Counted from the first letter of the stretch, positions 1 through 64,000 are shown. The stretch is 64,000 bases of DNA from Chiloscyllium plagiosum (GCF_004010195.1 NC_057756.1:4433936-4497935); one strand, 5' to 3'. The notes: generated by a model from the letters alone, not told the origin. Numbers and translations: made by a program.

Positions 1-1405
1 TAGAGTGGGACGATACAGATAGGGTTGGACAATGCTGATAAAGTTGGACGATGATCATAGGGTGGGATGATGCTGCTAGATTAGGACAATGCTGATAATA
101 TGGGCCGATGTTGATAGAGTGGCATGAAACTGATAAGGTGGGACATTTTTAAAAGAGTGGGATGATGTTGATAGAGTGGACGATGCTGATAGAGTGGGAC
201 AATGCTGATTCAGTGGGACGATGCAGGTAGAGTGGGACGATGCTGATAGAGCGGGATGATGCTGACAGAGTGGGACATTTTTGATAGCGTGGGACGATGC
301 TGATAGACTGGGACAATGCTGATATAGTGGGACAATGGTGACTCAGTGGGTCGATGCTGTAGAGTGGGACAATGCTGATAGAGTGGGACGATACTGATAG
401 AGTGGGACAGTGTTGATAGAGTGGGACAACACTAATAGAGTGGGACAATGTTGATAGAGTGGGACGATACTGATAGAGGGCGGCAGTGCTGATGGAGTGG
501 GACGATGCTGATAACGTGGGACGATGCTGATAGTGTGGGACAGTGCTGATAGTGTGGGTCAGTGCTGATAGAGTGGGACGATACAGATAGGGTTGGACAA
601 TGCTGATAAAGTTGGACGATGATCATAGGGTGGGATGATGCTGCTAGATTAGGACAATGCTGATAATATGGGCCGATGTTGATAGAGTGGCATGAAACTG
701 ATAAGGTGGGACATTTTTAAAAGAGTGGGATGATGTTGATAGAGTGGACGATGCTGATAGAGTGGGACAATGCTGATAGTGTGGGACAGTGCTGATAGTG
801 TGGGACAGTGCTGATAGAGTGGGACGATACAGATAGGGTTGGACAATACTGATAAAGTTGGACGATGATCATAGGGTGGGATGATGCTGCTAGATTAGGA
901 CAATGCTGATAATATGGGCCGATGTTGATAGAGTGGCATGAAACTGATAAGGTGGGACATTTTTAAAAGAGTGGGACGATGCAGATAGAGTGGTACGATG
1001 TTGATAGAGTGAGACGATGCTGATCGAGTGGGACTATGCTGATTTCGTGGGACGATGCTGTCAGAGTGGGATGATGCTGATAGAGTCGTGCCATGCTGAT
1101 TCAGTGAGGCGATGCTGATAGTGTGGGATGATGTTGATCGAGTTGGACGATGATGATGGGGTTGGATGATACTGATAGAGTGGGACGATGCTGATAGAGT
1201 GACATGATGCTGATAGAGTGGGACGATGCTGATAGAGTGGGGCAATATTGATAGTGTGGGACAATTCTGTTAGAGTGGGACGATACTGATAGTGTGGGAT
1301 GTTGCTGATAGAGTGGAACGATGCTGATAGAGTGGGGCGATACTGATAGAGTGGGACAATTCGGAGAGAGTGGGAGGATGCTGATATTGTGGGACAATGC
1401 TGATA
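1..1405. repeat. 19-bp tandem satellite (consensus TGATAGAGTGGGACGATGC) with higher-order duplicated blocks
   Basis: Dozens of diverged copies of the 19-mer. Block 1-209 recurs essentially identically at 569-777 and partly at 815-~975. Confidence 0.95.
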
Positions 1406-1699
1406 GCGAAAGAGGGTGTGTTTGTGAGGAACGTAGAGAGAGAGAGGGAGAGTCAAGGTGTGAAACTGGAGTCTCTCCGTCAGTGCCTGTGTAGCCTCCC
1501 AGGGGGTTTCCCCCCTGGAACTTTACCTGCTCTGTTTGTTAGGCTCCCTTCATCCCTCGCTCTGGCTTCCTTATCTCCACCCCATGTGTGGCATCACTCC
1601 TCTTCCACTGTCTCTCCTCCCTCGCCTTTCATTACCTCTATTTCCGTCATTGTGTTCTGTCTTTCATGTCTCCTTGCCCCTCTTTCCCGTCTCTCTCTC

Positions 1700-4600
1700 T
1701 CTTTTTCTTGTCGTCCTCCCTTGTCAGTCTCTCTCTCTTGTTGTCCTGCATCGCTGTGTCCTGTCTGTCTCTCTCTCTCCCCTGTATCACTGTGCCCTCT
1801 CTGTCTCTCGTTCAATTGCATCGCTATGCCCTCTGCCTCTCTCTCTCTCTCTCTCTCTCTGCCCCCTGCATCGCTGTGCCCTCTCTGTCAATCTCGTTCC
1901 TCTGCACCGCTGTGTCCTCTCTGTCTCTCTCTCTCGTTCCCCTGTATCGCTGTGCCCTCTCTGTGTCTCTCTCTCTCACTCCCCTGCATCGCTGTGCCCT
2001 GTCTCTCTCTCGCTCTCACTCATTCCCCTGCATCACTGTGCCATCTCTGTCTCTCCCATGTTCCCCTGCATCACGGTGCCCTCTCTGACTCTCTCGTTCC
2101 CTTGGTTCGCTGTGCGCTCTCTGTCTCTGTCTCTCTCTCTCTTTCNNNNNNNNNNNNNNNNNNNNNNNNNNNNNNNNNNNNNNNNNNNNNNNNNNNNNNN
2201 NNNNNNNNNNNNNNNNNNNNNNNNNNNNNNNNNNNNNNNNNNNNNNNNNNNNNNNNNNNNNNNNNNNNNNNNNNNNNNNNNNNNNNNNNNNNNNTCGTTT
2301 CCCTGCATTGCTGTGTCCTGTCTCTCTCTCGTTCCCCTGCAACGCTGTGCCCTCTCTGTATGTCTCATTCCCTTGTATCGCTGTGCCCCCTCTGTCCCTC
2401 TCTCCCTATCGTTCCCCTGCATCGCTGTGCCCTCTCTGTTTCTCTCATTCCCCTGTATCGCTGTGCCCTCTCTGTCTCTCTCCCTCTCGTTCCCCTGCAT
2501 CGCTGTGCCCTCTCTGTTCCTCTGTCTCTCTCGTTCCCCTGCATTGCTGTGCCCTCTCCGTCTCTCCCTCGTTCCCCTGCATCGCTGTTCCCTCTCTGTC
2601 TCTCCCTTGTCCCCCTGCATCGCTGTGCCCTCTCTGTCTCTCATGCCACTGCATTGCTATGCCCTCTGTATCTCTCTCTCTCGTTCCCCTGCATCGCTGT
2701 GCCCTCTCTGTATCTCTCATTCCCTTGTATCGCTGTGCCCTCTTTGTCTCTCTCTCCCTCTCGTTCCCCTGCATCGCTGTGCCCTCTCTGTTTCTCTGTC
2801 TCACTCGTTCCCCTGCGTTGCTGTGCCCTCTCTGTCTCTCCCTTGTTGCCCTGCATCGCTGTGCCCACTCTGTCTCTCTCTATCTCTCGTTCCTCTGCAT
2901 CACTGTGCCGTCTCTCTCTCACTCCCTCTTTCCCCTGCATCGCTGTGTCCTCTCTGTCTCTCTCATTCCCCTGCATCGCTGTGCCCTCTCTGTCTCTCTC
3001 ACTCTCTTACTCGTTCCCCTACATCGCTGTGCCCTGTCTCCCTCTCACTCTCTAGTTCCCATGCATCGCTCTGCCCTCTTTGTCTCTCTGTTCCCTTACA
3101 TTGCTGTGCCCTCTCTGTCTCACATTCCCCTGGATCGCTGAGCCGTCTCTGTCACTGTCTCTCGTTCCCCTGTATCGCTATGCCCTCTGTGTGTCTCTCT
3201 CTCTCCCCTGTATCGTTCTGCCCTCTCTGTCTCTCTCTCTCTCTATTGTTCCCCTGCATCGCTGTGCCCTCTCTTTCTCTCTCGTTCCTCTGCATCGCCG
3301 TGTCCTCTCCGTCTCTCTCTCTCTCGTTCCCCTGCATCGCTGTGCCCTCTCTTTCTCTCTCATTCCCCTGCATCACTCTGCCCTCTCTGTCTCTCTCGTT
3401 CCCTTGTGCATCGCTGCGTCCTCTCTGTCCTCTCTGTCTCTCTCTCTCGTTCCCCTGTATTGCTGTGCCCCCTCTCTCTCTCTCATTCCCCTGCATCGCT
3501 GTGCCCTCTCTCTCTCCATTGCATCGCTGCGCCCTCTCTTTCTCTCCCTCATTCCCCTGCATCACTGTGCCCTCTCTATCAATCTCGTTCCCCTGCATCG
3601 CTGTGCCCGCTCTGTCTCTCTCGATCACTCGTTCCCTTGCATCGCTGTGCATTCTCTGACTCTTTCTCTCTCATTCCCCTGCATCGCTGTGCCCTCTCTC
3701 TCTCGTTCCCCTTCATCGCTGTGCCCTCTCTGTCTCTCCCTCGTTTCCCTGCATCGCTGTCCCGTCTCTGTCTCTCTCGTTCCTTTGCATCGCTGTACCC
3801 TCTCTCTCTCTCTCTCGCTCTCTGTCTCGTTCCCATGCATCGCTGTGCTCTCTCTCTCACACACACACATTCTCCAGCATCACGGCGCCCTCTCTGGCTC
3901 TCTCTCCAGATCCACCGCATCTCTATGCCCTCTGTTCTCTCTCTCTCGATACCCTGCATCTCTATGCCCTCTCTGTCTCTCTCTCTCTCGATCCCCTGGA
4001 TCATGTGCCCTCTCTGTCCCTCTCTCTCTCTCTCCACTGCATCGCTGTGCCCTCTCTGTCTCTCGCGCGTTCCCCTGCATCACTGTGTCCTCTCTGTCTC
4101 TCTCTAATTCTCGTTCCCCCGCATCGCTCTGCCCTCTGTCTCGTTCTCTCCCGTTCCCCTGCATTGCTGTGCCCTCTCTCTGTCGTTCCCCTGCATCGCT
4201 GTGCACTCTTTGTCTCTCTCTCTCGTTCCCCTGCATCACTGTGCCCTCTTTGTCTCTCTTTATCTCTCGTTCCCTTGCATTGCTGTGCCCTCTCTGTCTC
4301 TCGTTCCCCTGCATCGCTGTGTCCTTTCTCTCTCTCTCGTTCCCGTGCATCGCCGTTCCCTCTCTGCTTCTCTCTCTCTTTCTCGTTCCCTTGCATCGCT
4401 GTGTCCTCGCTCTCTCTCATTCCCCTGCATCGCTGTGCTCTCTCTCTCTCTCTCTCTTTCTCGTTCTCCTGCATCGCTGTGCCCTCTCCCTCTGTCTCGC
4501 TCCCCTGCATCACTGTGCTCTCTCTGTCTGTCTCTGTCATTCCCCAGCATCGCTGTGCCCTCTCTCTCTCTCCCTCTCGTTCTCCTGCATCACTGTGCCC

Positions 4601-7600
4601 TGTCTGTCTCTCTCCCTCATTCCCCTGCATCGCTTTGCCCTGTCTCTCTCTCGCTCTCTCGTTCCGCTGCATCTCTGTGCCCTGTCTCTCTCTTGTTCCA
4701 CTGCATCGCTGTGCCCTCTGTCTCTCTCATTCCCCTGCATCGCAGTGTCCCCTCTGTCTCTATCTATCTCTCGTTCACCTGCATCGCTGTGCTCTCTCTC
4801 TCTCGCGCTCATTCCCCTGAATCACTCTGCCCTCTCTGTCTCTCTCGTTCCCCTGCATTGCTGTGCCGTCTCTCTCGCTCATCCCCTTGCATCGCTGCGC
4901 CCTCTCTCTCTCTCCACTGCATCGCTGTGCCCTCTCTTTCTCTCCCTCATTCCCCTGCATCGCTGTGCCCTTTCTGTTTCTCTCTATCTCTCGTTCACTT
5001 GCATTGCTGTGCCCTCTCTCTCTCGTTCCCCTGCATCGCTGTGCCCTCTCTGTCTCATTCTCTCTCTTTCTCATTCCCTTGCATCGCTGCCCTCGCTCTC
5101 TCTCTCATTCCCCTGCATCGCTGTGCCCTCTCTGTCTCTCTATCTCTCTCTCTCGATCCCCTGCATCTCTATGCCCTGTCTGTCTCTCTCTCTCGATCCA
5201 CTGTATCTCTATGCCCTGTCTGTCTCTCTGTCTCTCTCTCTCGATCTTCTGCATCACTGTGTCCTCTCTGTCTCTTTCTATCTCTTGTTCCCCTGCATTG
5301 CTGTGCCCTCTCTGTCTCGTTCTCTCTTGTTCCCCTGCATCGCTGTGCCCTCTCTCTCTCTCGTTCCCCTGCATCGCTGTGCCCTCTCTGGCTCTCTCTC
5401 TCTCGTTCCCCTGCATCACTGTGCCCTGTCTGTCTCTCTCTATCTCTCGTTCCCTTGCATGGCTGTGCCCTCTCTGTGTCTCGTTCCCCTGCATCTCTGT
5501 GCCCTGTCTCTCTCTTGTTCCCCTGCATCGCTGTGCCCTCTGTCTCTCTCATTCCCCTGCATCGCTGTGTCCTCTCTGTCTCTCTCTATCTCTCGTTCAC
5601 CTGCATCGATGTGCCCTCTCTCTCTCGCGCTCATTCCCCTGTATCACTCTGCCCTCTCTGTCACTCTCGTTCCCCTGCATTGCGGTGCCTTCTCTCTCGC
5701 TCATCCCCCTGCATCGCTGCGCCCTCTCTCTCTCCACTGCATCGCTGTGCCCTCTCTTTCTCTCCCTCATTCCCCTGCACCGCTGTGCCCTTTCTGTTTC
5801 TCTCTATCTCTCGTTCACTTGCATTGCTGTGCCCTCTCTCTCTCGTTCCCCTGCATCGCTGTGCCCTCTCTCTCTCTCTCGTTCCCCTGCATTGCTGTGC
5901 CCTCTCTGTCTCTTTCTCTCTCTTTCTCATTCCCTTGCATCGCTGCCCTCTCTCTCTCTTATTCGCTGCATCGCTGTGCCCTCTCTGTCTCTCTCTCCCT
6001 CTCATTCCCCTGCACGGCGCTGCACTTTCTGTTTCTCTCTATCTCACGTTCACTTGCATGGCTGTGCCCTCTCTCTCTCGTTCCCCTGCATCGCTGTGCC
6101 CTCTCTCTCTCTCGTTCCCCTGCATCACTGTGCCCTCTATGTCTCATTCTCTCTCTTTCTGATTCCCTTGCATCGCTGCCCTCGCTCTCTCTCATTCCCC
6201 TGCATCGCTGTGCCCTCTCTGTCTCTCTCTCTCTCTCGATCCCCTGCATCTCTATGACCTCTCTGCCTCTCTCTCTCGATTCCTTGTATCTCTATGCCCT
6301 GTCTCTCTCTATCTTGATCCCCTGCATCACTGTGCCCTCTCTGTCTCTCTCTATCTCTCGTTCACCTGCATCGCTGTGCCCTCTCTGTCGCGTTCTCTCT
6401 TGTTCCCCTGCATCGCTGTGCCCTCTCTGTCTCTCTCTCTCTCGCTCTCTCTCGTTCCCCTGCATCGCTGTGCTCTCTGACTCTCTCACTCTCTCGATCC
6501 CCTGCATCTCTATGCCCTCTCTCTCTCTCTCTCTCGATCCCCTGCATCACTGTGTCCTCTATCTCTCTCGTTCCCCCTGCATCACTGTGCCCTCTTTGTC
6601 TCTCTCTATCTCTCGTTCCCTTGCATGGCTGTGCCCTCTCTGTCTCTCGTTCCACTGCATCGCTTTGCCCTTTCTCTCGCTCTCTCGTTCCCCTGCATCA
6701 CTGTGCCCTCTTTGTCTCTCTCTGTCTCTCGTTACCTTGCATTGCTGTGCCCTCTCTGTCTCTCGTTCCCCTGCATCGCTTTGCCCTTTCTCTCGCTCTC
6801 TCGTTCCCCTGCATCCCTGTGCCCTCTTTGTCTCTCTCTATCTCGCGTTCACTTGCATTGCTGTGTCCTCTCTCTCGTGCCTCTGCATCGCTGTGCCCTC
6901 TCTCTCTCTCTCACGTTCCCCTGCATCGCTGTGCCCTCTCTCTCTCTTTCTCTCTCTCTCACGTTCCCCTGCATCGCTGTGCCTCTCTCTCTCTTTCTCT
7001 CTCTTTCTCATTCCCTTGCATCGCTGTCCTCGCTCTCTCTCTCGTTCCCCTGCATCGCTGTGCACTCTTTGTCTCTCTCTCTCATTCCCTTGCATCGCTG
7101 TGCCCTCTCTGTCTGTCTCTCTCGTTCCCCTGCATCGCTGTGCCCTCTCTGGCTCTCTCTCTCTCGTTCCCCTGCATCCCTGTGCCCTCTTTGTCTCTCT
7201 CTATCTCTCGTTCCCTTGCATTGCTGTGCCCTCTCTGTCTCTCGTTCCCCTGCATCGCTGTGCCCTTTCCCTCTCGCTCGTTCCCCTGCATCGCCGTTCC
7301 CTCTCTGCCTCTCTCTCTCTTTCTCGTTCCCTTGCATTGCTGTGTCCTAGCTCTCTCACTCATTCCCAGCATCGCTGTGCCCTCTCTGTCTCTCTCTCTT
7401 TCTCGTTCTCCTGCATCGCTGTGCCCTCTCCCTCTGTCTCGCTCCCCTGCATCACTGTGCTCTCTCTGTCTCTGTCTCTCTGTCATTCCCCTGCATCACT
7501 GTGCCCTCTCTGTTTCTCACTTTCTCGTTCCCCTGCATCGCTGTGCCCTCTCTGTCTCTCACTCCCCTGCATCGCTGTGTCCTTTCTCTCTCTCTCGTTC

Positions 7601-9476
7601 CCGTGCATCGCCGTTCCCTCTCTGCTTCTCTCTCTCTTTCTCGTTCCCTTGCATCGCTGTGTCCTCGCTCTCTCACTCATTCCCCAGCATCGCTGTGCCC
7701 TCTCTGTCTCTCTCTCTCTTTCTCGTACTCCTGCATCGCTGTGCCCTCTCTCTGTCTCTCGCTCCCCTGCATCACTGTGCTCTCTCTGTCTCTCTCTGTC
7801 ATTCCCCTGCATCACTGTGCCCTGTCTGTCTCTCACTTTCTCGTTCCCCTGCATCGCTGTGCCCTCTCTGTCTCTCGCTCCCCTGCATCACTGTGCCCTC
7901 TCTGTCTCTCTCCCTCAGTCCCCTGCATCACTTTGCCCTGTCTCTCTCTCTCTCTCTATCTCTCTCGTTCCCCTGCATCGCTGTGCCTTGTCTCTCTCCC
8001 TGTCGTTCTCCTGCATCACTGTGTCCTCTCTGTCTCTCTCCCTCATTCCCCTGCATCGCTTTGCCCTGTCTCTCTCTCTCTCACGTTCCCCTGCATCTCT
8101 GTGCCCTGTCTCTCTCCTGTTCCCCTGCATCGCTGTGCCCTCTGTCTCTCTCATTCGCCTGCATCGCTGTGTCCTCTCTGTCTCTCTCTCTCTCCTTCCC
8201 CTGCATCGCTGTGCCCCCTCTCTCTCACGCTCATTCCCCTGTATCACTCTGCCCTCTCTGTCTCTCTCGCTCCATTGCATCGCTCTGTCCTCTCTGTCTC
8301 TCTCTCGTTCCCCTGCATTGCTGTGCCGTCTCTCTCTCTCTCATCCCCCTGCATCGCTGTGCCCTCTCTCTCTCTCCACTGCATCGCTGTGCACTCTCTT
8401 TCTCTCCCTCATTCCCCTGGATCGCTGTGCCCTCTCTGTCAATCTAGTCCCCTGCATCGCTGGGCCCTCTCTGTTTCTCTCTATCTCTCGTTCCCTTGCA
8501 TCGCTCTGCTTTCTCTGTCTCTTTCTGTCTCATTCCCCTGCATTGCTGTGCCAGGTCTCTCTCTGTCTCTCGTTCCCCTGCATCGCTATGTCCTCTCTGG
8601 CTCTCCCTCGTTCTCCTGCATCGCTGTGCCCTCTTTATCAATCTCGTTCCCCTACATCGCTGTACCCTCTCTGTCTCTCTCTCTCGATCCTCTGCATCTC
8701 TATGACCTCTCTGCCTCTCTCTCGATCCCTTGTATCTCTATGCCCTGTCTCTCTCTCTCTCTTGATCCCCTGCATCACTGTGCCCTCTCTATCTCTCTCT
8801 ATCTCTCGTTTCCCTGCATCGCTGTGCCCTCTCTCTCTCGTTCCCCTGCATCGCTGTGCCCTCTCTCTCTGTCGTTCGCCTGCATCGCTGTGCACTCTTT
8901 GTTTCTCTCTATCTCTCGTTCCCTTGCATTGCTGTGCCCTGTCTCTCCCTCTCTCTCATTCCCCTCCATCGCTGTGCACTCTCTGTCTGTCTCTCTTATT
9001 CCCCTGCATCGCTGTGACCTCTCTGGTTCTCTCTCTCTCTCTCGTTCCCCTGCATCGCTTTGCCCTCTCTGTCTCTCTCTATCTCGCGTTCCCTTGCATT
9101 GCTGTGTCCTCTCTCTCTCTCGTGCCCCTGCATCGCTGTGCCCTCTCTCTTATTCCCCTGCATCGCTGTGCCCTCTCTGGCTCTCTCTCTGTCTCGTTCC
9201 CCTGCATCGCTGTGCTCTCTCTCTTTCTCTCTCTCTCTCTCGATCCCCTGTATCTCTATGTTCTCTCTCTCTCTCACACTCTCTCTCTCGATCCCCTGCA
9301 TCACTGTATCCTCTCTGTCTCTCTCTATCTCGCGTTCCCCTGCATCGCTGTGCCCTCTCTCTCTCTCGTTCCCCTGCATCGCTGTGCACTCTCTGTCTCT
9401 CTATCTCTCGTTCCCCTGCATTGCTCTGGCCTCTCTCTCCCTCTCTCTCTCTCGTTCCCCTGCATCGCTGTGCCAT
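1700..9476. repeat. Pyrimidine-rich minisatellite, core CGTTCCCCTGCATCGCTGTGCCCT plus a variable (CT)n spacer, unit ~35-45 bp
   Basis: The core motif repeats continuously for ~7.8 kb with extreme C/T strand bias. It contains a 149-N gap. Confidence 0.97.
2146..2294. other. Assembly gap (149 N)
   Basis: Run of N. Confidence 1.
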
Positions 9477-10855
9477 CTAGGTAATATGTTATGTGTGCAT
9501 AAAGAACTTTTCAGGAGTAAAATGCCAGTTTGTTGATAAACCAATGTTGACTGCTTGGAATTTGTTAATGCGTTCAAGGTGGAGACCTATGAAAGTGACC
9601 TGGAATAAATGCTTGCTATAAAGGGATAATTTGAACAAAGAGAGAAACACCTTCACACCAATTGAGAAAACTTATGTCAACTCTCGTGCACATACAATCA
9701 AGTGAAATAAAGAAACCCAAAGCCTTTGTTTTTCATTCTTGCAGGTAACATTGAGTGTGATATATTCAGGAGTCTCAAAAACGAATATTCCAAGATATGT
9801 TAGGCAGATGACGTTTATGAAGTGCAATCTCAACTGGAGAGAATAAATTTCAAAAACTGGTACATTTTGTTAGATAGTCTTGAAGCAGGTTCAGCAGGAA
9901 GTATAAAACAAACGAGTTGAGATAGTAAAATACTTCCCTAACATTTGGGAAGCTTTACAGTCAAGTAATAATATCATCCGAACTCTGTAATCTCTATCTT
10001 TGAAGAATGAATAACGCAACAACAAATTGATTGGATTTAACATCCTGAAGTTATGGATTTTACCAGAATCTTGAAACAACTGCAGGGCTTCGAAATCGAC
10101 TATTGTAGGATATCAAAAGAAAGACAAATCAAATAATTGAACACTTACGGATGTTTTCCAACAGAGGGAAACATACTGCAGTAAGCGTTTTGACCCAATG
10201 AATCTTGGGTGACTGACAAAACAAGGAGGTGAATACATGCTGCTGAAGATTTTGAACATGTTGGAAATCTTCAATGGAAAGTTTCAGAGATATTATGAAA
10301 GAATGACTTGAAAAACAAAAGCTTCAAAATAAAACAAAACAAAGTATTACCTCTTCAAAACAAAAGTTCACAGCTTGGCAAAGTAAAAGATCCTGCAGAG
10401 GACTTCTAGTCTCCTCAGCCTCCATTGATTTGGAGTAAACAACTCGTGTTAAATCGCAAAAAAAAAGCAAAGTGAAAGGAAATATGCACTTGGACTTTGC
10501 AACTTCAACGTCATGTGCAATATTACTAAAGTTAAATGAGAGCAAAAAAAACAATTTTCTTGGAACATTTTGAAATAGTCCATGTCACTTCGGAAATTGT
10601 TAACTTTTTGATCTTGGTTTCATTCTCTTCTTTTCGCAGAAATAAAACTTTTATTGTTTTGCTTGGTTTCCTTTTTTAATTTGATATTTCATTGATTTCA
10701 TTTATGTTCTTCTATACACTCTAACTTAAATGTCAGCTTTCATCAAAACATTGGTGAAACCATATTTGAAGTTAAAGGCTTTTGATTCTTTGCTTGAGTA
10801 TTTTATTAGTTGTGATGAAGATAATATCACTTAGTTTTACATATTCTCCAAACAG

Positions 10856-10882
10856 AGCTAAAACTACGTGAAAAAAACAAGG
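10856..10882 (+). CDS. Micro-exon, 27 nt, (E)LKLREKNK
   Basis: attctccaaacag|AGCTAAAACTACGTGAAAAAAACAAGG|gtaagt. Confidence 0.75.
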
Positions 10883-13800
10883 GTAAGTAACCGAATGGAT
10901 TTGATAAATAAATTAAAATTTGGGGAATTAATATCAAATCAAATCAAAGTACTTACTCTTCACCTGGAACTTTGATTATATTATTTGTGTCACTTACTTA
11001 AAAGCATTATGACGCAGAAAAGAAAGGATTTTAAAAAAATATTTTAATTTGAACAGTCACTACAGAAAATCATAATCAGGAATACAGCAGTTTATGTATT
11101 TGACCTTCAGTCGAATCTTAAACAGATTCTCTTTCAGGTCGGCAATGTCCAAACGCCAGGTGTTCATTGATAGTCATTGATTTTTTTTGTTCAATGATCA
11201 CTTCAATTTTTATTCGTGAAAATGGACACTAAGTTTTCCATTTTCAGAAAATTGGGAACATCACTAACAATGCCAAATAGCTTAATTGACTGAATTCAAA
11301 TTCCTTCACTTATCTTCCAGCTTATGAAAATTTAATGACAGGGACTAAATTTGTTCAAATTTTCATTCGGTTGAAGACATATTCAGCTGTATTTTACTTC
11401 AAAGAATATCATTAGGTGACATGTTATGAGGAATTTACTTGGACGTGAGAGATTATTATCTTTCATACTCTTTGTGCACAATCATTTGTTGGGAAATATT
11501 TCAGAAATTTTCACGCTCCTAAAAGCATCTAAGGGGATAATCATTTGTGATCTTCAAAGCAAACTCTCTTCTCCATGATTTTCAAAATATGCGCAAACAT
11601 TTTCCAATAAGTCAATATAGGACCAAAAGAGAAGCGTTAAGCCATTCAGAATCCTTTCATCTCCATGGCTTTCTCACCATAATTGTTCAGTTTCATCCGT
11701 CACATTGTGAATAGCTATTTCCACAGCACTTGCCGTCATTTGTAGCCCGAATTGAATTATTGTCAAACAAATATATACTTGCATATCCTTTAGTTAGGTG
11801 TTCCATCCAGTAGGACAAAATTCCCTTCCTAATTACTTTCTGATCTCCTAAGCTTCCTCACTGCTGAATTCATTCACAAAAATCGTTATCTTCATTTAGA
11901 AATCTGTTCTCTCTTTGTGGTTACACAGGCAGGAGAATATAATTTCTGGATATGTTCTATATTTTACTGTTATAGAGTCATAGAGTGTTACATTATGGAA
12001 ACGGACCATTTGAAGTAATAAGCCATGCCAAACATGGGACATTTGATTAAGTACCTACCTGCCCCTTGCCCATGTCCGTCCAACCCTTTCTCATGCACCT
12101 ATTTATCCAAATGTTTATTTTACAACATTGGAAATGCGCCCACACAAAACACTTCCTTAGTAAGTTTATTTCACATGTCAACCACCCTCTTTGTAAAAGA
12201 AATGTCTCGCTCACCTTTTTTTTTCCAAACTCTACTCTCAACATAAAAAAGCACCCATGAGTCTTGAAATCCCCTATCCTACTATTAAGCCTATCTGAAC
12301 CCCGCTTCTATAAAATTGTATGAGGTTACCTCTCAACCTCCTACACTTCAATATAAAAATAATCTCCCATTTTATCCAGCATTTCTTTGTAACTCGATCT
12401 TCCATATCCGGCGACATGCTGGTAAATATGTTCTGAACGCTCTCCTGCTTGATAATAGCTTTCTTAGAAATGGGGGCCAGAACTAGACACTGCACACCAG
12501 GAGAGGCCTCACTAATGTACTGCCCGATCTCAACATGACTTCCCAACTCCTGTACTCAAAAGAATGAGCAATGATGACATGTGTGCTAAAAAGTCTTTCT
12601 AACAACTCTGTCTATATGTGATGCAAATGTAAATAATTAGATACCTGAAACTATAGGATCTTCTCTCTCCAACTTTGAAACTGCAAGAATCCACATTCAT
12701 TATTTTCAATCTCTCATCATAGAACAATCATTTCATCACAGCAATCAGTCAATCTAGTCTATGCTGCACTACTTCTAAAAAAAAATGCCTTCTGGCGACA
12801 AGGTAATCATAGCCTGAATAAATGCACTAGAGCCGTCTCAGTCGTCCTCAGCACAATTAAAATGTAAATTATTTGTGCATTCAGTTCAGTCCTGACATGC
12901 TAGCAATCAGGCCTTCCAGATTGAATATTGCAATCGATTGTTATGCTTTCATTGAACTATGGACAAAAATACTGTGATCATCGTTGAGATTCATACTTTC
13001 CAATACAACAACATTTGTCTGTCTACACGTGTCTGTCTTACACATTTAAAATCCACTAAATCCGTTTTGGTCGTTCACTTCTACTTCCATTCAGGGTATC
13101 TTTCATGCCTTCGCATGACACATGTTCCCGCATTTTTATTTAAACAATTACATTGTGATGAACGCAATTGTTAAACAGTTATATATCATGAATATAATTT
13201 ATCAAAACCTGGAGGTGAAGCACTATACTTTAAAATAATTAATTGTTCAACTTTCCTACTTCTTTCAAGAATTTCTATCCATATCAAAGAAATATTCCTA
13301 GTCTCATAGTTTTAAACTTCTTTGCAATATATACATGTGAAAGATTGTTAACGTCTTCTGAAAATCAAAGCACAAAACATACACTGATTCTCTCTTAACA
13401 ATTCTGCCGGTAACTCTAACAACTCTATATTTGATGCAAACAAGAATTCCCAATTATAGATCAATGTTCACGCTGAGTAATCAGTTATTTTGTCCTTCTT
13501 TACAAAAAAAGTAATTAATTTCTTTAAAATAGAGTCACGAATTACTTAACTTTAATCTCAGATTAATTTGCTTAAAGCTCTAATTTCTTCTATCCTTCCT
13601 TTCCAAACCTGCGTAGTTCTGTTTGCAATATGCTGATGTACAGGAATCATCGCAGAATTAATACCATATTTCCTAAATAGAACGAAAAATTATCACAAAA
13701 ATCATTGATTATGTTCACAGCCATTTTATTCCTTTTCCAAAACTATCCGATAAATTTCATCATACCAAGGGTCATTGACAAATCTACCTCGCATTTATTT

Positions 13801-16800
13801 CGTTGCAAGTTTTTATTTCGTCTTAGCCATTCGTTTTTTTTTCACAGTTAAGGAATCAATTTAACCTCATCAATCTCAATCTTTTTTATGGTGTAATCTT
13901 GAAAATTTCTATGTCAACACATACATTTAATAGTTACTCGGCTTCGTCAATTTATTGGTTTGCATGAAAAATAATTGCTCCTAAATATTCATTTTGCATG
14001 TCCAAATTTAACAATCCATTTTATATTTCTTTCCAACTTGAATTTGATCATTTATCCCTGCTCTTTTCTGAATTTCTTTTCTTCTTTCTTCCTGAATTCT
14101 ACGATTACCTCAAAAGACAATAGACAATCGGTGCAGGTGTAGTCCATTCTGCCCTTCGATCCAACATCACCATTCATTATGATCATGGCTGATCATCCTC
14201 AATTAGTATCCTGTTCCTGCCTTATCCCCATAACCCTTGATTCCACTATCCTGAAGAGCTCTATCCAACTCTTTCTTGAAAGTATCCAGAGACTTGGCCT
14301 CGACAGCTTTCTGGGTCAGAGCATTCCATACACCCACCACTCTCTGGGTGAAGAGGTTTCTCCTCAACTTAGTGACGAACTTTTCCAAACTTGTAAGTTT
14401 ACTGCTTTTGAATCAATTCTGTCTGTATCTTTTCCTGCTAAACATTGGTTCCTAGATATCCTGTCGGGTATTTCCCCTTTACAAATTGTACATTTCATTT
14501 TTATAAAGAATCAAACAGTCATTCTTTATTTGAGAGACATTGACAATCTGCAGTAAGCAGTTTGTAAGTCACATAGCTTTCCACTGCGGACATTTTAAGA
14601 CATTTATTTATCAATATCCATGGGCAAATTTATTCATATGATCTTGTATGCAAGAATTTTTTTTCATACCGAAGGAAAATATGAGTCATGGTCTTCTTCA
14701 CATTTTGATAAAATACCCTTTTTCATGTAGATTATTAAGCAGCCATTTTTCTTGCAATGAGATCAAACGAAAATTACATTTTTTTTCTAGTTTTTGCATC
14801 AACATATTGATCCACGAAACCGTGTGCAAAAAGTATTGATTTTTTGTTTCTTTAATTCAATTAGTGTTCATTTTACTGTTTCAGTCTACATGCAGATTGA
14901 CATCTTTGATTGTTGCATTGCACAGCACATTTAATTGCCTGAGTCATAAAATTATTTTCGATATATACAACGATTTACTGTTTTCAAGTGATACATTATA
15001 AATTAGAGCATTTTTTATCACGACACTATTTGACAAAATAGGAGTCTGAATGTCAAGTGGTAATGTCTCCATTTTTGGATGACTCCAAGTCTGTGTGTGG
15101 TAAGCTTGTGATACAGTGAAGTAATGCCATCAAAAGAGAGAGCCATGTAAAAATTGCAAAGTTTACCAATGGTTCAGAAGTCCATCAAAAAGAAGGGAAG
15201 CATCTTTTTGACAGCGAGAAAACGCATCAAAACCATTCGTGTCATATTACTTTACTTTAGAGGTGACAGATCTCTCATTTTACATCCTCCCATCCCGGTG
15301 TTTTTATAATTTTATTTCATTCACGTGTGCATTAAATTTGTCATTGAATGCATTGATCATCACTGCCTTAATCACATCAGATTACAGCTAAATAGAATGA
15401 ATGTTAATCTGTTAAAAAGAAACACCAGAAACACAAAACAGCATTCTTGCATCACAACTGTAGTTATTGCTTGAACTTTTTGATATCTTTTCATGACTAA
15501 TGTCCAAAGACGTAATGGGAGTGGGTTCCTGTCGTCCTCAAGTTTTATTATCTCGTACTAATCTAAGAAGACTTCATTTAGGATTGTTTCCCGAAAGTTA
15601 GGAATCTTCATCGACATTCTACGCTACCTTAAAAAGAAGAAAAAATGTCTAAGAAACTCCAGGGCAATTGGTAGTCTATGCTGATTTCGCCCACTAATTC
15701 AAAACGTAACAAACCTCTATTATTTAACACATCTCATGACTATTTCCAGCACGTTATCAAGCAAACACTCAACGTGCCGGTTAGGTGATGCGTTTTGATA
15801 TGAAACCAAAATCACCTATTACTTGAAATGAGCCTGTTCAGGTACAGAAGTAAACAATGTGGATTTGCAAATGTACGAATTTTGAAAGGTTTCTCTATTT
15901 TATCAATTCTGTTACGATGGAAACAAGAAACCCGAAATTGAAAAGTGAAGGTGAGTTAGAACAACATTCATCAAATATTAGATTGAAAATTGATGAGTGC
16001 AGTTCTGATCATTGCAACGGACTTTGATGTAAGTGAAATAGTGTAGTGTTGGTTTACAATGATGGAAGCAGAAACGCCCAGTTTATACTTATCATGAAAT
16101 GATGAACACTTTTGAATAAAAATGGAAAGCAGCATCACTACAACTGTAACCTGTGCTTGTCGAGTTGAAAAAGACATAATTCTCTACCTATTCCCATGAG
16201 TTGTAAGATAAACACTAGCTATCGAGAAATAAATTGATTGGAACACCTTCTTCACCCAAACCATAATTAGATTTTTTATTATTATTACTGATTTTAGTAG
16301 AGCGTCCAACACCTTCAACCGTCAGAATTATGAGTTACTATGCATGACGATTTCATTGCTCATGTTCAAGTGTCAAAAACTGTCATGACTGGAACAAATG
16401 ACATAGGTTAGCTAATTATTTCTAAATACCTTCATTTCAATTCCGTAGGTGTTGATAAGAATGCACTGACATTTGTGCGAAGGGAATTGACACAGAATGA
16501 AACTGTATTTTTCCTCCTAAGGGACCCATTTGAATGTATGAAAAAAACCCTACTCTTTCCATGTTGAGTGCAATTAGGAATCAATATGCACTTTTAAACA
16601 TGCATTGGTATCTTTGTCATAATATGTGTCCTTTCACTACGTTTTCTATTATCATAAACTTCCCAATTATTACCAGTTTGCAGTGGTCAACAACTCATTT
16701 GATTCATAAAGCACAACGTATATTTATGTCGTGTCTCCCCAGAATATGAACAGTTGAAGGACAATTTTGAAGCTAAAGGTAATTCATTCACATTTTATAT

Positions 16801-19800
16801 CTTGGAGAATGTGAGAACTCCAGGTGCTGGAGATCAGAGTATAGTGCTGTAAAAGCACAGCAGGCCAGGCAACATGCGAGGAACAGGAGAACTGACATTT
16901 TGGGCAAAACCCTCCATTAGGAATGGGGCTTGAGAGATCTCATATCTAGCTTCAATATTTTCTTAAATCCAAGTTCGGGCTTTCATATAATTAATCAGTG
17001 TATTTTAGGTAATGATGTTAACAATGCGCTGGATTACATATTATAAGGGATGACATTCAGTTTTAAATTTACACAACGTGAAACGTGAAGTCCGTTTGAG
17101 TCTGAAGAAGCACAAATGTTTTCACTTAAATGGAATGGAGCTTAAAAATTAATAAATACAAGTCTATTGCGATTGATTAAGATGAGCAATCTAAAAATCA
17201 GTACATGTTTAGTTACTTCAACACGAAAGACTTTGCAATGTAAAGTTTTATGTGCATCTGTTTGATTAGTATGGATATGTAGTACAGTAGTATTACTGCT
17301 TCTTTAAGAATTAAACTTCCCTTCACGACAAACTAAAAGAAAGAAAGAGGTATCCAGGGCATGTTACACACTTTTGAGTAACATTAAACAGACAAAAAAA
17401 AAACCTCAGATGTGGATCTCCCCAGTAAGAAAAAAAGAGATTCAAGCATTTTAAGCAGATATTTAAGAACTTTTTTAGGCGAAGATGCCATAATAAAACT
17501 GCAATTTTAGCCATTGATCAGTAATTTAACTTACCAAAATTGAAAATTTTACAGCTTTAACAGTAGCTCAGAGGCTGGAAATATCCCACAAATTAACACT
17601 CTCTGATTTCTGGAATAAAGTCCATTATCAATAATTCAGAATGGTAAGCTATTCTGAAATTGTGTAATATTATACATCTTCCTGGATTATTACATTGTCA
17701 ATAATAAACAAGATGCTGAAAATATCTTGGGATAAATCTACTCAGACGTGCTATTGTACTTCTTGCAGCAGGACATCCTTGAAGTGTTGCCTTTTGTTTA
17801 AGAGAGAGAAACATTGCCGCTGCGCAAAACAACAGAAACAGAAATGTAAACTGCAATGGCATTACTGGATGAACTTCTACCCACGTACAAACAAGACCTG
17901 AGTTCACCGAAGTTCCCAATATGCTAAGATCGAACTGTATCTAAAAAAAATGGCCATGGCTGAAGCAAGGCACTTAATTTTATCCTAGCATTTGTGGGCC
18001 ACATCTTGAGCAGCTAAATGAAAGCTGTGATTTGTAGTTCTCTCTAACAGAGGCTCAATGGAAACAATACCTGACGCTCGGCAAGTCAAAGAAGCATTCA
18101 TTTAAAGGACATTTGCAAATACGAAAACGCACAATGGCATGATCACCCAAGTATCTTTTTCTTCCAATGCACATCTCGCAGCAGTACGATCTGTATTTTT
18201 TTCACAACACTCCCAATGTCAAATTTCCCTGCCTGCCTCAACACCTTGTTTGGATCTCAGTCTCGTCAACGTCCGAAGTTGAAGAAGGCAGTGTTCATCA
18301 TCTCAAGAAAAAATAGATAAATACTATCAATGTGTATTCATCAAAAATGGGGAGAACGAATACTAGTTAGAATACAGCAATACAGTTCTCATTTCTGATA
18401 TGCATGGCTCATTGAGAATAAGGAATACCTGTACAACGTAATAAGGTTGGCTAGGATTATTAAAAGCACATAGAGAAAATGTGACTTAGATTTAGAATAA
18501 ATGTTTTTAACCAGACTGGTGCGAATCAAATAGTCTTGAATTTGCCGAAGTATTCAGGAGCCCAGTTATCAACCTGAAAACTACAGATAATTAATTTAAA
18601 TAGAATGATACAAGATATGAATACATTCGTTCGTTTACAGGAATCACGGCACAGGAAGAAACGTTTAAATAATAAAAACATGCAAAGAAAATCAACCTGG
18701 CAAACTTAAGAATGTCCATGACATTGTTTCTATGAAGCTATTGTTATCTATGAATAATTAACATGATAAATATCACAAATCTCTATTAGACCAAGCATTA
18801 ACAAAGAAAGATAAAGGTAATATACTTAATATGATTCAGTTAGTCGTTAACAAAATATATTTTATTCAATATATGCTTTCAAAAAACATTTATGACATTG
18901 ATCAAAATGTAAGTGAAATGTCCAGCATTTGCTGCCCCTTTCGAAATGCTCTTCAATTAACTGTCTCTAAGTATGGATTAAGTGTAGGCTACCGATTGGT
19001 CTGTTTAAAGGAATGTATGATGCAATTACTATTTACAAGAAATGTTTGTTAAGGTTACAGTCATGATTACTGAGACAAGTTTTAGACTTCCACCAGCGTC
19101 CATGCTGAGATTTTACATTCGTCCAGAAGAATGTCATGCAGCCCTCTTGCCTGCTGGACCAGTAGCATTACCAATAAACCATAGAACAGTGTGGAAAAAA
19201 TCCATTCGCCCCATTTCTCCCACAGCATCGCTCTGAAGAGCGTGCTAACTAGTGTTATGGACTAGGCCAAACCACTCAAAGTGTTCTTAAGCAGGCAGCC
19301 CGGACCATAACTTTGCAATTTGTTTCGGTAAGTGCACAGTGAAAATTACCTAAACGAATTTAGATAAGTTGGTTACCAAATTTTAAAATAGGCAATCATG
19401 TATTCACAAATATACACAATTACACACAAAGAACAGATTTTTTAAAACCCTACAGAACTGAGTCTTCCCAAACGAGACATATTTATGCTGTTCTGAATAT
19501 ATGCAACAGTCCTAATGACCAAACCCTCTAACAAATAGTACAAATGAAACAAAGGCTTACAGGTCGAGGTTAGAAGAGCAGAAGGAGAGAGAGTCTGGCA
19601 GCCTGTTTCCATACAACTCACTGCTAAACTGGCTCTAACATATCTTAAGCTTTCAGAACTGACCACTGCCCTTTCATTATCGAGGTCACTTCTAAAACAT
19701 GACCACTTTGGACCGAAGTCTCATCTGTTTATGTAGAAACAAAAGGCGTCTCAAAATCCTCTTTCATCTCTGTACCAAACTAGCCCCTCAGAGCCGGGAG

Positions 19801-22800
19801 CTGGTTTATGACACCGCTGAAAAAAACACTAGCATCACAGTATCCTTGAGAAAAGGAACAGCTTTTAAAAATAAAGATCAGCTTTGTGACCCTAGAACGA
19901 CCCTGTCTGTGCCATCCTACAATTCCCGTGGCCAATCTACATTGCTGTAACATTCCTAGACACTCATAGCAATATTGCATTGCCAATGCACAGCTTTCGA
20001 TTGTGTCAGGAAACTGGAGCACTGGTAGAAAACCGAGGCACACACATAGACAACGTGCAAACTCCACAAAGACAGTCGCCCGAGGCTAGAAACGAGCAAG
20101 GGCTCCTAATACTGTAAAGTAACAGTGCCTACCACTGAGACACTGTGTCACCCAGATTGGTCCAAATTATTTCATTTGTTATACAAGACAATGGACTACT
20201 TGAGCTCTCTATTCAATGAAACGAATTATCTCCTGACTTGAAGTGGAGATTTTAGAGTTTCGTAACACATCACACAGATTTTGAATGTGCAGAAGAAACG
20301 TGATTACAATATGCTTGCAGTAGTCGGCAGCATCATGGAGATAGGAACGTAATATCTGATGCTGCTGGATGTTTGGTCTTAACTTCAAACTTGAGTGATG
20401 GACATGCATAAAAATTCGTTTACTACTTATCTAAGAATATGAGACTATGACGTTTAATGTTATGCAACTCTGATTAGAAAATACGTATTTATGGTACAAG
20501 TATTGGAGCGAACATTCGGGAGCATACCCGTTGATTATAGTTATGGAAGCATTTATAAGATTTTAGAATAACAATTTGATTACAATATCATATTCGAGTT
20601 TTCTCAGGAGATAGTTTTCCAACAACGCCCTAATGCACATTGTCTCTTACTTACGAAGGCCTACCTGTCATTAGATATTGACTTATATATAACTAAATTA
20701 TTTCGATGTCATTGCTTTATAATTCTGCTTTGATTCATGTATGAGACCTCCTTTTCTTCCAACACATTAACTTAAGAGAAATATAGTCTATCATGTGTAT
20801 TCACATATATATTGTAGAAATGATTTTTAAAAACTTCGAAAATTTCCTATTGAATGCGCTAAAACATTATAATTTCCAAACCTATGAATAGAATTGGACT
20901 TGTCTCAAGTTCGTTTCTATATTTTTTTTATTAGGTGGTTAACAAAATTGAATTGAATTCGGGAATATATATCTGGGACATTCCCATCACTTGACAAAAA
21001 TTGTTTTACTTATACTTTTCCTTTTGGTGTTTGCTTTGTATTCACAAAATGTCTGTGATATAATCATTACTGTACTGATATTCTCTTTTAGTACAGTAAC
21101 CAACAAATTGGGAATTTAATCTACAAATTCTTTATTTTAAATTGCTGGTCCAGAATTAGAGAAAATGCGAAAAAGTCAAATTAAATGTGGTAAGTGTCAG
21201 AATACTATGTTCTTCAAATAACATTTACTGTCTCATATATTCGTCGAACATGAAAAGATTGCCAATTTAAGACAACTTTTCTAAGATGGTGCAAGACTCG
21301 ACACAATACTATCAATTGTAATAATGGTGAGACCAAGGAATTTGCTCATTGATTACCAATATAGAATGCAATTATCATTCGTAAATTGTGTTTCTGCACT
21401 TACATCGTTTGATTTGACAGTCATGATGTTTATAAAATATCAAATTACACGTTTTAATATATTGCAGAGGAAAATTTGACAGCAGGCAGAAACGGTAGGT
21501 AAATCTATGCTTTCAAGAATGCATATGTACATTTCATTTTGTAACTGAAACTTGTCCCAGTTCAGCTAACATACAGAGCCACAGAACACAGAGGGAGAAC
21601 ATCCTGTGTCTCACGTACATATCGGATTTGAATTGAATTGAATTTATTTTGACATGTACTGATGCACAGTGAAAACCTTTATCTTATGAGCAATACAGGC
21701 AGATCTCATAGTTAAATAGCATAGAAAAATAAGTAATAAATAAACAACGGCAAAAACAAAAACACAAGGAGAGGCGAATGTGAAGAGTTTGTGAGTCCAT
21801 TCAGTATTCAAGCAACAGTAGGATAGAAACCCTTTTAAAACCGGCTGGGACGTGTGTTCTGGCTTATGTAATTTCTGCCTGATGGCAAACGGTGTAGAAA
21901 AAAAAAACATTGCCAGGTGTGATGGATCTTTGAGAAAGCTGGCAGCCTTTTCTTGACAGCCGGCACAGTAGATGAATTCTACAGATGGGAGGTTGGTCTT
22001 TGTGATTGTCGGGGCTGAATTCACCATCCTCTGTAAACGTCTCCGATCTTGAATGGAACAGTTGCCATACCATGTAATGAGGAGAAAATGAGGTCTGCAG
22101 ATGCTGGAGATCAGAGCTGAAAATGTGTTGATGGAACAACGCAGCAGGTCAGGCAGCATCCAGGGAACAGGAGAATCGACGTTTCGGGCATAAGCCCTGA
22201 AGAAGGGCTTATGCCCGAAACGTCGATTCTCCTGTTCCCTGGATGCTGCCTGACCTGCTGCGTTGTTCCAGCAACACATTTTCAGCTCATACCATGTAAT
22301 GATACAACCAGACATAATTCTCTCGATAGCTCGCCAATAAAAGTTGGCAAGCATAATTGTCATCATGCCAAATTTCCTCAGCTGCCTGAGGAAGAAGAGA
22401 CATGGTTGGGCCGTTGTAACTAGTGCATCCACATGAACCAGTGCAACTTATTTTTCTTGGGTCAATGATTTAACTCCATTTCCGTATCGCCCCACTAATA
22501 CATTTTTGCCCACTTATAACTCACTTCCATTTCTGAGTTCTTTTGTCTGCAACTACATTACCTTGTAATAAGCAAGAACTATGTACCCCATAATTTGCCC
22601 CCTGTATGTGATTCTGTTTGCTATCCACTGACAAGTTCGCTCCCCTGGCTCTGCTCTTTCCGATGTGTTGAATTATCATCTAATGTGCACATTGTTTACT
22701 TCAAATTTACATGCATCCAGAAATTTTTGAGGCAGTTCTCTGCTTTAAAAATTACTGATGTCTTTTACTTGAAAGTCAATCTGCGATATTGGGAAAAATA

Positions 22801-25800
22801 GTACTGGCCGTTTGAAATACCCTTGAGTGATTTTCCATTCCAAATCAAAAAAATGTCAGTTCTTTATTTAAATATGTTGTTAAGAAGGGAATGAATCATG
22901 ATTTTCAGCGGAACTCTGATGTTAGAAGGTCTTGACGCAATATTCATAAAGCCAAGAATGACATTTAACCGACTAATTTTACAATTTAACAGACTGAAAC
23001 GTCGATTCCAATGAACTCTTAAAACCAAAGGATGATAGAACATGGAACGTGCAACAATGCAGCACAGTATGACTTCTTTGGCCCACGATGTTGTGCCGAC
23101 CTTTCATCTGACTCTAAGATTAAACCTGGGTATTCTTCATTTTACAGTCATCCATTTGTCTATATAAGCGTCGCTGAAATGTGACTGATGTATCTGACAA
23201 GACTATCACTTGTGGCAGTGCATTACACGCTCGCACCATTAGATCATAGAACCTACAACAGTACAGCACAGAACAGGCCCCTCAGTCCACGATGTTGTGC
23301 CGACCATTGATCCTCATGTGAGGTAAGCGTCGCTGAAATGTGGCTGATGTATCTGACAAGACTATCACTTGTGGCAGTGCATTACACGCTCGCACCATTA
23401 GATCATAGAACCTAGAACATTACAGCACAGAACAGTCCTTTCAGTCCACGATGTCGTGCCGACCATTGATCCTCATGTGAGGTAAACTTAATGTACAAAC
23501 TCTCAAATTTCCGTGACTATATGCATTTCCAGCAGTTTCTTAAGTATCCCCAATGACCTCGCTTCCACAAATGCTGCTGGCAAATAATTCCATGCTCTCA
23601 CAACTCTCTGCGTAAAGAACCCGCCTCTGAAATCCCCTCTATACTTTCCACCAAACAGCTTAAAACTATGACCCCTCGTGTTCAAAATTTCTGCCCGGGA
23701 AGAGGTTTTTGGCTATCAACTCTATCTATGCCTCTCATTATCTTGTACACCTCAATTAGGTCCCCTCTCTTCCTTCTTTTTTCCAATGAAAGATGTCCGA
23801 GCTCAGTCAACCTCTCTTCGTAAGATAAGCCCTCCATTCCAAGCAGCATCCTGGTAAATCTCCTCTGAACCCTCTCCAAAGCATCCAAATCTTTCCTATA
23901 ATAGGGCGATCAGAACTGTACACAACATTCCAAGTGCGATCTAACCAAAGTGTTATAGAGTTTCAACAAGATTTCATGGCTCTTCAACTCAATCCCCCTG
24001 TTAATGAAAGCCAAAACACCATATGCTTTCGTAACAACTCTGTCCACTTGGGTGACAATTTTAAGAGATCTATGTACCTGCACACCAAGATCCTGCTGTT
24101 CCTCCACACTGCCTTTAATCCTGTACTCAACTTTCAAGTTCGACGTTCCAAAATGCATCACCTCGCATTTATCCAGGTTGAACTCCATCTGCCACCTCTC
24201 AGCCCATCTCTGCATCCTGTCAATGTCATGCTGAAGCCTACAACAGTCCTCGATACTGTCAACGACACCTCCAACCTTTGTATCGTCTGCAAACGTGCTA
24301 ATCCATCCTTCAATCTCCTCATCCAAGTCATTAATAAAAAAATACAAAGAGTAGAGGCCCAAGAAAAGAGTCCTGTGGAACACCACTCACCACTGACCTC
24401 CAGGCAGAATATTTTCCTCCACTACCACTCGCTGTCTTCTGTCGACCAGCCAATTCTGTATCCAGACAGCTGAATTTCCTGTATCCCATTCTCAGTTTAA
24501 AGAACCAAATTCTGACATCTCTCCTAAACCTTTCTCCAATCACCTTAAATTCATGCCTCCTCATGAAAGCTATTTCCACTCTGGGGAAAATAATTTCTAG
24601 CTATCCTCTCTATCTCTGCCTCTCAGCATCTTGTACAATTCAATCAAGTCACCGCTCATCCTTCTTCGCTCCCATGAGAAAAGCCTGGCTCCCTCAACCT
24701 TTCTTCACAAGACATGCCCTCCATTCCAGACATTATCTTGGTAAATCTCCTCTGCAACCTCTCCAAACCTTCTAATAATGAGGTGAATAGAACTGGACAC
24801 AATTTTCCATGTATGGTGTAACCAGAGGTGAAGCATAATCTCGCGATCTTAAAAAGAACCTCCTGCTAAAGAAAGCCAATATTGCAGCTTCTTAGCATCC
24901 CTATCAACTTGGGGGACAACTTTGAGGGATCTGTGGACTTGGGCCCCAAGATCCCTCTGTTCGTCCACACTGCCAAGATTCCTGCCTTTAATCCTGTAAT
25001 CTGCATCCAAAATGAATCACTTCACACTTTTCTAGGTTGATGTCCATATGCCGCACTGCATTCTGTCAATGTGCCGTTTCAACATACAGCAGCACACCAC
25101 ATTATCCTTACTTCGAACAAACATTGTGTCATCGTCAAACGTACGAAACGTCCCTTCCACTTCCTCTTACAAGTCATTTATAAAAAACTCAAAAGGAGCA
25201 GTGGTTCCAGAACATAACCCTCTGGAACACCACTCACCAATGAGATTTAGGCTGGGAAGTTTTCAACTATTAACAAACTCTGTCTTCTATGGGCCTGACA
25301 AATTTCCCTTTATTCATGCCTCCTTACTTTCTGAATGAGCCTACCATGGGGAACTTTATCAAACTCCTTGGTAATATCCATATACACCGCACCCACTGCT
25401 CCACCTTATTTAATATCTTTAGTCACATATGAAATGATTCAGTGTGGCTTGTGAGGCATGATCTGCCCTTCACAAAGCAATACTGACTTTCTCTAATAAG
25501 GCTACGCTTTTCCAAATCAACTCTCTCAGAATACTCTTACAATTTTCCCTCCACCAACATAAGACCTCCTCATCAGTAATTCCCAGGATGATCCATATTC
25601 CCTTTATTTAACCAGCGAATAGCCGCAACTTATCTGGTACTACTCCAGTGGTCAGTGAGGATGCAAAGATCTTTTCCAAAGGCGTAGCAATCTCTTCCCT
25701 CACTTCCTGTAGAAACCTTGGGTATATCCCGTCTGGGGTAGGGTTCATATCTATCATCATGTTTTGTTTTTCAAAATTCCCAGCACATCATTCTTCTTAA

Positions 25801-28800
25801 TGTCAATCCGTTCGAACATTTCTGCCTGTTTCACGTTATCCTCACAAACGAGAAGGTCCCTCTCACTTGTCAATGCTGAAGCAAAGTATTCATTAAGGAC
25901 CTCCCTTAATTCCTCCGACTCCCAGCACAGGTACACTGTACTATCCGTTATCTTCCACACCCTCAGACTGCACTTCCTCTTGTTCCTCACATATGTGTAG
26001 AAGAGCTTGGGAGCTTACAAAACCTTAGCCGCCAAAACTTTTCTCATGCACACTTCGAGCTCTCCTAGATCCATTCTTCAATTCATTTTTTGTCTACCTT
26101 GTAAGCCCATAGAGCCCTGCCTGATCTTTGCTTCCTTCAACTTAAGTAAGCTTCCTTCTTCATCTTGACGAGATGATCCAAATCTCTTGTCATCCAAGAT
26201 TCCTTCACTCTTACTTACCTCAGTGGGTCAAACCTATCGAGCAGTCGCAGCAAGTGCTCACTACACAGCCTCCACATTTCTGTCGTTCTGTTACCTGAAA
26301 ATATGTGCTCCCTAATTATGCCCCACTGTTCCCAGCTAAAAGCATTGCAATCCCCCCACCCCAATTAAATACTTACCTCTTTACTTTACTCCTTTTTCAA
26401 ATCTGTGAGAATCACCACAGCTAAAACTATTTGTTCTCTGAAAAACTGTAAAATACATTCAACAAGATTCGTGGGCATTGCATTTCATTTATTTGCATGA
26501 TCATGCAATCTTATGAAATAACAAGAGAGAAAAGGACCAAAGAGAGGCCCCTCAAGACTGCTCATCCTTTTTGTTGAGTCCTGGTTGACTGACACTCCTG
26601 CAGTCCACTTTCCTGCACTTTCCTCGTGACTCTAGAATCCTGTACAGATCAGATAATCTATCTATTTAATAAACGAATACAGAAAAGGGTTCTCCCCCCA
26701 CAGTTCTCTGTGGTACATGGTTTCAAAGACTCACAATCCTCCGAGAGAACAAGCCCTTCCACATCATTTTCATTGAGAGTAACAAGTTAGCCAAAAAGAT
26801 CTAAAGATAGGACTAAGAAGAGTCAAGGAGGAGGCATGAGAAGTTGTTGACGGATATGATCAAAGAAAACCCGAAGGCCTTCTTTTTTTTTATTTTAACC
26901 CCCACACTACCACCTAAGTGCGGTAGTGCTTATTTTTTCCCCCAGCACCCATGGTGTGTGTGTGCACAGAGGTGAGGCACAGTGAAAGACACAAAGTGCA
27001 CGAATCTTTATTCAAATTCCACCACCAGGAAGATAGGAAAACACCCGGGTGGCCAGTGACAAACACTGCCCTTCACATCAAAGGACAGTGCTGTGTGATC
27101 AAAACAGTGAAGAGGTGGGTAGGGACTAAATCAAAATAGAGTTGGAGGGAGAAATGATGCACTCCCGAAGGCCTTCTATCGGTATATCAGGAATTAAAGA
27201 AAATGACTGGATTAATATTAGGGGTAATCAGAGAGAGTAGTGGAAAGTTGTGTGTGGAATCTGAGACCAAAAGAGAAGCGCTCAATGAATACTTTTCGTC
27301 AGTATTCACATTGGGACAGAGTAACGTTAGTGAGAATATGGAGATACAGGCTACATGATTAGATGGGATTGAAGTTGAGAAAGAGGAGGTTTAAGCAATT
27401 TTGGAAGATCTGAATATAGGTAAGACCCGTGGGCCGGATGGGAGTTATCATCGGATTCTCTGGGAAGCCAATGAGGAGATTACAGAGCCTTTGGCTTCGA
27501 TCTTTATTCAATCACTGTCGACAGAAGTAGTGCCAGAAAACTGAAGGATAGCAAACGTTGTTCTCTTGTTTAAGAAGGAGAGTCGCGACATCAATGGTAT
27601 TTATAAGCCAGTGAGCCTTATTTTGGTTGTGGGTAAGGTTTTGGAAAAGAATTATAAGAGATAGGATTTATAATCATCTGGAAAAGAATAATTTGATAAA
27701 GGATAGTCAATACGATTTTGTGAAGAGTAGGTCGTGCCACACTAAGCTTATGGAGCTCTTCAAGAAGATGACAAAACAAGTGGATAAAGGTAAAACGGTT
27801 GATGTGGTGTATACGGACTTTAGTAAGATGTTTGATAAGGTTCCGCATAGTAGAATATTGCACAAAATGCGGAGTTTCAGGATTGAAGGCAATTTAACGG
27901 TTTGGATCAGAAATTGGCTAGCTAAAGAAGACAGAGGATGGTGGTTGATGGGTAATGTTCATTGTCGAGCTCAGTTACGAGTGCTGTGACACAAGGATCT
28001 GTTTTAGGGCCATTGCTGTTTGTCATTTTTATAAATGATCTGGAGGTGGGCGCAGAAGGATATATTAACAACTTTGGAGATGACACAAAGGTAGGCAGAA
28101 TTATGGATTACGCTGAAAGATGTTGTTTGCAGCAGAAGAACATACATAAAATGTAGATTCGGGCTGAGAAGTGGCAAATAGAGTTTAATGCAGAAAAGTG
28201 TGAGACAGTTCACTTCCGAAGAAGTAACAGGAATGCAGAGTACTGAGTTAATGGTTCAATTCTTGACAGTGTAGATGAAAACAGAGATCTGTGTGTCCAG
28301 GTGTATAAATCCCTGAAAGTTGCCACTCAGTTTCATAGGGTTCTTACGATAGCATATGGTATGTTGGCGATTATTGATAGGGGGATTGAGTTTCAGAGCC
28401 ATGAGGTCACGCTTCAGATGTACAATACACCGGTAAGGCCGCAGCCTGAGTCTTGCGTGCAGTTCTGCTCACCACATTATAGGAAGGATGTAGACGCTTT
28501 GGAAATGGTTCAGAGGAGAATCACTTGGATGTTGCCTGGTATGGAAGGAAGGTCTGACGAGGAAAAGCTGAGGAAAATGACGCTGTTTTCATTTGAGAGA
28601 AGAAAACTGAAAGATGGCTTCATTGAGACGTATAAGATAACCAGGTTAGATAGGTTGGACAGTGAGAGCCTTCTTCTGTGGATGATGAATGCTAACACGA
28701 GGGGACATAGCTTTAAATTCAGGAGCGATAGATTTAGGACAGTTGTCATGGTAGTTTATTTACTCAGAGTAGTAGGGGCATAGTAGTAGGAACGTCCTGC

Positions 28801-31800
28801 CTGCAACAGTAATATACTCACCGATGTCAATGGCATTTAAATGGGCAATAGACATACATATGGATCATAATGGAATGATGTAGGTTAATTGGACATCAAA
28901 TTAATTTCACGGGCAGGCGCAAAATTGAGGACAAAGAACCTGTACTGCGTTGCAACCTTCTATGTTCTATGTTCTATAATCTTAAATCTGCGCCACGTAT
29001 TTGTGAACCCATCCAAGATTTCAATATGACATCAATACACTTTGAGCAATTTCCTCTGTTAATCCCGCTAAGCATCTGATATTGTCCAATCAATTAAACT
29101 GTCAGTTTTCTAAATTCCAATGTTTAGAGTCAAAAAGTGTTTAGTGCTTGCACACAACACAATCCTTTCTTACTGGTGATTAGCCTAGAAAATCTTCTGG
29201 TCACTGCCAACAATTATATTATGTCTGTAAACTGCTCACAGTACTCCAGATATTATGTTTGTGTGGTTATGCACTTTGGTAGCATCCATAAAGGCCGAGT
29301 CAATTTGTAAAATGAAGAAAGGTATCTAAAATCTGAAGAACAAAGCGACCGAGGAGTCTCATTTCACAATTGTCTTCAACTGCATACGAAGAATAAGTTG
29401 ATATTTAGGTAGAGAAAACAAATTTAGCTTAGATTTCAAGAGGACTAAAGTAGCTGGATCTGTATTCGATGGAGTTTAGATCTCAAAGAATGCTGAGCGA
29501 TTTTGAGGGAGTTGATGTAGAAAGGTGTTTCCATTACTAGGAGAGACAATGACATGAAGGCACAGACTCAGAGAGAAAAGACAAAACATTAGAACTGAGA
29601 TGAGAAGGAATTTCTTCAGCCCGTAGCAGGAAGCTCTGTTCAACATATTGCTGCAGAAGGTTATGGGGATAAAATAATTTTATTTTATTTAAAGCACAGG
29701 CATTTAGGTTCTTATTTGATAATGTCCTCGGGGCTGCAAAGAGAAGGCGAGAACGTTTATTTGAGAAACCCATCAGACACAATCGAATGGTGAAGCAGAC
29801 ACAATAGGACAAATGGCATAATTCTGGTTATATATAATTTGGTCTTCAATGTTTTGGTCAGTAAGATTTCCCGAATATTATATTCCAACAACATTGTCAA
29901 GAGGAACAACATTCATTAATCTTCATGATTACTATGTGACAGATTTCTGTGATTCTTCAACAAGTACGCCCATGTTCATTTGTAGTGCAGATTTCAACAA
30001 CATTTTATCTTCATTTCACTAAAAATCTATTCTTGTGTTCGCCTTCCAAAATAAACGACCTCACAGTTTTTCACCTGATACTCCAATTGTGATATTCCCA
30101 CTGACTTGGTAAACCAGTATCTCTCTGTAAACTTTGCGATTCTCAATCTTCCATTCCATTTTTTTCTGTTAATGGAGATCTGGCAATTATCTAGACTTGA
30201 ATACCTCTGGACGTCCTCCCCGTGCCTCCTGATGTGTGGTACATCATTGCAGTAGTGAATCTCGAGTCCCACTGATTGTGAGGGTTTCTGGGCTGTTTTG
30301 TGGACTGTTCGGACCTGCCAAGTTCATATTTCAATTTTATTGATTGGAATTGCTTGTGAAACTGTCCAATACCAAATGGTTTTACCATATATAGCTAGCA
30401 ATTGTTGAATGTCTTCTGTATGTTCTTGTATGTTCCTACTCGCTTCTATGTTCTTTTCCATAATTTAGCGAATCGATTGGTCTTCGCTGAAATGCCTTTC
30501 TGTTCATTTCTTGTAACTGCAGCGCGAACTTGGATGTGGTAACCTACGTAGCAAAGATAACGAGTTCCTACATTGTCAACTCTCTAGCTTGCAGTCAACT
30601 CGTTGTAGTTTTCTGTCAAATTTCAATTGCCAAATATTCAGCATTATCCCACTTGGTGAAATGATGATTTCTTATGGAATTCAACTGTACTGATTAATTT
30701 TGGTAAGAAATGCATCTGTAACGATTTTCATGCCATAATTGAGATGTTTCATTACAGTAATGCTGGNNNNNNNNNNNNNNNNNNNNNNNNNNNNNNNNNN
30801 NNNNNNNNNNNNNNNNNNNNNNNNNNNNNNNNNNNNNNNNNNNNNNNNNNNNNNNNNNNNNNNNNNNNNNNNNNNNNNNNNNNNNNNNNNNNNNNNNNNN
30901 NNNNNNNNNNNNNNNNNNNNNNNNNNNNNNNNNNNNNNNNNNNNNNNNNNNNNNNNNNNNNNNNNNNNNNNNNNNNNNNNNNNNNNNNNNNNNNNNNNNN
31001 NNNNNNNNNNNNNNNNNNNNNNNNNNNNNNNNNNNNNNNNNNNNNNNNNNNNNNNNNNNNNNNNNNNNNNNNNNNNNNNNNNNNNNNNNNNNNNNNNNNN
31101 NNNNNNNNNNNNNNNNNNNNNNNNNNNNNNNNNNNNNNNNNNNNNNNNNNNNNNNNNNNNNNNNNNNNNNNNNNNNNNNNNNNNNNNNNNNNNNNNNNNN
31201 NNNNNNNNNNNNNNNNNNNNNNNNNNNNNNNNNNNNNNNNNNNNNNNNNNNNNNNNNNNNNNNNNNAAGAGGGAAATCTCAATTCCTGGAGAACACGACA
31301 AGGAAACTTACCGTCATGAAGTAACAGCTACATGGAAATTAAGGAAAAGTTCTAAATATTATTTTTAAGGAGACAACTTTACTAAAGTTAATTTGACATG
31401 AATGGCTGATCTTCACATTGGTAAAAATAATTGAGGTCCACCTTATACCGAAAATCAAATCTCAAAAGGTCTGTGGAAAGATTTTACAAACTCAGAATCT
31501 TCTTCTTCTCTGGAGCACAATTCTGAAATGTACATGAGTGTCGAATCAGATGAGAAATATTTCTGTCAGCTATTTCGTACATCGTGTACATCTGAGGAAC
31601 AATTGCCTCTTTTTGTTTCCTTTCATTTTGACAGATTTCAGCCAACGATTTTTCACGTACAGGCAGATGATTTTACATTTTCTGTGATATTTCCCATACA
31701 TCAGAACTGGAGAAACTAAGGAAGAAGAGTCAAGATTGTGGTGAGCAATGGAAAACAAATCCATGTCATTTGTGGTTTGAAATTATGAATAGCATTGCAC

Positions 31801-34800
31801 ATATTTGAGTTGATTAAGCACAAACCATTTTTGACAAACTTCAAGTGTATGGTGCAAAGTAATGTTGGAATCAATTCAAAACTGTAATTATTCGCATGTG
31901 AAAATTTGTGCTCTCAAAAACAACATCTTATCTGGTGTCAAATGTGATTCTTCGTGTTAACCATTGAGACCAAGACGAATTTATTCACCGTAAATTCTGA
32001 AGGTGTCAATGTGAAATTATTTTAGCACTGACATTGATGCATCTGATATTGTACGTATAATTTCACGAAAAACATATGTTCTCAGGAAGAAATGTCAAAG
32101 AACACATTTTCCTCTGAATTAGTAGTCCAGAACAATATCCAACATAAAATGTCAGCTTCTTGGCATATAACATTTTTTTCTATAATTATTGTTTTCTTTG
32201 TTATTCATTTAGCTTATCGTGGAAAATAGCTTTTCTCCTTCTCTGTCCGCCCCCACTTCATTCCTCACCACTCCCCACATCACTGCAAATTCCCATCAGG
32301 AAAGCGCAATTATAGTCAATCATACAGTAATAGAATCAGAGAGATGTACAGCATGGAAACAGACCCGTCTGTCCAACCCATCCATGCCGACCAGGTATCC
32401 CAACCAAGTCTAGTCATTTCGAAATAGGTTTTGGAAGTTAACTGACAAATAAGATATTAAGTAGCATGATACAAATAATGTTGGAAAAATAAAACATCGT
32501 CAAATTGATTAATTGGTCAACAGATCAGACTATATGTAAGCAAATGAAATGAAAATGTCTCAATGCAATAGATCTGCTTTCGTCACGCTTTGCACCTTTC
32601 CTCAAAATATACCATGAGAATATTTTTTGGTTCCATTGATTATCTGGGATTAGCATTTAAACTCCAGTCTGTTGATTTACATCTTAACATCGTATTTACA
32701 ATATTGTTTCAATCTCTCATGGCTATATCTTATCTTGCACAAATATCCGTTCATCCACCACCCCTATGCTTCTCGATTGATATTTGCTGCAGATTACACA
32801 TGATTAATCCGACATACTGCTAATCCACGTTTCAGGAAATTGAAACAGAAATCAAATGAAGTAATAAAGGGAATGATAATCATCATCATCATCATCATTA
32901 CCATTACAACATTGGCCATACTTAATCCTCTGCAGAAGCATTGACACTATTTGTAGTAGAATTGTGTGTTCAAGCGTGCAGATCCTGAATGCCGTAATTC
33001 CTTTAAACAAATCTGGCTCCCTGTCGATATTTTAATAGATGAAGTTGTTTTGCATGTCGGTAGGTTTTTGATTCATCATTTAGATTCGTATATATAGTGT
33101 TTTGAATTATATTTAATAATCGCTCCGGTGTTTTCCAAAAAGAATATTGATAATATTATCTAAAATAAATATTACATTCCTCCTAGAACTAAAATTAAGT
33201 TCGGAAAGAAAAGGTAAATAGATACAAGAAGTAAATCTGACTTTTTTAACCTTGTGTTTTCCTCATCAGAATTGGCTTCTGGATCACATGTCAATGAAAA
33301 CATTGATATCTGTTTCGAAATCAAATTTTTGCTGTCTGACTATGTTTGACTATACATAGGTTGCATTCATTATTAATTTTCATTAAGTGCGAAATGTGAA
33401 GAACAGTTGACATTTTTGAGCATGTTGTGTGACAATATGTTCTTCAGGATAACAAGTGGAAGAGATACTGATTCCAGTTGACCCTTTAAAGATGGAATGG
33501 TCTGCTTCCTTTGCAAAATTGGCAAGTTATCCTCTCGTTCCACTAGAATGCACGAATTCCTCATCATAAAACATTGAAGGAATAACTAAAACTTGTGAAT
33601 ACGCAAAATTGATATTTCACTGGTGGTAGCTGCAGGAATGGAGAGCTATGTGAGACACAATTTCTCATGGTGTTTTTCCCACAGATTTGAACAACGTCAC
33701 AGGGAGGTGTTTGAGGCTGTTGACGCCAGCATTTCAGACAGATAGGTCAAATCCTTTGGATAATGGAGAGCAGATTTAAAACGAAGATGAACTCAAACGA
33801 CTTCTTTCAAAGAATGATGAATCCTTGGACGCCATTACTCTACAGCTTCTGGGGTAGAGGCATATTGAGTACAATTAGAAGGAGATAGACAAATGTTTAA
33901 TTATTAACAAGCTGAGGAGTAAAGAGGACGGGCAGGAAATTGGTTTTGAAACGATGCAATCTGCCATTAAAATATGTAATGGTGGAACAGGGTTAAGGGG
34001 CAGAATTGTCTACTTTTGCTTCGAGTTATTCTGTTCTCGTATTCCCAAATGTACAGCAGTAAGTAGTAAAGTGTTTCATGAAAAACTGCAATCATTTGTG
34101 TGGACGACACTCACAGTTAAGCTTTTGACCCATCGATTGAAAAAGAGAGACACGTCATTGCAGGTTGAGATGTTGTGGAGCGTTCACGAGAAATTTCTGT
34201 TGCCTTGGCTCCCACGCAGCTGCTGCCCTTGATATTTTCTGCAATATGAACTGCACTTTTGGCTTTCTGACAGCATATTGCTGCTACTTTCATCTGGGCA
34301 AGTCGAGGGTAAATCATAATATTTCTGATTTCTGCCGTGCAGATCGGGCAGGCATTGTGTAATCCAAACGCAAGACATGCCGTAGTCACCAGAAATTATG
34401 AACCAATTGCATTTCAATTATTGACCACTGATATTTTGCTAACGTATAAATGGTTTGGGTGGGACTGCTCTCAACAGTGGAAGTACCAATTAACGACAAA
34501 GAATGATACTATATTGAAACATGTTGAAGAGAGTCGTTGCCTGATATTTGCAGAACAATATTATGTTAACTTCAGTGCGAATCAAATATGTTGTCCAAAT
34601 TCAGACAAATAAAAATTGTACAACCTCAGCTGGTATTGCATCATCTTTGGGAAGAAATAGAGATAGACTGAACAATAGTCATAGCAGATTTAAGACTTTC
34701 ATTCGTCTTGACTCCATTCGGTCAACAGGGTCTGAAATTATTCTTTACCTCCTGCATACTTGAATGCAAAGGAAGTGACCACCATCAGCCTTTTGGAGTT

Positions 34801-37800
34801 TACCTGTCTTGTTCAAGTTACAACCAGATTATTAACAGAGTTAAGAACTGAGTGTATCCACACGGGAATTATTTTTTTCTCTCACTTTTCTTTTGTTCTG
34901 CATTGTTCATTGTGGGAGAAATGGGAAAATACTTCAATAAAAAGGATTGCAGAAAAGTCCAAAACTAGGCCAACACGTATTTTGAAGTTTGTTCAAACAA
35001 TATAAATATTTATTTGCAGACTGGTACCAGGGAGACTGGATGAAATGTTAGTCGTCAGCCAAAAAGTAGCAGGATAATCAGTGCAGTGATGACCTGTTTT
35101 CAATTTCATAGCCTTTGCCTGCTAACAAATATATGATTGGCACATAGAGAACTGAGCAGCCTGTGGGTGTTAAAAGACATGACAGAAGCATTCAGACGAC
35201 GAAGCAAACAAGGGGTTTCTATTTCCTTCTGCAATATAAGTACAACTGAAGCCGAAATAGTGACCGCTTCTGGTACCGTCAACAGTTTCTGTAAAGTGTT
35301 CTTTACTTAAAAACAAATATGTCAGAGTCGTTATGAATTAAAAATTAGTTGTTCATCCAGTAAGTGACTGGCCATTAGAAAGAGAAAACATATCAGTAGA
35401 CAAAAATTCCAAACAAACCAAAGGGATCATTTCTGTCAGTCCTACCGATAATGACTGTTGTACCACGTTTACTGATGTGTCACCAATGTGCTGTTTACTT
35501 TCTTTCTCTTTATGTGCATGTGTCTGGGCAACTTTATAATTCCATTTGAACTTACCTTTTAAAAATATTATGTGGCAATAATTCACAATAATTCTTTTCA
35601 CGTAATTGCTTCGATCTTTCATTCAACCTGTATGTGAGAGTCATGGAGATTGATGAACGAACTTTGAATACTTTGGGGAATCTATTCCTTTGTTACAACT
35701 CCTGGTACAGAATAAGCTAGTTTGCACCAAACTACTCCATTGAGGCGAGAAGACTTCTATTTTTCTCCATAACTGATATGAAACTGAGGCAATCAGTATT
35801 TGTGTGTGTGATGATAGTAAATAATACAGTAGAAGCAAAAAAAATCACCTTCATTTCTGCATTTAAACCACGACACTGAAGGTGTCATTCTTGTAGCTGC
35901 CATTTGCTGTCTCTGTCCGTTCCAAGTAAACATCCAGAACTCACTTGATTGTTGTGATGGCAAAGTTGGAGGGGTCGTTGCCTGACAGATTGAGAAAGTA
36001 CAGATAAAAGACCTGCTGAAACTGCATTTTGTTTCAAAGGCAATGCAAGTGACGTAGTTATTAAAATGTAAAAACAGCTGCGACATGAGGCGAAAATGAC
36101 GACACTGGAGGTGCAATTCTAACAGAACAAATCATGGCACATGATGTTGTCGCCTTTACAGAGGCTTGGTTGAGAGAAAGACAGGGCCCGCTCCTCAATG
36201 TTCTGGGGTTTCGTTCTTATAGGTGAGCGAGAGAGAGCAAAATAAAAAAGGTGGAGGAGTTAAATTACTAACCAGGGGGAGAACGTTACATCTGCAGTCA
36301 AAGAGGACACACTGGACGGCTCATCAACTGAGGCAATTTGATATAGCTCAAAAATTAGATGGATGCGATCACTCTAAGGATTATATTGCTGGCCACCCAA
36401 CAGCCAGTGAGACACTGAGGAACAACAATTCAGGCAGATTATGGAAAGTTGCATTCAAAACAGAGTGGGTGACTTTTACTTTCCCAATATTGATTTGGAA
36501 TCACTTACAGTAAGAAGCTTAGTCCGTGCCGATTGTTTTTAGGTGCTTCCAAAAGGGTTTCTTGAAACATTATGTGGACAGTCACACTAAAGGTGGTTCC
36601 ATACAGTAACTTGTATTGGCGAACGAGCCTGGCCAGATTACTGTTCTTTCAGTGGGAGAGTGTATTGGAAACATTGATAACAACTCGTTACGTTTGAAGA
36701 TCGATATGGACAAGGATAAGTCGGGACCTTGCGCAAAGCACTGAATTGTAGGAAGATAAATTACGTCAATATTAGGCAAGACCACTGGAGTGTTAATTGG
36801 GAGGAGCTGTTATCAGGCAAGTCCACATTTGACATGTGGGAATTTTTGTAAGACCTTCTCACAAGATTTCAAAATGGCATGGTCCAGTCAGGAGGGAGGA
36901 CAAGGATGGGAAGGTAAGGGAACCTTGCATAACGAACGATTTTGTGAATTAAGTCAAAAGCAAATCAGAGCAATATCTAAGTTGCAGAAGCTAAAACCGG
37001 ACTGGAGAGATATATGTATAGCAGAAAAATACTCAAGAATTGGGTTATGAGAGGTAGAAGGGGCCCTGAAGTGATTGTGGTAACTAGGCTTAAAGATAAT
37101 CCCAAGGCAATCTATGGATACATTGAAAACAAAATGATAACTAAGGAAAACGTGGGACCTCTCCAGGACAAAGGAGGGAGCTTGTACTTGGAGAAACAGG
37201 ATATGAGTGAGATCCAAAATGAGTCATTTGCATCGGTATTCATCGAGTCGGAGGATAAGCAGTATAGTGAGGTTGTGTGGAGCATGTTAAGATGCTGGGA
37301 AGTTCTGAGATCAAGAAAGAAATAGTTTTGGATCTCTTGAAGAACATTAAGGTGAATACGTCCTTAGGGCTTGATGGTATCTACCGCAAGTTAGATACAG
37401 AGACAAAAGAGGAGATTGCTAGGGCATTGAACAAGATCTGTGTCGCGTTGTAAATCACTGGATAAGTCACAGAGGACTGCCGAGTAGCTATTGTTCCTCC
37501 TCTATTCAAGAAAGTAAATAGGAATAATCCAAGGAACTGAATGAGTCTCATATTGGTGTTTGGGAAGCAATTGGAGAGAATTCTTAGGGTTAGGATTTGG
37601 ACACATTTGCAAAAGCATGCCTTACAGATCAAATCTTATAAATTAATTGACGTTTTCGACCAGGTAACAAAGGTGATTACTGAAGGTAGAGCCATGGATG
37701 TTGTTACATGGATTTTAGTAAGGCTATCGACAATGTCCTTCATAGTTGGCTCATCCAGAAGCCTAAGATGCAAGGGATCCACAGTGACTTGGCTGGGTTC

Positions 37801-40800
37801 AGAATAAGCTGTGCCAAAGTAGACAGCAGTAGCAGTGGATGGGTGTTTCCAGGCTGCAGGTCTGTGACCAACGATGTACTGCAGGGGTCCGTACTGGGAT
37901 CTCTGATATTTGTGATACAATAAATGATTGGTGAACATGTAGATGGTCGAGTCATTAAGTTTGTGGATGCTATAAAGATTGGTGGAATTGTATTTAGTAT
38001 AGAAGGTTGTCAAAATATAGAACTGAATGCAGATCAGATGCAGATATTGGCAAAGAAATTGCAGATGAACCATAATCCAGATAAATGTGAGGTGTGTTAA
38101 TTTGGGAGATAAAAAAATTAAGGAAAAGGATACAGTTAATGGCAGAACTCTGAACAGCAATGATGCACAGAGAGATCTTGGGGTCCAGGTACATACCACC
38201 TTCAAAGTGATCACGTAAGTAGATAGACTCATAAAGAAGGCATGTTGCATTCGGGGATTTGAGAACAACAGTCAGGAAACCATGTTGCTTTTCTTTATAT
38301 GACATTGGTTAGGCTGCACTTTGAGTACCACTTTCTATTGTGGAACCCAATTATAGGAGGCTTTGTAAATAGTGCAGAAGAGGTTTACCAGGATTCTGTC
38401 TTGATTCGGCGTTATGAGACACAAGGAGAGGCTAGAAAAACTCAGGTCATTTTATCTGGAGCGGTGGAGACGGGAGGGGAGACGTGATAAACCCTTATAA
38501 AATTATAAGATAGATTTGAAGTTCTGAATTATTTACCCAGAGCTGAAATGTCACATACTAGGCTGCATGCATTTAAAGTGACAGGGTAAGTTCAAAGGAA
38601 ACGTGCGGGACAAATTTTTGACACAGGGAGTTGTAGGTGTCTGAAATGTACTGTTGGGGAGTTGTTTGACGCAGATACAATAAAGACCTGTCAAGGACTT
38701 TAGATAAGCATATGAATATGTAATGAATGGAGGTACATGGACTGAGGGCAGGCAGAAGGGATTACTTTCATTTGGCTGCATATTCAGCGACATTGTAGGC
38801 ACAAAGGGCCTATTCATGTATTGTATTGTTTCATGTGCGATGTTCTCTGTTTTATGTTCTAACAATGATGACAGAAAGGGTATAATTATGAAAGAAAAAA
38901 CAGAATGGCAACAGAAAGCTAACAATGAGAAACCCAGCATTAGAAAAAGGCAGTGGCAGAGATACAGAGGCCGAGACCAAGGAAGTAGGAGCGAGCGATT
39001 GGAGCAAGAACGTACGTGATGACGACTGTCAGCTAATGATGATTAAAATAGAGAGCAGACGTTTGACACTTGTGCAGGTACTAGCGTGGTCTATAAGAAA
39101 GATAATTGAAATACAGTGATGAAATTATTAATTTTTTTCACGCCCTATATTTGAGGAAAGGGATACGGAGTCAGGTCAGAAGCCGTGTCACTAAACTCGA
39201 AACTTTAACTCAGGTGTCTTTCCAGATCCGCTGTCTTTCTCCAGTACTTTCTGGTTTCACCTTTTGTACTGAAACCGGCTTTTTTACATATATGGGCAGA
39301 TTTGGACCAAATTCTTCCTAGCACTGGGAAGTGACTAATGACACATGAATTGAAGAAGAGCGTGATGAAGGTTATTTCTCGTGTCAGGAAAGGTATTCAG
39401 TGTCACTCAATGCTCCACCATCGTGAATCTACGAATTTACATTAACCAGGATCTGAGCCACATCAACCAAGTCAATGGAAAAGTAATTCAGAGGCTGTGA
39501 ACATTGAGGGGAAAAATATCATCTTCAGTCTGTGAATGTTTGTACTTCTATGTAATTAAAGATTTACAAGTTTATTTGTAACTTCCATTTGTATAAATGA
39601 ATGTGGTTTTTTTTTTTTTTGCTCCTTTAACAAGGTTACGTTGTCCTTGCTTATTTTTTCAAAAAGTATCATAAAGCACAGAGGCTCCGATTTCTCTGGG
39701 ATGGGTCGCAGCAATTATGGTTAACAGATGCTGTCTAACGCAACACTCAAGGAAAAGACTGAAACATCCTGTTTAAAATATACTTGTACAATGAAAGGTT
39801 CGTGGCCAGTTCACCAAGATGTGGGATAATTCTCGTTAGGTTTAGCTTTTAGCTGGGGATTCAAAGAAACAACTACAATGAAAAGAGGTTCCATACTGAC
39901 TCTCTCGCCGAGATTTCTCTTTTAAGAACTTGTGTTTGAATTTACCTTGTTGCCAAGGGATGTGTTTATGGGGATGCTACAGGAAATTGGAACAGCGTCA
40001 TTAAGTTATGATAGAGTCGATTGGGTTGTCAGATAGGTTAAGTTATCTTATATTCTGCTCTTTCTTTGTGTTCTTTTTTCGGCAGTCTGTAAACAAATTC
40101 TATTTTATTTTTAACTATGTGGTTTGACTAGTTGTGTGAGTCCTGGAATATGCACCTTGCAACTGCTTAAAATAGCTAGCAATGTTGGGTCTCGTCCACC
40201 TTTTTGAAATGTTGTGAGGGGGCCTGACCTAGTCGACAACAGTTTCAACAGCACTCACGAGTTTGACACCACCAGAGTTCAAGCTGCACAAATGAAGTTT
40301 TATGCATAAACCTCAGCATTCAATCTCTCCGCCCCCGCCAAATGTGTGCCATTCACATGATACATCAGAAAGATTTAGGTGGGTGTTGTATAATGAGACG
40401 AGATTGTTCTATATCCAGTGATTGCATCTGACACTGTCATAGATAGATGATGATGTGGCATGAGTGACAGTGGAGTGGAGCAGGAATCTATCAGGTGATG
40501 ATCACTCAGAGGTGGTGATAGCAGAAAGAAGTACCAGATAGTTTTAGTAGTAGCATCCTGCATGTGATTGGAAAAAAAATCATCGTTTGATTCATTGAAT
40601 GTGGAGTTGTGATATGTAAAACAACAACATTTGTAAATAATTCGTCCATTTGCGTGTTTGGAAGTGCTGAGCATAAATTTGCAAGAAAGTAGCGGGCACT
40701 GACATGCATGTTGTGACGGGAATATTTGTTGGATCAAATACTACGACATGCTGGCTCCTTCTGTTTGAAAGCAACCTGTTAGTTCGAAAAGAACTATGTA

Positions 40801-43800
40801 TAAATAACTATATTGTAAAAAGTAATAATTAGTTCAAACAGGTGACAGAGGTGATTTATGTCAACAATTCAGGCCTCATTATGTGAAGAAAGAGTTGTGT
40901 CACACTGTCCCTGAACATGTTCAGGTGTGAATGAATAGGATGCGTATGGTGAATGGGAAGTTGCTGCGACAAAAAAAAAAGAAATGGAAACTGTCAAACT
41001 GATGTGAAATATTGGAAAAATCACAAACTTAGTCTGGAATAGATTGGAGGGGAAATATATTAGAGTGAAGTTAAGAAGAATTATGTCCTCTGCGGCAGAT
41101 ACAAACAAAAAAAGGTCCACCAGCACAGTCCCCTCCGTGGATTTTGGAAAAAGGTACAGTTAGCATGTCTGTCAGGTTGGGAAGATGCAGAGGTAAGTAG
41201 AAAAATACATTATGAAAGCTGAAGATGCAAACAAATGAAATTGGCAGTAATATTCTCACAGTACTGTGGCTTATACTTGTTAATATCATGACTTTGTTAA
41301 CTATTCCTTCTTTCAGAGCTAAAGAATGTCACTGAAGCCAATGGTAAGGAGGCACATTACTTTCTCGTTTTCAGAAACTGTGCACGCTAAGCATTGATCC
41401 TTTATTCAGTAAACTATTAACTCGAATTCGTAGTCGTCCTTTCACTTTTAAATTTGAATGTCTTTCAGTCGTGTTAATCTCAAAATAGTTGATTATAATA
41501 TAAATCCGGCATTTCATGAGCCATGAGGGGACGAGAGCATCGAAGCAATTGAAGGCCCGGTGGATCACTGAGGTGCATTAAAAAGTAATTTACGTTTGAT
41601 TATATTTTTAGTGTTAATTTACTGCATAGCTTTTTTTTTATTAATTTAGTGCTAAAAAGTGAAAGCGACTGCGTTATGAAATAAGGATGATAGCAACATT
41701 TATTACACTTTGCTTTGATATTCAAGTTACTAATTGTAAGTGCTGTTCACTGTGTTTGTTGACAAGTGAAGGTGTACCAGAGCGAATCTGGGATCAGGGC
41801 AGAAAGAAAGGTTTGGGCTGCCTCTATCGGAAAAATATGCATATTCCATCTTTTCCAGATGTCGATGTGGGATGATTTGAACCTGCCAAACATTACGTAA
41901 ATGAGCCATAGATAGCTGATAAGCTTGTAGCTGCGAATGAAAGACGAGAAACAGCGGGAACCCCAAAATTAATTAATTGCCCAATTCTGTGTATTATAAT
42001 ACAACATCGATTGTTACATGATGTGGCTTTTAAACATGCCTTGGAGGGTTTACTGATGAGAACCAGTCACTTGATGTCTCCGACAAAGAGAAGAAATTTG
42101 AGGAACAGAAAGCCCTGTGAATCAACAAGATAGTCTCAGTGAAGTATATGGAGAGGGATCACTCAATCCCTCCACAGTCTCACCCCAACTCGCAATATCC
42201 ATATTTTGCATTTATGTGTTGGTCTGAGTCTGATTGTATACAGTCTGTGTCAGTCTGCATGTCTGTTGGCGGGGAGGGATTTATTAGAAGGTAGTAGAAG
42301 GGCTTATGCCTGAAACGTCGATTCTCGTACTCATCGATTGTTGCCTGATCTGCTGTGCCTTTCCAAACCTCACTCTCGACTCTGATCTCCTGCATCTGCA
42401 GTCCTCATTTTATCCCCAAGAAAATTACCTAGCCAAGTTATATAATTGTTGATTTAGAATTGATTTCTATCAAGTTCCTAGCAATTTGTATAATGGACAG
42501 GAATGAATCTGTGATTTTGTTTGTCAAACAGGGTCAAATGAGTTGTAAATAATGGAATATTGTTTTCTTGTATGTATTTAATTGTTTGGCGATCTCTGGA
42601 ATAATGTGATTGCAGTTCCAGTACAGTATTCCATTGTGGCATGACGAAGTCTGGGGAATTTAAAGCGATTGATTTGGAGCAGAGACAATGAGGATGGGGA
42701 AGTGGGATCAGTACATGGTACAAATAAATAGAAATGCGATGTCTTCTACTACAGTCTAGGTACAACATTCAGAATAGCACAGGATTTGTTGCAGGTGGCA
42801 AAACTGTTTCTGACAGTCTCAAGAGAATCTCGAAAGACTAAGCTTCATTGCCGCATAAACTGAATGGAACATTGTCTGACAAAGCTAAGAAGGGATGTTC
42901 ATTGATTTAAAAGAATCACAGTTGCTAAAATAGGTGATAAATATTGAATAGATAAACATTGGAGTCAGATGTGGTAATCAAATGATGTTCAGTTAAGGCG
43001 AAATTAGCTTGACAACAGAAATGGAATTAAAATGAACCTCGTTCTGCAGTATGCAGAGAATGATAAAGTACAAACACTTTGAGAATAGTGACAGTTAAGA
43101 ATATGGAGGTCCAATTAAAAAGACAGGAAATGGAAGTAATGCTATGGAATGTGAAACTTAGTTTAAATGATTCCATTGAAATTAAATGCAATGTCCAGTT
43201 TAAGGCCTCATTTGAGGGACCTGTTGAAGAATGTAAAATTCCCGTATTGAATATGGTGCCACGGTGGGGACCAATGGTTTAGTAATGTGAAAAGAAAGAA
43301 CTAATGTCTAATAGTCATGAGCTAATTCTAAAAGATGAAACTTTGTTTTTTTTTCTTTCTGTAACCTCAAAAACTCAAAGGAAATTAAACACTAATGGGG
43401 TAATAAAAGTAATCCAAGAAGCCAGAAGAAAGAATGAATAGTTGAATTGACCTACAGTCTCCTGATTTTAGATTAGAAAATACTGAAATGAAAGATGAAA
43501 CAGGAGACAGGGATAATTGAACAGAATAAATGTAGGACAAAGTTGCTTACAATGCTGAAAGTTGTCATGGAACTCCATCTGACATTTTGGAACTTGTGAA
43601 AAAATACATTCATAATGAGAAGGCGATGCAAAAGTTTGTATCTGCCTTTTTTATCTTCTACCTCTACGCCAGAGATAAACACTACTGCGCTAAGCTGCTT
43701 TCTTAGATCATTAGATCGGCCATTTTGATTCATTTATTTCTGTGTTATTCACATACATAAGCGATTCTGAAGTAATGAGGTTATACCGAATGACCATATC

Positions 43801-46800
43801 TTTACAGAATACTCGAAACAGAATCATACTTTTTAATTAGTATAAATATTATGAATGCAATATTCGAATAATTGTACCACTGAATATAAAAGATGTAGAA
43901 AGAGAAGTGTTCCTTTTTGTCTTTCTAATTTCTATTTTCTGGAAAAAGCATGCCAACGATGCTGATTCGTTCACATTTCCTGCACTGCAGCATAAGATAT
44001 CTCATTTCTTTTCAAAGACGATGTCGGAGAATTTAGCCCAATGGATCGGAGACCACAAAGGAGCATTGCCGTGAAATTTACAAGCGGTTTATTCGCAAAG
44101 CGATATCAAGGAAGAGAAAGTCACTAGGCTGACACAGAACTGATTATCGGCAGAGTTGGCCAAATGCTCTTCTCTGAACAAAAGTGTAGGCATATATTTA
44201 TTGGTGTACAACACAAAGGCGGTATTTGCGAGGCAGTTACAGTATAATGGTGAAAATTGTGAAGAGATTTAAAGAAGAATAAACAGAATGGAAATGAATG
44301 AAGCATCTGGCAGTAAAACTTCATTTATAATTGACATAGGAGATTCGAGCCATCTCCGTGAGTGGGTGAGAATGTCTTCTAGATGATTCTTCCCGTCCTC
44401 ACAAATATGTGCAAATGTCCTTTCTCATGACATCCCTTGTGTTTCTCCTGTGAGGGATGTCTTCTGGAGTCTCTTAATCTAACTGTTTATGCGCTATTGG
44501 TTTCAATGGAAAATGAACCTGCTTTTAGTGTGTTGAGACTGCAGTGCTAATCGGGGTTGGAGCTGATTGTGAAAACCTATTTTCGGGTGATTTGGAGATG
44601 CTGGTGTTGGACTGAGGTGTACAAAGTTAAAAATCACACACCAGGTTATAATCCAACAGGTTTAATTAGAAGCACGCTAGTTTTCGGAGCGACTTTCCTT
44701 CATCAGGTGCTCGTGGAGGGCTCAATCCTAACACACATAAATTCTGTGTGTTCGGATTGAGCCTTCCACTACCACCTGATGAAGGAGCGTCGCTCCGAAA
44801 GCTAGTGTGCTTCCAATTAAACCTGTTGGACTAAAACCTGATGTTGTGTGATTTTTAACTTTATTTTCGGTTGAGTATTCTCTAGTGTAGGTAGGGTCTT
44901 GGCCATACTTGGTTTTATGTTATCCTGTGTGGTGATGACTGGAGCACTCTGGATAGTTTCTCTATATATTGGCAGGCTTGGTTTCAGTGTTTCGCAGTGC
45001 CAGATTATGTGTGTTTTTTTAATGTGGCCATGCTGTGGGTAAGCAGGTGGCAGATCTTTTTCCCACAGACGACTTTTAACTTCGATGCCAACTTATGTGA
45101 CCTTGAATATTTTAAACCAACCACAGTATGACCTCTACACTTCATCTTTGGTTTGTACAAATGCATAATATTTTAGAAAGTACTTCCCAAAATATCTGAC
45201 AGTTTCATTATCTTCAATAAAGCAGAATTTGCATTCCTGCAGTACTATCCATCCTGCTCCATCAACCTTTTTTTTTCCAGTCAAGCATACTATTCTGTGC
45301 TTTGTGACCAAGTTTTACAAAGAAGTCCTTGTAAACTCAACATATGCTTAAGTCGGACCATACAAAAATTTCACTTAAATGAAAAGTGCAGCTCGAAGTT
45401 GTTTACCTCATTTGGCTTTCAGCTGTTATTATTTCTTTTTTTCCCCCTGCATTATGTTCATGAAAACAAATGATAACATTGTGTACTTTTTTATTATTAA
45501 AAGGGTAAAGATGACAGCTCTGTAGTGGTTTGGATTGACTGAAGTACTGCTGTGGCAATTGCAATATTAATATCCCTACCAAAACATCTGCAAATCAAAC
45601 AATTTAAAATAAAATGACGAAGACTGCATCTTTAATAGCCTTCTAAATAAAGCATCTTCATTTTCATTTCACGGATTCATGGATGATTTATCAATACAAA
45701 CTATAGAATCATAGACATCTCAGTGCAACCGATTCGATTTACACCACCTGATGTCAACAAACGGCTGACGTTTCGCAATTCTACAATGCAAATGGAGTAT
45801 GACAGCAATTACAGTAAAACTTCGACAACAACTTGGCTTACACTTTCAAATTTCAAAGTAAAAGTCAGATGACACAAATGCAAAGTACTGTCCATCTCCA
45901 ACAAGAACTAACACAATCACCGCTACTAGATAAGACATTAAAGCCCATTCCATTTTCAAAATCCCCATTCCTAACGTCCAGGGGACTGCTATTGACCACC
46001 AAATGAACTCGAGGAGAAAGTGAGGTCTGCAGATGCTGGAGATCAAAGTTGAAACTTTATTGCTGGAACAGCACAGCAGGTCAGGCAGCATCCAAGGAAC
46101 AGGAGATTCGACGTTTCGGGCACAGGCCCTTCTCGGACCTGTCATATAATTAGAATAGTTATGAGACGAGGTACGCATGGAGGAAAACTGAAGCGAATAA
46201 CACATCCCAATACTCACTGAAGTATTTTAGCTGCGTAGAGACATAGACTACGAATAGTATAAAATATTCATCATGTTGATGTGTGATAACAAAATCTAAC
46301 AATCCTCAATCACCTTCTACCACCCATGGTAAAGCAGATCTCTTGAAAAGCACATCGACAAACGTTCGTTCTGTCCACCCTCAAGGTCAATAGCAAACTT
46401 GATCAACATGTTCGCAAGAATCATTGCAGAAGACTAGCTACCTTATTTCGATAATCCTTTCTAACACCAAGGAATGTGATAAAGTCAGCAGAACACAACG
46501 AAGTTTAAGTTCTGCTGTGATTCGATTCCTGCACTGATTGAAAATTTATTCACATTTCTTTCAGTGCTGTTGAGCCAAAATCATGCAAGAAGACAGCTGT
46601 GGTAACCTTACAAAATGGGCAGTGGAAAAGCACGAATGCAGCTGACTGCACATTTTCAAGGATGACTAGTGATTGGGTAAAAATAATGACCAAGTCAATA
46701 ACTCACAAATCGCAAAATTTGCCCTTAATATTGTTACTTCCAAAATAAAAATTCTGGGTAATTATTAACTTAGGTACTAATTGCATACTCTGTTACGTTA

Positions 46801-49800
46801 TCTAACAGTCATGCATCATATATTTCTTGGATTTTTGTGCAATCTTTTTTCACTACCACTGTATAGTTTGACAACAATTTCATCACTCTATTGTATTTTA
46901 CATTGTCTCCTTCTAATTTTTTCTCCTCCATGAGTACATTTATTCTTCCTTTAATAACGTATTGCTTTCATCATTCATTTTATTGCCATTTTGCCAGATA
47001 CAAATATTGCTTAGGTTTATGCATTTTTTTCAAGGTTGCACATTCTACACCTTTACTTTCATTAAGTATTGTTGATTTCTTCTTCCCAGAGCCAGCACTA
47101 ATTTCACACCATATAAATGTGTTCAACCGATTTTAATTGTGAATATCTCGTTTTTTCCTTGTTCTTTACCATAATGAAGTGAAACCTTTGTGACAGTGTG
47201 GAACTAACCACAAATCAATCTCAAAAGTATTATGAAATCAAAACTGTAATTTCGCAAGAATAACTATGTTGGATCAGAGTAACAAAACCATGGGGAATGA
47301 GTTAGGATTCATCAGAGATGATTTAGAAAAATGAAAACGCTATTATATTAATTGTCACTGCAGGTTCAGGGAAATCCAGAAAAGCAAAAAACAATAAAAA
47401 GGGCAGGATATCAACATAAATTGAAATCATATGGGATAATTTTATGAAATCTATCAAGACTATAAATAAATCTATAAATAAGACGCAAAGGCAAGAGGGA
47501 ATTGACGATTTGTGTCATAAATTAAATCTAATTCTAACCTGACGAATTTCAAGAAATGAGGGAAAGTGAAGTATAGAAGTAGAATATTTTAGTCAGAATG
47601 TTGAGCTGACTTCAATGTTTAATAACATTTCAGCACCTCCAATCATTCCATACTCCAGTCGGCTTAGAACTCCGGTTGAAAACATTAAGCAGAGAAGATA
47701 AATACCAGCCAGTGAGGTTATTTTTTGGTAGCAAAATAATTCGACTCACCTTTATGATAACTGCAGATCATTTTTTACAGACAATTCGGATTCTATAATT
47801 TCCCACAAGGGGCAGCCTCCTTCTCACATCCTGTCAAGAATCCTATGCACATGTTATGGACAATTCAAGACCCTCCTAACAGCTCCAGAAATTCTCCCAC
47901 TTCATAGCTTTTCCCAGATGTTGTAAGTAGGTGTGCAGTGGATATTCCAATAGTGATACAGTTGGCACAATCACTCACTTTTTAAGAATACAGAATTTAT
48001 ATATACACAAACAAAAGGGAACGGAATGCAGATTCGCATTGCATATCTGAAAACCCAATCAACCCTATCCCAACTTAACGAAACGTTTCCACATGCTTGG
48101 AACAGCCCGATACACACTCTCTTGGTTAAAAAAAGCTAAAGTCAAACGCAGGTTCTTACAGGAGAGATGTGAGACAGAGACATTATCAGAATCTAGCTGT
48201 ATACTTGGTTCAGCAGCATGCTGAGTCCCCGGCTAAGGCTTGACCAGGAGGTGCAAAACAGCCAGTCTGCGAAAAACAAAACAAAACAGAGTAAAGATGA
48301 GCTGGGAGAACTGGCCACTCCCCTTTCATTGTCCAAGTGTATTTTTTTTTAAATAAAAGCTTCTTTAAGTAGATAAACTCAGACATATCGGAAACTCTTT
48401 CTTTTCAACCCCTCTGGGAAAAAAATCAAGGACAACATAACCCACTTAAAGAAGCAGTACCGTCACATCTACCCCCTTACAAATGAACCACCAAAATCCA
48501 AACATCACCCAAGGCAGGCAAACGTGCAGTTCTTCATTCTGCTAAAATCTGTTTCCTCCCACTACCGAAAACCTCCAATTTTCATCCAAGGCCTGACAAT
48601 GTGTCGGAAATCATGTCATGTCATTCTGCCAGATGTATAATTTTCAATTTGAACGACTTTAACAAAACGCTCCATCTAAACTCTCTGGAATTCTTGTCTT
48701 TGAATTTTCTACAAACTTCAATTGTTTCTATTAAGTGTATATGATTGTCTCAGATGCATTACTCGTATCATAAAATCTGAAATGTTGCCACGTCAACACC
48801 AAGCTTAAAGTCGTCTTCTCAACGAGTGAATATTTGTGCTGATGAATATTTAATTTCCTGGAAAAATACTCGATACGCCTTTACAAATTCTCATCATCTT
48901 CCTGTAAGAACACAGCGTTGTCTCGCACATTATCACATTGATAAACACCTCGAATGGCTTTGCATAATTATGTATGGCTAACTCTGGGGCAGCGCACATC
49001 ACACCTTTCAGGCTGGCAATCGCCCGCTGACAGTCTGCTGTCCACTGAAACGTCTTGACCTCCTTTAGTGATTCATTGAATAAAGCAGCACCACTGTTAA
49101 ATTTTGGAACAAATTTCCGATAAAACCCAATCAACCACAGGAATTATATTACTTATATTTTTGTCGATGGTATGGGAAACTCCCCCAATTTACTTTTTTC
49201 TGCATTATGAGGGGACATACGCCCATGTCCAATAACATGGCCCAGAAAGGTTATGTGGGCTGTCGCAAATTCTCTCAGCCAGATTTATCACCAAGTCTAC
49301 TTCCCGAAGTCGTTCAAACAATTCTCTTAAATGTTGCAAATGTTTCTTCCACGTGTGACTAAAAATCACCTGATCATCAAATGTACTATATAATTCAGTG
49401 ATCCAGAAATGACCTTATATCTTAGTCTCTGAAATGTGGCTGGCCAATTTTTCTTACTTAATGTCATGACTGCAAATTCATACTGTCCTTTCAGCGTTAC
49501 AGAAGCTGAAATTGTGTTCGTATTTAAGAAAAAATGCAACCATCAGCATCTTCTGAGCAAGTCCAAATTACAAATATAACACATTCTTCCAAACATGGAA
49601 TCGTCTTTGTAACTGCATTGACTTTGTGATAGTCCACACATAATTGTTGGGTACCATGTAGTTTTGACACCATTACTATGGGTGAGTTCCAGTCACTGCA
49701 ACTTACTTCGACATGTCATCTTGGAACATGCATTCAATCTGCCTTTTAAACTGTTCCAATTTTCGAGGGTAATGTCTGGAAGGATGGTGTCTAATCACAA

Positions 49801-52668
49801 TCGCATTTCCGGTAACTACATCGTGCATAATTAGGATAGGTCTGGAAGGCAACTCAATAGTTTATCCAAATTTTTGACAACTTCCTCATTGTCCAATTTA
49901 ATTTTAGGAATGTACAGTTCAGAACACTCTGCGCTTCGTTCTTCACTCTGAGTTGTGAGTCAGTCTCCTTTTGCTTTCCTTCCGTGTCAAAATACCTTTA
50001 CAGCATATTCACGTGAAACAATCTGTGAGATTTCTTTCTGTGAGGAGTCCTTATCAAATAGTGCACCCCACTCCATTTCCTTTGGACTTAAGAAGGTCCA
50101 CTAATTCAAGCATGTAAACGTTCCACCACCACTGGAATTAACACGAACACAATATCTCCGATAGAAAAAATGTGAGTTATTGATTTCTTATATGCTGTGA
50201 TATTTTAAATGCTGTCTACCCAACTCCCTCGCTCCTTTGAACTGTGCCATCAAATCTCACACACTGTTCAAATGTGTGATCAATGAATTTTCAGTTACGA
50301 ATTTTCCTTAATCAATTTTACTGGTCCTCTCATTTCCTGCACTGAAACTAATTCAAATGGACTGCAGTTTGTCGATTCATTTGCAGCATCGCTGATTTAA
50401 AAAGTTCAAACATATTTCCTTTATCGCAATCGTCTAAATAGTATTGACTATAATCCCTCACCTTGTCTTGGATGTCGGATGCCACCTTCCTACAGCTCAC
50501 TGCGATCCTGGGGATGGATTGCAATCGATTGGAACTGTTTTATTCCAAAGCCGTGGGTAACTTCCTTGCATAGTTTTGTTAGAAAGGTTGACTGAAGATC
50601 AGATTGTATCTCTGTGGATAATCCACATCGAGTGAAAAATTGCTTATTCTTTTACAATCCTTTAAGCTATGATATTGCACAATGGAATGCCCTCCGGAAA
50701 TCTAGTGGACACATCTATTATTGTTAACAAATATTATTCCCAATTCATGTTTTAAGTCAGGGCCCTATGCAATCATTTAAGATTCTTGTAAAAGGTTCCC
50801 CAAATGCAGGAATAGATATGAAGAGTGTAGATTTTATTACTGTCTGTGGTTTTCCAATTACCTGGCAAAATTCAACTACATCCTTGTGCAGTTCAGGCCA
50901 GTAAAAGTATTTTTGTAGTTTAGCTTGAGTTTTTCTTACCGCTAAATGGCTTTCTGCTGATACTTCATATGCTCCACGCAACACCTCCATTTATAAGCCA
51001 CGAGCAAACGACCTCATGAACCTCTGCCCATTTTTCATCTGCCTGAATATATGATGCTGCCCATTTCCTCATTCATACTTCATTTTCAAGACAGTAGCAC
51101 ACAGGGATGCATTGATTCCTCTTTCAAGGATGATTTTTAGATCCAATTGCTTTAGTTTCTTTCTGCTGTAACTCAGTTAAGTTCTCTGAACGAAAGATTT
51201 CTACTTTGTCATCCATCTGGTCCTGTTTTGGCTCAAACATTTGATCAAACAGGATCTCTGCTAATTCCACGCAAACTCACTGATCTGTCCTCTTCGATCA
51301 CACCTGTTTCAATTGGTGAGTTAGTAACCTCGTTACCACACCGTCACAAAACGTCCCAGGATAGATTTCCTGTGAAACTTCAGTTACCTTGAGTTTCCAC
51401 TGGCGGTTCACCACAGTAGGCAGCACGCCGACTTATGAGACAGTGATATTGTTGCCAAGGACAAATTGCATTCCTGTAGCTGACAGCTTGTGCAGTACTC
51501 CTACCACGACTTCTCCACTTCATACTCGAACCTCACTGTACAATTAAAGTGAATTCCCGTTACTGGAAGTTTTTTTTTTCTGGCAATAGTCCTTCAGACA
51601 TATATATCTGCTCATCTTTCAACATCAAAGATTGAGAGGATCCGGTATCTCTTAATATTGACACCGGTTAATCTGCTACTCCTGACCAATGTGAATAAAC
51701 TATACCTTAGCAAGTATTTATTTTTAAATTAGATATAGCATTTCCTCCTTTACCAACTTCCTAACAGGTTGCAAATCCTCGTGCAGCATTTTAGCCTCCA
51801 CTGTTTATTCTGTTCATACGACAACAAAATCGGCTAGCTTATGCTGTTTTGTGACATCTGCTGCCCCAGCCCCCCCAACTCCAGTACATTTTATGACTCA
51901 CCAAACTGTGATTTCACGTGGCCTACTTTATTGCAATGAAAACACAGGTGGTTTTGTCTGCTCAATTCCTTTAAAGGGCGTTTTTAAAATGTAGTAAATT
52001 ATCCTTATGATCTTCACTGAGATCTACCTTTCCTAAACACGATCAGGATTTCTCATTTACACAGTTTGTATTCCGCACAGATTGAAATTGATCTTGAAAG
52101 CCAAACTTGATTAATGAACCAACTCGTCGTAATCATCAATCATTTCAACTGTTAATATTGTCGTTTTAACGCTGTTCTTCAACATGAGTTGTCACTACCT
52201 CAGAAAGTGAATTTTTCAACACATCCAACATAATCTTCACTCTCAGAGTGTCATAGAATTGCTCTATTTTTAATGACCTTTTCTACTTCTCAGAGTTACT
52301 TTTTTTCTTTCTTTCAAGCTCGATGTCTGTTTGACCAAAGTCCGTCCTTAGTTTCCTGATTTTTTTTTTCCGCTTCAGGTACAAGTTTAACTGCATATTA
52401 AAATGCCTTTCTTCACCTCCTCATATGCTCCAGGTACCTCCTCTGACAGTGATGTGAACACGTCATTTGCTCTACCTCCAAGTTTTGTTTGGATCAAAAA
52501 CCCACGTGATCACTGGCCACTGCATTTCTTTAGCCATTTTCTCAAAGGGAATGAAAAAGGCTTCTCCATTCCACTCCTCAACTTTAGAAAATGCTTGAGC
52601 ATTTTTATGATGTGCAAATTTATGCAGTTGAAACTCTCTGTCTTTCTTCCTTTATTCTTTCTCCTTTT

Positions 52669-52764
<96 letters not shown>

Positions 52765-55700
52765 TCTCTCTCTCTTTCTGTTTGTTCTGCCAGGACATTT
52801 TCGTTCTTTTTTTTTTCTCTTTCCTTGTCTTTTAATCATAATTAAGTTTCATTTTGTTTCTCGTTTCTTTTTATCTGGCTGGTAATTGAAGCTGCTTCAT
52901 TTCCAATTGAAGTTTTATCATCTCCAAAGATTGTGATTGTGTTTCCAGCAAGTTAAAATGCTAAGCTATTGCTGTATTTATCTGTCCTTTCCTCACGGAT
53001 GGAGGCAGCTCCAACTTCAGTTCGACTGCCAATTCCAGCAGATTTTCCTTTTTCACCTTTTGCCAAGTCCCCAAAGTCACTTCTTCTACTCCCAGAAAAC
53101 GCTTATTGACTGAAAGAGCCATTACTACGACTAGCACTGCTTAACCCAAGCGAATTCAATACAGAGAACATAAGACACTCGCACCTACCACTCGCTGCCT
53201 GAGTCCAATAAGCCTAATCCCAAATTGGAGATATAAAGCAAATCCCTTGCTCGCCAACAATCTGTTATGAACCAGGCCCGATCGCCTCTAGTCATTCAAC
53301 AAAGTAACCCAGATCCTAACTTTTCTAGTTATTTTGAACAAGTGCAGAGTGGATATTCCAGTAGTTATGCAGCTGTCTCAATCAATGCGTTTTAAATGAA
53401 ACAGACTTATTTATAAACGAACAAAAGAGTACAGAACATAGGAATACGTAGTCTCCCTGAAAACCCAATTGACTGTATCACAAATTAATGATGTTCTTCG
53501 AAATACTTGCACCAGCACCATAAATACCTCTTTGATTTAAAAAAAGAGTAAAATCAAGCACAGGTTCTAACAGGAAAGATGTCAGAGAGGGAGAGGGTCA
53601 AATTGAGTTGTGTTTGTGGCTCCAGCAGATCCTCTGGGTTCCCAGCTAAGACTTGACCAGCAGCTACAAAACTGCCAGAGTGCTAAATGCAAAACAAACC
53701 AGCGAGAACCTGACCTGGGAGAAATAGCTAATCCTCTTTAATTGCACAAGTTTTTTTTTGTGAACGTACAAGCTTCTTCAGGTATGTAAACCAATACATG
53801 TTGTCACTTCTGAATTTCTGACCCTTATGAAAAATAGTGAAGGACAATGTTGCCTTGTTAGAGGAGTAACATCGTCACAATCATACATGTGTCAGTCAGT
53901 TGTGTTTTCTTCTGCTAAACTATGATTGAATTTTGATCTGTAAATGCTTCACTAATGAGAACCACATTTATTGAACGACAGTCATCTTTGAAGTCTAAAG
54001 TTCCTTAGATCAAATTTACATTTCGTAGCATATTCATTTTGCCTGGATTCAAGAGAACATTTTCAAAAAAGGGAACAGGTCCGACTATGAAAGCGAGAGA
54101 GGAATCTCCTGGCTGTTCACTGCTGGAAAAGTCGTTGCCAAGGTCATCCGCAAAAGTCTCCTCAATATGGCTGAGGAACCTCTCTTGGAATTGCGGTCCG
54201 GCTTCTGGCAATGGAGGGGCACAACAAACATGATTTTCACACCACAAAAACCGCAGGAGAAATGCAGAGAAAAGAAACTACTGTATAAATGACATTCTTC
54301 GACCTTACAAAAGCCTCTGACACTGTCAACAGGGAAGAATTGTGGAGCAATATTCTCTGAAGTTTGGCTGCACCATGACATTTACCACCATCCTTCATCT
54401 GGTCCAAGGTGATACAGAACATAACCACTGAACATTTTCAATGTGGACCGCATTGAAACCAACGGCAAAATGACCCAATATCAGTGTCATCCAGCTGTAG
54501 TAGGCGGATAATACGTGTGTCTCGGAAAACACAGCGGGCAAACTCGAGATCTCTGGCAGAACTTTTATGGAGGCCTCTATGGAGACCTATGTAAGCATGA
54601 TATTCGCCTTGAACTTTCGATCGTCAAGGTCCATGGGCAAGCCTTAGATAACGTTGACCACTTCCAGTAAGTCGGGAGTGTCCTGTCAACCAAAGCAGTT
54701 TTTTGATAAAATGATTCAACAACGCCTCCAGTGTGCTACTACTGCATTTCTCCATCCAAGGAAAAGAATGTTTAATGATGACAACATCAGATCCAACACC
54801 AACTCAGTGGCATTTAGACCTGTGATGTTTTCTGCCCTTCAATATGCCTCTGAGATGTAAACTGTCTACATCAGATACTTCAAAGCTGGAAGAGTACCGC
54901 AAACACTGTTGCACAAGATTCTGCAAATCAGCTGGGAAGACAGATACACTAACATCAGAGTCATCAATCAGGCCAACATCCCAAGTATCGCAGCACTGAC
55001 CACCCTTTAATAACTGTGATGGACTGGGCATATCTTCCACATGGCCGACACAAGATTCCCGAAGAAGGAACTATACTCCAACTCAAAAATGGCAGCCGAG
55101 ACCCAAGTCGACAGAGGAAACATTTCACAAATACCCTCAAGGCTTACTTGTGAAGGACGACATTCCCAGATGGTAATCAGTCCAAAATGGAGTAGGAGCA
55201 TCCAGGAATTAGTCAACACCTCGAGATTTGCTGTCTGGAAATAGCTGAAGCCAGAGAAAAATAGCATATGGAGGGCGCTGCAATACTGAGATTCTATCGA
55301 GGCCACAACCAAGTACGTATTCGTCCTGAGGGTGAAAGAGAGACATCTTCGTCTGCCTTTGATAGACAATGATCATGATTGCCTGAATGTCTTGATTGGT
55401 CTGCTAAAATCTTGATTATTACAGATCCAATAAGTTTCTCTGATTGACGTTAACGCAACTGCACTGTTTTCTGCTTGCTTTAGTGTTATACATGTTCAGT
55501 TTCTTTGAACATTAACCAACCCCGGGCAACTTTGATAAGTTAACATAAATGCAATAACTTTCTCACTGCCAAATATTTTAAACGCATAAATAAAATCAAT
55601 TCTGTTACAAGGATTTGAGTTAAAATCGCAGAAATGTTTCTCAGCACCATATATCATGTCTACTTGTTTTCAATTAGACACAGCTACAGTCATTTACTGA

Positions 55701-57855
55701 TTAACATTCATTTCTAATGTACACACTTTTGCTGACTTAACATAAAATATTTTCTTTCATGCTATTTCAGAGAAACAGATTCATAACTTACAACGTGGTA
55801 AGACTCATAACATTGCTCTATTGAAAGATGAATTTTACTTCAGCAAGTTACTCAAATTCTTACTTACAAAGACTGTTCAAAATTATAAGGTATCAAAGAC
55901 TGCTTGAAAATTTGAAACAAAAATGAACGGCATTGGACAAGTAGCTTTTTAAATTAAAGTATACCAATTCAGAAGTCACATTAAAAGCAAGACATGAAAT
56001 TATTACAGAGGGATAGAAAAGCACTTAAATATGAACAGCTAAAGTCGCAAAGAAAAGAAAATGCTTTGAAATAGTTATATTGAACGAGATTAAGTAGTAT
56101 AAAGATTGTTAGTGAAGAATAAGCTTGTGCAGAAGATTGATTAGCTACCAACATAAAACTACAAAGAACTAAGTTCTTATTTGAAAAAGACCTAAAATGT
56201 TCAGAAACTCCAAAGAAGGAAAAATGAAGAATACCTGGCAGCTTTCATTACGGAAAACAATCTAAGTTATGAAGGTATGTCAATGATAACTGTATGAAAA
56301 CGTTTAATTGTGTGATATTAATTTCCTGAAGTGTTTCAGTTTATTGTGTGGTGACATGGAGGTGGGCATGAAATAACCACGCTGCTTTTAAAATAACGCT
56401 CAACCATTTTTTGTCAGTCTGAAAAGGGGGATTTCGATCAATAGGTGTTTATATGCAATAACTTGAAACCAGTTGGATTACTTCCTGTGTTGTTTAGGTG
56501 TTTGTAAACACGGTCAGCTGAAAAATAAACGACAAAACTTAAACATTTTACGTCTTCAACAAATGGTAATAAAAGCCTTTTTCAAGAGAGATTGTCATGA
56601 CCAAACTCCTTGGTTGTTTTTTTTTCATGAAGCAAAATAGTAAATTGAGATAAAGGATAGTATTTGTGTGAATTTCACGTAAAGAAATGCAAAGTTTTCA
56701 GTTTCAAAAAAGTTAATCAAATATCATTTGTGCAAGCATTGAAAATAACCTTTACTGCATGTAACATATCGAAGAGTGTGGTGCTTGCAAAGCACAGCTG
56801 GTCTCGCAGCACATGAGGAGTAGGAGAGTCGACTTTTTAGTCATAAACGCTTCATCACGATGCACGAAACGTCGTTTCTTCTGCTCCTGGGATGCTGTCT
56901 GACCGGATGTGCTCTCTAGCACGACACTGTATGAGTCTGATCTCCAGCATCTGCAGTCCTAAAGTAATATCTGTTCATTATAAGATCGAGTCAGAACTGA
57001 TGGAAATTGGTGGACAATAAGTGACTGTCTACAAAACCAAAATAAAAGAACTATTTGAGAGACAGCATTCACGAAACGTCAATTCAACTTAGAAACAAAT
57101 GCATAGTTAAGTTTTACTGCCTCCACTATAACAATTAAGTGGTAATATTATAGCAATCTGAAAATGTTCCCTATAAAATCAGTAAAGTTACTTCAACACC
57201 AGATGTCAAATTTTGAACCTGCACTAGACAGCAGCCACGTAGCAGCAACAGCAGTTAGAAATTCCCTAAAAAGCTACAAGGTTGACTTCGAATTGCATCC
57301 GGGATACTTCATTTGGCAGAACAAAAAAAGGAGGAGCTTTCTGCCAAATACCGTCTCGTCGTGTCAGTCTCAGCAACCATTTTACTCTGCCTTGAACAAA
57401 AGTAAACCAAAAATGCAGGTTCTTCCTTTTTTCTTTCTAAGGCAGAAATTAACAAACAGGAGACACCAGAATAACTAACCATGCACGATACAAATGAAAG
57501 CAAAATGAAATGATCCTCGCTAAATTGCAGCTGCATTGTTAATTGGCAAGTTAAATAAAGTTTTAAATGAGAAAAAAAAAACTCTTATTTAGTGTTAGCG
57601 TGAATACCAGTTGTGAGAAATAGTATGCATCTGTTTAAGAGAAACTAAGAAAAGTGTTAATTCTTACATTTTTTCTTGTGAAGCTAGACTGTGATAATTT
57701 TCAATGGTCAGTCTATTCAACTTGCAAAATAACAAGCTATCACTGACAATAACGAGATACTGACCGTGTTTATTTGTTATTGCTGCATGGTCTTAATTGT
57801 GATTTTTATCTTGATTTAGAAACAGAAACTTTGAAAAAGAAATTGCAGACATCAG
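10856..57855 (+). CDS. Partial multi-micro-exon gene encoding a heptad coiled-coil segment (butyrophilin/BG-like tail architecture; identity unresolved)
   Basis: 11 phase-1 symmetric micro-exons with canonical AG/GT splice to ELKLREKNK-EYEQLKDNFEAK-DQALTKKDK-ELEKMRKSQIKC-EENLTAGRN-ELEKLRKKSQDC-DEVVLHV-ELKLSSERK-ELKNVTEAN-EKQIHNLQR-ETETLKKKLQTS (327 nt, no stop). No start or stop exon was found in the window. Confidence 0.7.
11971..12665 (-). mobile_element. CR1-type (HER1-like) LINE 3' fragment
   Basis: Minus-strand remnants such as 'CRRLRGNLIQFY' and 'ESVQNIFTSMSP'; CATAGAG-type tail at the left end. Confidence 0.8.
14115..14372 (-). mobile_element. CR1-type LINE 3' end
   Basis: ORF 14203-14388 contains RRNLFTQRVVGVWNAL...AVEA.SL.TFKKELD, the conserved CR1 ORF2 C-terminus. 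Confidence 0.9.
16743..16778 (+). CDS. Micro-exon, 36 nt, (E)YEQLKDNFEAK
   Basis: gtgtctccccag|AATATGAACAGTTGAAGGACAATTTTGAAGCTAAAG|gtaatt. Confidence 0.75.
16804..16924 (-). mobile_element. Penelope-type terminal-repeat fragment
   Basis: Diverged copy of the ...GCTGGAGATCAGAG...GCAGGTCAGGCAGCATC... repeat also at 22081, 42297, 46012 and 56771. Confidence 0.7.
18790..18816 (+). CDS. Micro-exon, 27 nt, (D)QALTKKDK
   Basis: atctctattag|ACCAAGCATTAACAAAGAAAGATAAAG|gtaata. Confidence 0.7.
19180..20153 (-). mobile_element. HE1-like tRNA-derived SINE, split by a solo LTR
   Basis: 19950-20153 reads on the minus strand GGGTGACACAGTGTCTCAGTGGTAGGCACTG...TGTGGAGTTTGCACGTT (tRNA head plus V-SINE core). 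The CR1-like tail continues at 19180-19252. Confidence 0.75.
19253..19891 (-). mobile_element. Solo LTR (Gypsy/Gmr1-like) with 4-bp TSD CTAG
   Basis: TGTTATG...TGTGAC termini; CTAG at 19249-19252 and 19892-19895; starts like the proviral LTRs at 47852 and 53263. Confidence 0.75.
21154..21189 (+). CDS. Micro-exon, 36 nt, (E)LEKMRKSQIKC
   Basis: ttgctggtccag|AATTAGAGAAAATGCGAAAAAGTCAAATTAAATGTG|gtaagt; paralogous to 31705-31740. Confidence 0.8.
21468..21494 (+). CDS. Micro-exon, 27 nt, (E)ENLTAGRN
   Basis: ttttaatatattgcag|AGGAAAATTTGACAGCAGGCAGAAACG|gtaggt. Confidence 0.7.
22081..22287. mobile_element. Palindromic Penelope-type insertion with 15-bp TSD
   Basis: 85-bp inverted arms at 22114-22198 and 22204-22288; TSD CATACCATGTAATGA at 22066-22080 and 22288-22302. 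Confidence 0.85.
22197..22221 (+). ncRNA. Minimal hammerhead ribozyme core (Penelope-associated)
   Basis: CTGAAGA-A-GGGC-TTAT-GCCC-GAAAC matches CUGANGA / stem II / GAAA. Confidence 0.6.
23165..23482. repeat. 159-bp tandem duplication
   Basis: TAAGCGTCGCTGAAATGTG...CCTCATGTGAGG at 23165-23323 and again at 23324-23482. Confidence 0.9.
23241..24485 (-). mobile_element. Younger CR1 (HER1-like) LINE, RT C-terminal region and 3' UTR
   Basis: FINDLDEE..ISTFADDTKVGG...WQMEFN..KCEVMHFG; LERVQRRFTRML; FFTQRVVRAWN. Confidence 0.95.
26775..28976 (+). mobile_element. CR1 LINE ORF2 remnant (~2.2 kb)
   Basis: VDVVYTDFSKMFDKVPH; QGSVLGPLLFVIFINDL; FGDDTK; (TTCTATG)n tail. Confidence 0.95.
26884..27163 (-). 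mobile_element. 5'-truncated poly(A)-tailed retroposon end (L1/Tx1-like 3' UTR), 14-bp TSD
   Basis: T-run at 26884; TSD CCCGAAGGCCTTCT at 26870-26883 and 27164-27177; minus-strand AATAAA near 27006. Confidence 0.7.
29260..29845 (+). mobile_element. Old CR1/L2 LINE 3' fragment
   Basis: GGTTATGCACTTTGGTAG...GATGAGAAGGAATTTCTTC motifs, heavily decayed. Confidence 0.65.
30767..31266. other. Assembly gap (500 N, probably a nominal scaffold join)
   Basis: Run of N inside the inferred micro-exon gene. Confidence 1.
31705..31740 (+). CDS. Micro-exon, 36 nt, (E)LEKLRKKSQDC
   Basis: tttcccatacatcag|AACTGGAGAAACTAAGGAAGAAGAGTCAAGATTGTG|gtgagc. Confidence 0.8.
32325..32415 (-). mobile_element. Short CR1 3' tail
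   Basis: GATGTACAGCATGGAAACAGACCC...CCATGCCGACCAG. Confidence 0.7.
33039..33059 (+). CDS. Micro-exon, 21 nt, (D)EVVLHV
   Basis: gatattttaatag|ATGAAGTTGTTTTGCATGTCG|gtaggt; one heptad long. Confidence 0.55.
33187..33213 (+). CDS. Micro-exon, 27 nt, (E)LKLSSERK
   Basis: acattcctcctag|AACTAAAATTAAGTTCGGAAAGAAAAG|gtaaat; paralogous to 10856-10882 (17/27 nt identical by eye). Confidence 0.75.
33745..34035 (+). mobile_element. Old CR1/L2 LINE 3' end
   Basis: AATGGTGGAACAGGGTTAAGGGGCAGAAT terminal motif with a degenerate C-terminal coding remnant. Confidence 0.6.
36100..38860 (+). mobile_element. Near-complete decayed CR1 ORF2 (APE endonuclease plus RT) and 3' UTR
   Basis: DVVAFTEAWL at ~36143; LKDNPKAIYGYI; MDFSKAIDNV; VLQGSVLG; many stops and frameshifts. 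Confidence 0.9.
39602..40241 (+). mobile_element. Solo LTR related to the 47852-53879 provirus, opposite orientation
   Basis: CTCCTTTAACAAGGTTACGTTGTCCTT matches the reverse complement of the LTR end at ~53840-53870; ends ...ACAACA. Confidence 0.7.
41317..41343 (+). CDS. Micro-exon, 27 nt, (E)LKNVTEAN
   Basis: ctattccttctttcag|AGCTAAAGAATGTCACTGAAGCCAATG|gtaagg. Confidence 0.75.
42297..42415 (+). mobile_element. Penelope-type terminal-repeat fragment
   Basis: GAAGGGCTTATGCCTGAAACGTCGATTCTC...CATCTGCAGTCCTCA. Confidence 0.75.
44591..44861. mobile_element. Palindromic Penelope-type insertion, second family, with hammerhead core
   Basis: Imperfect inverted repeat at 44623-44862; CTGATGA-A-GGAGC-GTC-GCTCC-GAAA at 44776-44800; TSD TATTTTCGG(G/T)TGA at 44578-44590 and 44862-44874. 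Confidence 0.8.
46012..46132 (-). mobile_element. Penelope-type terminal-repeat fragment
   Basis: GAGAAAGTGAGGTCTGCAGATGCTGGAGATC...GACGTTTCGGGCACAGGCCCTTC. Confidence 0.8.
47852..53879 (-). mobile_element. Decayed full-length Gmr1-like Gypsy LTR retrotransposon
   Basis: LTRs at 53263-53879 and 47852-48467; gag knuckle CFHCNKVGHVKSQ at ~51903-51944; protease ILRDTGSSQSLM at ~51622-51658; integrase (FYWPELHKDV, PF..I..DCIGP) at 50757-50990; RT (WNSPIVMV, LCVDY.KVN) at ~49620-49700; GFYRKFVP at ~49120; polypurine tract AAGGGGGTAG next to 48467. Confidence 0.92.
52670..52775. repeat. (TC)n/(CA)n microsatellite inside gag
   Basis: ~100-bp dinucleotide run. Confidence 0.95.
54075..55330 (+). mobile_element. 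RTE-clade LINE remnant
   Basis: Frameshifted RT motifs ..CGP..GAQQT/MIF..QEKC.E....FFDLTKASDTV; C-terminal LHKILQISWED and WTGHI. Confidence 0.8.
55771..55797 (+). CDS. Micro-exon, 27 nt, (E)KQIHNLQR
   Basis: ttttctttcatgctatttcag|AGAAACAGATTCATAACTTACAACGTG|gtaaga. Confidence 0.75.
56771..56960. mobile_element. Degenerate palindromic Penelope-type repeat
   Basis: Inverted halves of the same family as 22081-22287, centred near 56860. Confidence 0.7.
57820..57855 (+). CDS. Micro-exon, 36 nt, (E)TETLKKKLQTS
   Basis: tttttatcttgatttag|AAACAGAAACTTTGAAAAAGAAATTGCAGACATCAG|gttaaa. The donor is weak, but the peptide aligns with ELEKLRKKSQDC. Confidence 0.6.
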
Positions 57856-58899
57856 GTTAAAAAGAAGAGTTTACTTAATATTTAGGAATAAATAATGGTC
57901 TAGCAAAAAAAGAAGTCTTTCATCCCACCAAATCTGTGGCGACACATATTACATTCGAAATTTAAAAAAACAATTGTCCCTATACTATATGCATCTCTGC
58001 ATTCCCTGGCTATTCATATATCTGTCAAAACTTGCTATTATATTCACACCCATTAACTCGTCTGGCAATGCATTCCAGGCACTTACTGTCCTGTGTGTAA
58101 GTTATTTTGTTTGATTTATTATTGTCACGTGTACTGAGACACAATTAAATTTATGGAGACAGAGCGAAAAGATTTTGTTTGTGGGTTTTCCAAGCAAATC
58201 ATATCTTTCACAAATACATCTGGGTAAAAGAATGTAATGCAAAGTGTGGTGCTTCAGCAGCAGAGAAAGCGCAAAGAATGGTAAACTTTAAAATATCAGC
58301 AAGCCATAAAAAGTCACAAACAGCGTGGAAGAAGCTGTTCATAAATCTTTTGGCTTTTAACTTTTTGTCCTCTCATATCTCCTTTTAACATTCCTCCATT
58401 TACTTACAAACGATAAAAGCTCAGCTCCACCAACCTTGCTGCTATCCGAAAGCATACTAGTCAAGTCACCTACCCGCCAATACCTTCCAATATATTACAA
58501 ATAGCAGGGGTCCTAACACTGCTCTGTGTGGAATGCTCCTGGCCATAGATTTCCAATGTTAAAATAAGCACCCTTTCACAGCTAATCTCAATCAAGTATG
58601 ACTAGGTCAGCGCCAGTTCCATCTTACCTGTGTGAACAAAGTGCATTTTTTCACACATGGAAGATTTGCCAATCGACTTGAGACCAATCTACTTGCATCC
58701 AGAACACAACATCTCGCACATATATGTAAAATAAGAAACGTTAGGTGCTAGTGTATATTCTTATTATATTTTAAGGTGCTTTGGTCGTTCCGTAACAAAT
58801 TAAGGGCTCTTGCCAGCGTAAGTATCTACAATACTAGATTGTACTTAAGATTATTGGATTGAAAGGCAGTGTGGTGAGTGTTGGTATTCTCTCTTGGGA

Positions 58900-61290
58900 A
58901 GTTAAATTTGTTTAATTTAAATAGGGTGTGCCTTAAGTAGAATGGCTCATGCTGTCGCTCAGAATTGCAAGGGGGTGGATGAATTCACTTCTAGAATTTT
59001 AGAGGAAGTGAGTAAGACAAAACTTTCGTGATTGGCAGACAAGGAGGTTATGGGATTTCTTTTTTTTCATGCAAAAACGTGAGGTAATAGCTGCACACGT
59101 ACTATTGCCGAAAATGTTATCAGAATCACTAAAAATGGGTAACATTCAAACACACATGTAACACTGTGAACGTGAAAAGAAAATGAAATGGCTTGAATAA
59201 CGATTACAAGTGAAGGGAAAAGAAAAGGATAGAATTTTCCAGAAGAAGCAAGGGACAAAAGAGAGAACTTGTGAAATTTGAAGTTTGAAACTGACAACAC
59301 AAAGTCGAAGAAACATGTTGGAATTTCACGTAAAAGATGGGAGTAATGTTGAGGACAGTAATGTTGAGGACAGTAATCGGGAGCAATCCCAGGTAGCCAA
59401 AGCCTGGTGGAAATCTGTTCAAATGCCTAATTTCAACGAGTAGATGTGGAATTCCGATCATTTCGTATGAGAAAATGGATAACAAAGTGTACTGGGTAGT
59501 GGCCAAGTGGGTATGTTGGTAGGTAGAGCAAGTGAGGTATTTGAAGCACCATTAGAGGAAGTCAGGATAAGTTCCATATGAGCTGGTACCAGGAGCCTGC
59601 AGACAAACGTTTTAGGGAGATAAGAAGGGAACTTAGCCAAACGTTGAATTGGAAATTATCAAACAACGTCATTTTGAGAGATGAATAAGGGCATTGAAAA
59701 TAGATCGAATACATGACGCTCTTAAACAGATAATTATTTCAGAGGAGTTCAAAAATTAATTTCCTGAAGACATGATAAATCACGTGGAAGTGCAGAGAGT
59801 TAGTTCTGCAAGATTAATGGTGGAATCGCCGATGATTATGGGTTGGTTCAGAAATCAATGTTGGACTTATTCATCAATTTAAATATTTGCGGGAGATAAA
59901 TTGGGAAAATGAAGTTCTCAGCTGGTAAGGGAAAGGAAATATCGTTGAACGTAGAACAAATAGTTTATCACAGCGTAAAATGAAACCTATGAGGGGAAAG
60001 AAAAAGTAGAAAAGCTCAGGTCTTTCCACTCTAATAAGGGAGGACGTAAAATCGCAGCTTTGTTCATTTGAAAAAGTCATGGGAAGATGAACGTGGAAGA
60101 ACAGAATGAGAAAGTAAGTTTTGCTGCAGAACTAAAAGAAAGCGAATAGGAAGCTTAAAAAGCTGCAAAAGTATGTACCGCCTAATCAGGAGTTTATTGT
60201 AGAGTAAATGTCAGATGCTTTTTAAACAATTTACTTATGTGAGTAAGGTTTACTCACGTGTGCTGGGAAGATAAGGTAAATAACGTAATATTTTAAGAGT
60301 TATAGGCACAAGTCAATCTTTGATTGCGAGAGGTAAGAAGATACATAATTCACAATGTGCATTGCCAGTAAACGTGGTAATATGGGGAACTCATGATGAG
60401 AAGTGTTACACTTTAAAGCACAATTTTGGAGAGTGAAGCGAAAAGTGGTGAAGTTGTGGGAATCGTAATAGAAAAATCCACAGTTTCAATGATATATTTT
60501 TTGTCAGTATTTCGTTGGATCACTGGTGGGAGTGATGCTTGCTATGGTTGAAATGGTTGTTTTTTTTAAAAAAAAAGTGGAAGAGAAAAAAGAATTTCAG
60601 TGTATTTTGAATAGTACAATACTAAAACTGACGTCTTGGTGAAGGAATGCCAGTTATCACGAAATCAGATGGATTTAAATGTTCAGAAATTCATCAAATC
60701 GGATTGCTGGTGAGTTATGCTGCAGACAGCATAGTAATTACCAACAGAAGCGTATTCTGGAGTGAGGGAAGCTCAAGCCAAAACACAAAAACATTTTCGT
60801 TGGCTCAAACTGCATTGGAATGTAATTGGACTATACTTGACATGTCAAACATGTCAGATAATTCGAAGAGCTCAGGTTTTGGTAAAATCGGAAATATTGC
60901 TACCTATTCTCGCACTTGAGGGAACCTTTTCCAGAGACATATTTGATTCAGTAGAGGCTCGATCTGAAATTATAAAGTTGGAATCAGAACGTGTTAATTA
61001 TAATGGGTGTCTATAAAAGTAACGAAGCTGTTCTATTATGCAGCTAAAAGGATTTTGAAAGAGTTACACTTTAACTTGCTGAGGACTATAGACAGTAGTA
61101 AAATCGGATTAAAGTCAAATTTTACATCAAAGTTATTGAAGCAGCTTAGACAGGTTTAGGAATAAAGCAAATGAAATCCATTGTATGTCATGCAGAAACG
61201 CATGGTCCATTAAAAGAGTGACGTTAAACTTTAAAGAACATGTTGAGGGTTTATCATCAAAATTACCCGGAGGATCAGGATAAAGGTTAT
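58900..61290 (+). mobile_element. Second Gmr1-like Gypsy remnant (gag-PR-IN), heavily decayed
   Basis: DALKQIIISEEFKN at ~59715; KTQKHFRWLKLHWNVIGLYLTCQTCQII at ~60780; homologous to the minus-strand provirus. Confidence 0.8.
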
Positions 61291-61364
61291 TGTCAATGAT
61301 CTACTCAAATTGTGACCATTATGATGACTGAAAAAAAACTGAAAACAATTCCCGAAAAGTACCA

Positions 61365-62580
61365 AAAGCCAGTCTTCCTCCAATTTGCCCACTTAGCAAA
61401 CGTTGTTTTGCGAGCAGCAAAGGCATTAGACTATGTCTTTCTCGTCTAGGTCTCTTCCATTCTCCCAGTTCCTCGGACTCTATTGTATCTGTCCTGATGA
61501 TGTGAACTTTGACAAGGGAGCATCGGAAATGCCGACATTCTTCCTCATTAAGGACTTATCACCATCATAATTGATAGGGTCCTCAGGCGGCTCTGAATCA
61601 TCTCTCACACTTCAGCCCTCAAGCACCTTTTACCTCCCAAAACACCAAAAGTGCTACCCATGTCCTCATATACCATCCAACCGACATCAACATTCAGAAA
61701 ATCAGTAGCCAATATTTTCACTAGCTGCAGCCAGATGACACAAAAAAATCATGCATTCACCTCCTCTCGCCAGTTAGACTTCCACAAGGACCTTTCCTTC
61801 AGGTGCCGCCTGGTCCATCCCTCCTTCACTCACAACAATCCCTAGACATACAACTGTTGAAGATATTGTACCTGACCATTTACTTACTCCCTCCACAATA
61901 TCCAAGGGCCCAATCACATCTTCCAGGTGAAACATCACTTTATCTGCATATCATGGAATCAATATACTGCATGCACTGCTTACAATGTGGTCTCCTCTAC
62001 ATTGGAGAAATAAAACACACATTGAGTGACTACTTCACAGAACACCTGCTTTTGGTCCACAAAACAGATCCCAAGATTCCAATGTCTGCCACTTCAACGC
62101 ATTGCTTTGTTCTCTGGAGAAAATATCTGTCTCAAGCTTGCTGCAGTTGTCCAGCGAAGCTCAGCACAAGCTGGAAGAATAAGACATCATTCTCCATTTG
62201 GTAACACTACAGCTTTCCAGTTTCAATATCGAGCTTAACAATTTTTGGGCATGAGGTAACTTCTCCAATGTCTTTACCCCAATCCCCACACACCAGGCAT
62301 TGCTATCACAAGGTCAGCTAATTCACCCCAATCATGATTATGCAGTAATAGTCACCATTATCAGACATTCAGCCTCCTTTGCTAGCTATTATCCATCCGT
62401 TTGTCTGGCTTACTTTTCATCTCTTGCTTTGGGCTCCAACTCCACCTATCACAAAAATTCCCCTCACCCTGTTGCCTGCATAAAAAAAAACAACGTTTTC
62501 CTCTCTGCCATCATGTCTGCAGAGGGGGTCACTGGGCCTGAAATGTTAACTCTCATTTCTTTTCACATTTGCTGCTAGGC
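61365..62580 (+). mobile_element. Penelope-like element 3' half (RT C-terminus plus GIY-YIG endonuclease)
   Basis: PFSQFL....ICPDD at ~61460; IYCMHCLQCGLLYIGEIKHTLSDYFTEHL at ~61960-62050; degenerate hammerhead-like end at ~62517-62545. Confidence 0.88.
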
Positions 62581-63884
62581 CTACTCCTTAACGTAGCCTA
62601 TATTCTCAAAAGGGCAAACTATTGACCTTAACTTCCAGAATTTGATACAATCCCGTCCTTGCATCTGTGTGAAAATACAAATATTTGTTCATGGTGTAGA
62701 ATTCAATTGATGCCAATATGCTGCAAAATCATTGTTGTTGTTGTTGCTGTTGATTTGTTGACAGAGACAGAACTAAAGGAAAAGTCAACGCGTAAGAGGA
62801 ATTCTTGTTCACTTTTAACCATTTGAAACAATGTAACAACAACAAATCATGCCTAACCGTAACTGAAATATGTGGGATGTCAGAAGTTCACAGTCCTCGG
62901 TTTGCCTACATTTTCACAACCATGATAACACGCTTGCTAATTAATGCTGGGCAGGAATAAAAATCATGTTATCCATCAAATCCCTTACAAGTAACATGGT
63001 ACCGAGGTTATCTTTCCGTTTTTCTTCCAACGGTGCATTGTACAACGACACAAAGCAATGCCATTTCACGGAGTGAAGGAGAAACAGAATAAATAGTGCA
63101 ATACTGAGGCAAGGATACAGTTGTATTTTTCCCAATCTTTCAATCGACTGACAGCAATTCAGTAGACGGTATACCAACATCACAACATCAGAACTCCGGT
63201 ATCTGGAGTCCACACTCTCTCCTCAGAACATGAAATGACGAGTTCTACTTTTGTATTCCTCACAGTTCTCCACTGTTCAGAAAGGTGGTATAGATTTATT
63301 CCCTCAACTCTAGCTCTCATGCTTCCAGCACATTTCCTTTCATCTTTGCCCAAATATATAATAATTCTTTGGATGACTGCTTAAAAATGGTCCCTGTGTA
63401 CTATATGAAGATTCCCAAACAGGGATAAAATTATTTCGACACATTGCAGTCTACTATTCTATGATTTTAAACAAAGAATTATGTTTTCTCAGCATCTGGC
63501 ATATGCAGTCATTTAAAACTTTTTACATTTCCTTAAGACCTATCATGAGGCTAAGATGGAGGGAACTTAATTGAAGTCAATACAATCTCATTTCATCGGC
63601 AGAAGCATTTCGAATGCTTTCATGAAATGGTCTTTTTGCATAATGTGACGTCGATTCCATTTGTTAATTAACAGAATACATCCGTGTCTCACCGTGCTTC
63701 TCATATCTAATTCTTCTCAAAGACCATAGGATTTCATAAACACTAATTAAATTAACTCTTTTCAACTAAACTATAGTGAACAAATAAAGAGCTTGCTGCA
63801 AGTTAAATTATAAGAACACTGTTCCATTCAATTTATTAGTTGAGTTAAGTTTACTCAAGCTGTTTTCCACAAAATATGCAAATC

Positions 63885-64000
63885 TGTCATGCAACAGGCC
63901 ACATCTCCCAAAGTAGTTCAACAAAGTAGACTACGCATAAGTTTTTTTTCTTATTTGCAAGGCTGGTGTGAACTGGATATTCCGAGTGTGATGTAGCTGG
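63885..64000 (-). mobile_element. Partial LTR running off the window end
   Basis: TGTCATG...TTCAACAAAGTA...TGGATATTCC aligns with 53263-53375. Confidence 0.7.

Follow-up and report, generated by a model that had tools for sequence, protein, structure and literature searches.

A probable coiled-coil–B30.2 gene made of dispersed phase-1 micro-exons in the shark Chiloscyllium plagiosum

A tail of phase-1 micro-exons followed by a B30.2 domain is known from butyrophilins and, in part, from the chicken BG genes. In butyrophilins, passages of PMC6790196 place very short ‘heptad’ exons between the transmembrane part and the 3′ B30.2, and mention isoforms that lack one heptad. All jawed vertebrates possess butyrophilins, with a heptad number that varies among species, according to passages of PMC12841164. 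For the tail of chicken BG, parts of PMC4046983 describe a long coiled coil encoded by exons of 21 or sometimes 24 nt, numbering 13–36 per gene; the first and last residues of each exon are shared with the neighbouring exons, and the genes constitute a multigene family undergoing expansion and contraction. In cartilaginous fishes this plan is much expanded, in a form with a different exon unit and in which no Ig exon has been found so far.

The present locus was approached through a 64,000-nt stretch of C. plagiosum DNA (GCF_004010195.1 NC_057756.1:4433936-4497935), called here the window. The region analysed covers the window and 290 kb around it, i.e. 354 kb. An initial annotation made from the sequence of the window had proposed at least 11 dispersed micro-exons between positions 10,856 and 57,855, encoding the tail or stalk of a receptor. 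From the sequence, these 11 segments are probably genuine coding micro-exons and would constitute the middle of a very large plus-strand gene encoding a coiled-coil–B30.2 protein. The predicted product is a coiled-coil rod of ∼500 or more residues with a C-terminal B30.2 ligand-binding domain, and the rod, dimeric or of higher order, would present this binding domain. Transcription and splicing in C. plagiosum we infer, as well as rod oligomerisation, ligand sensing by B30.2 and the nature of the N-terminus.

Eleven micro-exons and the chance expectation

All 11 proposed starts are confirmed (Table 1). Every segment has A as its first base and G as its last, with AG immediately before it and GT immediately after. 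Together they comprise 327 nt which, spliced in silico and read in phase 1, yield 109 residues and 0 stops, with many stops in the two remaining frames. The initial annotation placed the segments outside recognised transposons; within the 354 kb none of the 11 overlaps a repeat, apart from an assembly duplicate that carries exon 10856. An identical twin of this exon occurs upstream of the window, inside a 4.9-kb duplicate (99.96% identical) that adjoins an N gap and is probably an assembly artefact. The satellite block at the start of the window is part of the long intron upstream of the same exon. Spacing between exons can be short, exon 21468 starting 278 nt past exon 21154 and exon 33039 ending 127 nt ahead of exon 33187. 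DNA contigs of run X1 span exon 18790 (18779–19279, 2 differences) and exon 31705 (31626–32213, 0 differences). Read mapping over positions 16500–33500 of the window, with single-cell poly(A) run X5 (∼2% sampled), a small contig set X7 guessed to be RNA and DNA run X1, gave reads on repeats only, zero depth in bins made up of exons and unique intron alone and no exon-border joints, and is uninformative on expression.

Table 1. Features of the window. Positions count from its first base; heptad power refers to the joined residues after deletion of the exon, against 2.11 for the intact set
Feature	Position	Strand	Splice sites	Charge filter	Heptad power if deleted	Remark
Intronic satellite block with N gaps	1..9478	.				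19-bp satellite at 1-1406; ~40-bp C/T-rich satellite at 2301-9478
Micro-exon, 27-nt class, phase 1	10856..10882	+	AG/A...G/GTAAGT	passed		
Micro-exon, 36-nt class, phase 1	16743..16778	+	AG/A...G/GTAATT	passed	1.54	
Micro-exon, 27 nt, phase 1	18790..18816	+		passed	1.32	
Micro-exon, 36 nt, phase 1	21154..21189	+	donor GTAAGT		0.63	biggest fall among exons
Micro-exon, 27 nt, phase 1	21468..21494	+	good	failed	1.13	weaker composition
Micro-exon, 36 nt, phase 1	31705..31740	+		passed	0.98	
Micro-exon, 21 nt, phase 1	33039..33059	+	AG/A...G/GTAGGT	failed	1.90	one heptad
Micro-exon, 27 nt, phase 1	33187..33213	+		passed	0.97	
Micro-exon, 27 nt, phase 1	41317..41343	+	strong; acceptor score 6.2, donor GTAAGG	failed	1.17	weaker composition
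Micro-exon, 27 nt, phase 1	55771..55797	+	strong	passed	1.33	
Micro-exon, 36 nt, phase 1	57820..57855	+	weak donor GTTAAA	passed		fits the 36-nt class alignment
Candidate 12th micro-exon, 27 nt	62765..62791	+	donor GTAAGA			final base C, not G

The claimed heptad coiled coil with hydrophobic periodicity is borne out. In the 109 window residues the strongest hydrophobic period is 3.5, and equal power is reached in 0 of 2000 shuffles. Deletion of any internal exon of the window that shifts the register lowers the heptad power from 2.11 to between 0.63 and 1.54. Exon 33039 is a special case: its seven residues leave the register unshifted when removed, so that the deletion test says little, and it is the least certain among the 11. 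Three claimed exons (21468, 33039 and 41317) fail the charge filter, which demands ≥45% K/R/E/D/Q; of these, 21468 and 41317 are backed by heptad register instead. Beyond the 11, positions 62765–62791 hold the only additional candidate of the window above the splice and composition thresholds, and it falls between two 36-nt exons, at a place that should hold a 27-nt exon.

Short AG...GT segments with an open frame are common, and the minus-strand and shuffle null proposed in the initial annotation gave a divided answer. Under a loose rule (AG-N(21/27/36)-GT, pyrimidine tract, phase-1 frame open) the window holds 16 plus-strand and 16 minus-strand segments. Over the 354 kb, phase 1 is free of stops in 258 of 426 candidates on the plus strand and in 220 of 351 on the minus strand. 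Thus, the loose splice-border and open-frame criteria are no better than chance, and the near-equal strands are what chance AG...GT segments, or pieces of dispersed repeats, would produce. The full signature (A...G ends, an open phase-1 frame and the charge filter) tells against such an origin: in the 354 kb it selects 38 plus-strand candidates versus 3 minus-strand ones, and dinucleotide shuffling (40 rounds) yields 1.7 on average and never more than 5. Restricted to the window, the counts are 8 and 0. The remaining 30 of the 38 candidates come from DNA beyond the window, so that a rule derived within it is replicated there independently. The full signature is therefore far above chance and strongly strand-specific. 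A composite score leads to the same picture over the 354 kb: at a cut-off exceeded by 44 candidates on the plus strand, the minus strand has only 2. Further points against the chance or dispersed-repeat reading are the freedom of the exons from repeats, the concentration of close genome-wide pattern matches on one strand of one contig and the in-phase B30.2 exon that follows the array (see below). This reading is effectively refuted, and its residual probability is negligible.

The wider array and its B30.2 exon

Candidates with a high composite score reach 141 kb beyond the window on its upstream side and 135 kb on its downstream side. The working set, picked with criteria learned from the claimed exons and surely including some false positives and misses, amounts to at least 49 phase-1 micro-exons; 25 have 27 nt and 20 have 36 nt, and the other four measure 21 nt (2 exons), 30 nt (1) and 33 nt (1). 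AG/GT borders and open frames are kept throughout, the terminal base is G in 49 of 49 and the initial base A in 44 of 49; the two main lengths, 27 and 36 nt, alternate in 29 of the 48 adjacent pairs. Weak donors occur in several exons, e.g. GTTAAA at 57820. Introns have a median length of ∼3.1 kb. Measured from the most upstream exon identified through to its stop codon, the visible gene covers at least 285 kb (285,401 bases) on the plus strand of contig C47 (∼4,292,622–4,578,022), for ∼2.0 kb of coding sequence. The earlier estimate of at least 11 exons in 47 kb understated the array. A scan of the 354 kb by composition for larger K/E-rich exons returned simple repeats only.

The exons fall into two classes that align gap-free, splice sites included. 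The 36-nt class has the consensus E-L-x-x-C-x-x-x-L-K-D-L and the 27-nt class E-E-K-L-x-x-K-E-K. One 36+27-nt pair encodes 21 residues, exactly three heptads, and this pair, not 21 nt, is the basic exon unit; on this point the initial annotation is corrected. Because each exon has phase 1-1 and a final G, the frame survives the duplication, loss or skipping of exon pairs. Exon change in pairs also leaves the heptad register intact, so that rod length would shift in three-heptad steps. A cysteine recurs at a core heptad position and might cross-link chains if the protein were extracellular.

Conservation between the paralogous exons has the marks of coding sequence. DNA similarity is restricted to the exon and a few splice-site bases (∼80% identity over 33–48 nt), and the flanks are unalignable. 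Mean pairwise identity is 0.46–0.51 in exons and ∼0.30 in intron flanks, for a random expectation of 0.26. At second, first and third codon positions, identity is 0.59, 0.42 and 0.38 in the 36-nt class and 0.63, 0.54 and 0.37 in the 27-nt class; this order is the pattern expected from protein-coding sequence. In the joined rod of 497 residues the top hydrophobic period is 3.5, with a power of 2.85, whereas none of 2000 shuffles exceeds 1.56. The unalignable flanks have one exception, a recent duplication of a unit with 89% identity across 436 nt.

The array terminates in one 524-nt B30.2 exon, at C47:4,577,499-4,578,019. A genome search with the Pfam SPRY profile (150 of 293 candidates scored) gave a single match on the contig (C47:4577660-4577983, plus strand, E 1.1e-14), located 1.8 kb past the last micro-exon. 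The open frame has 177 residues, matches SPRY at 4.9e-18 and has a stop at its end; PRY is undetected in it by Pfam. Its best acceptor (ttttgcag/TC) is of phase 1, hence the array reads straight into B30.2. Among 131 other plus-strand open frames downstream of the window, Pfam found transposon-type matches only. A word-based protein search returned 4 distant matches only.

Contig C47 also carries two paralogues of the present array, and each of these has a B30.2 exon to itself. An IUPAC pattern of the 27-nt class has 67 matches in the genome, 29 of them on this 10.7-Mb contig, which is 0.3% of the genome. With at most one mismatch, 14 of the 16 genome matches are on C47, on one strand. A pattern search with 3 mismatches is swamped by background (668 matches versus 599 for the control). 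The matches of the 27-nt pattern on the contig cluster at 0.65–0.97 Mb (15, plus strand), at 1.04–1.85 Mb (5, minus strand) and at the present locus (9, including an outlier at 3.97 Mb). Similarly, the pattern of the 36-nt class has 12 of its 32 matches on the plus strand of C47, several of them 0.5–1.4 kb upstream of a match to the 27-nt class. The three top genome matches to the B30.2 of an elephant-shark relative are also on C47, at 4.578 Mb (+), 0.995 Mb (+) and 1.297 Mb (−). Each of these B30.2 exons is at the 3′ end of an exon-pattern cluster on the matching strand, and all three frames are intact, with pairwise identities of 59%, 43% and 42%.

Relatives in cartilaginous fishes

In an exhaustive HMMER search with the B30.2 exon, the best single-domain matches have 41–48% identity and come from cartilaginous fishes only. 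As the best identity is only 48%, the present gene's own product is apparently missing from the protein collection. The relatives are XP_042192744.1 (‘nuclear-pore anchor-like’, 1697 aa) of the elephant shark Callorhinchus milii, XP_055510696.1 (‘TRIM69-like’, 295 aa) of the skate Leucoraja erinacea, XP_038668997.1 and XP_038672306.1 (‘TRIM39-like’) of the catshark Scyliorhinus canicula, XP_069775384.1 (‘zinc-binding protein A33-like’) of the electric ray Narcine bancroftii, an elephant-shark ‘TRIM58’ and a basking-shark ‘A33-like’ protein. In Pfam scans, SPRY alone was found in the 5 clade members examined, and RING, B-box, TRIM_CC, Ig and PRY were absent; the same scans detected TRIM_CC in true TRIM rows. 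These database entries are annotated but unstudied and their automatic names are misleading. A literature search, with most subscription journals outside its reach, found no description of this coiled-coil–B30.2 family or of an array of 36+27-nt exon pairs.

A maximum-likelihood tree of 30 B30.2 rows, whose outgroups were taken from the best matches to the same B30.2 exon and are limited in sampling, places the gene with 8 other rows in a 9-row chondrichthyan clade (support 100/100, stem 1.35). Ig-bearing, RING-bearing and pyrin rows are mixed together outside it. By B30.2 sequence, the gene thus belongs with a chondrichthyan coiled-coil-plus-B30.2 clade, seen here only in cartilaginous fishes, in line with the earlier suggestion of a lineage-specific gene.

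Homology extends into the rod. The joined model and the skate protein XP_055510696 share 38% identity over 293 residues, of which ∼115 are encoded by micro-exons upstream of B30.2. The elephant-shark protein XP_042192744 has a coiled coil of ∼1450 residues rich in E-L-x-x-C-x-x-x-L and matches the model in the rod (E 2e-11) and in B30.2 (E 7e-44); the rod alignment covers the upstream and window exons (model residues 2–353). Taken alone, the 109 window residues give one marginal match (E 0.001) among the proteins compared, so that it is the wider array, together with the B30.2 exon, that carries the homology signal. Annotated isoforms of ray, catshark and elephant-shark relatives are set apart by exact cassettes of 9 or 6 residues (27 or 18 nt); these lie within the coiled coil or, for the elephant shark, directly before B30.2. 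Such differences are the result expected from skipping symmetric exons of 27 or 18 nt, and they suggest that the coiled coils of the relatives are likewise made of micro-exons. At the N-terminus, two clade members have a hydrophobic stretch of 13–15 residues, followed by basic residues; the stretch may serve as signal peptide or membrane anchor. With its N-terminal 317 residues as query, the elephant-shark protein had no match in the present genome.

These comparisons bear on how much of the array is used. A gene restricted to its 3′ core, roughly the part that starts with an exon 6.8 kb beyond the window's downstream edge and ends with B30.2, would leave all upstream exons, including the 11 of the window, as relics or rarely used cassettes of exon-pair expansion. 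Such a short form would resemble the skate relative of 295 aa, which over its whole length aligns to this core and is collinear only with the last ∼115 micro-exon residues and B30.2, and would fit with the weakness of some donors and with the poorer match of window exons than of upstream exons to the class consensus. Relics would not be expected to keep AG/GT borders, open frames and a terminal G in every exon of the set, nor a conservation that tracks codon position, nor a heptad register maintained through the 11 window exons; and the long elephant-shark coiled coil with E-L-x-x-C aligns well upstream of the core. A gene confined to the 3′ core is accordingly unlikely, and the window exons are better read as coding parts of a long rod.

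Butyrophilins, BG genes and TRIM proteins compared

In its tail architecture the gene is BTN/BG-like, and it is not shown to be a butyrophilin. The part of the initial annotation that saw here the tail of a BTN/BG-like receptor thus stands for the phase-1 micro-exons, which lead into a single B30.2 exon, and is unsupported for the receptor, no Ig or transmembrane exon having been found as far upstream as the region read. The check it proposed, for Ig, transmembrane and SPRY exons in flanking DNA, gave a similar split: a SPRY exon lies 86 kb downstream of the window, and the butyrophilin-type IgC profile (PF22705), with 96 of 96 candidates scored in the whole genome and 65 matches at E≤1, has 0 matches on C47, a contig with N gaps. 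Strong PF22705 matches are mostly on contig C37, which carries butyrophilin-like IgC exons, MHC class I and large clusters of B30.2 and B-box. MHC class I has 0 of its 50 matches on C47 (67 of 67 candidates scored). Linkage of the present gene to the MHC was considered and rejected, MHC class I and butyrophilin IgC exons being on C37 and not on C47. A triadin- or TSBP1-like gene was also set aside, as heptad leucines and a B30.2 end sit poorly with the composition of those proteins.

The array might still be the cytoplasmic tail of a canonical butyrophilin or BG receptor, with signal, IgV with or without IgC, and transmembrane exons farther upstream of the region read. Phase-1 micro-exons followed by one B30.2 exon are the plan of a butyrophilin tail as given in parts of PMC6790196 and PMC4046983. 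Among the next-best single-B30.2 matches, 8 of 27 have Ig domains, compared with 3 of 27 with RING or TRIM_CC; ERMAP-like and BTN1A1-like proteins are among the named near matches, and the two clade members that begin with a short hydrophobic segment and basic residues would suit a membrane protein. A V-set search scored 150 of 1319 candidates, is uninformative for the present locus and leaves room for a V-only, BG-like 5′ end. Set against this are the absence of PF22705 from the contig with all 96 candidates scored, the five scanned clade members with SPRY only and no Ig, and the long branch with full support that divides the B30.2 clade from the mixed BTN, TRIM and pyrin rows. A canonical receptor of this kind is improbable.

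Relatives automatically named TRIM39-like, TRIM69-like, TRIM58 or A33-like raise a second possibility, a TRIM-type gene (with RING and B-box, a coiled coil and B30.2) whose coiled coil would have been enlarged by micro-exon duplication. The top solved-structure matches of the B30.2 domain are indeed those of TRIM58 (1.1e-19) and TRIM21 (1.6e-18), but BTN3A1 (8.5e-17) and pyrin (within 1e-19 to 1e-16) score nearly as high. RING, B-box and TRIM_CC occur in 0 of the 5 clade members scanned. The B-box profile (PF00643) has 0 matches on C47 among 150 of 312 candidates scored, a weak argument with half of them unscored. A TRIM-type origin is therefore very unlikely, and the data are better accommodated by a coiled-coil–B30.2 gene of the chondrichthyan clade.

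A bolder and rather doubtful proposal is that the three C47 genes form a sensor family specific to cartilaginous fishes, separate from Ig-bearing butyrophilins and RING-bearing TRIMs. Each would encode a rod of >70 nm, secreted or held in place by a short hydrophobic leader at the N-terminus, with a divergent B30.2 head. The conserved cysteine, at a core position once per 21-residue unit, could create a ladder of inter-chain disulfides, and the number of 36+27-nt pairs would set rod length, perhaps varying between alleles, paralogues and splice forms. If this is true, the array would rank with the largest made of micro-exons that have been described for a vertebrate gene. Independently of function, genes made almost wholly of 27- and 36-nt exons escape gene finders and ORF-based scans, which supports the earlier remark that dispersed micro-exons of this sort could be missed, and for the annotation of large shark genomes with micro-exons in mind the locus is a clear test case. 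It bears, too, on the kinship of the B30.2 immune-type families (BTN, TRIM, pyrin) and on exon-pair duplication as a tuner of coiled-coil rod length.

The nearest known counterparts are the chondrichthyan relatives. In this clade the coiled coil upstream of B30.2 is alignable and collinear with that of the present gene, the elephant-shark XP_042192744 shares its C-terminal ending and the coiled-coil length ranges from ∼100 to ∼1450 residues; an architecture of 36+27 pairs, a span of 285 kb and a cluster of three genes have been demonstrated in the present genome only. Butyrophilins resemble the gene by short symmetric phase 1-1 exons followed by a single terminal B30.2 exon. They differ from it by IgV and IgC domains, a transmembrane segment and few heptad exons, whereas the present gene has at least 49 micro-exons, mostly of 27 or 36 nt, a B30.2 in a separate clade, and neither butyrophilin IgC nor MHC class I on its contig. 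Chicken BG genes lack B30.2 and include exons for a V-like Ig domain and a transmembrane segment, whereas the present array ends in B30.2; a BG exon corresponds to one heptad, while the unit here is three heptads split 12+9 residues, with introns kilobases long. In class IV TRIM proteins (TRIM21, TRIM58, TRIM5), a coiled coil precedes B30.2 as in the present gene, but RING, B-box and TRIM_CC are undetected in all five clade members scanned. Finally, salmonid proteins named ‘putative leucine-rich repeat-containing protein DDB_G0290503’ (predicted, up to ∼2000 aa) combine a giant coiled coil with a C-terminal B30.2 and have no RING or Ig; a trout example has a signal-peptide-like start, and many isoforms are annotated. 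Compared by B30.2 only, these salmonid proteins have ∼30% identity to the present gene, and they differ from it by a detectable PRY and another repeat pattern.

Duplications within the array

Two adjacent 36-nt exons, L011:7776-7831 and L012:4252-4307, are found on stretches 132 and 126 kb upstream of the window. Aligned together with their flanks, they share 89% identity over 436 nt. This pair is a recent tandem duplication of the exon unit; in all remaining exon pairs, similarity is restricted to the exon alone. A near-perfect repetition concerns the 27-nt micro-exon at position 10856, the first in the window. The 4.9-kb stretch that carries it (window 9474-14375) has a second copy 15.3-10.4 kb upstream of the window (stretches L005/L006), with 99.96% identity. 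The upstream copy borders directly on a 5.2-kb N gap that follows it, and the two copies are separated by satellites and more N runs. This duplication is probably an assembly artefact, and exon 10856 is therefore to be counted once.

Intronic repeats and poly(A) reads

Two large satellites occupy intronic sequence of the gene under study (see table), and the 19-bp satellite is also present upstream of the window. At window 23165-23485, two copies of a 159-bp unit are found with 95% identity. A single-strand pile-up of single-cell poly(A) reads, with a depth of 107 and poly-T loose ends, covers window 26706-27272. Since DNA word depth at this position is near one million, the pile-up corresponds to a transcribed and very abundant intronic repeat. 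These reads represent repeat transcription and are not a signal of the array gene itself.

Satellites in the window and further arrays on C47, the contig carrying the gene under study
Feature	Location	Strand	Description
19-bp satellite	window 1-1406		~74 copies; inside intron
C/T-rich satellite, unit ~40 bp	window 2301-9478		~180 copies; strong strand skew; inside intron
Further array, same 36- and 27-nt exon classes	C47:638,644-995,036	+	intact terminal B30.2 exon
Further array, same 36- and 27-nt exon classes	C47:1,296,629-1,845,854	-	intact terminal B30.2 exon

Paralogous arrays and B30.2 relatives

The B30.2 exons of the plus- and minus-strand further arrays show 59% and 42% identity, respectively, to that of the gene under study. 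A single extra match to the exon pattern at C47:3,974,703 (+) may be the sign of a much longer gene or of a fourth copy. C37, a second contig from this assembly, carries a cluster of exons for MHC class I and butyrophilin-type IgC, along with the majority of the strongest SPRY and B-box matches in the genome. This cluster looks like an MHC-linked BTN/TRIM region, distinct from the array locus on C47.

P0070, a predicted 632-aa 'A33 protein' from Amia calva, ends C-terminally in a PRY-SPRY and has a long coiled-coil neck of repetitive sequence; a transmembrane-like segment lies internally. Its layout resembles that of a type II receptor, but with the lectin domain replaced by B30.2.
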